Source: Octopus bimaculoides
Taxonomy: Eukaryota
Length of the DNA: 64,000 nt
Assembly (NCBI RefSeq): GCF_001194135.2
Contig: NC_068986.1
Span: forward strand, 41,322,661 to 41,386,660
Direction of reading: 5' to 3'
Shown here: piece after piece, positions 1 to 64,000 of the stretch
Position numbering within the stretch: position 1 is the stretch's first letter
How the letters are laid out: every line of letters begins with the position of its first letter
Made by a program: the position numbers and the translations under genes
The notes under the pieces: model-generated
Databases searched by the model: none
Told to the model about the DNA's origin: nothing
What the model saw: only the letters and a program-made list of their open reading frames with translations

Positions 1-1809
1 GTCAAATTCACCCAGAAACAGTCTGGAAGGAAGCTATTGGTCAGAGGTAGCAAGTGCATACACTGCTTTTGTTATTTGTTATCAGTGGACATCATACATT
101 GCCCTAACTTTCATTTGATCAGGTTTGAGTGTTTACACTTTTGATTTTTGTGCTAGCAAGCCCCTCTGTGCAGCAGGCTCAGTATTCCATGTTTGATCAT
201 ATCTAAGCATGCACTGATACTGTGACATCTGCAGAAGTTCCTAGATGATGAGGAATAGTTTTCTTGCAACTTGTCTCTCTGATGGAATTGCAATATTGTG
301 TCAGCAAAGATCAGTCTTGGGCACTGGAATATTGTCAGACATAGTTTTCTCTATCAGTTGGGCAACATAGCCAGTATTATGTCAACCAATATATTCTATA
401 AATGGTTAGTAGGGGTCAACATCTAAAATATTCTTGAGGAGACTGTGTGCCACTAAGATCAACTGAATGATCTTTTCCAGAAAATTTTCAGTTCAGGATT
501 TATGGATAACTTCCAGGACCCTGTGTTGTGGAAGTGGTGGAAGGAGCATTAACAGTTTGGGATAATTACTTCAGGTGCAGAAACATAATCAGCCGGACTT
601 GTTCAAGATGTGCACAGGCTGACAAAATTACTCTGTATGCACTCATTTAGTGTTTGAGCCCAATAGCTGTTATCATATGAAGGACTGATCTGGCTATCAT
701 CCAAGTCCATTCAGAAGATTGCCCCACTGCTTTCCTTAGGCAAGAAGTTCAGGCAGTTTTTTCTGTCTCATGACCATAGTGAAAGCAATTATATAGTGAA
801 CATGTTTGAAAAAGCTGAAGACAAGCATTTTCCTCTTTGGGAAATTCTCAACTTCAATTTGGAAAGGCAGGTGAGGTTAGAGAGGGAGATGCACTCCAGT
901 AAATTTGCTGAATGATAAATGAGTGTCTTACTCAGTATGCGCAAGAAAATATCTGGCAAAGCACTTGCTCTTGGAAGTAATGCTGAATTTGTAGAGTTCA
1001 TTGATTGGTCTTGGTATCTCTCCTTGTATTAGCATTTCTTATTTCTCACCTATTGTATATTTTGTTTTCTGCATTTGGATTTTTGTATAACTCTCCTTCT
1101 CTCTTTATCTGTTTTTGCAACATCCCCTTTGTCTATTTCCATCATACCACATATAAAAACAACAACAACAACACTAATGATGATGGTATGATGATTATTA
1201 TTATAATTATTGCAGTGGAGTTGCAAAAACACTTGTGTGAAATTAAATGCTCTGAGTATTTAATTTCATCCTTCTACTTTTCAGTATCAAATCCAATCAG
1301 AATTGTCTGTTTTTCTTCCCACCAAGTACCATTCATGTACTGGCAATCAATTCAGCTGATTATACTCATCCCTTGTAAATATAGCCTTGTACTGATGTGA
1401 AAAACATTATTATTATCATTTTCTTCTGAATACTTGAGAGTTAATCCCCAGCCTCTAAACTGAAAGCAAATACAACCCTCACTTAGAAAGAACAAACAAA
1501 CAAAAGATAGTATTTTAATATGATAATAGCTGAAGAACGTTCGTATTGATTGCTTGAAAATTATCCTGTTAATGCAGTTCAGTAACCATTTTCTTCTTTT
1601 TACACCATTCTAAAATTTCTTTTGGTTGATTGTCTATTAAAAAATGTGTGAATGTGCACTGATTACTAATGAGTAGTAGAATGAGTCGTCTATAGGCTAT
1701 GATAATGTTCTAAAGATCTTTCTTGCACACCAACTAAAATAGATTTCTAAAATGATTATTAGCAATTTTATATGCTTTCTTCCTCCCCCCTCCCTTTCCC
1801 CTCTCTCTT

Positions 1810-1841
<32 letters not shown>

Positions 1842-1916
1842 CCCCCCCCTCTCTGTGGGAATAATTATTTATACATTGATGTTGCATAGGTAACCTATTT
1901 ATTATTATTATCATTA

Positions 1917-2215
1917 GGGCAGTGAAGTGGCAGAATCATTGGAGCATTGGGGAAAATGCCTTGCTGTATTTGTACTGCCTCTTTACAGTTTGTGTTCAGA
2001 TTCTGCTGAGATTGATAAAATAAAGTACTAGTTGGGTTTTGGGGTCAATGTAATCAGCTAAAATTACTGGCCTTGTGCCTAAATAAATCATTATTGTTAT
2101 TTTTTGGCCAGTACTGAAGATTTTCATGGGTACTTTTGAGAAATGCCACAGATTGCAGTACCCAGAGTAGAAAGTGGTCAGTTGGTTCACCTACTCCTAT
2201 CTATGGCTTCTTCCC
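1917..2215 (+). mobile_element. Two adjacent old tRNA-derived SINE remnants
   Basis: ggcagtgaagtggcagaatc head, gttcagattctgctgag B-box-like segment, body gataaaataaagtac...ggggtcaatgtaatc...ggccttgtgcc. Related decayed copies at ~4680-4830, 4880-5030, 25960-26130, 36780-36890 and 60140-60290. Confidence 0.55.
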
Positions 2216-2490
2216 ACTCCTGTGTGGCTGAGTTACCCTTAATAAAATGTTCTAATGCTATAGATGTTGGTGTATAGGATAGAATTTGACTTTTAAGAAA
2301 TTGCCTTCAAACTAGGGTTCACCTTAAAGATGAAACATGAAATCTGAACCATAATGTTCTGTGCTCTCTTACAGTGAGACAGTTTACAAATTAAAGAAAA
2401 TATCTGCTGTGCACTTTATGCTAAATTTTTTCGTTTATTACAGTGTAAGAAACAAGGCTTAAGTAAATGGTAAAATTACACTTGACACTT

Positions 2491-3592
2491 TGTGCTGTGT
2501 GAGAGCATGATGCCCTCTAGTGAGAATGGACTGGACCACCACATATAAATAGTAGCAGTCTGAGTAAGTGAGATAGTTCATGCTAGTTCCACAGTTCGTG
2601 TGTTGATAGTTCAAAACTAGAGTTCAAAGTTCACATTTCGAGTTATCATGTTGGATTGTTGGTTCTTAAAAGATTGTTGTTACATTATGTGTGGTTAATT
2701 TTTATATGCATGAAGAATATCAGACTATGGTAAATCTTAAACATGATGTGAAAAAAATACAAGATAAAGACTGTGCGAAAATTTAAATGTGTCGTCCCAG
2801 GAAGCACAATCAAAAACTTGAAAAGAGCGGCTCAAGCCCCACCAGTAAAATATCAATCATAGCCAGAGACAGAGAACTCATGGTCTAGGTTACACATTCA
2901 CTTTCCCAGACTGGTAAACAGTGCTTACTACCTTATCATAGTAGATAGCTGTACTAAGTGGCCAGAGGTTTGCAGGTGCTATAGACCAACCTCTAAGACA
3001 ACCATAAAGTTCTTATCTGGTGTCCCTGACACACTGGTTTCAGACAATGGAACGCAGAACACAGTTATCTGGGTATGAATTCAAGAACTTCTGTAAAAGG
3101 CATGTGATAAAGCATATTTTCACTCCACCCTACCACCCAAGGTCAAACGGGTAGGTAGAAAGATTTGTGGACACTTTTAGGAGTCTTAAAAGCAAGGAAT
3201 GAAATTAAGTAACGACGAAGCACAGACAAATTTCTTAAGAATATACAGTCCCCCAATCCAAGTACAAATTCATGGAAGTTTCCTGCAGATTTGATAGGTG
3301 ATAGAGTGCATTTCAAAACCTATTGAAATGGTAAAGAAGGCTGGGAAAATGGCCTTGTTACCAGAAAAATTGGATGTGTGATGTATCTGATTAAAGGGTC
3401 ACATGGTGAACATAAGATATATATAAACCAGCTAAGGAAGAGGCATACTCAAGATCAGGAAAAAATTCCCATGGAAGTATTCTGTGAAATATTTGATGTA
3501 CCGGTACCAAAAGTAATTGTCCTGTAGAACCAGCATTAGAAAAAGAAAGCAGACCAAACACCTTGAGATAATGTCCAAGCGAAAGAGATAGT

Positions 3593-3630
<38 letters not shown>

Positions 3631-3952
3631 CTTTATTCCTTTGGAACACAAAATCTCAAAAGGCAAGATGTTATGCAAGAGTACAACATCCCCTGGCAGG
3701 AATGGACTGAACCGTTACATATAGATAGGAGCTGTCTGAGTGAGTGAGTGAGCGAGGTAAGTTTGTACTAGTCCCACAGTTCGTGTGTTGATAGTTCAAA
3801 GTTGGGGTCCAAAGTTCACAGTTTAAGTAAGTGTGTTGGATTGTTGGTTCTTAAAATATTCTTGTTATATTACATGTGGTTATTGCCATCTGTTTCGATT
3901 ATATTGTTATAACACTGTTGCAGTGTATTCATTTATCCATAAGGATATAACA
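2491..3952 (+). mobile_element. Degenerate Ty3/Gypsy LTR retrotransposon, internally deleted (truncated 5' LTR, integrase remnant, 3' LTR)
   Basis: Diverged direct repeats at ~2491-2697 and 3669-3952; the right one runs TGT...ACA and follows a purine tract (aaaaggcaaga). Between them are frameshifted integrase motifs: WSRLHI, YYLIIVDSCTKWPEV, GVPDTLVSDNG, HIFTPPYHPRSNG.VERFVDTF and a C-terminal GDRVHFKTY..GKEGWENG. No gag or RT remains. Confidence 0.85.
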
Positions 3953-6769
3953 CCTTGTTAGTTCTTGTCATGTAGGCATTGGTACTAATTACATCTCTAG
4001 TCTTTATATGACCCTAGCCAAGTATATTTAATGTATATTATGGCTAGTAAATGACCGTTTTTGCCTCAACTTAAAATGAATTGGCCTAATTTTTTTATAA
4101 CCAAGACTTTGTTGCATTAGTATACTTAATAGCATCATTTTACTGGTCATTGGAGAAAAATCAGAGCAGCAAACTCTCAGCAGTAAGTGCTAGACTACAA
4201 AATTTCTGATATCATCAGAAGATCATCCTTGTTGCCAAGTAGAAATCTTTTCTGAAGATGATACCATTTATATATCTGTAAGTTACAAGTGCTGGATTTG
4301 GTTCCACATTTATGAAAACCTATTAAACATGTTTGTCTGTCTTGCGAAAAATTTCCATTTGTTGAACTTTGACCAACTTGTGGTCTATTGCTGTGAAATA
4401 CTGCTTAGTAATCTTATATGATGAGTATAGCTCAAACCTACATTTTAAATGGAGAATCTAGGAGCTGTCTTATATATCCAGTCACCTTATACACTGAAAT
4501 TCAGTATATTGCATTTCAATTACATTTATTCTCTATCCACTTACACATAACCCCTGAAATATGATACATTTTGTATTGTACAAGCCCTGTATACAATAAA
4601 GAAAGGATTATCCATATTTAGCAGAAGTGAGAGAGCATCACAAAAGAAATATCTTTTGGTTTTTGTTCTAGCTCTTTACATTCTGACTTCAAATCCTGCT
4701 GAGCCTTTAGTCTTTGCCTTTAGTCCTTCAGAATTCAATAAAATAAAGTATCAGTCAGTTTACTGGGATTGGTGTAATTGGTTATGCTCCTTCCTTCAAT
4801 TTCTGGCCTTGTGCCCTTGTTAGAAATAATTATTGTTCTTATTATCCAGGATGGGGGTAGGGTGGCAAGTAATATCACTGCATTTTGCTTGATGCTCGCT
4901 GTTCAAATTTCACTGATATCAACTTCACTTTCCTGCCTCTGGGCTCAATGAAATGAAGTTCCATTCAAGTACTGGGATGATTTAATCAACTAACCCCATC
5001 TCTGCTTCTACTAATGACCTTGTGCTTATATTATTATTATTATTGCTTTTTTTTAATTGCATATTTCTTTCTGGGTTGTAGTCATTTAACTTCACTTAAA
5101 AGTTATGGTGGAGAAAATATAAATCTATTTTTTTACTCTTGTTCTATAAATCTGAATAGACTATTGTGACCAGGATTAATCAATATTTGTCGTGTATTCT
5201 TCTACTTTACGATAATATTTAAAGTGGTTGTCAATGGGTTCAAAGACCTCATTGAGAACCAGTTGTTTTGAGATACAATGACACTTGTTGGAGTTGTGAG
5301 ACAAGCTGTCACATGTCGATTATGAGACATGACTTCTTGAACTTAAAAAATTGAATTATGTGCCCTCAATATTAAAGACATATAATTGAGAAATTTCACT
5401 GATATCAAGCCAGTCAAGAGAATCTTGCTCATTGGTAATAGTTGAATAGCTTGTAGACAACATACTCTTTGGAGTTGTGCATAGCCTTTTCAGGTTCTCA
5501 TAGATTGGAAAGGCTAATCAGGTTAAGATAATGCCTTTAATGTTTATTTTGAAATGTTGCAGATGATGGTTGAGAGGGGTTTTCTTTTTTAAGAAGGGGT
5601 GTGTATACTGGAAAGAGTTTGTGAACAACGCTAGTGAGACATTCATAGGTGAGACAGTAAAAGGTGTGATTAAAGGAAGTGAGGCAAATGAATCATTTAC
5701 ATCTCGATGAAGCAGTAAGCAATCAGCAATTTCAAAGAATATTGTAGCAGTATATGGGTACAGTTTGATATTAGTTTTAAAATTATAGACTTTGGGAGAG
5801 TGAGGTATCAAGTAAAAGCTGGATGTATAAAAAGGTGCATCAGACTAAATACATGAGCAATTATCATATTAGATATATTTGTACTTTGCGAAAATTTTTA
5901 TGTATCAAATAAAGCAGTTTATTATCAAAAGAAAAGCAACATTGATTTAATTCAACAATGAATGTAGACTACCCTACAGTTAATAGATATGTTGACTGTA
6001 TTAATGTTTATTATAGTTCTCAAATCAATTAGTGACATTCCTCTCCTTTTGCATGTATGTGTGTGTGTGAATGAATTCAGTGATTTTGTGTGTAAAATCA
6101 TTATGTAAATTGTTCAACACTCAAGTAGCAGTCACAAAGTGAAGAGGAACTGGGCATTTTGTCTTTTCCTTTTCTATTAAAGTTTTCAACATTATCTTAC
6201 CACTACCTTCTGACTTTATGCTACTGTTATAGCACTACCACATCTATGTTCATCTGTTCCTAAACCATCTTCATCACAACCATCACTACCACTCTCTTTT
6301 TCTCTACTTTACACTACCATCCTCTCTTTACACTTCTATCGTTTCTTTTCTTCATAACTTCACCTCTCCCATCAACATTATTACCTAAGGCATTAGTAAA
6401 GGAGCCTGATAGAAGTCAAATCTCCATCTAATCACATCCCATTATCATAAAAATAATATTAGTGTAGTTCTACATACTCAATAAATGAGATGGTCACAGC
6501 TAGAATGCCTGTGATTACAGGTCTACCATCTGGTTTGATTTGGAGCTAAACAACAGTACCATCTCTACTACCTCCACAACAGTTTACACTGTTATTTGCT
6601 TTTGCTGCTATCACCATCACTAACTATATTTCTACTTCTACCATCAGCTTTACAGTATTTTTCAAGTGGTCTCTCTATTGTCAAGTCTAATGAACAATTA
6701 ATTTGTCTTACTGATTTAAGACATATAATTTCAAATAGCAGTACTTCAACTGGACAATTCTCTCTCTCT

Positions 6770-6807
6770 CTCCCTCTCTCTTTCTTTCTCTCTCTCCCTC
6801 CCTCTCC

Positions 6808-6904
<97 letters not shown>

Positions 6905-6928
6905 CCTCTCTCTCTCTCTCTCTCTCTT
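6770..6928. repeat. (CT)n microsatellite
   Basis: Long imperfect CT dinucleotide run; accounts for the spurious LSLSLS ORF 6596-6934. Confidence 0.95.
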
Positions 6929-8356
6929 AATTAAAAAAAAATTCTTTACAGCAGGTGATAGACATTTGCTGAATTGTCTTGAAAGTATAGTGTGTATAGT
7001 TTACTGCACTATATATTTCTTAGGTCTGTCTGAGTCAATTTTAATCCAATTAAAGCGAACTGATGACATTTTCCATATCTTCAATGAAACATCTTTGGAT
7101 TTATTGGAAACAAGAATACATTAACACATTCTGGTGGTTTCCTGCTGATTTCTCAAGAATTTGAATTGATCATTAATTAAAGTAGTCTCTGCTTACTTAT
7201 CATGGTTTACTGTAACCATATCACGGTATCTATGTTCAATTAGCTGCACCTGGTCAGTCATAGTTAAGTGTTTTAAACATGGTGAAAGTACTGTACATGT
7301 GACAGGATACAAATAGTTGACCTTTTACCTGATAGCCTGCTACTCTGTTGTCTTTGCTTGCTGCCACATTTGCTAAGTTACCTAGATAGACTTATAATTT
7401 TTGTTACCATACATGCATGCACGCACACGTACTGCTTTTTTTTTTTTTTTTTTTGATAAATTTCAAAATATACTTTGAATGTGTTGAAAAACCTTATAAA
7501 CACCTCAGATAATTTAAGTGGCAGGAGGGTTTTTAAGCAAAAAATAAAATGAAAATAGCAAAAGAAAAAAAGTTTGTAGTTATTCCTGGCAAAGGAAGTT
7601 ATGTTTAGTTTCCCACTCATCAGTAGGTTAGCTATATCAAACTTATCTGTTTGTTGTACCACTACTCCAGTGCTAGCCAAAGCACATTTGGCTGCAAGGA
7701 TTTAAGATAAGAGATTCTCTGTTTGTACTCTCTGCTATCACAGACATTTACTTGCTTAAGGTCAAGTAATAAAGCAGTAAAGGAAATTGTGTGTCTGTGT
7801 GAGAAAGAGAGGGAGAATCAACCACTATTATTTCTTATGGTAAGATATCACGGGTTTTATGATAAATAAATTTGAAAATTGCTTTCATTTTAATTATATC
7901 TTTATTTTAGCCAAACTAAATTATAGTGCTGTTGCCAAATATTTTTATTTGTACAGTTGTAAATTATTTGATTTATTTAGTATCTTATATTGTAGGTTGA
8001 TATTTTTCCAGAAAGCTATTATTGTTGCATTAAATTAATTGTTTTACACTTAAAACCAATATGGTTGGGGAAGTGTTGGATGGAAAAATACATAAATATT
8101 GATCTGAAACTATTAATTCTTTCACTGTAACTATTACAGAAGCCATATTATCAAGCTGGGTGTTATTAGTCTCATAGAACTTAACTGTTTACACTTAAAA
8201 CACAAAACATTATAAAAGTAATGAAACTTTCTCGGAAGTTCTAATTTATTCAAAACTTATATTATTCTTATTTAGGAATGATTTAGAACAAAATTTTGAC
8301 TGTACATGTGTATGTATGTATAAATGTACGTGTACAAATATGTTTTTATATATCTA

Positions 8357-8359
<3 letters not shown>

Positions 8360-8407
<48 letters not shown>

Positions 8408-8499
8408 NNNNNNNNNNNNNNNNNNNNNNNNNNNNNNNNNNNNNNNNNNNNNNNNNNNNNNNNNNNNNNNNNNNNNNNNNNNNNNNNNNNNNNNNNNNN

Positions 8500-8549
<50 letters not shown>

Positions 8550-8552
8550 CAC
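8360..8552. repeat. Compound (CT)n/(TA)n/(CA)n microsatellite spanning an assembly gap (N 8408-8499)
   Basis: Directly visible repeats on both sides of the N run. Confidence 0.95.
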
Positions 8553-8844
8553 ACACACACACATATTTCTATTTATTGTTACTGGAAGATATAGTATAGT
8601 TGAGTTAATCCCAGTATTCACCACCACCACCCAAAAAAATGTAAAAAAAGAAAATGGCGGAACATTTTACATATTGGATGGGATTAATAGCTTTTTTTTC
8701 TAGATTTTGCCCTATGGACAATTTGAGCTCACCATTGTATGCTGACATGGCTCTCCTCAGTTACACCCTGCACAAGAATATACAATGGTGAACTTTACCT
8801 ACCTATGGTACTTATTTATAGCAATGTTGATTGGACCATTGTGA

Positions 8845-8847
8845 TGA

Positions 8848-8900
<53 letters not shown>
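8845..8900. repeat. (TAT)n microsatellite
   Basis: Perfect trinucleotide run; gives the poly-Y and poly-N ORFs. Confidence 0.95.
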
Positions 8901-8901
<1 letters not shown>

Positions 8902-9112
8902 AGCAGAAATCAATGCTTGTGGTAAGATATTAATAGCGCACACTTGACTGTTAAGTTCAATGCAGTGTTGACGTAGGTTGCTGCAGTTCTTTATCTGAAA
9001 GTAGCTAATGGAAGTAGAAAAAAATGTTGTTTGGCTGTTCTCTAAATCTATTTGAAACAGCAAAAGTTATTCTAAAATGATATAAGAGAGAATATTATAT
9101 AAAATGTGTGTT

Positions 9113-9151
<39 letters not shown>

Positions 9152-10183
9152 TGGGGAGATTTTCAGATGACAAAAATTATTATTTTCATTCGTTTAGTGC
9201 AGAACAATGCAAGCTCATCATTGTCAAAATATGTTTCCATCATTTGAAAATATTAGTAATTTGAGGAAATAAAAATGGAATCTTCATGATTGCAGGCATA
9301 TATTTGTGAAGTTTTCTGTTAATTATTTTTAAGAATTTAATTGAATTTTCCTTTTTTCTGCAGATTGGAAGTGGGGGTGAGTGGAATAGATGATGGTGAT
9401 GGAAGGTTGTTTATTGGTATGAAATGCAATTAGCTCTTACATGACTATTTTCAACACCTTCCTCTGGCTATGAGGTGGTGGTAATGGCAGTGAGAAGGCT
9501 GAAATGCTCACTGATTCATTTTTCCCATTCCTCTCAATTCATGGTTCAGATTGTGCATGCATGTGTGTGTATTCTGCATATATGTTCTGTTTTATTTAGC
9601 TATTCTAATTATTCGTGCATAACTCAATTTATACATATACACTCATTCAACATAGTATTTTTTTTTAATTATAATTTTTATTTTACCATAATTTTTCCTT
9701 GATTAATTTTTATTGTATGTAATTTTTTTTCAAGTATTGTGTGAAGTGGGAATGAGGTGAACTTGTTTATTAGAACATCTGCCTGTCTGATCAACATTTG
9801 CAATGTTACAGTTTCAATTGCTGCTATATTTGTCCTTCACATTCCACCATCTTCAAACCAAAGAAAGATTTGGCTGTGTACTGACTGACTTCAGAATATG
9901 AAACCTGTCTAACATAATTTGCTTAATTATTTCTGCAATCCTGCTTTAAGGATGAAAATGCTAGAAGAGAAATGGTATGGTATTGTTATAGCTATTTTGT
10001 TTCTTTAAAGAAACTCTTTTATATCCAAGAACTATAACTATTCTTACATAAGGATTGTTTGGCTTTATTTATTTACTTACTCCCTTAATTTAAACAATAT
10101 TGTTATGCTTATATTAATTTTGTTTTCGCTTTCTATCTCTTTCTTATTTCACAATTTTAACTTTATTTTCTCTTTCTTTCTAG

Positions 10184-11346
10184 ATTCCGATTCTGATGAA
10201 GTGGTAATTATTGGCTCAGAAGGCTTAGATGATACAAATGACGGAGATGTTATCTTTGTATCACAGTACAAATCTTCTTCAGAACCCATTACCATAGATT
10301 GTACAACATCTAAAGAAGCAGAAAATGACAGTGCCAAAGTTGTTCATTTAAATGAAGAACAGCACTGTGAAATGGATGAAGATGATGTACAAGATATAAG
10401 TACTATTTCCTCAATTAAACTTGCAGACTTCTGTCAGCGTTCCAGTCAAATCTACAATGACGATAATGATCCCACAGATCAGCTTGTTATAAAGCCCCGT
10501 GACTCACTTGGATCTTTAAGCATTGGTAATAACTTTGGTCTTTCTCTCTCGGTGGAAGAACACAATAAAACTCAGTCAAAGCCAGTAATGGTTGTTGATG
10601 TTTCCCCAAGAATTGAGACTCCAATGGAAAATGATGGTGAGCCTTGTACTCATGAACTGAGTGTTTGTGATAAATGCATACCAGACAAAGAGGAAAATTC
10701 TGAATCTCGTATGGATTTTAGGACTAATTTTGACAACACTGAGAATAAAGTGATCATGAAAAAAGAAGAGAATGTCTTGCCCCAAAACTCAGGAATTTGT
10801 AAATGGAATGTTGATGAGCCTGTTACGGATAATTGTTCTGGTCAAAAAGCCAGTGGTTTACAACTTCAAGAAGAAGAAGATAATGACACAAGTGTTACAA
10901 TTACTCCTTGTAGCCAGACAGCTAATATGTTGTCATCAAAATATGATCCCTGCTGTTCAGATTCTTCATCAAATCCAAATCTTATTTATCATTGTATTAA
11001 AGAAAAGAATGGCATCAGTGAACACCCTGTGGCTATGTGTCAAAAGCTGAAAACAAAATTCTGCCACTCTTCTGATCCTTCATCGCCAAACAATTCTCCG
11101 GATGTTACATCGGTAATTGATCATGGCTCCCCTCGAAAGAAGCACATGTTAACTTCACGAACATGGATTCCAGCCTCTGTAATGGCAGAAGAGGATAATC
11201 AAAGAGCAGTAAAGAAAGGTGCTTGTGTAGCTTGCAAAGCACTTGTAAAAGAAGATGAAGGTTCATCTTGTGTTGATCACCATCTTACTTGTAGGGGATG
11301 TTTGGAGGACAAAGTAAAAGCAGTTCTAAGTCGAAGATGTTTAGAG
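10184..11346 (+). CDS. SIM-RING-PARP gene, first identified coding exon (1163 nt): SIM-like motifs, acidic disordered region, first six RING ligands
   Basis: Strong acceptor ttttctctttctttctag| at 10183 (phase 1) and donor GAG|gtaagt at 11347 (phase 0), inside the 417-aa ORF. Encodes DSDEVVIIGSE, DGDVIFVS, EPITIDC, VMVVDVS, and ends CVACKALVKEDEGSSCVDHHLTCRGCLEDKVKAVLSRRCLE (C-x2-C-x11-C-x3-H-x2-C-x2-C). Confidence 0.88.
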
Positions 11347-11526
11347 GTAAGTTATTAGTTGCATGTAGTTATTTACTGCTCAGTTTTAAAATGTATAATG
11401 TGACTACAATAACATTTCTAGATAAAACCATATCATTAATAAGATTACATTCAGTTTCTAAACAGCTTCCTTTTTGTTCTATTTCAATAAATTTTGAGCC
11501 ACAGTAATTTGCTGATTATTTTTCAG

Positions 11527-11569
11527 TTGAAGTGTGACTGCTATTTCTTCTTGAAATACATGTCTCCTT
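11527..11569 (+). CDS. SIM-RING-PARP gene, 43-nt exon completing the RING (LKCDCYFFLKYMSP)
   Basis: Acceptor attatttttcag| and donor ctt|gtaagt. Length 3n+1 exactly bridges phase 0 (11346) to phase 1 (37873), supplies the missing Cys ligands and gives LELKC-x12-ELRRCLP, matching the spacing I recall for RNF216 RING1 (LELSC-x12-ELEKVLP). Confidence 0.75.
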
Positions 11570-13010
11570 GTAAGTGGCCTCTACTCTTTGGAGCTGGCTA
11601 GTTTCATGCCACATATGCCCAAAATCTCCAACCTCACTCACCTCTCCTCCTCTTATCACTCATTTTGTGTCCACTTGTCTCACTAGGTCCTCCACTTACT
11701 GGTTTCCTCAGAACATCAGGTATCTGGACTTTCCTGCAACTGTTAATTTACAATTGTTTCGTTGCTGTTGTTCAGCTTATCTTAGACGGCCTGCAAAAAC
11801 CAGACCAAGTCATTAAAAACAGTATTGTATGTCAATGAAATTGTTACTAGGCTAACAAATAGCTGAATTTAATGTTAATTAGATATGATGACGACTGTTA
11901 CTGAGGTACGGCTGAAAGTGTCAGACTAATTACTCAGAAAAACTGAGTGTTTAAATATCTAAAAACAATGGAGATGAGTTTGACAGGATCAGCTGATTGG
12001 ACATATAGACAATGAAATTTGGCGTGGATTTAGTCTTTAAAACCAAATGGTGATTACTCTATCTTGAGAATAACCACTATTTAATGAGTATAAGCAGTAT
12101 ACAATTTTAGTTTAATTATCAAAAGCAAGTGAATTTGAGTGATATTTGCAGTAGAATAAACACATAACACATGAAATATATACATGACACCTTTCCTAAA
12201 TAGCCATTGCACTTCAGTATATGAATTACATATATCAAGATACACCTAAAAATATTGCTACTGGTCCCTCACCAAGCCACTTCCCAACTCACAACCTTTG
12301 GTGTAATGCCAAATCTCATCCCAAAATTTCCTTTCAACTAACTTCCTGAAACCATTAATATAGATGCCACATGTTTCTGTGTTAACTTCTAAAACATGGT
12401 ATGATGCCAGATCTAAAAATGTACTTCCTCACAAACACTTCTGTTAGTGTTTAATATGGACACTGCCATCTTTACTTTTGGGATTTGGACAGCATGGCCA
12501 CAAAAAAAAGAAAAAATACTAAGTTGGAAACCATATTGCTTTGCTAGAAAACTTTCATTCTGCAACAAACCAAGTTCTTGATTGACAATGTTAAAGAATG
12601 CTTTTTTTTTTATATATATATTACAATTAATCTAATTTGAGAGAATATTTTAAAAATCTGTTTTATGTTTGAAGTGGTTATATTTATAATTCATGAAAAG
12701 ATATGTCCAGGAAGTAAACTATTGTTAATTAAAAGTACATGTGTACTTGTACATACAATATATTTACTCATGCAAAGTATACATGCTTTTAGTTTTCATA
12801 AACATCTCTTTGCTAAATCTTGCAAAACACATTGCATGTTACTGTAGATAATTAATATTTCATAATTAATTCAACGACTTTTTTTTTTGCAATATTTTCT
12901 CTGGAATTTTCTTTTATAAACTAAAATAAATGGTATTAATACTGTTTTATAGTCACTTTGGTCTATATGATGCTTTTAATCTTAGTCTTGAAACAATTTA
13001 ATCACAATTG

Positions 13011-13919
13011 TTGTGTGTGTATGTGTGTGTTAACAGACTGGTAGGGTCAGAATATTAACTTGCTTTTGAAGGGCAGAAACAGACATACATAGATAGAATA
13101 AAATTACTTGGAAATTAGTTCAGCAAACAAGATGAAGATAGTCAGAGACTATCCTCAAACTTTTTACATAGAATATTCTATGTTTTATATATTTACATTA
13201 AAGAAATAGAATTTGACTTTACTTTGTGTGTGTCCAATATTATTGTGGACTACTTCTTAGATGTAAAGAGATTTAAGTTTCCTCTTCACACTTTAATGCA
13301 AGCCTTTATGATATTTCTTTATTTTTACTATTTGCTTTTTGATTTTTTTTTTTTTTGTAATGTATTTTCTTCCATTTTAACTGTTAAAATGTGGTAAAAA
13401 CATTTTGACTTGAACAGATGTCTCCATGATTGTAATTTGCCTCTGTATTTCATAAGTGTTAGTCTAGATCAATTCTTTGTGTCCATTTAAAAAAGAGGAC
13501 AATCAGAATTCTAAAAATGTTCCATTAATGTATTTGGAGTTTTTGTTATGAAAATGCCAATTGTTTGTAATACCAACTTGGATTGCAATCTCATAAAGAA
13601 ATAAAGGAAAACATTCTATAGCTGCTGTCGCTATTGCTAGGGAAGAAAAGAGACTTTTTTTCCAGGTAGTATATTCTTGTATTTGTTCCTTAGTGAAGTC
13701 ATTTAATTTACTTTGTCATGAATTTCTGTGATAGGGACTACAACAATGTACATGTATGTTGCTGTGTGTGTATGCGTGTGTGTTAACAGACTGGTAGGAT
13801 CAGAATATTGACTAGTTATTGAAGGACAGAAATATAGACATACATATCAAGGATTAAATGGGTATTGTTTGGAAATTAATTCAGCAAATAAGATGAAGAT
13901 AGTCAGAGACTATCCTCAA
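13011..13919. repeat. Diverged ~150-bp direct repeat pair (13011-13158 and 13763-13919)
   Basis: Both read tgtgtgtg...ttaacagactggtagg(g/a)tcagaatatt...cagcaaa(c/t)aagatgaagatagtcagagactatcctcaa. Confidence 0.85.
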
Positions 13920-15411
13920 TTGTCAATTTTACAGCCAGTTACTTACTATCAAAGTTGGTATGAGTTATACCAACTATTACAAACTACAGGAAAATTCCAA
14001 TCGCATTACTTCGAAATAAATATAGTAAGTGTAAATGGAGAGAAAAACCTTTGGATTATGAAAAATTCTTTAGTTCAATACTTGAATTTCTGAAAGTAAC
14101 TGATATGAGACATAGCAATCTATCCAACTAGAGTTGTTTTTATTTTTTTATTTATTTATTATTTTTTTGAGAGACTTTATCAGATATGCATTTAAGCAAT
14201 ATCAATGAATACAATCTAAAATAATATGCATTTCTATTTATTGAGACAATCTGTTTTTACTGATTGTTAATTCCAATCTAAACAGGAAGAAAAACCTATT
14301 TAACATTAGTTAAATTAGCTTTGGCTAATTTATCTAGAAAACAATTTTAGAAATTTGATTACCTAATCATTTTTTAAAATTATTTTATTCTCCCCCCACA
14401 CACACATACACACACGCACACACGCATGTGTGAGTATGTGTGCATGTTGAAAAAATGCATAATCATACTAGTCTTCTTATTCCAAGGAATTAGATTTATG
14501 TATTGAATGAGATTGCAAAAAGCACAATAGTATCAGCAAAAATTTCCACTATGTTTGATATTAAAGGATCTTTATCTTGAGTTTGTTGTAACATTAGTGT
14601 GGTTGAATAGGTAGGTTCATTGAGTTATAATCCATGGGGTCAAAATCGGCTACAGTGATCTATTATTTTTTTGTACGTGTGAATAATTGATGAGTTGCTA
14701 AGATCATTATCTTGCTATTAAAACAAACATCTCCTTTCATATGCCAGTAAGAAAACAGATTCAATATAGATATATGGAGTATTTATTTGGGGTTTCAACT
14801 CTGGAATGGAATAATGATTTAATTCTATTCCCCTGAACTGCCTTAAACTCTACTCTAGATAATCCTATACAAGTGTTGGGGTGTATGTTATGCCACATTG
14901 GTGTAAGGAAACACAGATCATGCTCCTATACATGTAAGACATCCAGTTGTGAAACTACCTTAAAGAAAATCCAATGGAATTCTACAGAAAATCTTAGTTG
15001 GTTTGTAAGTCAATGCCAATCCAGATTCTTTCCAAACTATTATTATTTAGGTGGATTTATATACGACCAAAAAAATCATGAGATTGTTTAAGATTTCATG
15101 AATATTTTTTTATCTATATTCACAAGGATTCTCCCTATATAATTTGTAAGTCATTGATTTGGTCACTCGCGATACAAATGTAATCTACTGAATAAATGTA
15201 TATATAAATATATAAACAAGATTAAAAGTTGTACATTTATTTGTATGCAACAACTCCGGATTAGAAATTGAAAAATTATAATCTAGTTGAGAGAATTAAA
15301 TCATAATGGAATCTCGTTGACTGACATGCTATTTAATACTGTTTTCATAAAGAATCTAAACCATTATTTATTTATAATTCTTAGATAAATAAATTTTTAC
15401 ACTTGTGTGCT

Positions 15412-15444
<33 letters not shown>

Positions 15445-15448
<4 letters not shown>

Positions 15449-15574
15449 CTTGCATTTAAATGGAGGCGTGTATGCTCACGCGCACACATTATATATATAT
15501 ATATATATATATAATGTGTGTGCGTGAGCATGTGTGCGCGTGAGCATACACGCCTCCATTTAAATGTAAGTCAT
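15445..15574. repeat. Near-perfect palindrome with ~45-bp arms and a (TA)n core
   Basis: atgacttgcatttaaatggaggcgtgtatgctcacgcgcacacat recurs as its reverse complement (one mismatch) ending at 15574. Confidence 0.9.
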
Positions 15575-15974
15575 TGCTATTATGTTAAATTGTCGTATGT
15601 CCAAATTGACCAAATGCAGTTTTTTGAATATTTATTTTTGCTTGCAATAGTCGGTTCTTTTGGTCAAACTACCATATCTCGAGCTGCTTCAGATGCTAAG
15701 ATATCAAAAATAATCAAAGTGTAGTACGATTACCACGGTTTTGCTATGAAATGGTGAGACTATTATTTTGTTTTCTGAAAAAGCAACGTTTTGGACTTAA
15801 AACACTTTTGCATAATAGCAACAAAGTATATTTAAATATATGTAGTTAATTGCAAGCTACCGTGCATATGGTTGGGAACAATATCAGAGGAAGGTTAACA
15901 GGGAAAATAGCTTTTGTATGTGGAAGATGCATAGGTACAATAAATACCGAAAATGTACAGAAAATAGGCTCCAT

Positions 15975-17085
15975 TAACTGCCAGTGGAGCTAGCTGGAGG
16001 TAGTAGATAGCTTCCATTGTCTAAGTGACTAAGTTAGTAGCGGAGGTAGATGCTCCAGAGCATAGCTGTGAAAATAAGATTAGTCAGGGCAAAGTTCAGA
16101 GAGCTCCTACCTCAGCTAGCAGCAAAGGGCCTCTCTCTCAGAGTGGAAGGCAGATTGTAGGATGCCTGTGTGTAAACAACTATGCTAGATGGCAGTGAAA
16201 CATGGCAGCCAAGGACGTGCATAAGCTTGAAAGGAATGGAACCAGTATGCTTCGTTGGATGTGCAATGTCAGTGTGCATGCTCAACAGAGTGTAAACATC
16301 TTGAGATAAAAGTTAGGCATAAGAGGCATCAGATGTGATGACTGTGTAAGAGAGATGACTGTGCTGGTATGGTCATGTGATGTGTATGGATGAGGATATC
16401 TGTGTAAACAAGTGCCGAACTCTGTGTAGGGAAACTGTAGTAGAGGTAGACCCAGGAAGACCTGGGACGAGGTGGTGAAGCATGATCTTTGAACTTTGGG
16501 CCTGACAATGACTGGTGACTGAGACCTTTGGCGATATGCTGTGCTTGAGAAGACTTGTCAAGCCAAGTGAAATCATAGTTCTGGCTGATGCTGGTGTTGC
16601 ATATCTGGCATCTGTGCCGGTGGCATGTAAAAAGTGCCTTTCAAGCATTGGGCCTTATGGAGGCACAGTGGCTGAGCTTCTTTCGGGTGTTGGGCCTTGT
16701 GGAGGCACAGTGGCTGAGCTCTTTGCGAGTGTTGGGCCTTGTGGAGGCACAGTGGCTGAGCTCTTTGCGAGTGTTGGGCCTCACAGAGGCCAAGTGGCTG
16801 AGCTCCTTTTGTGCATTGGGCCTTACGGAGGAAAAAGTGGCTGAGCTCCTTTCGAGCGTTGAGCTTCACAGAGGCAATGACAAAGATCTTTGATTTTATG
16901 TCATGTTTGAGAAGACCCCATCAAACCGAGCAAAATCGCAGTCATGGCTGATACCTACACTCTTGAAGCAGTTAGCATTAGAAGGGACATCCAGCCGTAG
17001 AAACCATGCCAAATCAGATTGGAGTCTGGTGCAGTCTTCTAGCTTGCTAGCCCTGGTCAAACTGTCCAACCTAATGATGATGATG
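15975..17085 (+). mobile_element. 5'-truncated RTE-clade LINE (RT C-terminus, 3' UTR, (ATG)n tail)
   Basis: Decayed translation KFRELLP..KGLSLRVEGRL..ACV..MLDGSETW..KLERNGTSMLRWMCNVSVH..KLGIRGIRC..WYGHVMCMDED..RGRPRKTWDEVVKHDL, typical of the RTE ORF end; finishes atgatgatgatg. Confidence 0.88.
16650..16860 (+). repeat. 42-bp minisatellite, five copies, inside the RTE element
   Basis: Unit gggccttgtggaggcacagtggctgagctctttgcgagtgtt; four 42-bp units and one 43-bp unit. Confidence 0.92.
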
Positions 17086-19694
17086 AATTGCAATTGTGAC
17101 TGTAATAAAAATAATGCCATCAACATTAATGAAAATTACTTTCAAGAGACAAGGGAGAGAATTCATGTGACCAGAAATTAGATTTATTAGTCGGTATTCA
17201 ATTATGTTCTTCACTGGAAAAGATCATAAATGCAAGTATATATTGTGTGTGCGTGTGTGGAAATATCTAAATCTTATTTGTTCATCATCATTGCTTTATA
17301 TCCATTGCTTATGCTGGCATTTGCTTGATGGATTCACCACAGTCTTACTATGAAGTTCCTGCCATCAAAAATAGGTTAGAGAACATGTCTCACTTGTACA
17401 TTCCATTTTTGGCAAGGCTTCTTATGGTTGGATACCCTACCTAATTACCCACTAATTTACGGTGTGCTGGGTACATTTTATCATGACACTAGCACTAGAC
17501 AGCTTTTCTTGTCATCCTTATGTTGTCGCTGTTCATTTGTCCATCACTTTGCAGAGTGTACTGAGTGCATTCTACTGCAACACAATTAAAGAGAACCTTC
17601 TACTCTGTCTCCATTCATTCAAATCAGCATGATTAAGAAGCGGCTGATGAAAGTGAGATAACTAGAATCAGAGAGTGGTATAAGAGAAAGTATAACAAGA
17701 GGAAACAGAAATAGGGGCAAAAGGGTGATAGATGAAGAATTGATGGAAGAGACAGTGTTTGATAGCTACATGCTTGTTGTTAATAATGAGATTGAATAGA
17801 TAGAAAAACAAGATTTAGAGTGATAAGATGGAGACAGGATGATCATGGAATTCTTACCTACTCATTTCCTATTTATCAAGTGTGTCAGTTTCCCTAATGG
17901 TTAAAGAGTTCTGTTTTTCATACTTAAGTAATTACAAATTTTACTTTGAGGTTATTCAATTTGAGGTTTTGCTTCCATGTTCAAAATTTCTTCTCTAAAA
18001 CTTCTACATGAATTAGATCCACAGCATACTGAAGTTTCCGTTCATAGTTGGTCATAACTCCTCTGTTATGATCCAGAAGACTTAAGTGAACAAGACAACC
18101 ATGCCCTGATGGACCCTACCCATTTGTTAAATTTAGCACTGAACATATTGATAATTCATACTTTGATGACTGCACCTCTGTATATGGTGTCTTACATGGC
18201 TCTCATAATCCATTTATCTATTGCTGTTTTCTTTAGCAACCATCACATTACAGAACATGGAACCCAGTCAAATACTTTCTCCATGTTGATGTGTGTTAGA
18301 TATAGTGTTTTACTCTTAGCTAAATACTTTTATAGTTGTCTCACTCGAGAAATAGCATTAACAGTATATCTTTCTAATCTAAAACCAAATTGGGTCTCAT
18401 CCTAAGTCTATTTTTAATCAGTTATGCTGAAGCTCTGCCATTAATTTTTATAATCTGATCCATTAATTTGATGCTTCAAGTTGTTGCTTTTCTGTAGTGC
18501 ATCTCCTCTATTTGCTGACATTAATACCACTATACTAATAATTAGGTATAACGCCTCTCTGTACTATCAGGTTGACTATGTAAATGACTAGCTGATGACA
18601 TGTTTTACTGGATAGATGTTTTAAGCATCTCAATGGTTGTTCCTGATGTTTCAGCTGCCTTCCATGTTTTCATATTCTTAAACTCCCCTTACAAATATAA
18701 TACTGTCAACTTCAATGGCTGGTCCAGTGGCTACCTCTAGGACATCTTCTGTTGGATGTACTTGGAATAGACCTCCTTACATTCTACTCATTTAACGCAT
18801 GTGTGCATGCACATGCATGTACATATATAAAGATTTGCAACTCCTCTACCAGCAGTACTGCATCCAAAGCTAAGTGCCACCTCTGAGCTCCTGTAGAACT
18901 GTGTGAATGTGCATTATCAGGATCATTGTTTTATATAACAAGGAAATTATATCAGAGAGATTTACCTGTTAGAAATAGGTTTTGTTCTACTGCACACATT
19001 AAAAATATCAGTTGAATTTTAATAATGTAAAGGAAAAGCATTTCAACTTTAAAATGTTCTGCATTTAATTCCCTTTTGAGCTGGGGATGGACTGTTAGTA
19101 CAAACTATACAATGAATGTCGGACAGTATGTTTATGGATATGGTTAGGAGTAATTTATGGAATATGTCAGATATAAATATAGGAAATAGAGACACTGATG
19201 ACAGCTCAGGATAACATTACATTTGAACAAAGCTGTCAGGCAAGTGTGAAAAAATATATACTGATGCAGATTTTATTTTGTAATGTATGTTCACTATAAG
19301 AGATAGGTCATGAAAAAAACATTGTGCTAAAATAAGAAAACTTTTTTTTTTAAATATTAGCTTCTGAAAATTAATAGCGTAGGCTAATTATAGCTTTATT
19401 GATAGCAGTTTAATTACCTATTAATATGATGTCCTTCAAAACAACTAATTTGTACTAGAAATAGCTAATATATTTCTTTTTTTCCTTACACATTTAGCTT
19501 AATAAGCAATTTTGTTATATTAGTCTGCTTAAGTAGTTCCTTTAAAAAGGGGCTGTTTAAGGCTTTAATTTGAATGTTATGTTTTACACAGTGTCCATTT
19601 ACTGGCTAGCAATTCATCTGAAGCACTCTTAGGTGGAACTAAAAAGAAAAAGAAAATAGCCATAGTCATAAATAATATATCCAATGCACTGATT

Positions 19695-20000
19695 CATCAT
19701 CATCATCATCGATTAATGTCCGCTTTCCATGCTAGCATGGGTTGGGCGATTTGACTGAGGACTGGTGAAACCGGATGGCTACACCAGGCTCCAATCTGAT
19801 TTGGCAGAGTTTCTACAGCTGGATGCCCTTCCTTATGCCAACCACTCTGAGAGTGTAGTGGGTGCTTTTACGTGCCACCCGCACCACACGAGGCCAGTCA
19901 GGCGGTACTGGCAACAGCCACGCTCAAATGGTGTATTTTATGTGCCACCCACACAAGAGCCAGTCCAGGGGCACTGGCAACGATCTCGCTCGAAAAGTCC
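19695..20000 (-). mobile_element. RTE-tail-related retroposon (SINE or short LINE 3' end), antisense
   Basis: Starts with (cat)n, then near reverse complement of the 40860-41052 copy (tccgctttccatgctagcatgggttgg...cagctggatgcccttcc). Older antisense copies at ~17281-17500, 32035-32160 and 50480-50720. Confidence 0.8.
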
Positions 20001-21086
20001 ATTGAGAATTATATTCAAATGTTGGGGCCAAATATAAACTGAGTTGGCAGCAATTGATTGTTAATTGTGATTCAAGTGATGTTAATACTAATGGTTATGG
20101 TAATGATCAAAAATGACCAAAACCTAACTTATTCTGTCAGTGAATTTAGTTTATGGTTTGTAGATCTAGAAGGATTTTTTTGTTAAATAATTTTTGCTTG
20201 ACCAGTTATCAGTCAAATGTCAATAGCTTTATTAGTTTTTCTACTTCAGGATATAAATAATCAGACATCATTCTAGTCAAATAATTTAATATTTTTCAAA
20301 AGAGAATTATCCAGCTTACCTACTTTCAGCTACAGCAAAGTTTCTTATTACTATTAATAATAATAATGATGCTAGAGAAACAGACTGGGTGTTATATAGT
20401 ATCAAGTCTAATATCTCGTTGTTCAGAGATCAAATCTTGCCAAGGTCAATACAATAAATAAAAGTAATTTTGGGGGCTGAATGAACTATTTTATGCTTTC
20501 CTCTAAAAAAATTAAACCTGAGCTGACAATAATTGTGTAGATAAGTTATCACTGGTCTGGATTTACCAACAAAGTCCAATTGTTGAAACCATTTAACTTT
20601 ATGTCCATTTAAGTATGTCACCACGTGTTAAAGCATAATCATTAACCTTCCTCTTATCTTCTCTCTTGAGCATTTCTGACTTCATATGACTTGTATAAGC
20701 TAAAATTATTGTTGTTAGTTTCTGTTATATTGCTCCAGTATTAAATAACCTATACACTGTGCCAAAATATATAAAAAGTTTGTTAGTCCTTTCAAAGCTT
20801 TGAGAATCTGAGAAATGTCAACAATTACAAATATGTTGCTCTGTATTGGTTGATTTTAACATTTGACATCTCTTAATCTAACTTTACAATCATATCCTTT
20901 CCTCCCAAGGAATCATTTTACTTTTCATATCTCTCTCTTCACGTGATTCTAAGCAGTTTTCACATTGACATAATCATATAACATACGACTCTGTTTGGTT
21001 TCTTGGATGCCTGCTGACATCTCTAACTTGTTTTAAACCTTGATTCTAACAGTTCTGAATCTCTTTCACAGACTTGATTTACATTA

Positions 21087-21248
21087 GGTGCAGGAGTGGC
21101 TGTGTGGTAAGTAGCTTGCTTACCAACCACGTGGTTCCAGGTTCAGTTCCACTGCGTGGCACCTTGGGCAAGTGTCTTCTACTATAGCCTCGGGCCAACC
21201 AAAGCCTTGTGAGTGGATTTGGTAGACGGAAACTGAAAGAAGCCCATC

Positions 21249-21282
<34 letters not shown>

Positions 21283-21416
21283 NNNNNNNNNNNNNNNNNN
21301 NNNNNNNNNNNNNNNNNNNNNNNNNNNNNNNNNNNNNNNNNNNNNNNNNNNNNNNNNNNNNNNNNNNNNNNNNNNNNNNNNNNNNNNNNNNNNNNNNNNN
21401 NNNNNNNNNNNNNNNN

Positions 21417-21451
<35 letters not shown>

Positions 21452-21672
21452 TGATGATGTATATGTTTGTGTGTCGCTGTTTGTCCCCTCAACATCGTTT
21501 GACAACTGATGCTGGTGTTTACGTCCCCATCACTTAGCAGTTCGGCAAGAGAGACCAATAGAATAAGTACTAGGCTTACAAAGAGTAAGCCCTGATGTCA
21601 ATTTGCTTGACTAAAGGCGGTGCTCTAGCATGGCCGCAGTTAAATGACTGAAATAAATAAAAGAAAAAGAAT
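21087..21672 (+). mobile_element. tRNA-derived SINE with internal (TA)n microsatellite (gap N 21283-21416)
   Basis: A-box tggctgtgtggt and B-box ggttcagttcc, then ggcaccttgggcaagtgtcttc, internal (TA)n and tail ggcggtgctctagcatggccgcagt...tgactgaaa plus an A-rich end. Near-identical copy at 57625-58052. Confidence 0.88.
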
Positions 21673-21879
21673 AATACTACTTTCATATCAATTCCTTGTT
21701 ATTATCCAGCAGGAGTGCAGACATCAACATGCATATCCTCTTGCTAATGTCTGGAGGAATTAGCTGGACTCTGTCCCAGTTTTTAAAAAGAAAATAAGTC
21801 ACTTACCAGCTCAGTAAATTACTGTCTGATCTCACTAACTTCTCATTAACATATCTGAGAGGATGGTAAAATCAAAAAT

Positions 21880-23080
21880 AGCTGCCTTTCAAGAGAAAAA
21901 TCTACTTCTTTCTCCCTATTAACATGGATTTTGTGGTAACAGTGACTGCTTAAAACAGCTTTTCCATCACTTTGATATAATCTTAAATTCTCTGGGAGAG
22001 AGTTACAATACAGATGTCATTTATTTTGACATCAGTAAAGCTTTTAACAGTCGATCACTGAATGCGGCTGAAGAAATTATCCAACATTGGAGTCTATATT
22101 AAGCTACTGTTGTGATTGATGGAATTTACTCAAAACCAGCTAAAGTCAATAGTGACGTCCAGCCCCACTCCACCATGTACTGTGTTAGGCCCACTTCTGT
22201 TTATAAAGTTACACAAATGACATTGGATATGCCATCAAAATAGCAAAAAAAGAAATTGTTGCAGATGACTGAGTTCCAGAAAGTCATCAAAGATATATGT
22301 GACTGAACAGAACTCTAATTCAATCTATATGCTGTGATTTGATGGGTGAAAAACAACATACTGCTAAATGAGGAAACATTCAAGCCAATTCACTTTGGGA
22401 AAGGGAACATACTTAAACAGCTGTATTCTTTTCCCTTGGGTGAGCTCCTCAAAGCACCAAAAACAAAAAAAAAACATCAGAGACTTAGTTATAACTGTGG
22501 ACAGCAACCTAAGTTGTGGCACTTACATCAACAATTGACATAGCTTGCAGATTATGCTTATGGATCCCTTGAACTTACTGTTCCAGAGATCCTGAAACCA
22601 TCATTCTTCTTTTCTCTGTTTGTCAAGTCACATGGGAACTGAAACACCCTGGCAATTGATCACAAAAGAAAGTGACATAAGTCTAGACTATTGGGATTGC
22701 TTCAAGATGCTCAAACTTTTTTCTTTTCAATGCCACTGTGAGCACTACATTATTTGTAAAACCTAGAAAATATTCCATCAATGCCTATGCAAATGATCCT
22801 AGCATAAATTTTATTGCAACATAGCAACACAACATTTTTGCCTCAGACAGTCCTGCTTTATTCAACATTATCCCAAAAGAAATTAATAAAGTAAAAGAGC
22901 TCATAACATTCAAATGGTACCTGGACAAATTCCACTAAAAAATACCAGATAAATCACTCACATCAGAGTAAACAACTCTCTGTTTGTGTAGGCTATGATG
23001 TCCTAAAACATTACTTCAAAAACTATCTTAAATGGTGCTATAAGTTAGATATGGCCTGGCTAATAATGACTGAAACCTAA
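21880..23080 (+). mobile_element. Decayed CR1/L2-group LINE, RT and 3' end
   Basis: Frameshifted RT motifs TDVIYFDISKAF, VLGPLLFI..TNDI, ADD, ENNILLNEETFKPIHFGK, IRDLVITVDSNL, and terminal IPKEI..TFKWYLDKF..IPD. Confidence 0.78.
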
Positions 23081-24486
23081 TTTATTGTGTCTGTGGGTTA
23101 GTTTACTATTTATAGACTCTAGAGGGTTTTTTTGTTAAATAATTTCAGCTAGTATAGTTATCATTCAGATGTCAATAACTTCATTAGTTTTTCTTGTCTA
23201 TAACTACCTCAGTATATAAATAAAGAATAGACACCATTCTAGTAAAGTAATTTAATATTTTTTAACACTATTTTCCCTTTTTCATGCACATTAGCCAGAT
23301 TTTTTTATGTACATGTTGAACCTCAATGGAAAAAAACAACTATTAAAAACAGGTTGTTGTTCCACTCGTGATCTTTGATTGAGCAAACTTATAAGCAAAA
23401 AGCATTCCTGTCATAACAATTCCATCTTATTAGAGTATCTAGGTCTACATTACTCAGTGACTCCTCTCTTGTTTAAAATAATAGGGTGTGTTTTTAAAGA
23501 AATCCAGTTGCTATTTCTAGTAGTTTGAATGACCACGTTGGGTCTTTTGCTGGTTTGTAACTGCTTATATTTTCAACAATCAACAAAAGAATATCTTATT
23601 GAAGCAAAATTCTTTAGAAATTTCCAGAGCATCGTAATTCAGTGGCTTATTTGTTTCTTCTTACAAGCAAATATTTCCAATCTTGTTTGTCGTTTTATCA
23701 TCCACCACAGGTTTCCTGAATATTAAGAGAATTTATAATTATATGGTGGCTTCCTACTTCATTTGTGATGTATTCAGTCTATTAACAATTGCCATACAAT
23801 TATCATGCCTGGCATGTATTATGTGGCTTCTTATCACATGTGTTTTTGATCAACATTGTCATTCAAATACCTGGTTAGCATTCCTATGAAGATCAAAGCT
23901 TTTGTCTTATGTATTTAGGAATGTAACTTATCTGGAGTTGTTTTCGTCATTAAAAATTACTAGTTTAAGAAATCTAATTTGGCATTAAAAAAATCCAGTC
24001 TTACAAGCTAAATATTTTAATTGGATACGGGCAGACTTTGATGCAGGTGAATCTATCCTGACTCCTCCCTTACCAAAAACAATTTCTGAAGACTTTTGTG
24101 CTTTTTACTTTCTTTCTCATCTTTGTTGGTCTACTGTTTATTTACAGTAACTTTGTGGATACTCCCTCCTATCTACGGCTCAAGAATTTACCCTTATATG
24201 TATGTCTACACCAGTCCACTTCATTGTTCAGTTGAATTCCCTTTACTGTGAAAACCACTTTCATCTTGAATAAACCAAGAGTTTCTCACCATTCTAGCAT
24301 GTAACTTTTTCTATGTCTTAAATCATGTAGCCTTTTTTTTTAATGTTTATTAGAAATTTAATCATTTCAAATAGTTTCACAATCATATTTTTTTTTAAGA
24401 TTTTCTTATGTTTTGCTTAAGTATATTTCATTAATATTCTTTTAATCCTTCAGCATTCAGATTACTCCAACAAATGCAATGCTTAT

Positions 24487-25083
24487 TTATTACCTCTGCC
24501 AAGGAAGGAGGTTGTTTTCATCGGCATTGGTTTGTCCTTGTGAACGGTATCTGATGAAACTTGCAGGAAAAGTTGGTAATGACACAAGGAACAGATGATG
24601 AAATTTTGGTAGTGATCTGGGGAATTTTTATGGATTCTTGAAGGATTTGTTATATTTACTTTACATGAAGTATTACAATGTTACGTTCTTTGATTATCTC
24701 CCTTGAAAACATGTTCATCGTTTCAATGTAACCTATGGTGGTGTTGTGTTTCCAAAGTTTATTTTTGTTTCTCTATTAGTAATTTTATTCGCGTTAAGTG
24801 TGTATCACTCAAGTTTTAGGTAATTGTCGTTTCTTTTTAGTTGTATGGTGAAACTAACTTGCTGTTGTCATTGATGTATTATAACTGCTTCAGATGATTC
24901 AAATGTTTTTAAAGGGTTTTTTTAAAAAATCATATGGCTGTGTTATTTCTTTAAAACTCCGCCAAGGAGGTTATGTTTTATGCCGGTGTTGGTTTGGGAA
25001 ATTTGGCGATTTTCAGCATGCATGTATATGTGTGGAAATGAGCTGCTTGGTGGAGGTCTGCACTCTCCGAGTGCTTTTCTAGT
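24487..25083 (+). mobile_element. Non-autonomous Helentron/HINE (DINE-1-like) element with a duplicated 5' end
   Basis: 5' ttattacctctgccaagg..aggttgttttc at 24487 and again ctccgccaaggaggttatgtttt at ~24957. 3' end has the complementary subterminal repeat cttggtggagg, the hairpin gcactctccgagtgc and ctagtt. Confidence 0.6.
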
Positions 25084-27699
25084 TCACATTGCTTTGAGTC
25101 AAGATTTCAGTGATGTGACTGTTTTTGAACGATATTGTAGGATAGATGTAAGAGGCTGGATCTTATTCTTATTTTGAATGTAAAATAATAGAATATTTCA
25201 GGTCAGATATAGATGGTTTAAATACTTGCAGTCAGTTATCTTAAAAACTGAACTCTGTTGATTTTCCTTTGTATCAGTTATCTTTTCAGTTTAGATTTAA
25301 TATTACTTTTACTTCTCTCGTTGCTTAACTGAATATTCTATAATGAGTAAGTGTTGTAGAATTCAATAGGCACATTGTTAAAAGTCTTAGTTTGGGCAGT
25401 TTAGTTCAATTTCCTTATTATGGGTTAATTTCAGAAGTGCATTCAGTTTCAATAAGAAAATTCTTCTAACAAGTTTCCCTTATCTTCCACAGTACCTTTT
25501 CATTTCATAATATTGTGGTAGATTTTCCTCCCTATTGTTCATTTTCAGATGTTATTTCTAAAATCTGTTCTCTCATCATTGCTATTTTCTATTGAATTTG
25601 TTGCAGATGTTTCTGTTTGTTTCTCCCCTTTCCATAGACCAGTATTAAGTATCAAATGTTTGCATTCTTCTTAAATCTGCTGGCAATATCTCACAGATTT
25701 TGAACAGTCATGTGATGGTGTTTTGGAAACTCTTGGTTCCATGCCACTTTTAATCTGGTCATGAATACTCTGCCTTTTCTTCATTCATTTCCATCCTCAA
25801 TACTGCAATATTTTTATATTAGTAGTTCATGTAATGTAATAGCTTCTATTATGTTTCTTTTGCACTAGTTTATTGGATTTTCTCTATTTCATCCAAGAGA
25901 ACAACTATACTTCACAACTCTTCTCTAAATGTATGCATTATTATTAGTTGGCAGAAAGTTCATTACCTATTAAGTCCTGCCTCTCAACATTATGAGTTCA
26001 AATTCTGCCAAGATTATCTTTGCTTTTCAACCTATTGGCGACATTAAAATAAGTATGAGTAATAAATATACTGGCATCAAATCAGTCAATTACACCCCCC
26101 TCCAGCAAAAATTAGCCTTGTCTCTAATCAAAAAAATTTCCATCCTTTATCATTACTACCATTTTTATTAATTTATTATTCCTATTTATAGTCATTGTGC
26201 CTGTTTGTTTGCAAAAGAAAACAAATATCTATTTTACTAATAACTCTTACTTCTGATTTCTTATTTATTCATTTTTTTTTTTTTTTTTTAAATGCCCTGT
26301 AATGTTGTAAATATATTTTTGGTGACCTTGTAGCAATTAAATAAATCATCATTGTTGCTGTTGTAGGAACTCATCACTATCTTGAAATTTATGAAAGCTG
26401 TAGTAGTTCCCTCACTCTTTCTCTCTCTCTCTCTCTCTCACACATACACTTGCTCACCTACTCACAAATTTAGTGTTAACTTAACCAGTTCCAGTTTGGT
26501 TGTTAAGAGCATAAATTATTTAGACAGAAAATATGTAATAACTTTTTTCATTAATGTATCTTCTTTACTTAGTATCACTGATCCTGTTTCTAAATATGTG
26601 GTCATATGACTTGAACTCCATTTTAGGCACAGACATTTTGAGATTAAGTAAATGAATAAATATAGATGAGGATACTATTAAGATTTGACATCCAGAAATT
26701 ACAGCTTAGAGTTTGCTCTATTAAAAATGCTTCAAAATTCTTTCCAATTAATCTCTTTTTCTCTTTCTCAATTTTGACTTATGACTAAAAAAATTTCCTA
26801 AAGCAACTGTTACCAAAATTGACAGGCTTGGGTGTTTTAAGGGCTAGAAAAGTTAACTCAAAATAGACGATATATAGCTAGACAATTTTCATCACTTGGC
26901 TTGTGTTTCTGAGTCAATATCATCATCGTCTTTTGTAGCTAAAATAATAAATATTAGTTTTAATAAATAAATATTTAGTCACACTGTGAGTCTAATTTCA
27001 TGAACATGATTCCATATATTTATATATGAACACATGCTGTTATGATACTCTAATAATTAGTACCAATTTTAAACTTGTTAAGTTGTAAAATTAGCCCTTT
27101 CTCTAAGAGAAACAAGTTATATTGGTTTTTATATCTGTATGGATTGATGGTTACTAGAATTTTACATAAATTGTTGAAGTAGACATTTAAAAAAATAGTT
27201 TGTTTATTTTTTTATAACATCCATAAATAGCTTTTGATAAACATTTCAAAGCTTTCATCGAACATGTTACTATTTCGTTTGACTCACAAGTATTGAAGAG
27301 TAACAGTTACAGATATCCTCTTATGTTGAATGCATGGTTGCTCTTTGATTCACAATCAAGATCATTTTGTTTCACTTAAGCTTTTAATACTTTTAATATA
27401 ATCATGATGACTCAGAAGTGGAGTATTTAATAGACACTTTTCATTATCTAGTTTCTTTTGATTTGATTGCATTTCCTTTATCTATAAGTGAATGGTATGT
27501 ACCTCTTTGTATTAACTCTAATATTTTACAGGTACTCAATTTATTGACTCTGCCCTTGTGTCATACAAGGAAAATGTGGTTAGTTGTGTAACTGTGTGCC
27601 TTTCTCAAGGCTCTAAATAACATATATGAAGTAAAATTGCAACAACCAGAAATCAAAATTGAATCACAGACACAACTCCACTTCTACACCATTATTAGT

Positions 27700-28790
27700 A
27701 GACTTTAATCTACTAAATAACATTCTACCACATCTAACTTCATAATCATTTGGCAGACAATACAGTGAGTATAATAGTAGGAGATAAACTGACAGTAAAC
27801 CAAGTCCACACCGACATATGGTGGGTGCAATACAAATTCATTGGAAGGGACTTGGATTTGGTGCAGGTCGGTTCAGACAGTTTGCTAGTTGCATAGTGAA
27901 TGCAGATTTGTTAGCAATTGTCAAAACAAGGGGAACAGAGAGAGGAGAGCTTCATTTGATCCAATGTGCTCAAGGACAGATGACGAAATAGGAAGAACAT
28001 GTTGTTGAGAGAAAAATAAGTTGGAATGAGATATGGAGGTGGACTACATCACAGCGAAGTTTTCTGATTCATTCATCTTATGATGTCTTGTCATTGCCTA
28101 CAAATCTAGTAAGATGGCACATCTCAGAAAATGATATATACAAATGTGGAAAAGTCAGAACACTGAAACATATTCTTTCCAACTGTTCACTGGCATTAAA
28201 TAGATATACATGGAGACAGAATCTGGTTCTTAAGGTTATCTTCAATGCTATAAAGAACCAAATTGTTCTCATCAACAGTGAAAAAACCATTGAAAGTACC
28301 AAGCAGAGATTTCATTACTTTCATGCGCTCAGGACGACAGATCCATTTCAAGAAGAAACTTCCTATGAGCAATGAAAAGTGGAACGTCTTTTGGGAGGTG
28401 GCTGAAGATTTACCAGGGTGCTGAGGATTCTTTCCCATCCCAGTTACGAAAAAAATGGGTATTATAATGTGGTGTAAAAGAAAGAAAGTGGTAAATCTAG
28501 TCGAGTTAACTGTTCCGCATGAAGATAATATGGATGCTGCTCGCTCTTGAAAGATTGACCATTATGTAAACCTCTTTGAGGTATGTGAAGACACAGGCTG
28601 GAAAGTGGAGCATTTTCCAATCGAAATCAGATGTAGAGGATTTGTTGGACACTGTTGTTATCATTAGACCTATCTCATCGTAAAGCAAATACCACCATGA
28701 GCAATATCCAAACTACAGTGGAAAAAGCTAGCCACTGGATTTGGTTAAAAAGAGACAATGAGTGATGGCTAGAAGAATATTGAGCTATAT
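27700..28790 (+). mobile_element. 3' fragment of an RLE-type non-LTR retrotransposon (HERO/NeSL-like)
   Basis: ERKISWNEIWRW..FLIHSSYDVLSLPTNLVRW, zinc-knuckle remnant KCGKVRTLKHILSNC..RYTWRQNLVL, and restriction-like endonuclease remnant IIMWCKRKKVVNLVELTVPHEDN..GWKVEHFPIEIRCRGFV, with stops and frameshifts. Confidence 0.82.
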
Positions 28791-31700
28791 CTGATAACCA
28801 ATTGATCTAGCAAGCACGGCCTCATGTGGGTGGGGGTGGGGGGCAGTGTGCAATGATGCTGTTGAGCAGTAGGCTCCAAAATGGTGGGCATTCTCTCCTG
28901 ATGCCCCCATACACTTACTGGCTTCTGGTATGCAGAGCTTTCGACTAGTAGCATTTTCATGTGCAAGTTGTTTGCAAAACATCTTCCATTTACCCTTTTC
29001 ATCAATCTTAAGCTTTGTGGCTTATTAGAGAGGACACTGGGGAACTACTTCAGTGAAGCTTCCTTAGTACAATATGACAGCATCTGGAAGTAGATACATT
29101 ACATATATATATATACACATACATACATATGTAAGAAAAGCGGTGTGGGGGGCGGAATAGTCATTACAGTACACAAGTCCTACTAAATACCCTCCTCAAC
29201 AAACATGAAAGCATAACTAACAGTCACTTCAGCGAAGTTTTTCTCTTGAGAGTGTCTTTCATAGAATATATTCACCTTTCAGATCAACCGTATATTGAAT
29301 ACTGTCCATGCTGGTTTCATCACACACTGTCTTCAGTTGTGTTGGTTGTATTTTCTCAATTTCCCTTTGCAGACAGTTGAATGTGGCACTGTGATGTTAG
29401 ATAACTAGCACCCCAGTGTCAAGTATGGCTTGCTCCTTGCTATGTAAGCGTGGTCTGATTTTTTGGATATGTAGCTAACTCAACCCTTCTCAAATATTTT
29501 TTGAGATCTTTTTCTTCAAGTAAATGTGAAGCACTTTATCTCTTAATTTTTTTTCTTTGTAGTTGTTTCTTCAGTATTTATAGTTGTTTATACAAGAAAG
29601 AATCATCTCATTTGAACTATTTCATATGTGCAATATTTTCTCCTTTTTTGTTTCTCTTCTTTCATTAACGATATTCTGAATTGTGCGTGTTTGAATAGGA
29701 GAAAATGTGCCTGTAGCTTTTGTACACCTTATACTGGTTTCTGGTAATACAGTAAATTTCCAATTTGTATTGTGTTAGATCAGTATTTGAAGTAAAAATT
29801 TATATGGGATGAAATTTTCAATGGGATGCAAATGGAGTGAAAAGATTATACCTGGGCTTTCAGATGATATTGAATAGGATTTGTAGGGAGACAGATGATT
29901 GCATTTAGTGAGCCTTTGTGAGCCTAAACACTTCACATCAAATATTCTCTCTATATAAATATATCTTTTATCAGTGTTTGATTAAAAGCTGCTGCGACCC
30001 ACATTTGATAAGATTAACTTGAGGAAGAAAGGAATATGGAAGTGTCAGATTAATAAATTCTTTCGAATTTTCTGTGTAATATAAACAAACTGGGAAAATG
30101 GGTTTTTTAGTTGATTGTTATTGAAATTGTTCAGAAGTTTCTTTAAATTAAAGAGTTTTTGTAAGTGGTAGGCAAGACACAGTCATGGCTATTGATCTTA
30201 GGATGTAGAAATAAGGAAACAATTAGCAAATTGTGAAGCTGAGGTCAATTAAATGATGCACTGAGGAAATACAAATGACAAGAAGCTGAGTGCTAGAATT
30301 TTTCATATTGTTAAATATTAAAATAAATATCAGAATATTTCTAGGTTTGGGAAATTTTTCATTTTGATATACAAACAGCTGGTTCACATTTCTTCGATTA
30401 CAACCTTTTTGGGTTGTAAAAATATAACATTGATTTATTTAAATTCAGTTCTATTTGACAAGAGACTTGAGTATAGTTGAAAGTATTTAAAGAGTTATTG
30501 AAGATTTTTCTTAATAATAGATTATAAGATGTGGTTGTTATAATATCCTGTTTCATTGACAAGATGATGCAAATAAGAGTTAAACAGAAATATTCAGTTG
30601 TGTCAACCATTCCAACTAATGCTAACTGAAAAAAAGCAGAGGAAATATTGGTAACATTCGGTAATTTGTTTATGTGTGTGTGTATGATTATAGAAGTGAG
30701 TTCATAGACATGCCTTGTAATTATCTTACATTTTCTTATTAAATCCAAATCTCACCATTATTTTTTTTTTATTGTATGAACTATAGACTAATAGCAACAT
30801 TCATAATTTACTGAAATGTTGTCTTAACATTGTAATATCAATTCCAGTACATTTAGATGACATGGTCCAAAGTTGTTCATAAGATCAAGCATACCAGTAA
30901 TTATTAACATTGGCTTCCAGTTTTAACGAGAACTAATTTTGCTTAAATTTTCTTACCAGAACTATTATTTATGAGGTATAAGGATTCAAAAGACTTTATC
31001 TTAGATCATGATGATCTTGAACTGGCTAGCTTGTCACCTAAACATTATTACTTGGTAGTTTTGTGGGTGTTTTTTAAGGACCAGGATAATATTTAACTGC
31101 ATAGGATTAAAATGAATAGCCAATATGATGGTGTCAAACATAATATCAGTTCTACTTTTACAAATCTGCCTTCTGACCAGGGTTCATTTTTGCTTTTGTA
31201 TTTAGTCATTGAAGTGATGGTATGAGGCCTGAAATCATTAATATTACCAGTTACAACTAGATCAACTAAATTGTATTTGTTTGCACACCCGTGTGACTTT
31301 AAGGTTTCTTTTCTGTAATTCAATGATTTTACAGTGTATTTTGTAATTCAATGATTTTACAATAACTCAGTATCACAGTAAAGATAGTCAGGTGCTGTGA
31401 CTTAGCATAAAATTAATGTCTGTATTGTGAAACACAACACTGGTGCCAGCTGTCTGCTATAAGCTCAACTATAGACCATAGCAATGAACAACAATTCCTG
31501 CTCTTATAACTTTACTATTCAAACTTTCTCTCACTGTCAAATGTTACATAGAGTAAGGAGGAGACTTTCTTATGTCACTTAGCTCTGAAATGTTTCAAAG
31601 ATAGTGAATAGATAAAAATATAGTTGTGAAAGGTTACTTGTAATATTAGCACTTTTTTTCTTTCTTTTTGAAGCTCTTTATTTTTCATTTTAACCCAATT

Positions 31701-32669
31701 AATGCCAACCTAGTTGACACTGCCCCAGGGCATATAATACAAAACATTACTTGATTTAAAATGTTCATATTAAATTAAAACTTTCCACCATTATTTTGCA
31801 TAAAAAACTTTTCTTTTACATACATTCTAAATATCAACTTAAGTAAATAGTTATTTTATTAAATTCCACCAAATTCTTGATTATTTTCAAGATTAATTGA
31901 AATTCACATACAGAATACTTCATAAACAAAATATGAATATGAAAGGGTTGAACTACATATGTTAACTAAATAGTTATAGTAACATCACCTTAAAATTGCA
32001 GACTTCTGTTTGACACCCACACATACCATTTAATCATCATTATCTTCGTTTTAACGTTCACTTTTCTATGCTCACAAGGGTTTGATGGAATTTTAGGCAG
32101 ATTTTTTACATCCCTTCCTGTTGCCAATCTTCAGCTCTTTCCAAATAAAGTAATATTCATATGTTGTGATGGAGAAAAACACAAGAGTACAAGAGTATTA
32201 TTATAAATCACCATCCCACTTCCATTGCATACACACACACACCTCCCCTTTTACATACACACACACATATACTCACACAGAGTTGAAACACTTTGATTTT
32301 ATTTTTCACCCCTTCCTTTCTCATTCAGATGTTGTGATGGAGAAAGACACAAGAGTATTATTATAGTAGATTCTTTGTAATATTACAAGAAAAAAAACCC
32401 CACTTGTTCACACATTCTACAACAAAACCTCTTACATGTACATACACACACTTGTCTAGATTTCTTAACCCATGGCAATGGCAAATATGAAACTGATGGT
32501 GTATTGAAATCTTCAAATTTTAAGAGTGGTAGTGATGTATATATATATAGGATTACTTGTGTACCCACACAAGTAATCTCCAGGAGTGCCTTCGGATTTA
32601 ACTATCCCCTGGTTGCTTAGATACTTCAGACTACCCCTGAAATATTGAAGCAATCCTATTATATACCTA

Positions 32670-32698
32670 TTTATATATATATATATATNNNNNNNNNN

Positions 32699-32783
<85 letters not shown>
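32670..32783. repeat. (TA)n/(CA)n compound microsatellite with a 10-N gap
   Basis: Directly visible. Confidence 0.9.
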
Positions 32784-32787
<4 letters not shown>

Positions 32788-33403
32788 TACAAGTGAGTGT
32801 GTAGTGGGACATAGTCCTTAAATGCTTAGGATGTGTGGAAACTAGAAAAAAAATATGAAGCAAGCATGCTTCACTGGATATATGATATTAGTGTGCATGA
32901 CAGTATTAAAGAGCTGAGAGAAAAATGGATGTAAGAGGAATTGAATGTAATGTGCAAGGGAGAAGACTGCAATAGCATGACCATGTGATATGATCATCAC
33001 ATAAAGAAGTGTCACATACTCAAAATGAATGATACCTGTGAAAGACATGGGACAAATTGGTGAAGACTGATCTCAAGAGGTTACATCTCATGGAGAGATG
33101 ATGATGGCCTGTTTTAATTAGTAATTTGTGATGTGACCAACAAAGCAAGAATGGTGATTCAAAATTCATAAAAAGTGGTAGTGATGTAAATCTAGATATA
33201 TGCACCATTAAGTCTACTGTTGCTTCTCACACTTTGTCACCCTCTCATTTTCTCATCACTCACTTTCCTATCACCCTTGCTGCACATTAATGCAGGACCT
33301 TCCCACACGCTGTTCCTCCATCATCCTTCTCTTCACTTGGCCTCTATCACTCAAGCTGGACCATCTCAAAGTCTGTTTTAGAGGAGACTACATTGGACCA
33401 CAT

Positions 33404-33786
33404 TGTTGTTGGCACTCCGTTGCTTACGACGTCGAGGGTTCCAGTTGATCCGATCAACGGAACAGCCTGCTCGTGAAATTAACATGCAAGTGGCTGAGCA
33501 CTCCACAGACACGTGTACCCTTAACGTAGTTCTCGGGGATATTCAGCGTGACACAGTGTGACAAGGCTGACCCTTTGAAATACAGGCACAACAGAAACAG
33601 GAAGTAAGAGTGAGAGAAAGTTGTGGTGGAAGAGTACAGCAGGGTTCACCACCATCCCCTGCGGAAGCCTTGTGGAGCTTTAGGTGTTTTTGCTCAATAA
33701 ACACTCACAACACCCGGTCTGGGAATCAAAACTACGATCCTATGACCGCGAGTCCACTACCCTAACCACTGGGCCATTGCGCCTCC
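33404..33786 (-). mobile_element. Full-length tRNA-derived SINE with 14-bp TSD
   Basis: Minus-strand head ggaggcgcaatggcccagtggttagggtagtggactcgcggtcataggatcgtagttttgattccc (A/B boxes) and (AAC)n tail. Flanked by acattggaccacat at 33390-33403 and 33787-33800. Confidence 0.93.
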
Positions 33787-33819
33787 ACATTGGACCACAT
33801 ACACTCAATACATTCTACC

Positions 33820-34330
33820 TCTTCTTCCCCTTCTGTATTGCCTGTCATCTGTTTGCTATCATCCTTTTGCTCTTTTACTTCAACACATTCAGATCTCTGT
33901 CCTTGCTCCAATCTCCTGGAACACATTGCCTTCTATTGTTATCCTTTCTTGGCTATGTTGTCTCTCTTTGTCTGCCATCATACTCTTGCTCCTTTCCTCC
34001 TTCACATCCCAGATCTCTGTCATCTTTTCACCTTTTGTCATTTCCCTACCTGCCTAGCCAAGTTGCCTTGATTACACATGTACATCTCAATAAACTGACT
34101 ACAACCCATTTTGAAGTCTATATACAAAATCCTACACTGAACCGAATCTGCCAGTATGCTCTACTTTCAACCATCCTTCTTATTCTGCCTGTCATCACTC
34201 TGCTTGGCTTCATCTGCTATCATACTCTTGCTCCTTTTCTTCTTCACATCTGTATCTCTAATATTGCTCTTATCTCCCGGAACACATTGCCATATATTAT
34301 TCTCTATCTACTTAGCTATGCTGTCTCAGA
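33820..34330. repeat. Degenerate pyrimidine-rich tandem repeat (about three partial copies)
   Basis: Recurring ctgcctgtcatc...ctgctatcatactcttgctcc...cttcacatc...atctc(c)tggaacacattgcc at ~33830, 33970 and 34185. Confidence 0.7.
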
Positions 34331-36351
34331 ATGTACCTGTCTTAAAATACTAAGTGCCTTTATCACTCAGTCCCTATATCATGCATCCCTTTTAACACCA
34401 TCATTTATGCTTCTATCAGCCATACCTCTGACTCTTTAAAGAGGTTGGTGAGTAAATATGTGCAGTTCTGAGCTCCTGTCAGGCATGTTGTGGACATGGA
34501 TATCTCTCTAGTGTTGGTGTCTCAAAAAATGTGCTCAGTATACTCATAAAAGTGTATAGTTACCTTGTCAAGGACATGACTCATTTTTAGTGCTGGTGCC
34601 AAGAAAAGTAATGCAATACATTCTGTAAAGTGGTTTGTGTTTGGAAAGGCATCCAACCATTGAAACTGAATCAAAAATGAAATGCATTAGCAAGATGTGG
34701 TACTCCAATTCATCTTGGTAAGCAGTTCACTCGAATACATACTGAATATGTACTTATTCTGATCAGAGTAAGCCATCCAACCCCTATCATCATGGAAAGT
34801 AGTGCATTTAGAACTACATTATTCACTGTGCCCAGTTTTGAAGACAATAGGATGTAACTTGACTGCTACTACTAGCAGTTTGAGTGATCATGTAGAAGCT
34901 TCTTCTCATTGGTTTGCATCACTATTTATTGTTAGACATGCTATCATAAGATGTAGAATTTGTGGTCTCATTTTAAAGATGGTTAAAAATTTGTGAAAAA
35001 TAATTTTAGCTGCTACATTGTGAAAGTAGCCCAACTATATAGCAACTCATTTATTAGCTCAATGCAGTGGTAGTAAATAGGGAGTGTTTACAAAAATTCA
35101 AATTTAGATCAGGTATCTAGGATATAAGCCACAGCAGGTAAGATAAAAACAGCTGCAGATATTAAGCTGTTATAAATTAAACAGAAATCTACTTCATCCA
35201 TGACAACATGGTTAAATGGACACTAACCCAAGAAGTGTGATGATAGTGATTCTGTTTTTAAACTCTTGAACTTTGATTGACCTTTTCATGTCTAAAGTTA
35301 TTTCTGTTATAATCTGTCAGCTGTTATGCTACCACTGTTTTAAATGCAGATTGATACATGCATTCTGATCCTTCATTCATAGTTCATCATTGAAGCAGTT
35401 GGATATACTGATGATGATTGACAACCATGCAAAACAGCTTAATAATAATAATAATAGTGGTTGTGGTGGCAGCGATGGTGGTGGTGGTGGTGGTGGTGAT
35501 GTAAAAAAAAAAAGTGGGGGAAATATTTTCACCAGAACACACAGCTGTTACTTTTATATTTTTATGTAACTATCATTCTTAGATCACTTAGCAGTGAAGA
35601 AAAACACTAGAGAAGGCAAATGATCAATCAATAAAATGCATATTTCTGCCATGAATGCAACTTGTTTGAATAAAAGACCATCTTCTTTAGACTACATGAA
35701 TGTACATGTGTATGCACATACAATATACCAAGTGGAATGGAGGAGAAAGTGTTAAACTTAGCATGCTAACGTTCTGTCTTCTTCAATTTCTATGTTTTAA
35801 ATTGAAAGTGGTTATAATATTTTGAAGTGGTGAGGGAATTTTTTTCGTAAGTGAAAAAAAATATATTGCAAAATTTTCACTTTAAGGCTTTTGGCTAACA
35901 TGTTAGTTGATATAAAAATAACATTTTTCATTATTAATATTTTTCCATTTTTTTTTTTATGGAGCTGTCCTCTATTTATGTTTTATTTTAATAAAGTAAT
36001 ATAATGTTATTTCTTAACATTTTAAACTTTAATATACAAATTTTTAAAATCAAATTGCAGTAAGGAATATATTTACTGTGTGTGTGCACATGTGTGTGTG
36101 AGTTAATACCCCAGAGGAAATTATTTTTGAAGGAATCTTTAGTTGTGTGTGTGTAATATTATAGGTTATAATTGGAATGCTAGGTTTCCAATATATATAT
36201 TTAAATTAGACTTTAAGATATAGGATTCTCATGCCTTTACCAATGTACACATGAATAAATCTGTTTATTTATATATTCATATTTTTTTTTCAGACATCTG
36301 TAAAGTGCCTAGAAGCAGGCTGTAACAATTTCTATTCAAAACGTATGTATA

Positions 36352-36360
36352 CTCTCTCTT

Positions 36361-36450
<90 letters not shown>

Positions 36451-36452
36451 TC
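36352..36452. repeat. (CT)n microsatellite
   Basis: Directly visible. Confidence 0.95.
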
Positions 36453-37872
36453 TCCTTGCAGCAGTTTATTTGTTTTAACATAGTTTTCTTTTTTCTTATT
36501 TATGAAGCATTACTTTTTTTTTTATGATTATTGAAATTTATAATGATAGGAAGCCCCAAAGGATCCAAGATAACATGTAGTTAACAATCTTTTCCAGAAG
36601 CAGTATTCTTAGCAAGAATTTAGGAATATTGAGTTTACTTGCTCATCTTCACCCATTCCTTTAAGGAAATTATTATAATGAGTGCACAAATAGATATGTT
36701 TCTTATAAGAGATGTTCTAGTGTTGTTTACCTAGAGCAACAAATTGGCAGTCATTCGAATGTCTGGTAGAAAACCTTGTATTTGTTTTGGAACCTCTGCA
36801 CTCTGACTTCAAATCCTGCCAATGTCAATTTAGCGTTTTATCTTTCTGGGGTTACAAAATAAAGTACTAAATATTGGGGTCAATTCCCCATCTCTCTCTG
36901 AATTGACTACACTATACCATGAAAAGGGTCATGGAAAATTTCTTACACCATCCCATTCTTTAGAAATGGATGAGCTGAGTAAGGGGTTAAGCAACTTCTT
37001 CTTATAGAAAAACTACATGGAACAGAAATATATGTAATTTAAAGTTTATTTCTTAACAATAACTGCATTATTCTATGCTTAATTATTAAATTTTCAATAG
37101 TGTGTATTAAGCTCATTATCCAAAATAGATAAAACTCTTCTCTTTGTATGCCTCAATAAAATTTGGTCAATAAAAAAGAAATTGTATGCAAGGTGGTTAA
37201 GCAAATAAATTGAACTATGTAAACAAATTTGTTTATGTTGGCATGGATATATAAAAATGCATGTAAATTGAGAAAGTGCTAGATAAGAACAAAGAAACAA
37301 AAAACAAAATATTGGATTTAAGAAGAGTGAACCAATTTGATGAAATGATTCAAAACTGTAAAAGATGCTTATGTCATTGTAGATCCACTCAAATTCATAT
37401 CAAGAAAACAAAATGCATATTTCAATTTATTAAATGTAACAGAGAATTTTGTGACTGGTAGTTTTAGAACTGGTCACATGTGGGTACAAATTTTATTTCA
37501 AATAATAACTGTACAAAACACTACACTGTATTTTATTTTTATATGATTTTAGTCAGAAAGAAGAGAATAAGCTTACAACTTTCACAGGCCCTCTAAGATT
37601 GGTCAGATTGGTGCAAATGATGGTAAGCTTGATCAGCTGTAAGTATACAACAGCAAAGAAAATATGTGCTATGTAGGAGATACCAGAGGTTTAATATTTG
37701 GGAAGGAAGGATTTAGTCATGGTGGTTAGTGTAGGGTCTGGGAAGTGAGACATAGAACAGATGAGAGGGATAGCAGTGAATCTATTGGGTGAGCTGGGGT
37801 GGAAGTAATATGCAACTATACAGTCTCTCCTTCCTCTGATTTATTATTTTTCCTTTTCATTCTATTTTCCAG

Positions 37873-38105
37873 ATGAACTGAGGCGTTGTTTGCCTGCAAT
37901 GATAGTGGATATTCTTGAAGAAGTTCTTGAACAATATTATGTTGATTTCATAACAAATATGCTAATGAAATCCTATTCTCCAAGTGATACCTCTGTGGGG
38001 CCTGATAATGAAATGACTGTAGGAGAACTTGAACGTCCTCGAAAGCGGTTAGCAATCAGTTATGATAGCTTACCAGAAAACTGGGTTGAAATGGAATCAA
38101 AATTT
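37873..38105 (+). CDS. SIM-RING-PARP gene exon (233 nt): post-RING helix, NLS-like RPRKR, pre-PARP LPENWVEM motif
   Basis: Acceptor ttctattttccag| (phase 1) and donor TTT|gtaagt (phase 0). Encodes ELRRCLPAMIVDILEEVLEQYYVDFITNMLMKSYSPSDTSVGPDNEMTVGELERPRKRLAISYDSLPENWVEMESKF. Confidence 0.88.
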
Positions 38106-38736
38106 GTAAGTATTTGAAGAAATAAAATGCAAAAATATTTTTCTGACATTCAATAGTTGAAAACTGTAACTAATCCTTTCTTAACATTTGTTCTTCATTT
38201 GAAATATTTAAAGCACTTTCAGTTATTGATAGCCACCCAGTACCACTTAATTTTCATCTTTTATCAAATAGATTGGTGATGTAAATTTATGAAATATAGC
38301 ATGAATTAAGTAACCATTTTTATATATGTGTTCACAACAAATCCCTTCTTGGATTCTACTGTATGACTACTTCTTAGAGAATCAAAGTTGTTTTATGTTG
38401 CAAGTATAAAAATGACACTATGGTTAAATTGTTGTCCTCAACAGAAGCTGATTCCCTACAAGCTTTGAGCAACTTTTTAAAATTGTGTTGATTTTTGTAA
38501 ATCATAATACATGGCAGTAAGAATTAAAAATGATTATGCAGTAAGGATAGAGAAAAAGAAAACATTAGCTCAGTGACTGGTGAAATTAGTCATTGAGCTA
38601 ATATTGTCTTTTCCTCACTGCATAATTATTTTTAATTTGTTTCATGTTAACACTAACTTAACTATTGTTTTTCATGCAGATGGTCTCTGAGTTATATATT
38701 TCTTTAAAGAAATAACTGTTCCTTTTGTTTTTTCAG

Positions 38737-38882
38737 AGTAATCAGCTATTCGTTTTGGATTCTGATTCTCAAGAATATGTCAATGTGTCTAGAATGTTTT
38801 TGTCTTCAATGCATTATCCAGCCACTGAAATAGTACGAATCTCTCGAATCCAAAATCCTATTTTATGGAAATATTACTGCTT
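38737..38882 (+). CDS. SIM-RING-PARP gene exon (146 nt): start of the PARP catalytic domain
   Basis: Acceptor ccttttgtttttttcag| (phase 0) and donor TT|gtaagt (phase 2). Encodes SNQLFVLDSDSQEYVNVSRMFLSSMHYPATEIVRISRIQNPILWKYYCL, the S.EY..V...F and RIQN..LW signature. Absent from the ORF track (<60 aa). Confidence 0.93.
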
Positions 38883-39890
38883 GTAAGTATTATTTTTGTA
38901 AACTGGTTATAGAATAAAGTACAAATTGCCTGTGCGAAGAAGAACCTTAATGTTGGTGTTAGTAAACACCACACTCTCTCACTGTGTGTGTTATGTTTGT
39001 TTTAATGCTGGTTTCAATGAGCTGATCAAAGAATCGCTTTTTCCTTAGCTATCTTACCAATAATGATGGGATAATTGTTGCTGGAGTTCTGTTTTAAAAT
39101 TTGTGACTTTCTACTGTGTTCATATTTTAAAGTTACTAGATAGTTTAATCAAACCAAATTTGGTTGTTCCATTTAGCAGATCAAACACTCATTTACAAAT
39201 TTCCTCTTTGACGTGGGTTCATTCCTAAAAAGATAAAGCTGCTGCTGCTTTTTGTAACCAGAACATTGTACAGCTCTGCTTAATTTACTGACTCTCTCAA
39301 AAGCTCGAGTGAGGCTCACATTAGAGTATAGCTCGTGTATTTTGGATGGCACTGATACTATATACAAAGTTCTTAAATCTCATTCAAAAGAAGAAAGAAA
39401 GGTATGTGATTAATTGACAGATATTTACTGATGAACTGGTTAAGAAATGGTTTTAAGTATATAGTATCATTGTCAAACAAACATACTGTGAAAAAAACAA
39501 AGATGTTTTTTTTCTCTCTTCTGTAATATTTAGAGGAGAACATAGGTATTGAGTAGGAATAAACATTATTTCTTTTTTTTTTTTTCTTACAATAGTGATT
39601 TTGGTACTTCTGTTTCTTCTATTTCTCATTTGAACATGTTTGGGATTGGTTTAACAAGTGTGAATATTTGCAATTGTTTGAACAGCTGATTTATTGTTAG
39701 TCTTTTTGACACCAATCAGTTAGTAAAACTAAAGTGAGTTACCTCGACTGTTGCAAAGAAATGAAAGATGTTTACTATTAACACTGAGAATAAGGTTAGA
39801 TTCTAAGGCATGTCCCTTAATATTTTTATGCCAGTCAAGTTTAACCTGAAAGATTCAAATATTGTTCCTTTTATTATTTTATTCAATATG

Positions 39891-41475
39891 GTTGCTGGTG
39901 CTGCATAAAAACACCCAGTACACTTTGTAAAGTGGTTGGTTTTGAGGACATTCAGACATTCAGTCAAAGAAATCATGCCAAAACAAGCATGAAACCTAGG
40001 CAGCTCATCAGCTGGCCAACTTCTGTTAAACCATCCAACTCATGCCAGCATGGAAAACGGACATTAAATGATAATGATGATGATGATAATTATTTTCTCT
40101 ACTATTTGCAAAAAAAAAAAAAACTTTTTATTTTTCATCTTACAGAAAAAAGCGTGAGATGGTACAAGAGAATGATGGTCTTAATGTTGAAGAAAGACAA
40201 CTATTCCATGGTACAAAAAGCAAAGTGGTTGAACCTATATGTCGTAAGGGATTTGACTGGAGGCTCTGTGGAAAACATGGTACTGTTTATGGACATGGTA
40301 AGTAGCTTTTATTGTGTGCTGCATTATAACTTTTGTCTAAATGACATAAAAAGTAGGAGACATGAAATATGTCAAAAAGGATTCAGAAAAATTAATTTTT
40401 TATACCCAAAGATTGGTTTGAACATTGTCTAAACCCTTTTATTCAATCTACTCAATTGAAGGCATCATGTTTGTCCAGTACAATTTGATTGAAAAAAAAT
40501 ATGAATGAAATATTTTTGTTTAAAAATATTGGTCCATTGATTTTCTCACCAACAAATTTTAACAAAAGACACACACACTCACACACTGTGCCATGAGAAA
40601 GTACTTAGCATTTTCTGAAAAGTGGTTAGTATTGGGAAAAGTATTCAGCTGTAGAAATCATGCCAAAGCAGACATAGCAGTATGATGTAATCCTCCAACA
40701 TGTTGATCCCTGTTGGACCATCCAACCCATGCCAGCATGGAGAGTGGGCATTAATTGACAATGATGATAATGATCATCATCATCACTGATTTTATGTCTA
40801 CCCTTCCATGCTGGTAGGACTTTTTGAAGATTACAACTCTATTAGTCACCCGTTTGCCTGACTGGCCTTCGTGCCAGTGGCATGTAAAAGCGCCCACTAC
40901 GCTTTCGGAGTGGTTGGCGTTAGGAAGGGCATCCAGCTGTAGAAACTCTGCCAAATTAGATTGGAGCCTGGTGTAGCCATCTGGTCCACCAGTCCTCAGT
41001 CAAATCGTCCAACCCATGCTAGCATGGAAAGCGGACGTTAAACGACGATGATTACAACATGCTGGAATGTTGTGCATATTCTGTAAGGTGATTAGCATTG
41101 AGAAGGGTATTCATTTGTAGAATAGTATCTATTCTAAAAATTGGGATACACACAATTACCAGATAAGATTGGAGCCTGGTGTGGCCTCCTGGCTTGCCAG
41201 TCCCCAGTCAAACCGTCCAACCTATGCCAGCATGGAAAATAGACGTTAAACAATGATGATGATGATGACAATCATAGATGCACACACATGTACAGTGGGT
41301 TGTTGCACTGTTTCTTTCAACCAAATTTTATTTACAAGGCATTGGATAGAAGGGTATCCAACTGTAGAAGCCATGCCAAAACAGACAATAGAGCTTGGCA
41401 CAGTCCTCCAGCTTGCCAGCTCTATTTAAACCATCCAACCCAGCATGGAGAACAAACATTAAAAGGCGATGATTA
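39891..41475 (+). mobile_element. Cluster of five same-orientation RTE-tail retroposon copies around the HGT exon
   Basis: Copies at ~39891-40090, 40590-40778, 40855-41052, 41056-41270 and 41335-41475, each ending ccatccaacccatgccagcatggaaa..acgttaaa(gat)n-like. Confidence 0.8.
40146..40297 (+). CDS. SIM-RING-PARP gene exon (152 nt): NAD-binding HGT motif and D-loop
   Basis: Acceptor tttttcatcttacag| (phase 2) and donor G|gtaagt (phase 1). Encodes KKREMVQENDGLNVEERQLFHGTKSKVVEPICRKGFDWRLCGKHGTVYGH; His codon 40207-40209. Confidence 0.95.
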
Positions 41476-41519
41476 TTGGTCACCCAAAGTCTGTTAGAAA
41501 ACACTTGTGGTGCACATAT

Positions 41520-41906
41520 TTTTTTTGTTGTCACTCCGTCGCTTACTACGTTGAGGGTTCCAGTTGATCCGATCAACGGAACAGCCTGCTCATGAAATTA
41601 ATGTGCAAGTGGCTGAGCACTCCACAGACACGTGTACCCTTAACGTAGTAGTTGTCGGGGATATTCAGCATGACACAGTGTGACGAGGCTGACCCTTTGA
41701 ATTACAGGCACAACAGAAACAGGAAGAAAGAGTGAGAGAAAGTTGTGGTGAAAGAGTACAGCAGGGTTTGCCACCATCCCTGGAGCCTCGTGGAACTTTA
41801 GGTGTTTTCGCTCAATAAACACTCACAACGCCCGGTCTGGGAATCAAAACCGCGATCCTATGACTGTGAGTCTGCTGCCCTAACCACTGGGCCATTGCGC
41901 CTCCAC
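41520..41906 (-). mobile_element. Full-length tRNA-derived SINE with 11-bp TSD (same family as 33404-33786)
   Basis: Near-identical body to the 33.4-kb copy; ggtgcacatat at 41509-41519 and 41907-41917. Confidence 0.92.
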
Positions 41907-43945
41907 GGTGCACATATAGTTGCCAAGCAAACTGTGTCCTTTTTGAATTTACTTATCATATCCTTCATGTCGTTTTTATCACATTCCTAAATAGAATGAA
42001 AAGCTAATTTGATTTGTGTAGGATTTGAACTGGAAGATAGAATACCATAAAATGTTTATTTTGGTGTTTATCTCTTTAGAAACTTACTATGAAAATACAT
42101 TTTATGATATATAATAATTGGTCATTAAAACATTCTGGTGCTAGAGATTGTGTTGCTGGCATTACAATACTACCTGCTCTGCTGTGGCTTCCTCAAAATA
42201 TAACTATCCCTCTTATGAGATCATTCTCTCACCTTAACAGACATTAAAACTTGTTACTTTAAATTGAATACTCTAAGATTTGTCTCCCTTGTATACATTT
42301 ACATTCTCCAGTGACAGCTCATTTATAATAATGAAAATACAGTACTTTCAATTCTGATCATTTTTCATCACTCCACATTAACAGCATCAGTGCTTAATCT
42401 AATTTTCCACAATGCTACAATCATAAACCATGAATTAAAAAATTCCTTTTATGGTAGATTTCAAAATTATTGAAGGGCATCTATCTTCCATATTGGACTC
42501 ACCCAATTAGAAAGCTTTTAGTGCCAAAAGAAGTAAACCCCCTCCCACAGGTGAACCACCTGTATTATTATTTGAAACTGCCCATAAAGTCTTCAAAATT
42601 CACTATGAAAACAGCAATTGAAGCCTTAAGGCCTAATGTCATTTAAGTTACGTTATCTATGAATTTTTAAAAATTGAACCTGCATTATTGTTCTCAGCAT
42701 AGATGCATCCCTATAGGTTCTTATGTACTTTCATTTCACTCCAGTTACTTATATACTTCCCCACTCTTGCCCTACACAGTCGTTTCAGTTCCTAGATACT
42801 GTTCTAAGAGACCAATAAGTCTTATGGTGCTTGTTCCTCTCCCACTTCAGCTGACCATTAGTTTTTCAGTGGGAAGCTCTTTTACATTTTGACAGATTTT
42901 AGCTTTAGTCCATGCCAGATCCCATACACTCTCCTCACCCAGTATATTTGTTGGGATTGTTTAATTTAGTCACCAACCACTTAACCGAGATAAACTATAC
43001 TGAGTTACATAATGATTACGAAGTGGGTGACTTCAAAAGAGAATAATACCAAATACTTTTAAAAATGCTTTTAAAAAGTGGATCATATTATATCAAATCC
43101 TAATAGCTACAGGTCCACTTAAATATTTCAACATTATATAAAATATGTCTCAGGGTGTAAGTGAAACAATTTATATCATAGTTCAAGAAGAGTGTCCAAA
43201 AAGAGTTTATTTTAAATGCAAACACCAATTCCTAGCAGATGCATTATAAATATTAGATAGTACAAGATAACTCCATGAAGAAGAGAACTACCCTAATATC
43301 AGTATTGTTTGATTGAATGAAAATGTAATACAGTATATTCCTGACTAAATTTTAACTGCCTCCAGGTTTTAAATCAACATATTAGATCTTGTCAAACCTT
43401 ATTACTTAATTAGTATAGTAGATATAATGATCATATCTATGTTATGCAAATGTCCCAAGAGATTAGACTTAACGAGTTATGTACACTACATGTACTAAAG
43501 AATTTGTATTGTTGCTTTAGCCAACTGAACTGCTGTAGAAATTCATAATTAGCTTACAAAAAGAGTGTGTTCAGGTTCCTATAGCAAGTGAAATAATGTA
43601 ACTATCATACTATTTAATAATGTAATAATTATTTTTACCATACCTTATTACTACTACAATTTACCTAAGTAAACTTTACAATCTAGGCCATAACTTAAAT
43701 TCTCATTATCTTACTGACTCTACTCAAAGCATTATAAACCCCTAGATAAAATATAAAAACGACAAAACAATATGATTTGCACATGCATACACACCTTATA
43801 CTTTTGTGCCACTATAATCTTAGGGAAAATATTGCAAAAAGCAATAAAGTATATTGAGATAATGTAAAATTCACTTAGATTTACTACATTTCTATTTTTC
43901 CTTTTTAATTGTATCCTCTTTTCATTTTTGTCTTTTTCATTGTAG

Positions 43946-45915
43946 GCTCCTACTTTGCGGGCGAGGCTTCATACTCTCATCAATTTACTGATGACATTCG
44001 TATTAAGCGGCAGCGTCCGATTCCAGCTGGTCGTGTCAGTTCTAACAACATTGCAATGACCACTAAAGTCTTCTGCAATCCTTACAATAAAAATGCTTTC
44101 CTCAAGTTGAGTCCAAGTATTAATATTCCAAGTATGAACCCAGCTGCACCACTGCAATTAACAGGCTATACAAGTTCAGTGACCACCTATACTGCTCAAG
44201 GAAGCATAATGGCCAGTTCTAGTAACAACCCATTTGTTAGTCAAGCTTTATTAGGAGCTGCACCTCCTGGAGCTGGATCAAATATATGTTGTCCGACTAT
44301 CAAAGCTACTAACAATCCAAACACTGCTGTAAACAGAGTACCGTCTAATCGCATAAACATTGTCATGATGCCAATGACAGATGCAGACAAGAACCAAACT
44401 GTTCAGAATATGCCTAATATGCAAGACACTTCATCAGTTGGCATTGCTCCTAATGTCCCATCATCTTCTTCATCTTCAACACCCTCATCATCATCTTCAT
44501 ATTCATTACAAAATTTGACTGTATCCTTTCCTTCCAGTGGTAATGTTGGTCCTACTGTAACTGCTAACAATACAGTTATGCAGTCTCCGCTTGTGCTGTC
44601 AACAGCCCCTAAACAGCTAGTACACCAACAACTGCAGACAGTGCCAGTGACTAGCACACCTCAACATATCCCTCTGGTTGTACCCTTCCAGGCAGGAACT
44701 GCTGTTAATCCCAAAAGCCATTTGGCTTCACACTCACACTCTAAATTAATCTTTGGAGGATTGTCACAACCACAACAGCAAATGCAACAACAGCAACAAC
44801 AACAACAGCAGCAGCAGCAGCAAAAATACCTTCTGCAGCGCATCACACAACGACTTCAGACACAACCCACACAACGACTGCAGGCACAAGCAACACAACG
44901 ACTCCAGCAACCAGCGATACCATCGCAGGCGCTGCAGTCACAGCAACTCTCACAAGCTCAACAGCCATTATTGCAATTGCAGGCTGTGCAACAACTACAA
45001 CCATCACCGCAATTACAGACTGCTGCACAAGTTCCACAGTTAGCCCAACCGCAACATCATCAGCAACCACAGCAAGTTGGGCCAACACTGCAACAGGTCA
45101 CATCAACTTCAGCACCTCAGCTGATAACACTCGGAGAATTTTTGTCCCCTTTTCAAACAGGAGCTTCGGCAGCTAAAGTTAACATGGTGTCTCACACCCA
45201 GCCGAAACTTGTTTTTGGAAGAGTGCCATCTCAACAACAATCTCAACAACAGCAGCCTCAGCAACAAGTAATGGCCCAGCAAGCTGGTGTACCTCCACAG
45301 AACCAACCCCAAGCCCCACCCCAGCATATACAAGCTGCACAACAAACACCACATCATCTACATCACTATCACCATCACCACCATCACCACCACCATCACC
45401 AAGCCCCAGTGCAACCACAGCAGCAACCCCAACAAATATTCCTGCGGAAAGGTTTTGTTGTGCCCATTCCACCAGGAACTTCTGGTCCTAAAGTCAGCAC
45501 TGTTGGCCATTCACAATCCAAACTAATAGTGAAAGTACCACCAGCACCACCAGCACCATCCCAACAACAACAGCTGGTCCCACAGACCCAGCCTCAGCCC
45601 CCTACCCCACAAGCAATCCAGGCTCAACAGACAGCAAACACACTCCAACTCTACTGCCAAAATGGAGAACCCCATACGACACGGACCTCAATACCTACAA
45701 ACTGCACGCGGAAAATGTTCATTGCCAAAGTTCTCGTGGGCAAGTACACAGGTGGTAACAGCAGCCTGAAGAAAGCCCCACCTTTATATCCATGTGCCGA
45801 ACCATTTGGAAAATGCTATGACTCTTGTGTAGACAACATATGGGACCCAAAGATTTTTGTTATATTTGATAGTGCCCAAGCTTACCCCGATTATTTAATA
45901 GAATATGTTGTATAG
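43946..45915 (+). CDS. SIM-RING-PARP gene, terminal exon (1970 nt): PARP11/PARP12/TIPARP-like catalytic domain C-half with a ~570-aa low-complexity insertion
   Basis: Acceptor tctttttcattgtag| (phase 1). Encodes GSYFAGEASYSHQFTDD, the insert, then RKMFIAKVLVGKYTGGNSSLKKAPP..CYDSCVDNIWDPKIFVIFDSAQAYPDYLIEYVV-stop (TAG 45913-45915). Triad Tyr at 43951 and Ile at 45853. No stop in 656 codons. Confidence 0.94.
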
Positions 45916-46907
45916 TGATAGACTGATTTTTATATGAAACACTCTTGATAGCATATCTCTTTCTCTGTCTCTTTCTGTCTCTCTCTCTCTCACTCCTTCT
46001 CTCCTATCATGGTAAAGTTGACAAATACCAAACTGTATAAATGGAACAGATTTTAGTGGGGAAAAGACTATGAAAAGAAGTGGGTGAAAGTGTTTACTTT
46101 CTTTTTTTCTGGTCTACATTTTCCTTTTTATATATTTTCTTTTTCTTTATTAGTATTTTTATAGTTTGTGTTGAAAATTTAAATGCATGTATATTTTTGT
46201 TAACAATGCTTTTATCATTATCATAAGTATTATTGTTTGAAAATTAACTTTGCTATTTTTAACTTTATTTTTTTGTTTACTTCTAATCTTATTATTATTC
46301 CTATCTTGCACTTGTTGCTTCATAGTGTCTTTTAGGTACGCTGATAGCTTAGTAAGGAAAGGAACAATTATTTTTTTTGTCTTTTTCATCCTTTTAAATT
46401 TAAGCTGTTTAAATTGGGAGAAAAATCTTTTTAGAACACATTAGATCTTGTATAAATGTTTCTTTAGAATTGGGTACCATAACCAGTTTACATAGAATTT
46501 TAATACAACTTTTCTTCTAATTTTTAATACTAATATTTTTAATCTAAGGTTGCCCTCTTATCACCTGCTCCTATTGACCCCCTTTTTGAGAAAAATATTC
46601 ATTATCTTTTCTCATGTTCATTTGCTTTCCCCGCCCCCTTATGCTTTAAACCTCACTATCTTCTCCATTATCTTTTTGTTTCCGACTCTTCATGAAGGAT
46701 TGCTATTATAAGTGGTTTGTTATGTATGTGTGTGTATGTGTGTATGCATGCACATGTGTGCATGCATTCTTGATAAGGTGTGCTTATAAATGTCATTTGT
46801 TACATTCTGATATCATTGGCAGTCATTTGCTAGCAAGAGATATCTTGCATGAACATATTTGTGTAGTATCGTCAGTTTGCAATGCTCAACACAATTAAAT
46901 TTAAAGA

Positions 46908-46917
46908 AATAAATAAA
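46908..46917 (+). terminator. Candidate polyadenylation signal (overlapping AATAAA x2)
   Basis: About 1 kb after the stop and followed by a U-rich tract. AATAAA is common in this AT-rich DNA and the UTR may be much longer. Confidence 0.25.
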
Positions 46918-47175
46918 TGCCTCGGTTTAATTTTCTTTAATTAAATATACACCATTTTCCCCATAAAGTCTTTGTATATTCTGGATTTAAAAAAAAAACT
47001 TACAACTGATTCTTAATTTAGAAATATTTGGAATTTTTACAAACTTATGTCAATTTCATTCCTCTCTCAACTACAGCTTCTGTTTTACTATTTTTTTTTC
47101 CATTGTCTTTAACTAAGAAAATTTCTCTAACTTATCACCCTCTTTCTCTTCATCATTTTTCATATAAAATGTTTC

Positions 47176-47221
<46 letters not shown>

Positions 47222-49624
47222 ATTTTCTACTATTGATGTATCTTCTGTTATCAATCTTTATTCACTTTTCATTTTCACTATATCTCACCAGCTGTCTTGT
47301 TCTTTGTTTCCTCATGCCCTTCTGTTCCCACCCCTTTGGAAAAACAATAATCAAACAAAAATATGAAAGAAAATTTTTCTTTAATACATTCTTATTACAA
47401 ATATTTTGTGATGTGTTTTTGTTTATTTTTTTTTCTTTCTTTTAACTGATTACTTCAATGTTTTATATAGTCTGGTGATATATTTAATATGCTGTAGGGT
47501 AGGCAACTTATGTATATAGGGTTTAATTGAATCCAATTAAATATTTTTAATAATTAGCACTTCTATTCAATATATCTTAATTGATAGTTGTTTTTTTTTT
47601 GTTTTTTTTTTTAAACAAATGAAAATTTAACACAAACCAAATCTCAATTAGCATTTTGTAAATGTTGGTGCTGCTGTAATATTGTTATTCTTATAATCAT
47701 CATGTGAACAAACTCTAAAGGTTTATAGAGGTATAATTGTGATATTCTTGAAATATGCATTTTTAGCAATTGTAGATGATTAATATGTAGGAAGAGTTTT
47801 AAAATGACAAAAAAATCTTACACACACCTACACACAAATTCTTACTTGACTTTCTACAATAAATTCATTCCAATAACTCTTATTGAACTTTTGCTTATTT
47901 GTACTATTTGTATGGGGATGGCTATATTTAACAGTCTTTTAATGGGGGGCTTCTAATTTTCTCTGTTAGTAAGAGTTATAAAATTGTCGGGGTGTTTTTT
48001 ATTTTATTTCGGGAGCTTTTAAAACATTTTTTCTTTGTCATAAATATAAAAGTCTTTCTGCATCATATTTGGTGTAACTGCCAGAATTTTCCTGACTGTT
48101 ACTATATACATTTGGTATGCTGGCCTCTGCCATAAATTTGGTATATATATTTCCATCAATATATACAACAAAAACAACACACACAGTATTTTTTTTTTAA
48201 ATTTCTTTATCACATATCAAGTTTTATTGATTGTTTAACAAGTAGGCTGATATAGAACACTTTCCTACAAAATTTAGTTATTTTGATGGTGAAGTATGAA
48301 CACACTAATTGATGTAATTGTTTTGCTGAATCAGCACATTATCTTGCATCTGTAACTGAGAGGCTGCTAAATCACATTTTCACTAAGCTCTACTTGTATG
48401 TGTGTGTGTATGTATATATGCATGTGTGTGTTACTTTAATATCACTAGGAATAGGTGACAGTTTTTTTTTTTCTTTTCTCCTGGGAGTAGGCCTTTGTAA
48501 GTAGATTTGTCAATTTTCCATTCTATTTCTCCTCAATACAATTTAGTATAAAATACAATGATAAACAAAGCAGCTAATTAACACTTTGGTATATTATTTA
48601 CATTTTAGTAGTTTGACCAACACAAATTATTCTTGTGGAAATTATAGTTGGTTGTTTGTGATAGAATTACATTAATAGTATTTTCCTTGTTTTTAATATT
48701 TGCTATCTTCATTATAGTGGAGGTGTTAGTTGGTATCAATAATGTCTTCATTGTAATGGAATGTAACATTGGTGAGCTTTGTTACTTTACTACAAGGGGA
48801 CATTGATGTAATTGTGCTGTTTTAGATGTTTGCATTTCTTCTAACAGAAATTGGTGACCTATTGGCAGTTTTGGTATCCTCTCTTTTTTGTTGGGATAAC
48901 AATTTTGGTGTCTTCACTGCAATCGGAGTATTGCTGTGATGATACATTGGTTTGCTTCATTATGAAAGAAAAAGACGTGGCTGCATGAATTCAATAGTTT
49001 TCCATTATTGACTGCTATGTAGTGTAAACAGAATTTAGTATGGTTATCCTTTGTCTGGAAACAGTGTAATTCATGCACATTAACCCTTGACATTATCTTG
49101 GATTTTAAACCTACTCTGGTAGGTATGAAGTACTTGTGGTTCAGTTATACTCTGCATTGACCATATGTACATTACTATAGGAAGCTCTTTATGCTATTAT
49201 TAATATTGTTATTAACATAATTATTATGCTTTCCTTTTTGCTTTTTTTCTCATACTTTCAACACTGGTGTATTCTGTGAAAAGTCTGGACTACAAGAATA
49301 TCTGTGACAGTATTGTGATTTGTTTAGTATAATTACACCATCCTGTTTTCTGCCACTAGCTATTCTCTCTTAATCACTGTCACAAAGGTGTCAAACAAAT
49401 CAGGAGTATATATTTTGTATGGAGACATCTCATGTTCAGTCTCATCATCTGCTGAACATTACATTAATTCCTGCCTCTTCTGTCCATATTTCCAAGTGGA
49501 TAGAATATACCACCATTTATAAACAACTTAGGCTAACCAGTTTTTGAGGTTTCTGATATAGATTTGCTTTATTATTATAAATTTAAGTTCTACATTATAA
49601 GTAAAGAAATAAGTGCATATGAGT

Positions 49625-49732
<108 letters not shown>

Positions 49733-50390
49733 TATATATACTGAATTCTTTACACAATTCATATTTCACACTACTATGATCTTCATGTAAATTAACTTTT
49801 ACAATGTTCCAAGCTGATTTTATATCCATTGAAGTTGGTTCATTTTTTGGTCAGTTTCTAAATAATGTTTTGTCCAAGTGGTGTTTATAATTGTTGTCAC
49901 TTTTCATTTGCCAATTCATTGGTTGTTCCATTGCCATTGGTCAAATTCACCATTTTATTGGTCTATATGAACTTTTACTTTTTAATCGTTGTCATATTGT
50001 CAGTTTTCATTGTCCAATTTGGTGGTTGTCTTATCTGTACCTGCCAATTTCATCACTGTAACCAACAAATTGGAGAAAAAGAAAAGCAACTACAATCATA
50101 AACACAACCTTAAAAAAGAATATTTAGAAGCTGGCTAGTACTTAGAAATTCAAAATAATGAATGCTTATCAATAAATATAAAACCAACTTAAAATATTGT
50201 AAAACTGTTCATCATAAGATTGTGCTGGTGTGAAATTAAAGTTGCAATTAAAAGAATTCAGTTTAAATATACTATACACTCTACACTTCTTCAGTGACAA
50301 ACTTTAGCATTTGAACATATATATATATATATATATATACCTCCACACATACAATATGTATGTATATATATATACACACACCTCCACACA

Positions 50391-50435
<45 letters not shown>

Positions 50436-52107
50436 CGCACACACCTTCACACATACAACACAAATATATATATTTATATATATATATAATATTGTTGTTT
50501 TAATGTCCAGTTTTACATGCTTGCATGGGTCAGATGGGATTTGTTGAGGTAAATTTTTTTTTACAATCAGATGCCCTTCCTGTTGCTAACTCTTGTTTTC
50601 AAACAAGGTAATATTTCCCAATGACTGGACATGTTTCCATGGAAGACTGAAAATGAATGACACCACTTACATGATAGTGACACTTGTTAACAAACTGTCA
50701 CATGTCAAGATGAGGAGGCACAAACATACATATAATATTGCATGAATTTCTTCAGGGAGAAAACTGACTAGAAGTTTAAATAGTTTAGTTTAGTGTTTAC
50801 AACAAGAATCTACAGTAATCATAGAGCAAGATAAATTTATGGTCTATACTGGTTTTATTTCACATACAAAGTACTTAAATTTTTACTAGCCATTTGCTCG
50901 TCAATTCTATAAACTTAATGTATTTTGTTGCTGAAAGCTTGCTGGAGTAAAATGAAAGAATACAAATTTATCTATTTATTTGTGTGTGTATATTTTACTC
51001 GTAAATTATTGTAACATCAGCTCTTGTATTTTCATAAATATTTAGAAACATGAGTAAACCTGAGCCTAATAATACCACACTAAGTTTAATAATTAATGAG
51101 AGCCTAAATATTAATGACTGGTTAGGAATGTTATACAAGTTGAATCCTCTGCTAGGTTTAGAATTTGACAATTTGCCTCCAACTTGACTATTTAAAAGCC
51201 AGTCCAAACTACCTGGTGACATTGACATCATTTTAACAATTACAAGCCATAGTAAACAGAAGATTGCACAAATTACTGAAGTTGTTAACAGTTGGTAGTG
51301 TTGAATCTGGTACTGAAAATAAAATATTTAAATTTGTTCATATTTTCCTTGTCATTCCTTCTAAGAAAATATTAAATTTAACAACTTATTTGTGAGCTTT
51401 TCATTCCTTAACTGAGCTGTAACTGCCATGTTACTTTCTTTAATCTACATAATTTGTTTAATTAAGTTGGAATTGGCACATGATGTAATTTATCTGACTT
51501 ATTATAATTCTTTACACCCACTCCTTTTTAAGAATTTGCCAAATTTTTTTTCTTTCAATTTGCAATGTAAACACAACTCAAATGTATGCATACTGCCTTG
51601 TTTAAAGTTTCTGTCCCCTGCCCCCCCCCCATAAATTCCCTTATGCAACCACACAATTTTGTTTTAAAATAAGTGTTAGTACATACATATACATAGAGCT
51701 TCCTCTTCTCTTTCCCTATTTATAAACACACGCACACACAAGCATACACTTAACATATATAAATACATTCCAAAACTTGAATTTTTTTTCTTTATAATTA
51801 CTCCAAACAACTAGGTCCAAAATAGTAAGGGGAACTGCGCAACATTTAAAATTAAAAGAAAACAAAAAAAAAATTATCAAAAAAGAAGCTTCTGTCTTGT
51901 ACAGTGTGAAACAAAAAGAACTTTTGGTATTGCATATTGCAATTATGTGTGCCACTTGCAAACTTTTTCTTCTTTTATAATTCTGAACTTTTTGTTTTAT
52001 TTATATTATATTGTGTGCCAATTAGTGATCATTTATGCACACAACACACGTAAATGATATCTTGTGAATTCAAATCATTAAATTTTTTTCCTCTCTCTGT
52101 AACTACA

Positions 52108-52138
<31 letters not shown>

Positions 52139-55100
52139 TATTATTTTTATTATAAGTGGAAATTTTGGTCACTAATTTCATGTGACTGTTATATTACCTG
52201 TTCCGTCAACATTTTAGTGGTCAAAACCCCATTTTTTCTTTCTTTTCATTTCTTTCCACTCTACATTTTAAGGATATTTTTTGTCAACAGCTGTCTAAGA
52301 CCATTTATAACTATGAAGGTATTATCATTATTTTTTTATTTTTTTATTTTCTACCCCAAAGATTTGCAGCTCAAGTGACAATCATGTAACTCTCAAATTA
52401 TGAAAGTTGAAATTTAAATCAACAGTACCCTACAGCCCTCATTTGATTTCTCTTTGCCCTGTTCTGCTTCTTCCCCCTCCTTTCTTTCACATCACTCCTC
52501 TTTCTACCCTATGCTATTCTTTGCGTGTTGGACTTTTAAAATAGGAGTGAAATGAAATATTTGGATAAAATATGCATTACCTTTTTCAATGTAAGCAAAT
52601 ATTTAATGGCTACATACACTCCTTCCCTCTTCTCTCTCTCTCTTTCTCTCCTTGTTTTTTTTTTTACATCTTGTTCCATTTTACTATAATGGACAAGGTA
52701 AACCGACTTGAAAGATTCACTAGTCTACAATTGATTAAATCACACAAGCTGCCCATTTTTCTATTAATGTCTAATATAGCAGTTATCAAATGTTGTTTTG
52801 TAAACAGCTTTGATAGTTCCTTGCCTTGCATTTATTGATAGTTTTGTGGGGTGTGGTGCTCTTTTTTCAAACTTCCTTACCTTTCAATGTTTCTCTTATT
52901 CACTCCTTCTCCTCCTCTCAGTTTTTTGTTTTTTAATGTTGCACAATGACAAACTTTGAACTTCAAGGCTATGGGCTTACTCTTCCCCTTTCTGAAAGAA
53001 AAAGAAAAAGTGAATGTATCCCTTTTTTAGATGTGTGCCTCAAATTATATATAACAAAAAAAAAACTACAAAAAAATTTTTATAGTTGTCATTTGTTTAA
53101 ATAACAATTGATTTGAATGCAAAACAAAATTAGAGTTGTACACAGGCTATGTATTTTTTTATTTATTAAAAATTTTTTAGACCTCTTGCTAGCTTTTCAT
53201 CAACAGAATTGTTCTCTGTTACATTAATTGAATGAAGAAAAAAATCGAAACAGAAAGAAAAGAAAGGTTTCTTTTAACTTACAGAAAAAAAAGGCTCTCT
53301 ATTTTAGATGGTAATAAAATGTTGCATTTACACCTTTCTCAGGAAGAGAAATATGAGCATATGTATGGTAAGTATTAGTGCATTGTCAAGAAAGGTTCAT
53401 GGAAGAAGACAAGAAAAACAAGAAAGTTGATTGTGCTAGTATACAGATGAGATTTTTCTGAGTTATTCTGATTAGTTTTGGTTTGTAGCATAAACTGGAA
53501 ATAAGTACTGTTTAGAGAATGATTGTTTTTAAGCTAGTCCAAGAACTTGATACTTCTCAGCAATCATCAGTTGTGTACTATCTTTATACATGCATGAGTG
53601 GTTGGGCACAGCTTAATGCAGACAACAAAAGGAATTCTTTTTAAACATTGTTTGACCAGACAGTCTAAGTAAGTTATAAGCAGTTAGAATCCTAAGATCT
53701 TGCTAAGCATTTGACATATTTTTCAGTTAAGTTTTGCCTTAAATTGAAGATGTATAAAACTATGGTTATTACATCTATCCCAAACCATTGTGAAATCAGC
53801 ATTCTGAAATCCCAGAAGCTATCTTGTGTCTAGGATACAAACTCATTTGCAGTCAGATAAATATATTTACAATACCATATTCCCCAATAAAGTCTTTGAC
53901 AGTGCTTGACCTACAAGCATTGAAAATAAAATTCTCTCAGTGAAATTTCATAGGTGTGGCCATTTTATTTGTATGAAATAAGAATTCAGAATCTTTAGAC
54001 AATTGTTCAATTTTGTGAAATGATTAATAGAAACTATTAAGATACACAAGAAAGGGACAAAAACAACATCAATGCCACCTTCAAGAAAGTAGGCCTTAAA
54101 GTTGGTATTAGACAAACTTTTGGTATGTCCTCTGAAACAGTATCATATCATGAGAACAAAAGGCTAAAGCCATGTCATTTTCAATATTACTGATCTATAC
54201 TTATTCTACCTAGAGACTGTTTATGCTCATTTCAAATTACCTAAACTGAGATTCCCTTAACCAAAGCAGGAAGTGTTCCTACATATGATTATTCATCTCA
54301 GTAAATGGTACACTGGGACTGGCTCCCATTGTTTGGAACTTTAAAATTATATAGAAATAGGTGAAATTTTGATGCTTTCTTCTGGATTGTGACTGGGTCA
54401 AGGAACTACTTTCAGTGGATTTAGTCAATCATATTTACCTCCAGTATTTAGCTATTTGATAAAATAAATACCAGAACGAAATACTTTTGATATGAAAGGA
54501 TGTCAACACATACACACTAATTCTGTTTGCCAAATTATACTTCCAAGGTATTAGCCAGCCTGGACTTACAGTAGAAGACATTTACACTAGGTGCTATACA
54601 GTAGGATGAGATTCAAAACTACATGGTTACAAAGCAGACTTCTTAATATGTGCCTATATGTTTAGGGCCTATTTTTTCCTTAAGTGCATTGCTAAGAAAG
54701 TAAAGCAGTTTTAACCGAGGATTGAAACAGCTGTTGTGGAGATTAATTTTAGTATGTTTGTTGAATTTGCTTATTTACTATATAGCACTGTTCATTTACT
54801 CCTTATACCGATGACTGTAACAGCTCTACCAAAGAGACCAAGTGAGATATACAGTCCAAAAGTAATACTATGGATATGGAGAATGAATTGGTGATGAAAA
54901 AAATGTCAATGAATTAGAGCCAATAGTGAAATGTAAGGGTATGTAGTAGCAGACTTTGGATATCAAAACAATGATAAGCATTTTAATGCAGGAAATAAAA
55001 ACCAGTCAGAGGAATCTAGCTGTGAGCTACATTGGCAAGAATCATTTAATAAAGTTCACATAAATTTCTATGCCATAGAGAGACATGAATATTGACTATT

Positions 55101-55850
55101 GCTGCAGGGGGACCTGAATAGTTGAACAGAGGATTTCTTCAATTGAAGAGAGTTATGTCTTCTATTTAGGAACAATATATTATGTTAAGTATATTATGCA
55201 GAAAATGTGAAATATAGTGTAACCATGTAAGAAAATTTTGAATGCATACCTAGTATGATTATATTGATTGAGCATAAATTGGAAGCAAACTAGAAAAATT
55301 TAATTGTGCCTTAGAGTGATTTAGTTAATGTCTAGTACTTTTAGGGTTTTCCCTTTACTTTCATATTGCTTTGGGCCTTAATATTGATATACTTTATTAT
55401 CTTTCCATTTAATCAATTGTGAAATGATTCAATCTTGGCACTATTAACTACCGAGTAATGTGTTCATTTCCCATTAGATTAGTTCAGTGCTCTATCAATG
55501 AATGAATGAATTATTTTCTCTTATCAGCTGTGATGCTAAATATTTGGTCAGGACATGTTCAATGTCTTACCTCTTGCAATATGAAAGTATATGAATGTAA
55601 ACCTCTTTAGTTGATTCAGACATTGACTCTTTTTTTTCCCCAATCACTAAATCAGTGATGCCAATTGTCATTGGACTTTGAACAATCACATATCTTTTCA
55701 TTATGGTATGCTATTTTAAATTTCAAGAAATTTTTAAAATGAACTGTGTTAGAATAAAAAGAGTGCATTTTTATGAGATTTTTAGTTCTGCTAACGGAGA
55801 GGATTAACCAATTGTCTTACGAAGAATTTCTTACCTGTCTATATTAGAAG

Positions 55851-56117
55851 TGTTGGTACTCCGTCGCTTACGACGTCGAGGGTTCCAGTTGATCTGATCA
55901 ATGGAACAGCCTGCTCGTGAAATTAACGTGCAAGTGGCTGAGCACTCCACAGACATGTGTACCCTTAACGTAGTTCTCGGGGATATTCAGTGTGACAAGG
56001 CTGACCCTTTGAATTACAGGCACAACAGAAACAGGAAGTAAGAGTGAGAGAAAGTTGTGGTGAAAGAGTACAGCAGGGTTCGCCACCATCCCCTGCCGGA
56101 GCCTCGTGGAGCTTTAG
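55851..56117 (-). mobile_element. tRNA-derived SINE (33.4/41.5-kb family), head lost in gap N 56118-56265
   Basis: Near-identical 3' two-thirds: actccgtcgcttacgacgtcgagggttccagttgatc...ggagctttag. Confidence 0.9.
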
Positions 56118-57624
56118 NNNNNNNNNNNNNNNNNNNNNNNNNNNNNNNNNNNNNNNNNNNNNNNNNNNNNNNNNNNNNNNNNNNNNNNNNNNNNNNNNNN
56201 NNNNNNNNNNNNNNNNNNNNNNNNNNNNNNNNNNNNNNNNNNNNNNNNNNNNNNNNNNNNNNNNNTCTTTGTTAAAAATCCCAAACACGCTTAACCAGCC
56301 CAATCCAAATTGACCTATGGAAAACTGTAATATTGCTTCAATTATTACTCTACAAATATACCCCTTCTAATGGCCAATATTTTATAGGGACTGACAACTG
56401 GAAGAGCCAAGGCAATAAGAGCTCTGGCTCACAATATTACTTGGAAAATAGCCCAGAAATTGTTGCTGAATAAAGACATAGGTCTGTTTGAAGACCTTTG
56501 CCATGCTGAAACTGATAAGATCTGAACCTGGGATGCAAAGGACTAATGTTTTTCAGTTGTGTTGTTTGAACATGAAATAATCAACATTTTCTTTTTTTTT
56601 TTTAGCCAATGAATGGCTTAGGCAATGATATATTGTTTTCAAATGTAATCTAAAGTTGCAATGAATACTTAGATTTAATTGCAACAAATACTGGCTACAT
56701 AAAGACTCATCAGCATCTTAGAGTGATAACTGTAATAATATGATGGCTGTAGCATGCTAAAGACTAAAAAAAATTGATCTTATTGGTTTTATAAAAGTAA
56801 CATTAAAGATATTCATTTTACTAAGCATGTAGGTAATATGGCTGATAAAATTAACTACTTTCGCATTCTTTAAAAAATATTGTTAAAAAATGTAAAGCTC
56901 AATGTTGAAAGGAAGAAACTAATCTACAGATAAATATAACCAGTGCCTATGCTGTTTTATTCTGAAGTACAAATTTCTATTGAAGAGAAAGCCTTGTTAT
57001 TATGACAAACAAAAGATTATTTAGATAAGACATTCTAGTTTAACATTTAATTGAACAGATATGGTAAAACTGAACTGTATCAAATAAGTGTATGAAGAAG
57101 TTTTCTGTAGCCAAGATATCAGAATAGTTTGATTACACAAGGATAATATCGACAGCTAAACAAAAGAAACCTTACACAGTATTGGATTAAGAGTATGGCA
57201 TGTAATATGTACAGACTTGAAAATACAAGTTAATTAGCTTTTGGCTTTTCCATCTCTGTCTCAGTGGTTAAGAACAGATAAAGTCATTAAATTACAAGCT
57301 AGATAGTCTGTACATGTAGTCAGATGTTCTCTGCCCACAATGATTATGATAAGATAATACACTTGTTTTTTTGCAATGTAATTTGCAAAGTAAATGTAAA
57401 AGATTGGGAGGTGACTATAAAAACCATTTCAGTTGCCAGGCACCATTAAAATACAATAAATATTTTGGATTTTTTGTAGGCCTTATCACCATAGTTTGAT
57501 TTTTGGGAAGTTAAATTCATACCAAACCAATGGATAAACAATTCAAATGCAAAGTATGTTAAACTGTCTGAATGCTGATAAGTAGCTAAAGAGAAGTTAA
57601 AAATTCTGTTTTAAAAGTTTTCAG

Positions 57625-57778
57625 GTGTGGTAAGTAGCTTGCTTACCAACCACATGGTTCCAGGTTCAGTCCCATTGCGTGGCACCTTGGGCAAGTGTCT
57701 TCTACTATAGCCTCGGGCCGACCAAAGCCTTGTGAGTGGATTTGGTAGATGGAAACTGAAAGAAGCCTGTCGTTTATA

Positions 57779-57839
<61 letters not shown>

Positions 57840-58052
57840 TTGCCCCCCCCCCCAACATCGCTTGACAACCGATGCTGGTGTGTTTACATCCCCGTAACTT
57901 AGCAGTTCAACAAAAGAGACCGATAGAATAAGTACTAGGCTTACAAAGAATAAGTCCTGGGGTCGATGTGCTCGATTAAAGGCGGTGCTCCAGCATGGCC
58001 GCAGTCAAATGACTGAAACAAGTAAAAAGAGTAAAAAAAAAAAAAAAGAGTA
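57625..58052 (+). mobile_element. tRNA-derived SINE with internal (TA)n(TG)n, same family as 21087-21672
   Basis: Head slightly 5'-truncated, otherwise colinear with the 21.1-kb copy; A-rich tail. A tail-only fragment lies at ~61845-61898. Confidence 0.88.
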
Positions 58053-58639
58053 ATATAAATCCATTAGTGTTTTCAATACTTCATGTGTGTATACATACTG
58101 CCAACCTTCTGTACCAGCAAGCAATGTGTAAAATATCTGATGTCAAATTTGTTAGCCCAATTTTTAAAACTAATTTTGCAGGTAAATAAAAGATAATACT
58201 AAATAATTTCAAAAATACTATATAGCTTTTGAATTCTTGCAATATAGCAATTCAGGAATACTATTTTTAAAAAATCAAAAGATGAAACTACAGTTAGATA
58301 GCATTGGATTTATTCAGTGTTGGCTTTTATTTACTCAACTACTGCCCTCTTTTCAGTACTGTGTAGACTGTTGTCCGTTCATACATTGTATAATTATTTC
58401 TATTTTCTTTTTCTTTTTTGTCAATAATCATCACTATTAAGAGTTTATAAGTTTCTGATGCATTTAGAGGATAATTTTCATTTGTTGGTTCTATATGAAT
58501 GTAACATGGCCAAACTTGAGCTATAACTTCATTTCCTATTGAAGAGGAATATTTATAATAACATGGCTGTGGAATAGTGTTATAAATATTCCTGATCAAT
58601 AGGAAATATTCATGTATGGGAAGAACAAATAGTGTATAT

Positions 58640-59300
58640 CTTCAGGTGTTCTTTCTTGGAAAAAACATCCTTCCAAGGAAGATACAATAAGCTTCTTAAA
58701 GTATCAGACGCTATTAGAGAAAGAAGAATTTGCTTTGCTGGGTACTAGAGAACTAAAAAGGTGTTGGTTAGTGACATCTTACTAAGGATACCTTAAAATG
58801 GTTGTAATGGCATTATTTGTCCTGCAAAGACATCAATCAATTTAGGCTTGATGATACTCAATATCATGAGAGAAACTATCAAAATACCTTGAAAAAAAGA
58901 AGTGGGTGGGTATTAGAGCCATGAAAAAATTCAAGCAAGCTTAGCCTACTCATGAGGATGATATCAATAGAAGCTTTTCACACCATGCTTAAAGTTTTGA
59001 TAACTTTTCTCACAAGAATTATGTGTTCTTCAATTTTGCCTATTCATACAAACCAGGAGAAAAAAAGGGAAAATTCTTTCAGAATGGTGAAAGAACCTGC
59101 TAATATACTAAAGGTTACCAGTCTTTCACATCAAGCAATATCTCCTTTACACTTCCAATACGTTGGAACATTCAGAATACATGTACAGAAAAGAACATCA
59201 AACCACACTGTGTAATAGACAATGAATCTGGAATGGTAAGAACTAGAACATTGAAGCAGACAACGATTTTGATGAAATCTACAAATACAGTGAGAAAATG
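58640..59300 (+). mobile_element. Highly decayed RTE-like LINE fragments
   Basis: SWKKHPSKE..KVSDAIRERRICFAGY.RTKKVLVSDILL resembles the RTE ORF C-terminus; the downstream part only weakly resembles an endonuclease. Confidence 0.45.
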
Positions 59301-59749
59301 TGTTAGATTGAGGACTTTAGCCTCAACTATGAATTTTTACTAGAACCTGTCAGCAGAAACTGAATTGGCTTTTGTCATACATTTTAAAATAATGTTAAGC
59401 CCAGAAGTTGAGCTGATTTAAAGGTATCGATTTGTGAGATGAAACACCTATTGACATGTTATTAGAAACACTGATCACATGGTTAAGACATGTAATTAAA
59501 ACCCTTCTCTTTCCAAAGACTGTAAGTCCTTTGTTCATGACGGAATGTGAAGCTATCCACAGAGGCCAGGTAATTAGGGAGTTGAAATGAGTTATGGGCA
59601 GAAGTTGCACACTGAAAACTAGCTTATTTGTATGGAGTATCCTAGATACAGATGGTATTACAACAAATGACCCTACTCTCAATGTCTTCCTTATATTCTA
59701 GTGAAAAACTGCATGCAACTCCTACACAATTTAATCATAGTTTAACTCT

Positions 59750-59970
59750 TGATATTAACTCACTTGGGACTGCCTCTCATTTTCTGGTACCAACTTCCTG
59801 TTTTAAAGTGATCTAAATTAAAAGTTTCCATCAAATTTTAAAGTTAATTTGTGTTTCAAACAATGTTCCAGTGCAATTATGACAGTCATTTTACTAAATT
59901 CTTCATAACTTTCAAAATTAATTGAAACAAAGGTAGTGTATTTCAACAAAATATGGTAACAAAATGTTTA
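59750..59970. mobile_element. Possible TTAA-bounded (piggyBac-like) MITE remnant, related sequence at ~31690-31910
   Basis: Both start ttaac(c/t)c and share aattaaaa.tttcca.c and ttttcaa.attaattgaaa segments; this copy ends atggtaacaaaatgtttaa. Confidence 0.35.
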
Positions 59971-60971
59971 AGGAAGATCTAGAGAGAACCTATCAATGTT
60001 ATTATCAAAGATGTGACAAAGACTCAATGTTAATAAGCTTATAGTCTAATAAGTGCATATTATGTTAATAATGAATACATAATAATTTCTTGCATAAGGC
60101 CATCGATTTTTGTAGGGAAGGCATATGGTTGATTGCATTAACCTCTGTACTTACAATTTCTTAACTGGCTAGCAGTATTTAATTGCAGTCTACAATCCTA
60201 TGCATAATGAGTTCAAATTCCACCAAGATCGACTATACTATTCATGCTTTCAAAGTCAAATAAATAAAGTACCTTTCAATAACTATGACTGATTTAAATT
60301 CCTGCAATGCATCCCTAGATGAGAATGGAAGTATAACAGAAGAGAAGCTGTGAGATCAAAGTTAATCTCACTCAGAACATTGAACATGCATGTTTGGGCA
60401 TCCAGCTTGTTACTTTGTTTCAAGTTTAAGTTTCAAACACACACACACTGACACACATGCACACAGCAACATTTCCAACACAGTTCTCTTGATATCAGTA
60501 CTAACCACATAAAAATTATGTAGGAATGTTTGTTTAGTTGTTTTATTTGGCTGAAACATTTTCCAGTGGCAACAAAAAATATCAGTTTTAAACATTTAAT
60601 ACATAATAAACTAGAAATAAGCAATAAAGCTTATATTGAAAAGAAATATAAGAGTCTATATTCACATGTCAATACAGTCATCCGAATTTCACAACACCAT
60701 AAAATGACAGCATTTCGATAATGGCAATTCAATTAACACTGTTAACGTTTTCGTTACACCTACCAGTTTTCCTATGATATGCTACAGTAAATTAGAGGCC
60801 AATATAATGTTGCAGATATGATATCTTTAATTAATCGAGACCATATATATCACTCAGTATGGGACGAACATCGTAGCAAAACCTTGTTGTTTAACCTCAG
60901 TTCGGCCCAGGTGGAAATATCTAAAGGAAAAACGTTCTAGACATGACCTAGCATGGGTTTTTTTCTTTCTA

Positions 60972-61679
60972 GGGATCTGTTCAGTTTCGCTCACAGATTT
61001 TTCAATTATTATTTTTTAACCAATCAGCTTGAAACTTCGTATACTGGTGTAATTTCTCACGTTGAACACGGTTTACTTTCAATATTATTGACAAAATTTC
61101 ATGCCACCTTTATCCTTTCTTCTTATCTAGTCAGCACCGTGCATTTCTGACTCTCTCCCTCTCTGCTGACAAACAGCCACTTCTACACTATCAACTACCA
61201 AGCAGCGAGAAAATTTGTTGTCACTGCCACTACACTTACTGCTGTATCACTAACTATATGTCGGGCAAACGAATAAATACATGTAAATAATATTTCTTCC
61301 TTCTTGGTGTTGATTCTTCGATGTTTACTGGTTACTCCTACGCAAGAACAAAAAAAAAAAAAAGCGCGTAGTATGCAACACAAGCAGTAAACAAAAATAA
61401 AATTGAACAGAGTGGTGACATTTAGTAGAGATGACCCAGAAGTTGTTGCTCTTCGATTACTATCGCAAACAGTAGTAGCATGAATACACATCGTTGATTG
61501 ATTAAAAGTACCCAAATATGACAACTTTAATACGAAATAACTTCTAAAATACGAAATTTTGTCAAAAATGTTGAAAGTAAACCGTGTTCAGCGTGAGAAA
61601 TTACACCAGTATACGAAGTTTCAAACTTTAGTTTAAAAAAATAATTTTAAAAATCTGTGAGCGAAACTGAACAGATCCC
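60972..61679. mobile_element. Non-autonomous DNA transposon (708 bp) with ~130-bp TIRs and a 6-bp TSD
   Basis: Left arm gggatctgttcagtttcgctcacagattt...gacaaaatttc (60972-~61100) is the reverse complement of ~61555-61679. TTTCTA lies at 60966-60971 and 61680-61685. Confidence 0.9.
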
Positions 61680-62256
61680 TTTCTAGATATAGGATACTAT
61701 CATTCATTGTCACCATTATTTAATGTATTCTTCCTATGAGCCACAGATAGAAGCCTCTTGGTGATTGCTTGACCTGGTGGAAATAGGAGACAAATTTCCC
61801 TTAAATCACATCATACCAATTCATTCGATTAAAAATTATATAAGGTGGTGCCCCAGCATGGCCGCAGTCTATTGATTGAAAAACAAGTGAAAGATAAAAT
61901 ATACTCTTCTAAAATCTGCTTTTTTTATGCTTAACATGTTCAGAAATTAAAATCTTTGTTCTCTAAATAGATTGTTGGGTGATGATCAAAACTTCTGTTA
62001 TCAAACAGTGCCTGAGAACAATGTTCGTCTGACGGTGTGTAGGTAATGGTATAGACTATCTTTGGAAAACGTAGGTACGTAGAATGGTGCACTGAAATGG
62101 CTCAACCGAGATTCCAGTATATTTAATTCCTACTCTGTTCACAAGGAATTATGCATCAGTGGACTCTAACATACTTGATTTAGTGAACCGCAAAAATTTT
62201 ATTAAAATTATACACTTCGGGCTGAGAAAATGTTATCTAATTGACCAATTCCTTGT

Positions 62257-62292
<36 letters not shown>

Positions 62293-63085
62293 CAGCGGAA
62301 ACAGACCTGGGATGGATCTTTTCGGTTTGGTTGCCAGCGGCTCCAAATATTAATGTTTACCGAAAATTTTTGAATTCGACAATAATACACTTGCCTAAAC
62401 TAAATTGCTGGAGCTGTTTCATTTTTTCCAGAAAAATGTTTTTAGATAGTTACAGTGGTTTAAAGTTTGATCATTTTTCATCCAGTCAGGAAATAGGATT
62501 TGGAAGCTGTCATTTTATGCTTGACAGCACATTTTGTCGTCAACATTCTGAAAATAGCATGTGTTGTCAATATTTGTAAATAGTACATGTTGTGTCTCCA
62601 GTAATTTTCTTTCATGTAAATAAATGTTTGTTAATTTAAAAGATTTATCCAAAAAATCTTAACTGTTATTTTTAGCACACTTCACAACCACCTCAATGCT
62701 CAATGAAACAAAGAAACCATAATAGAAACGAAATTACTGGAGTTTGCTGCTATAATCACACAGAACGCAGCGTCAAATTTGTCAACACGTGCTTCCTCGC
62801 AGATAAAAGACCTTTTAAAGACTTACTATGGCAACAGGCAAAAGAATTCTTATGTTCCGCTTCTTACTATTGAAACAGCCATGAATGTTTCTGTGGCTTA
62901 AGATGGCTAAAATTACCAACATTTTCAAACTTTAATTACTGATAACTCTTAAGTTAATGATTTATAGCGAAAATTACTTTCGCATTATTAATTAGCCGAT
63001 AAAAGTATATCATTACACTGAATATGAAATCAATTCGAACAGAAAATTGACACTGGCAAGCAAACAGAAAAGATCCTCTGAGGAT

Positions 63086-63251
63086 CACTAGCGTAGATAG
63101 TGATGGTAGCTTGGTCCACCCCGGGCGGTACTTTTAAAGGGGTACCACTTTTGGGTCTGCTGTAGGCAATATGTGTTTTATGTGGGGCCCGGAGTGGGGG
63201 CGGCAAACGGAAGGACGGTCGCGGGCAGCACACACTCTAGGTACACTAGTG
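63086..63251. mobile_element. GC-rich hAT-like MITE
   Basis: 15-bp TIRs cactagcgtagatag / ctaggtacactagtg (12 of 15 complementary), near-duplicated flanks ctgaggat / cctgagat, GC-rich interior. Confidence 0.5.
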
Positions 63252-63915
63252 CCTGAGATGTAAAATAATTGAAATAATTAAAACTAGAATTCGGTGGAGG
63301 AAGTGAATCTGATTATTTTTATTGAATGGTGTTGATTCAACGACATATTTTTTACATTACTGGATTTTATTAATAGAGTCGTCACTGCTTATCTCAAAAT
63401 GGCTGGAGATATCTCGGTTTCCGTGAATGAGTCCTAATTTAAGCATCCGTTCAACTTAATTTTCCATGGAGCAGATAAACCTGGATATTTTCTCCAGTCA
63501 TACTTTTAAGCAAAAAATGCAACCTCCATCGTTAACTCCAGTGAGTATTCCACTTGTTCAAGCGACAAAACAACTGACTCGTTGAATTTTAGATGTATAC
63601 GGTTGCGTATTCGAAACACTTGGTTCCACCCAAACTTACAGCCGAAGATAATAGCCGAAGGCGTTGCGCAGTGGGTTGGAACACGGACTCTCACTACAAT
63701 ATTGTGAAGTGAACCATCATAGCACCATACCTCCCACATATCTATATACTGAGCATAATCTCCGCCCACTACGTTACTTAGATTTTGGCCAGTTGATACT
63801 GTAACGTACTTGAGTGAAATTCCTCTCCTCTCTATTATATATACATACATACGAACGTAATAGATAACAGCTAGCCTTTGGCTACATTTTGGACCCTGTT
63901 GTGTCCACTACTCTG

Positions 63916-63979
63916 ATTGGTTGGTATTGGCGCAATTTGTCTCTTGCTCTATCGCGCACCAATATGCAATTCAACCAAT
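63916..63979. promoter_or_regulatory. Cluster of four CCAAT boxes (putative NF-Y promoter) at the window edge
   Basis: ATTGG at 63916 and 63926, CCAAT at 63959 and 63975, with ttggcgc (E2F-like) and CpGs between them. Confidence 0.5.
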
Positions 63980-64000
63980 CGCAGCCTTCAAATAACTTTT

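What the first reader, a model, noticed from the sequence alone, without database searches (positions are those of the whole stretch)
10184..45915. SIM + lone RBR-type RING1 + mono-ART in one protein: a candidate SUMO/ubiquitin/ADP-ribose crosstalk enzyme
The six exons join in frame to give SIMs, then a RING, then a PARP domain (seen). The RING spacing C-x2-C-x11-C-x3-H-x2-C-x2-C and its ELRRCLP tail match what I recall of RNF216-type RING1. The IBR and RING2 that follow RING1 in RBR ligases are absent: exon 37873-38105 runs from the post-RING helix to the pre-PARP motif. The WWE/CCCH domains of vertebrate PARP11/12/TIPARP are also absent from the identified exons. In mammals ubiquitination and mono-ADP-ribosylation are coupled across separate proteins, e.g. 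PARP9-DTX3L (established). I know of no SIM-RING1-PARP fusion; novelty and function are inference.
Basis: partly seen in the sequence, partly recalled or inferred. Interest (0 to 1): 0.85.

Follow-up and report, generated by a model that had tools for sequence, protein, structure and literature searches.

The report
RNF216-derived RING1 fused to PARP
This is a real gene for a mono-ADP-ribosyltransferase whose front half (SUMO-binding motifs plus one zinc-finger domain) descends from the ubiquitin ligase RNF216. It belongs to an uncharacterised family found in molluscs, annelids and brachiopods, so it is one more member rather than a one-off invention.

Summary
The 43-nt exon at 11527-11569 should be replaced by a 49-nt micro-exon at 36294-36342, which supplies the last two zinc ligands (C-x4-C). 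The revised model is exons 10184-11346, 36294-36342, 37873-38105, 38737-38882, 40146-40297 and 43946-45915. It aligns as single blocks with more than 25 predicted proteins from gastropods, bivalves, a chiton, a brachiopod and annelids. All of them carry N-terminal SIM-like motifs, a RING and a split PARP domain in one chain. The first coding exon (Met plus a first SIM) was not found.

The RING is an RBR-type RING1 closest to RNF216: profile versus PDB E 1.9e-11, and top Foldseek match. It shares RNF216's 49-nt micro-exon at the same position and phase. A sister subfamily still keeps the IBR. No member examined has RING2, which the PARP domain replaces. The PARP domain is PARP12-like with an H-Y-I triad, and carries a 576-residue open, low-complexity insert.

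Both assembly gaps lie in the 25-kb intron, inside (TA)n runs.

Function is inferred: a SUMO-directed mono-ADP-ribosyltransferase with a ubiquitin/E2-docking remnant, not an autonomous RBR ligase. The family is in databases but I found no paper on it.

The parts
10184..11346 (+). Exon A (phase-1 start, phase-0 end). It encodes SIM2 (EVVIIG, 10198-10215), SIM3 (DVIFVS, 10246-10263), a further SIM-like VMVVDVS (10585-10605), about 310 aa of poorly conserved linker, and the first six zinc ligands of RING1 (C347 C350 C362 H366 C369 C372; 11224-11301).
   Evidence: ORF and splice sites. The exon boundaries are conserved in a related species while the flanks diverge. The SIM pattern is conserved in orthologs.
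36294..36342 (+). Micro-exon B' (49 nt, phase 0 to 1), TSVKCLEAGCNNFYSK + 1 nt.
Evidence: Found in the scan and spliced. All eight ligands are invariant in the alignment. Scallop and amphioxus RNF216 have a micro-exon of the same 49-nt length, phase and position.
37873..38105 (+). Exon C: split codon H, then ELRRCLP (37875-37895), the helix AMIVDILEEVLEQYYVDFITNMLMK (37896-37970, homologous to the RBR RING1-IBR helix), a linker, and the pre-PARP motif LPENWVEME (38070-38096).
   Evidence: It aligns to RNF216 ELEKVLPQTIL. Mercenaria has the same phase-1 acceptor.
38737..38882 (+). Exon D: the first part of the PARP catalytic domain (QEYVNV...RIQNPILWKYYC).
40146..40297 (+). Exon E: PARP domain with the triad His (LFHGT, 40201-40215) and the donor-site loop.
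43946..45915 (+). Exon F: the PARP triad Tyr (GSYFAG), a 576-aa Q/P/S/T-rich insert (43987-45714), then the last strands of the PARP domain with Ile at the Glu position (KIFVIFD, 45850-45870). The stop codon is at 45913-45915.
   Evidence: In 44000-45700 the coding frame has 0 stops, against 23 and 21 in the other two frames.
11527..11569 (+). It has good splice signals but lacks the C-x4-C pair and is not conserved.
21283..21416 (.). Assembly gap inside the 25-kb intron A/B', within a (TA)n run of an interspersed repeat.
32689..32698 (.). 10-N assembly gap inside intron A/B', within a (TA)n run.

Best explanation
The locus encodes a 5'-incomplete ortholog of a lophotrochozoan protein family. 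The family arose when the front part of an RNF216-like RBR ubiquitin ligase became joined to a PARP12-like catalytic domain, which took the place of the catalytic RING2.

Shown:
- The domain order is tandem SIM-like motifs, a disordered linker, RING1, the RING1-IBR helix, a linker, and a PARP domain with an H-Y-I triad.
- One PARP surface loop carries a long disordered insert.

Inferred mechanism:
- The PARP domain is an active mono-ADP-ribosyltransferase.
- The acidic-flanked SIM cluster directs it to SUMO or poly-SUMO-modified proteins.
- RING1 and its helix, the most conserved non-catalytic part, act as a docking or regulatory module for ubiquitin, a ubiquitin-like protein or an E2~Ub conjugate. 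They do not act as a ligase: there is no RING2 cysteine to accept ubiquitin and no linchpin residue to activate E2~Ub.
For: Gene model:
- All junctions are AG/GT and in frame.
- Single BLASTP blocks cover aa ~360-604 across five junctions with Pinctada (46%), Haliotis, Potamilus, Liolophura and others.
- The scallop ortholog has an identical exon plan.

RING1:
- The eight ligands are invariant.
- A 26-sequence profile hits RNF216 (8eb0/7m4m) at E 1.9e-11, with the next hit, ARIH1, at 8.8e-4.
- The AlphaFold model has pLDDT 79. Its top Foldseek match is RNF216 (rmsd 2.2 Å over 76 columns). Nearly all of the next best matches are RBR RING1 domains (ARIH1, parkin, ARIH2, RNF144A, HOIL-1), with canonical RINGs such as RNF125 and TRIM32 lower.
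- An exhaustive profile search found bona fide RNF216 (Branchiostoma) as the only named, full-length hit without a PARP domain. Several unnamed or fragmentary hits were not identified.
- RNF216 has the same 49-nt phase 0-to-1 micro-exon.
- Sister paralogs keep a Pfam IBR between RING1 and PARP.

PARP:
- PARP12 is the best PDB match (E 1.6e-50). LFHGT, GSYFA and IFVIF are conserved.

SIMs:
- The pattern PIIIxS-acidic, VVLV, acidic-VIFV-S recurs at the N-termini of orthologs from three phyla.
- It is identical in a related species whose exon A is otherwise about 67% identical.

Background from the literature:
- RNF216 has SIMs. Its RING1 binds UbcH7, and its RING1-IBR helix binds allosteric ubiquitin (PMC9834252).
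- The linchpin position is R/K in only 3 of 27 sequences.
Against: - No transcript of this species spans the junctions; only unspliced exon-A contigs turned up.
- The first coding exon is missing.
- No activity, SUMO binding or E2 binding has been measured for any family member.
- The loop-1 residue that canonically contacts the E2 is not conserved, so E2 docking may have been lost.
- Pfam does not recognise the RING.
- SIM assignment rests on motif and conservation only.
- The 576-aa insert could contain an unrecognised intron.
Confidence: 0.6

Rival explanations
1. The RING works as an autonomous RING-type E3. The protein would then be a true SUMO-targeted ubiquitin ligase that also mono-ADP-ribosylates, which is the reader's 'crosstalk enzyme' taken literally.
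For: The RING has a complete C3HC4 ligand set and a conserved central helix. Tandem SIMs next to a RING recall RNF4-type ligases.
Against: The RING is of the RBR RING1 type. Such domains hold E2~Ub open and non-reactive and need RING2 (PMC9834252). RING2 is absent. The linchpin position is acidic or polar in 24 of 27 sequences, and the loop-1 hydrophobic contact is not conserved.
Confidence: 0.15
2. RING1 (with the IBR in the sister subfamily) holds E2~Ub beside the NAD+-binding PARP domain that replaced RING2. The two chemistries would then be coupled in cis. The result would be ADP-ribosylation of ubiquitin or the E2, or ubiquitin esterified to ADP-ribose. This would be a convergent analogue of Deltex RING-DTC.
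For: The PARP domain sits exactly where the catalytic RING2 sits in RBR ligases, and in the sister subfamily RING1-IBR is retained intact. Deltex RING-DTC shows that a RING next to an NAD+/ADP-ribose pocket can make such hybrid marks (PMC7615817, PMC7500938, PMC12000418).
Against: This is pure analogy. A disordered linker of about 50 residues separates the helix from the PARP domain, and the AlphaFold model gives no confident interdomain packing (pTM 0.56). E2-contact residues are not conserved.
Confidence: 0.15
3. The join is an artefact: a RING-bearing gene at 10-11.4 kb and a separate PARP gene at 37.9-45.9 kb.
For: No spliced transcript of this species was found. The intron is 25 kb long and contains two assembly gaps. 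The Mercenaria RefSeq model starts inside the exon-C equivalent.
Against: The RING domain itself is split over exon A, the micro-exon and exon C. More than 25 orthologs, including transcript-length Logan contigs, encode all parts in one chain. Exon C begins in phase 1 with conserved coding sequence upstream of the Mercenaria ATG.
Confidence: 0.03
4. The copy in this window is a decaying or catalytically dead gene, a pseudo-enzyme like PARP13 or PARP9.
For: It has the longest insert in the family (576 aa). The first exon was not found. No annotated protein or transcript for it was retrieved.
Against: All exons are open. The eight zinc ligands and the H-Y-I triad are intact. The insert frame has 0 stops against 21-23 in the other frames. 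Exon A is conserved in a related species.
Confidence: 0.07

Closest known systems
RNF216 / TRIAD3 (RBR E3 ubiquitin ligase)
   Same: It has N-terminal SIMs followed by a RING1 with the same ligand spacing (C-x2-C-x11-C-x3-H-x2-C-x2-C ... C-x4-C), then the EL..LP motif and the RING1-IBR helix. It is the best sequence and fold match for the RING. Its 49-nt micro-exon has the same position and phase.
   Different: RNF216 continues with an IBR and a catalytic RING2 (Rcat) and has RNF216_N/UBA regions. Here RING2 is replaced by a PARP domain, and in this subfamily the IBR is gone too.
PARP12 (ARTD12), with PARP11 and PARP7/TIPARP
   Same: The catalytic domain matches at E 1.6e-50 over almost the full domain length, with the H-Y-I triad and the pre-PARP P..W motif.
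   Different: There are no WWE or CCCH zinc-finger domains. A 17-576-aa disordered insert sits in the loop after the ASYSHxY helix. The N-terminal half comes from an RBR ligase.
Uncharacterised lophotrochozoan RING1-PARP proteins, e.g. Mizuhopecten XP_021340693.1, Mya XP_052799938.1, Liolophura XP_064599714.1, Lamellibrachia LSAT2_027767, and Saccostrea XP_062610349.1 ('RNF216-like')
   Same: They share the architecture, insert position, N-terminal SIM pattern and exon plan. The window's gene is an ortholog of the IBR-less subfamily.
   Different: The window's copy has the longest insert. No cephalopod member was among the named hits, and the window's species is unknown. A sister subfamily (Saccostrea, Ylistrum, Dreissena, Lingula and others) keeps the IBR.
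Deltex E3s (RING-DTC) and the DTX3L-PARP9 pair
   Same: They juxtapose an E2-binding RING with an NAD+/ADP-ribose-binding domain, linking ubiquitin and ADP-ribose chemistry (PMC7615817, PMC7500938).
   Different: There is no DTC domain here. The RING is of the RBR RING1 type. In DTX3L-PARP9 the two activities sit on separate chains. Any functional analogy is untested.
RNF4 / RNF111 (SUMO-targeted ubiquitin ligases)
   Same: They have a cluster of acidic-flanked hydrophobic SIMs N-terminal to a RING.
   Different: Those RINGs are canonical, with a linchpin, and they activate E2~Ub. Here the RING is RBR-type and mostly lacks a linchpin, and the output domain is a PARP.
Other PARPs fused to ubiquitin-system domains: Dictyostelium U-box-Macro-PARP and fungal UBCc-PARP (Citarelli et al. 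2010, PMC2964712)
   Same: They are precedents for E3-like or E2-like modules in one chain with a PARP domain.
   Different: The ubiquitin-system domains, PARP clades and lineages all differ. None derives from an RBR ligase.

Membership tests
PARP / ARTD superfamily | PARP catalytic domain (Pfam PF00644) above the gathering score | tested here: met
   85.2 bits for the full model and 99.6 bits with the insert removed, against a cut-off of 26.7.
Mono-ADP-ribosyltransferase class of PARPs (H-Y-I/L triad) | His and Tyr of the NAD+ site present, with the catalytic Glu replaced by Ile/Leu | tested here: met
   Alignment to PARP12 structures shows LFHGT, GSYFA and IFVIF(D) conserved.
Mono-ADP-ribosyltransferase class of PARPs (H-Y-I/L triad) | NAD+-dependent mono-ADP-ribosylation activity | not testable with these tools
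   Needs a biochemical assay.
PARP7/11/12 subgroup (architecture) | WWE domain upstream of the catalytic domain | tested here: not met
   No WWE hit in the model or in orthologs P0059, P0060 and P0171.
PARP7/12/13 subgroup (architecture) | CCCH zinc fingers | tested here: not met
   No CCCH family hit.
RBR E3 ubiquitin ligases | RING1 domain | tested here: met
   The profile hits RNF216 RING1 at E 1.9e-11. Nearly all of the best Foldseek matches are RBR RING1 domains.
RBR E3 ubiquitin ligases | IBR domain after RING1 | tested here: not met
   No IBR hit in the model or in subfamily-1 orthologs, and no Cys-rich exon elsewhere in the window. The IBR is present in the sister subfamily.
RBR E3 ubiquitin ligases | RING2/Rcat with a catalytic cysteine | tested here: not met
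   Absent from the model, the window and all fusion-family members examined.
RNF216 orthology group | RNF216-specific regions (RNF216_N, UBA_RNF216, Rcat_RNF216) | tested here: inconclusive
   These families are recorded for amphioxus RNF216. However, they did not appear even for that protein in my own Pfam scan, so the local library may lack them. Only the RING1 resemblance and shared intron positions are shown.
SUMO-interacting motif (SIM) cluster | Hydrophobic core [VIL]x[VIL][VIL] or [VIL][VIL]x[VIL] flanked by acidic or Ser residues, in tandem | tested here: met
   DSDSDE-VVII and DGD-VIFV-S match, and the pattern is conserved across three phyla.
SUMO-interacting motif (SIM) cluster | Binding to SUMO or poly-SUMO | not testable with these tools
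   Needs a binding assay.
SUMO-targeted ubiquitin ligases (RNF4-like) | Canonical RING that activates E2~Ub (linchpin Arg/Lys after the last Cys) | tested here: not met
   The linchpin position is D/E/N/S/T in most sequences and R/K in 3 of 27. The window has Asn.
Deltex family | DTC domain C-terminal to the RING | tested here: not met
   No such Pfam hit; the C-terminal domain is a PARP.
Lophotrochozoan RING1-PARP family (unnamed) | Collinear SIM cluster, RNF216-type RING1, helix, and PARP split by an insert, with a shared exon plan | tested here: met

The most novel reading that the evidence does not exclude
In this family a PARP domain has taken the structural place of the RBR catalytic RING2. 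RING1 (plus the IBR in the sister subfamily) would then present E2~ubiquitin to an NAD+-using active site. This would yield ubiquitin-ADP-ribose hybrid marks, or ADP-ribosylated ubiquitin or E2, on SUMO-marked targets. All three modification systems would be wired into one polypeptide, convergent with Deltex RING-DTC.
Probability: 0.15. Interest if true: 0.85.

Novelty: new variant of a known kind. Interest (0 to 1): 0.6.

Why it matters
In mammals, ubiquitin, SUMO and ADP-ribose signalling are coupled through separate proteins: DTX3L-PARP9, RNF146 with tankyrase, and RNF4. Here evolution has placed parts of all three systems in one chain and kept that arrangement across at least three phyla.

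The shared micro-exon shows how it arose. An RNF216-like ligase lost its catalytic RING2 to a PARP domain, and one branch then lost the IBR as well. This gives a natural series: RING1-IBR-RING2, then RING1-IBR-PARP, then RING1-PARP.

The series allows two direct questions. What does an RBR RING1 and its ubiquitin-binding helix do without RING2? Can a PARP domain use E2~Ub or ubiquitin as a partner or substrate?

The practical results are more modest. They are a corrected gene model for this locus, evidence that the Mercenaria RefSeq model is 5'-truncated, and a defined family that current Pfam-based annotation labels only as 'PARP'.

Tried and rejected
rejected.
- **Pfam on the RING region:** no hit except zf-RING_14 at E 0.36. 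Single-sequence phmmer against PDB found nothing. Only profiles worked.
- **First coding exon in 1-10183:** searched by ATG-to-phase-1-donor scans and SIM1-like patterns, with no convincing candidate. It may lie in the 8408-8499 gap or upstream of the window.
- **IBR/RING2-like Cys patterns on both strands of the window:** none found.
- **RING or micro-exon in the 10 kb upstream of the Mercenaria gene:** none. The intron is presumably longer.
- **Spliced window protein:** I used ortholog substrings instead.
- **Third homology search, with exon F:** wasted. 8000 low-complexity candidates came back and none passed the threshold, so conservation of the insert in the related species remains untested.
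- **Conserved motif inside the insert across phyla:** not found. The inserts are variable low-complexity sequence.
- **Rfam scan of the window:** nothing.
- **Minus-strand ORFs of 90 aa or more:** none looked like a gene by eye. Only one was scanned against Pfam, and it had no hit.
- **Literature searches for the fusion or 'PARP7S':** nothing relevant.
- **Two-domain AlphaFold model:** no confident interdomain arrangement.

Full report
**What is in the sequence**

The window is AT-rich eukaryotic DNA (GC 34%) with four N runs. On the + strand between 10.1 and 45.9 kb there are open segments bounded by AG acceptors and GTAAGT donors.

Joined in frame, they encode the following:
- two acidic-flanked hydrophobic motifs, DSDSDE-VVII-G and GD-VIFV-S;
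- a long non-conserved stretch;
- the half-RING C-x2-C-x11-C-x3-H-x2-C-x2-C;
- ELRRCLP plus an amphipathic helix;
- LPENWVEME;
- a PARP catalytic domain.

Pfam recognises only the PARP domain (PF00644). It scores E 5.6e-24, or E 2.2e-28 once a 576-residue insert is removed.

**The exon that had to be changed**

Homologs from Lymnaea stagnalis (P0059) and the tubeworm Lamellibrachia satsuma (P0060) read ...KC-x4-C-x7-EL..TLP... at that point.

I scanned the 26-kb interval for AG...GT segments in phase 0 to 1 that contain a Cys pair. This turned up 36294-36342 (tttttttttcag | ACA TCT GTA AAG TGC CTA GAA GCA GGC TGT AAC AAT TTC TAT TCA AAA C | gtatgt), encoding TSVKCLEAGCNNFYSK.

Evidence for the new exon:
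- With it, all eight zinc ligands line up with the homologs.
- In contigs from a related species, exon A and its splice sites are conserved while the flanks diverge. That contig ends 16 nt further on, so this point alone is weak.
- The scallop ortholog and amphioxus RNF216 each have a 49-nt micro-exon of the same phase at the same place (see 'Origin').

**One gene or two**

BLASTP of the revised 1236-residue model gives single alignment blocks from residue ~360 (inside the RING, exon A) to ~604 (start of exon F). These blocks cross all five junctions. They come with predicted proteins of Pinctada (46% identity), Haliotis, Potamilus, Liolophura, Gigantopelta, Mya, Lymnaea, Biomphalaria, Patella, Lamellibrachia, Owenia, Lingula and others. 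A second block covers the C-terminal 65-80 residues.

The RING domain is itself split over exon A, the micro-exon and exon C, so these exons cannot belong to different genes.

The Mercenaria RefSeq model (P0002) begins at a Met inside the exon-C equivalent. The genomic DNA continues upstream with ELRQSLPA, behind an acceptor in the same phase as in the window. That model is therefore probably 5'-truncated.

No spliced transcript of the window's own species was retrieved. Only unspliced exon-A contigs turned up, from the same species (P0001, 99% identity) and a related one (P0004).

**The assembly gaps**

Gaps 21283-21416 and 32689-32698 lie in the intron between exon A and the micro-exon, and both sit inside (TA)n runs. 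The sequences flanking the first gap (21102-21282 and 21515-21662) are copies of an interspersed repeat. Its other copy, at 57625-58027, has about 75 bp between the corresponding repeat parts. The translation of that stretch looks like TA-rich simple sequence.

Ortholog alignments cross the exon A / micro-exon junction with at most a one-residue insertion in the window and no missing residues. No reading frame depends on the gaps.

**The missing 5' end**

Exon A begins in phase 1. In orthologs the N-terminus reads M...(S/T)P-I-[IVL]-[IVL]-x-S-acidic run-VVLV-KEE...-acidic-VIFV-S. The window has the second and third motifs.

In the scallop gene the first exon encodes just MNSSPDTPILINSD plus one nucleotide, ending in a phase-1 donor. 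I could not find an equivalent in 1-10183. It may lie in the 8408-8499 gap or upstream of the window.

**What kind of RING**

| Test | Result |
|---|---|
| Single-sequence search against PDB | nothing |
| 3-sequence profile against PDB | RNF216 first, E 2.8e-4 |
| 26-sequence profile against PDB | RNF216 (8eb0, 7m4m) E 1.9e-11, covering RING1, ELEKVLP and the helix up to the IBR; next hit ARIH1 at 8.8e-4 |
| AlphaFold model of the RING region | pLDDT 79.4 |
| Foldseek against PDB | best match RNF216 (prob 1.0, TM 0.58, rmsd 2.2 Å over 76 columns) |

After RNF216, nearly all of the next best Foldseek matches are RBR RING1 domains: ARIH1, parkin, ARIH2, RNF144A and HOIL-1. Canonical RINGs such as RNF125 and TRIM32 rank lower.

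An exhaustive profile search of 1.84 billion representative proteins returned 66 hits. At least 30 are RING plus split-PARP proteins. The only named, full-length hit without a PARP domain is Branchiostoma RNF216 (P0224), which carries the RNF216_N, UBA_RNF216, RING-HC_RBR_RNF216 and Rcat_RNF216 families. Several unnamed or fragmentary hits were not identified.

**Origin**

Exon mapping shows that three genes share one structure. The genes are amphioxus RNF216 (L008), the scallop RING1-PARP gene (L009) and the window. In each:
- one exon ends four residues before ligand 7, in phase 0;
- a 49-nt micro-exon follows, with Cys at codons 5 and 10;
- a split codon comes next;
- then (E/Q)L...LP.

| Gene | Micro-exon peptide | Next exon starts |
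|---|---|---|
| Window | TSVKCLEAGCNNFYSK | (H)ELRRCLP |
| Scallop RING1-PARP | ESLRCVQSGCDSYYPM | (S)ELKQSLP |
| Amphioxus RNF216 | ASLSCMTDGCDSTFPM | (G)QLEKALP |

RNF216 also has N-terminal SIMs (PMC9834252, Fig. 1 legend).

A sister subfamily retains a Pfam IBR between RING1 and PARP, at or near the gathering score. Its members come from Saccostrea, Ylistrum, Dreissena, Ruditapes, Sinanodonta, Lingula, and second copies in Haliotis and Bradybaena.

The simplest history is this: an RNF216-like gene had RING2 replaced by a PARP domain, giving RING1-IBR-PARP. One branch, which includes the window's gene, then lost the IBR.

**The PARP domain**

With the insert removed, the best PDB matches are human PARP12 catalytic domains (E 1.6e-50), ahead of PARP15, PARP14, PARP10 and ZAP. 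LFHGT, GSYFA and IFVIF are conserved, so the triad is H-Y-I, the mono-transferase type. No WWE or CCCH domain is present.

The insert sits in the loop after the ASYSHxY helix in every family member. It ranges from 17 residues (Lymnaea) to 576 (the window) and is S/T/P/Q/N-rich and not alignable between phyla.

In the window the insert is 19% Gln, with poly-Q and poly-H runs and three copies of a ~35-residue motif (...P-F/I-Q/P-x-G-T/A-...K-V-x2-V-x-H-S/T-Q-x-K-L-I/V...). Its frame has no stop over 1.7 kb, while the other two frames have 23 and 21. This argues that it is coding, although an internal intron cannot be excluded without RNA.

**How it probably works**

Shown: the domain order and the intact catalytic and zinc-binding residues.

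From established knowledge:
- H-Y-I PARPs mono-ADP-ribosylate.
- Acidic-flanked SIM clusters bind SUMO chains.
- RBR RING1 binds the E2 and keeps E2~Ub open for transfer to RING2.
- The RING1-IBR helix is part of the allosteric ubiquitin/UBL site (PMC9834252).

Points bearing on RING function:
- There is no RING2.
- The position after the last Cys (the linchpin in canonical RINGs) is acidic or polar in 24 of 27 sequences.
- The loop-1 residue that usually contacts the E2 is not conserved.
- By contrast, the central RING helix (CLEEQVK..LTGK) and the post-RING helix (LP..VVDILEEKL...Y.DY) are the best-conserved non-catalytic parts.

My best reading is a SUMO-directed mono-ADP-ribosyltransferase in which the RING1-helix remnant docks ubiquitin, a ubiquitin-like protein or E2~Ub, for targeting or regulation.

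Alternatives:
- An autonomous E3 activity is less likely.
- A coupled ubiquitin/ADP-ribose chemistry analogous to Deltex RING-DTC (PMC7615817, PMC7500938, PMC12000418) is attractive but unsupported. The two-domain AlphaFold model shows a disordered ~50-residue linker and no confident packing.

**Known or new**

Many members are public as predicted proteins. They are named 'uncharacterized protein' or 'Poly [ADP-ribose] polymerase'. One is named 'E3 ubiquitin-protein ligase RNF216-like' (Saccostrea XP_062610349.1) and one 'PARP7S' (Biomphalaria).

Every named member I looked up is a mollusc, annelid or brachiopod. No cephalopod was among them, and I could not identify the window's species.

Literature searches found no description of the fusion. 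The classic PARP survey lists U-box-Macro-PARP in Dictyostelium and UBCc-PARP in fungi, but nothing RBR-derived (PMC2964712).

The locus is therefore one more member of an existing but unstudied family. The family itself is a new variant among multidomain PARPs.

**Verdict**

The architecture and the RNF216 link are right, novelty is overstated at the sequence level, and function remains inferred. Interest is 0.6.

Noticed in passing
related proteins P0190, P0192, P0195-P0198, P0201, P0207, P0215 (not in the window): A sister subfamily in bivalves, gastropods and the brachiopod Lingula keeps a Pfam IBR between the RNF216-type RING1 and the PARP domain (RING1-IBR-PARP). This gives an intermediate between RNF216 and the window's RING1-PARP architecture.
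   Followed up: partly
L001 9977-10003 (Mercenaria mercenaria CM038775.1): The RefSeq model LOC123535900 (458 aa) starts at an internal Met. Conserved coding sequence (ELRQSLPA) and a phase-1 acceptor lie just upstream, so the model is probably 5'-truncated and lacks its SIM and RING exons.
   Followed up: partly
window 44450-45560 (inside exon F): The PARP-loop insert contains three copies of a ~35-aa motif (model residues ~837, ~991 and ~1096; core K-x-x-x-V-x-H-S/T-Q-x-K-L-I/V). It also has poly-Gln (CAA/CAG) and poly-His (CAC/CAT) tracts. No counterpart was seen in other phyla.
   Followed up: partly
window 33407-33795, 41526-41913, 55851-56092: Three copies (83-95% identical) of a ~400-bp interspersed, SINE-like repeat. 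Two of them lie in introns of the gene, and the third abuts the 56118-56265 gap.
   Followed up: no
window 21102-21662 and 57625-58027: Two copies of another interspersed repeat, apparently with an internal TA-rich microsatellite. The 21283-21416 assembly gap sits in that part of the first copy.
   Followed up: partly
window 2863-3075 (+): A short ORF with a weak, sub-threshold match to the retroviral-type integrase core (Pfam rve, E 0.0046). It is probably a decayed LTR-retrotransposon fragment. An ORF at 27992-28372 looked like a retroelement tail by eye but had no Pfam hit.
   Followed up: partly
related proteins P0215 (Mytilus coruscus 'ABL1') and P0207: These models put fn3 (and, in P0215, SH2) domains in front of RING1-IBR-PARP. 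They could be gene-model fusions with a neighbouring gene or a further architectural variant.
   Followed up: no
window 11527-11569 (+): A 43-nt segment with perfect splice signals (ttttcag...gtaagt), the right phases and an 'LKC' start mimics the true RING micro-exon only 180 bp downstream of exon A. It is a decoy that an ab initio gene finder might also pick.
   Followed up: yes
Precomputed annotations list RNF216-specific Pfam families (PF26191 RING-HC_RBR_RNF216, PF26200 Rcat_RNF216 and others) for amphioxus RNF216. My own Pfam scan of the same protein did not return them, so the local Pfam copy may lack these models. That would explain why the RING here got no Pfam hit.
   Followed up: no

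What the first reader, a model, noticed from the sequence alone, without database searches (positions are those of the whole stretch)
43996..45705. PARP catalytic domain split by a ~570-aa in-frame low-complexity insertion
The loop between ASYSHQFTDD and RKMFIAKVLVG is, from my recollection, under ~10 aa in PARP12/TIPARP and ~25 aa in PARP11. Here it is about 570 stop-free codons rich in Q, P, S, T, H and N, within one exon and visibly more GC-rich than the introns (seen). The fold must assemble around a disordered region much larger than itself. The polyQ/prion-like composition suggests a condensate-forming or regulatory module inserted into the enzyme core (inference). Domain scanners would probably report two partial PARP hits.
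Basis: partly seen in the sequence, partly recalled or inferred. Interest (0 to 1): 0.88.

Follow-up and report, generated by a model that had tools for sequence, protein, structure and literature searches.

The report
Disordered insert splitting a PARP domain
A mollusc ADP-ribosyltransferase gene really does carry a 571-residue disordered, glutamine-rich stretch in the middle of its catalytic domain, but this is the extreme case of an insert present throughout an undescribed mollusc/annelid enzyme family, not a one-off.

Summary
The last exon (43946-45915, + strand) encodes GSYFAGEASYSHQFTDD, then 571 stop-free codons (43996-45708), then RKMFIAKVLVG...EYVV*. Chance of such an open frame is about 1e-11.

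The interpretation needs revision in three ways:
- **Not unique.** Every full-length orthologue found has a low-complexity, acid-poor insert of 84-401 aa at this loop, in one exon. These span chiton, limpets, abalone, scallop, pearl oyster, mussel-like bivalves and pulmonate snails. A partial leech protein has about 250 aa. Octopus is the longest found.
- **Not PARP11/12/TIPARP by architecture.** There is no WWE domain or CCCH finger. Upstream lie acidic SIM-like motifs and an RNF216-like RBR RING1.
- **Exitron not supported.** The proposed splice sites are weak. Apparent mRNA contigs from two relatives and RefSeq models keep the insert.

AlphaFold with an alignment folds both PARP halves confidently and leaves the insert disordered, apart from a polyQ helix. 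H-Y-I residues are intact, so a mono-ADP-ribosyltransferase is predicted. A 33-aa unit repeated three times is conserved at protein level despite near-saturated third codon positions, which argues for translation and constraint.

The function (tethering, interaction or condensate module next to the acceptor site) is inference. No literature describing the family was found.

The parts
10184..11346 (+). Large upstream coding exon of the same gene. It encodes acidic SIM-like motifs (DSDSDEVVIIGSE...DVIFVSQ), an acid-rich disordered region (D+E 18%), and the first half of an RBR-type RING1 (CVACK...C.DHH..C..CLEDKVKAVLS). The true 5' end and start codon lie further upstream and were not located.
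   Evidence: Acceptor ctag|ATTCC and donor GAG|gtaagt. tblastn with orthologues. Spliced frame. Composition.
36294..36342 (+). 49-nt micro-exon encoding TSVKCLEAGCNNFYSK, which carries the last two Cys ligands of the RING1-like finger.
   Evidence: Splice sites read. Weak tblastn hits to Pinctada and another bivalve. Fits the invariant C50/C55 columns of alignment A1.
37873..38105 (+). Exon encoding the helix after RING1 (ELRRCLPAMIVDILEEVLEQYYVDFI), a linker, and the start of the PARP domain (LPENWVEME).
38737..38882 (+). PARP catalytic domain exon (QLFVLDSDSQEYVNV...RIQNPILWKYYCL).
40146..40297 (+). PARP catalytic domain exon carrying the catalytic His (ERQLFHGT) and the donor-loop region (GFDWRLCGKHGTVYGHG).
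43946..43995 (+). Start of the last exon and end of the N-terminal PARP half: (G)SYFAGEASYSHQFTDD. It contains the triad Tyr and the Ser/aromatic of the nicotinamide pocket. The intron position just before GSYFA is shared with the relatives whose genomic ORFs were read.
43996..45708 (+). The insert: 571 codons with no stop. Predicted disordered, net charge +24, D+E 0.9%.
43996..44040 (+). Basic patch at the start of the insert (IRIKRQRPIPAGRVS). It is the only part alignable to other family members (KKQRPRIRP, NRRRGR, FRRTR, NRRGRHP).
   Evidence: tblastn alignments.
44668..44769 (+). Internal repeat unit 1 (IPLVVPFQAGTAVNPKSHLASHSHSKLIFGGLSQ).
   Evidence: Pairwise scores of 51-58 against a null of 18 +/- 4 (maximum 41 in 3000 shuffles). 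About half of the conserved residues use different codons.
44766..44907 (+). Mixed CAA/CAG polyQ run followed by a 24-nt x 2.7 tandem repeat (TQRLQxQx). This is the only confidently predicted structure in the insert, an alpha-helix with pLDDT about 87-91.
45133..45231 (+). Internal repeat unit 2 (GEFLSPFQTGASAAKVNMVSHTQPKLVFGRVPS).
45361..45401 (+). CAT/CAC tract encoding the histidine run (HHLHHYHHHHHHHHHH).
45448..45546 (+). Internal repeat unit 3 (KGFVVPIPPGTSGPKVSTVGHSQSKLIVKVPPA).
   Evidence: (D5).
45709..45915 (+). C-terminal PARP half (RKMFIAKVLVGKYTGG...CYDSCVDNIWDPKIFVIFDSAQAYPDYLIEYVV) and TAG stop. It contains the Ile that replaces the catalytic Glu, giving an H-Y-I triad.

Best explanation
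Shown: the 571 codons are a translated, intrinsically disordered insertion in the surface loop that follows the nicotinamide-stacking helix of a mono-ADP-ribosyltransferase (H-Y-I) PARP domain. Such an insertion is found in every member examined of an undescribed mollusc and leech protein family. The family architecture is an acidic SIM-like N-terminus, an RNF216-like RING1, and a PARP domain split by an acid-poor S/T/P/Q/N-rich disordered region. The window's gene is the longest and most Q/H-rich example found. It grew partly by an old threefold duplication of a unit made of a 33-aa motif plus a Q-rich spacer, and partly by CAG/CAA, CAT/CAC and 24-nt slippage.

Inferred: the two halves of the fold close around the base of the loop. 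The cationic, acid-free chain projects from the acceptor-site side of the enzyme. There it acts as a flexible multivalent interaction or tethering module, through short conserved motifs plus Q/H-rich self-association. This would concentrate or position substrates, or gate access to the active site. It is not part of the catalytic machinery.
For: **The insert is real and coding**
- Open frame with P of about 1e-11, and coding-type base composition at the three codon positions.
- Spliced frame is continuous with the upstream PARP exons.

**The fold and catalytic residues are intact**
- PF00644 scores 85 bits in two stretches.
- The best solved relative is human PARP12, E=3e-48, with H, Y and I aligned.
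- AlphaFold with 47 sequences gives pLDDT mostly 88-98 for residues 1-130 and 94-98 for residues 701-767. The insert scores 30-46.
- Foldseek's top hits are PARP12 and PARP15.

**The insert is a family trait**
- A partial Helobdella protein has about a 250-aa Q/P/H-rich insert at the same site.
- Chiton, Patella, Haliotis, Gigantopelta, Mizuhopecten, Pinctada, Potamilus, Biomphalaria, Bulinus and Bradybaena have 170-401 aa.
- The intron sits just before GSYFA in the relatives whose genomic ORFs were read.

**The insert is kept in apparent mRNA**
- Contigs of 3.2 and 4.9 kb carry uninterrupted full-length ORFs that include the insert. I read them as mRNA-derived because the gene is multi-exon in the window and in Lymnaea.
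- RefSeq models also include it.

**There is constraint on the insert**
- It is 96-97% identical with 0-1 gap between congeners, like the rest of the protein. At depth it decays to about 35%, like the N-terminal disordered region.
- D+E is 0-4.3% in all inserts against 8.5-18% in the N-terminal disordered region of the same proteins.
- The three octopus units are conserved at protein level while third-position identity is only 0.36-0.55.
- PPPAH and P[LM]NLS recur across inserts far above shuffled expectation: 8 against 0.24, and 9 against 0.06.

**The loop position matters**
By my recollection of the tankyrase sequence, the same loop in tankyrases holds the G-loop and zinc motif. The paper states that this motif connects to the nicotinamide/acceptor site (PMC8941426).
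Against: - No RNA or protein data exist for this gene itself, and no cephalopod orthologue could be retrieved.
- Apart from the basic patch at its start, the octopus insert has no significant similarity to any other family insert (best E=0.73). It lacks exact PPPAH and P[LM]NLS motifs.
- The octopus repeat-unit HMM finds nothing above shuffled controls elsewhere. Any shared function must therefore lie in composition and position, not sequence.
- Some short mollusc proteins that lack the N-terminal region have only 35-58 aa at this loop (Dreissena, Biomphalaria). Whether they are true paralogues was not tested. If they are, a long insert is not needed for the fold.
- The Lymnaea gene model removes the insert as an intron.
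- The functional part of the statement (tethering, gating, condensates) rests on composition and geometry only.
Confidence: 0.6

Rival explanations
1. Neutral low-complexity expansion. The loop tolerates any length, and slippage plus segmental duplication have inflated it without the sequence doing anything. Only 'no stops, no acidic or structure-breaking interference' is selected.
For: - Length varies from 35 to 571 aa among relatives, with abundant indels.
- Lineage-specific tandem repeats occur: polyQ, polyH and the 24-nt repeat here, and NPIQNVQQGLSSQ repeats in Biomphalaria.
- The octopus insert is not alignable to the others.
- No Pfam domain or homologue was found for its non-Q part.
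Against: - An insert of at least 84 aa is retained in every full-length family member across several mollusc classes, and about 250 aa in a partial leech protein.
- Acid depletion is uniform, in contrast to the acid-rich N-terminal disordered region of the same proteins.
- Recurrent PPPAH and P[LM]NLS motifs.
- The threefold unit is kept at protein level despite near-saturated third codon positions.
- Congeners differ by 0-1 indel.
Confidence: 0.25
2. Exitron. The insert, or most of it, is an in-frame alternative intron, so the cell can make both a compact canonical PARP and the long form.
For:
- The segment is GC-richer than true introns and encodes disorder. These are typical exitron traits (Marquez et al. 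2015, PMC4484396).
- The deposited Lymnaea stagnalis model CAL1535107 splices out exactly this region: 831 nt, or 277 codons, that are open in the genome.
Against: - No donor inside the insert matches at least 7 of 9 consensus positions. The proposed donor matches 4 of 9 and the proposed acceptor tract is 45% pyrimidine. The gene's real donors are all GTAAGT and its acceptors are T-rich.
- The Lymnaea annotation combined ab initio prediction, protein alignments and RNA on a hard-masked genome (PMC11589774). Its intron may therefore be an artefact.
- Two full-length apparent mRNA contigs and seven RefSeq models keep the insert. The annotated isoform pairs seen differ by only 1-4 aa.
- Protein-level conservation of the repeat units argues that the insert is translated.
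Confidence: 0.1
3. Artefact: a misassembly, or a decaying pseudo-exon that happens to remain open.
For: The assembly has N gaps elsewhere in the window, and the window's own protein was not found in the protein collections.
Against: - The exon has no gaps and both flanks are in frame.
- The same one-exon structure occurs in independent genomes and transcripts of relatives.
- The probability of the open frame arising by chance is about 1e-11.
- Catalytic motifs are intact.
Confidence: 0.03

Closest known systems
Human PARP12 catalytic domain (PDB 2PQF, 6V3W, 8XPX) and the PARP7/11/12/13 clade
   Same: It is the best solved sequence relative (E=3e-48, about 45% identity). It has the same H-Y-I triad positions, the same YDSCV and IFVIF motifs, and the same fold. 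NCBI names some short mollusc relatives 'PARP11-like' or 'TIPARP-like'.
   Different: The PARP12 loop here is about 8 aa (SKSDTQTH) and the PARP11 loop is 27 aa, against 571 aa. The window's gene has no WWE or CCCH domains and has a RING1 instead.
Tankyrase G-loop and zinc-binding motif
   Same: By my recollection of the TNKS sequence, it is an insertion in the same loop, between the nicotinamide-stacking aromatic and the following beta-strand. It lies about 20 Å from the active site but connects to the nicotinamide/acceptor sub-pocket. It is not strictly required for catalysis in TNKS2 (PMC8941426).
   Different: The tankyrase insert is a 12-residue folded Cys-His-Cys-Cys zinc loop that stabilises the domain. 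The insert here is about 50 times longer, metal-ligand-poor and predicted disordered.
RNF216 (TRIAD3) RBR E3 ligase
   Same: The family profile of the Cys/His region matches RNF216 RING1 plus the following helix (7M4M, E=1.8e-8). ARIH2 RING1 is the next hit. From memory, an N-terminal acidic SIM-like arrangement is also reported for RNF216.
   Different: There is no IBR and no RING2 or catalytic Cys. A PARP domain follows instead.
Exitrons (Marquez et al. 2015, PMC4484396)
   Same: The segment is inside a coding exon, has a length that is a multiple of three, encodes disorder, and is GC-richer than the introns.
   Different: No credible internal splice sites and no RNA evidence here. Relatives' transcripts retain the region.
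DTX3L-PARP9 type pairing of ubiquitin E3 and PARP modules
   Same: An E2-binding RING-type module is combined with a PARP-fold module (PMC10955461, seen). This is a possible functional analogy for the RING1-PARP architecture.
   Different: There the two modules are separate proteins, the RING is Deltex-type with a DTC domain, and PARP9 has no such insert. Nothing about ubiquitin was tested here.

Membership tests
PARP / ARTD catalytic domain (PF00644) | Profile match above the curated cut-off | tested here: met
   85.2 bits against a cut-off of 26.7, split into two stretches. The last exon alone scores 24.5 bits, which is below the cut-off.
PARP / ARTD catalytic domain (PF00644) | His-Tyr-(Glu/Ile/Leu/Tyr) triad and nicotinamide-pocket Ser/aromatic | tested here: met
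   LFHGT, GSYFA, ASYSHQF and KIFVIFD align to PARP12 H, Y, S/Y and I. The aromatic is Phe here and Tyr in most relatives.
PARP / ARTD catalytic domain (PF00644) | ART fold formed by both halves | tested here: inconclusive
   AlphaFold gives pLDDT mostly 88-98 for both halves. Foldseek aligned only the N-terminal half (116-122 columns, TM to target 0.58) because of the 570-residue gap.
PARP / ARTD catalytic domain (PF00644) | NAD+-dependent ADP-ribosyl transfer | not testable with these tools
   Needs an enzyme assay.
PARP12 / PARP11 / TIPARP orthologue | WWE domain upstream of the catalytic domain | tested here: not met
   No WWE hit in the 1236-aa model or in four orthologues. tblastn with WWE-containing PARPs finds no such exon in the window.
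PARP12 / PARP11 / TIPARP orthologue | CCCH zinc finger(s) (PARP12, TIPARP) | tested here: not met
   No Pfam hit. The only Cys/His cluster matches an RBR RING1.
PARP12 / PARP11 / TIPARP orthologue | Short loop (about 8-27 aa) after the ASYSH helix | tested here: not met
   571 aa, against 11-12 and 27 by the same anchor measure.
Unnamed mollusc/leech RING1-PARP family (e.g. XP_046572660, XP_021340693, XP_064599714) | Acidic SIM-like N-terminus, RNF216-like RING1, helix LPxxVVxIL, and PARP ending CYDSCVDNIxxPKIFVIFDxxQAYPxYLIEY | tested here: met
   Alignment A1 has invariant C5 C8 C20 H24 C27 C30 C50 C55. tblastn of nine orthologues places all segments in order across 10.2-45.9 kb.
Unnamed mollusc/leech RING1-PARP family (e.g. 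XP_046572660, XP_021340693, XP_064599714) | Acid-poor low-complexity insert in the same loop, within the last exon | tested here: met
RBR E3 ubiquitin ligase (RNF216-like) | RING1 | tested here: met
   Family profile against the PDB: RNF216 7M4M at E=1.8e-8, 37 bits. Single sequence: E=4.8e-4.
RBR E3 ubiquitin ligase (RNF216-like) | IBR and RING2 with catalytic Cys | tested here: not met
   No IBR or RING2 hit. The sequence runs from the RING1 helix through a short linker into the PARP domain.
Exitron | Usable internal GT...AG pair, in phase | tested here: inconclusive
   An in-phase pair exists (1605 nt), but both sites are weak and no better donor is present.
Exitron | Spliced and unspliced mRNAs both observed | not testable with these tools
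   No RNA data for this species. Relatives' transcripts retain the insert. One Lymnaea model removes it, on ambiguous evidence.
Q/N-rich (prion-like) domain | At least 30 Q/N in an 80-residue window (Michelitsch-Weissman criterion, from memory) | tested here: met
   Maximum of 39 in 80 at insert residues 256-335. Qualifying windows span residues 232-375.
Q/N-rich (prion-like) domain | Self-assembly or phase separation | not testable with these tools
   Needs experiment.

The most novel reading that the evidence does not exclude
The insert is a conserved regulatory arm of a previously unrecognised enzyme class. In this reading, a SUMO/E2-binding RNF216-like RING1 is fused to a mono-ADP-ribosyltransferase. 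The cationic, acid-free disordered arm emerges at the acceptor site. It pairs electrostatically with the protein's own acidic N-terminus, or with substrates or condensates, to switch the enzyme on and off. In cephalopods the arm has been expanded into a Q/H-rich self-associating module.
Probability: 0.15. Interest if true: 0.8.

Novelty: new variant of a known kind. Interest (0 to 1): 0.55.

Why it matters
It shows that an ART/PARP fold can be routinely built around a disordered chain up to three times its own size. The chain enters at the same loop that tankyrases use for their zinc motif. This appears to have been maintained since molluscs and annelids diverged, with a consistent compositional rule of almost no acidic residues.

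It also brings to light an unnamed RING1-PARP family that links ubiquitin/SUMO-type modules with mono-ADP-ribosylation in lophotrochozoans. That gives PARP biologists a natural series of insert lengths, 35 to 571 aa, for asking how loop-borne disordered regions affect substrate choice, localisation and auto-modification.

For genome annotation it is a caution. Domain scanners split the hit, and at least one deposited model removes the insert as an intron.

Tried and rejected
- **Whole-exon search swamped.** A word-indexed search with the whole exon was swamped by Q-rich candidates. Only 2 true hits emerged from 8000 candidates.
- **No cephalopod orthologue found.** A search with the non-polyQ 264 aa of the insert gave nothing at E<=0.01. 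The exhaustive representative search gave no hit covering the insert. Exact look-up of the ATG-started ORF returned nothing on record.
- **Single-sequence AlphaFold was useless.** Mean pLDDT was 35.
- **Apparent octopus-leech motif similarity not supported.** By eye, VVPIPPGTSG...KLIVKVPP resembled leech VLPPGSSGA...QVIVPPP. An HMM of the three octopus units scored 7.9 bits at best in real inserts, against up to 9.8 bits in shuffled ones, so I dropped it.
- **Octopus insert not alignable to others.** blastp of the octopus insert against 81 other inserts gave a best E of 0.73.
- **FG-nucleoporin-like reading not pursued.** Several relatives show hydrophobic-x-FG-Q/P motifs, but octopus has only two FG dipeptides. 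This was not distinguishable from chance.
- **Alternative short-loop 3' exon rejected.** I considered that the GC-rich stretch in the preceding intron (40.6-41.9 kb) might be such an exon. tblastn finds no PARP similarity there, and it is made of dispersed repeats.
- **No Rfam family** in 36-47 kb.
- **Taxon names** for the unnamed ENA/Logan relatives could not be obtained.
- **Literature searches** for this family or insert found nothing relevant.
Full report
**Observation**

The + strand holds one long ORF, 43909-45915. A canonical acceptor (ttgtag|G) lies at 43945/43946. Spliced to three upstream exons (37873-38105, 38737-38882, 40146-40297), the frame reads continuously. It runs ...ERQLFHGT...GTVYGHG|SYFAGEASYSHQFTDD, then 571 residues, then RKMFIAKVLVGKYTGGNSSLKKAPPLYPCAEPFGKCYDSCVDNIWDPKIFVIFDSAQAYPDYLIEYVV*.

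The insert occupies 43996-45708.

- The insert frame has no stop, while the other five frames have 21-35.
- Shuffles give a mean of 24.7 in-frame stops, never fewer than 7 in 20,000, so P(open) is about 1e-11.
- Codon positions 1-2 are C-rich and position 3 is A/T-rich, like the rest of the genome.
- GC is 0.41-0.52 in the exon against 0.23-0.30 in the flanking introns.
- Composition is Q 19%, P 12%, S 10%, T 8%, H 4%, with only five acidic residues.
- Simple tandem repeats (Ser run, CAA/CAG run, 24-nt x 2.7, CAT/CAC run) cover 257 of 1713 nt. Most of the insert is therefore not microsatellite.

**The domain it splits**

With the insert removed, the best solved relative is human PARP12 (E=3e-48). 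The alignment puts His (LFHGT), Tyr (GSYFA) and Ile (KIFVIFD) on PARP12's H-Y-I triad. It also shows PARP12's loop here is only about 8 residues. TIPARP itself was not measured.

AlphaFold without an alignment failed, with pLDDT 35. With a 47-sequence alignment it gave pLDDT mostly 88-98 for residues 1-130 and 94-98 for residues 701-767. It gave 30-46 for the insert, except one helix over the polyQ/TQRLQ repeat with pLDDT about 87-91. Foldseek's top hits were PARP12 and PARP15, although only the N-terminal half was aligned across the gap.

**The insert is a family trait**

The second hit of the first search, Helobdella robusta HELRODRAFT_167262, is a partial protein. It already shows GSYFARDASYSHMYTD, then about 250 Q/P/H-rich residues including a His run, then HVMFLARVLVG. 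Further searches returned many genomic ORFs that start at the same intron boundary and carry 100-210-aa inserts.

The searches also returned full-length proteins of 925-1189 aa. In the list below, the seven XP_ entries are RefSeq models and the other three are GenBank submitter models:

- Liolophura sinensis (chiton), XP_064599714
- Patella vulgata, XP_050409622
- Haliotis rubra, XP_046572660
- Gigantopelta aegis, XP_041366559
- Mizuhopecten yessoensis, XP_021340693
- Pinctada imbricata, KAK3101992
- Potamilus streckersoni, KAK3593994
- Biomphalaria glabrata, XP_055899265
- Bulinus truncatus, KAH9518840
- Bradybaena similaris, BFZ05031

Loop lengths by the same measure are 84-401 aa in the full-length RING1-bearing proteins. 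They fall to 35-58 aa in short mollusc proteins that lack the N-terminal region. Truncated ORFs imply at least 350-430 aa in further taxa. The window's gene has 578 by this measure, so it is the longest found but lies on a continuum. All are named 'uncharacterized', 'hypothetical' or generically PARP. Six literature searches and one targeted read found no description of the family or its insert.

**Is it translated or spliced out?**

Evidence that it is kept:
- Two Logan contigs carry uninterrupted full-length ORFs with short UTRs. One is 4903 nt with ORF 35-4006 and a 319-aa insert. The other is 3205 nt with ORF 98-3085 and a 118-aa insert.
- The gene has at least 6 exons here and at least 8 coding blocks in Lymnaea. 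I therefore infer these contigs are mRNA-derived and that they retain the insert.
- The seven RefSeq models retain it. The annotated isoform pairs seen differ by 1-4 aa only.

Within the octopus insert, no GT matches the donor consensus at 7 or more of 9 positions. The gene's real donors are all GTAAGT and its acceptors are 80-90% pyrimidine.

The one counter-example is the Lymnaea stagnalis model CAL1535107. It removes 831 nt (277 codons) that are an open in-frame insert in the genome. That annotation merged ab initio prediction, protein alignments and RNA evidence on a hard-masked genome (PMC11589774), so the intron may be an artefact.

**Constraint**

- Between congeners (Haliotis rubra/asinina, Patella vulgata/caerulea) the insert is 96-97% identical with 0-1 gap, like the rest of the protein.
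- At class or order depth it falls to 32-36% with many indels. The N-terminal disordered region falls similarly, to 36-39%. Folded parts keep 58-80%.
- Every insert is acid-poor (D+E 0-4.3%, octopus 0.9%) and net positive. The N-terminal disordered region of the same proteins has 8.5-18% D+E.
- Across 61 non-redundant inserts, PPPAH occurs in 8 (0.24 expected) and P[LM]NLS in 9 (0.06 expected). Octopus has neither exactly.
- Apart from a short basic patch at its start (IRIKRQRP against KKQRPRIRP, NRRRGR and similar), the octopus insert aligns to no other insert (best E=0.73).

**Internal anatomy of the octopus insert**

- Residues 1-255 are S/N/P/T-rich and non-repetitive, with no homologue in 5.8 billion proteins.
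- The remaining 345 residues are three degenerate copies of a 33-aa unit followed by a Q-rich spacer. The units lie at window 44668-44769, 45133-45231 and 45448-45546.
- The units score 51-58 pairwise, against 18 +/- 4 (maximum 41) for shuffles and at most 27 elsewhere in the insert.
- They share 33-39% of residues. About half of those use different codons, and third-position identity is only 0.36-0.55.
- This indicates an old duplication whose motif residues have been kept at the protein level. It is evidence, from this sequence alone, that the insert is read as protein.
- An HMM of the unit finds nothing above shuffled controls in other taxa.
- Residues 232-375 meet the criterion of at least 30 Q/N per 80 residues, with a maximum of 39.

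**The rest of the gene**

tblastn with nine orthologues lays the gene out over 10184-45915 in six exons. This gives at least 1236 aa, of which the insert is 46%. The 5' end was not found.

There is no WWE domain or CCCH finger. The N-terminus instead has acidic SIM-like motifs (DSDSDEVVIIGSE...DVIFVSQ) and an acid-rich disordered region. A Cys/His module follows with invariant C-C-C-H-C-C-C-C, then a helix LPxxVVxIL. The family profile matches RNF216 RING1 (7M4M, E=1.8e-8), with ARIH2 RING1 next. A single sequence gives E=4.8e-4. No IBR or RING2 follows. The gene therefore belongs to an undescribed RING1-PARP family. Only its catalytic domain resembles PARP12, PARP11 and TIPARP.

**Mechanism**

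Shown: a real, apparently translated, disordered, cationic insert at a fixed loop of an intact H-Y-I PARP domain, present in every family member examined.

Established knowledge: H-Y-I PARPs are mono-ADP-ribosyltransferases. By my recollection of the tankyrase sequence, the same loop in tankyrases carries the G-loop and zinc motif. That motif sits about 20 Å from the active site, connects to the nicotinamide/acceptor sub-pocket, and is not strictly needed for TNKS2 catalysis (PMC8941426).

Inferred: the chain leaves and re-enters the fold at adjacent points. It acts as a flexible multivalent arm next to the acceptor site, for partner or substrate tethering, self-association through Q/H-rich segments, or gating. 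Two speculative extras follow:
- Its near-absence of Asp and Glu may avoid cis-modification.
- That same feature may let it pair with the acidic N-terminus.

I put 0.6 on the whole statement. Most of the uncertainty lies in the functional part.

The rivals are neutral expansion in a permissive loop (0.25), an exitron (0.1) and an artefact (0.03).

**Verdict**

The claim of singularity is not. This is the extreme member of a widespread, database-visible but undescribed family trait. The exitron and condensate ideas remain untested, and the exitron is disfavoured by the sequence. I rate novelty as a new variant of a known kind and interest as moderate (0.55).

Noticed in passing
window 10184-11346, 36294-36342, 37873-37970 (+): The gene's N-terminal half encodes acidic SIM-like motifs and an RBR-type RING1 closest to RNF216 (family profile against PDB 7M4M, E=1.8e-8). 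No IBR or RING2 follows. Pfam sees nothing there. The RING1-PARP architecture appears undescribed.
   Followed up: partly
L002:8537-9367 (Lymnaea stagnalis CAXITT010000192.1): The deposited model CAL1535107 removes, as an intron, an 831-nt in-frame open segment that corresponds to the family insert. The segment contains two PPPAH motifs. The splice sites are GAG|GTACAC and CCAG|AC. It may be an annotation artefact or a real exitron.
   Followed up: partly
Inserts of relatives (P0069, P0073, P0084, P0062, P0045, L001, L002 and others): The short motifs PPPAH and P[LM]NLS recur in many family inserts far above shuffled expectation. Their binding partner is unknown. They are absent in exact form from the octopus insert.
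   Followed up: partly
P0127 (Biomphalaria glabrata XP_055899265), insert region: The insert contains about ten tandem copies of a 13-aa unit (NPIQNVQQGLSSQ), showing lineage-specific repeat growth at the same loop. P0072 and P0074 have NPGPSQQ-type repeats.
   Followed up: no
window 40621-41906 (intron before the last exon); copies at 19694-19903, 33403-33788, 39968-40093, 55851-56117: The GC-rich stretch inside the intron is a cluster of dispersed repeats, 70-91% identical to other copies in the window. It is not an exon.
   Followed up: partly
window 8408-8499, 21283-21416, 32689-32698, 56118-56265: Assembly gaps (N runs). At least the first three are flanked by TA/CT/GT microsatellites. 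None lies in a coding exon of this gene.
   Followed up: no
window 10184-11346 versus 43996-45708: The two disordered regions carry opposite charge. The N-terminal region has D+E 18% and K+R 9% over 346 aa, and the insert has net charge +24. The same polarity is seen in most orthologues, which suggests a possible intramolecular interaction.
   Followed up: no
P0068 (709 aa, unnamed): The top-scoring representative hit is a protein with three tandem short-loop PARP catalytic domains. It scored highest only because of its multiple matches and is unrelated to the insert.
   Followed up: no
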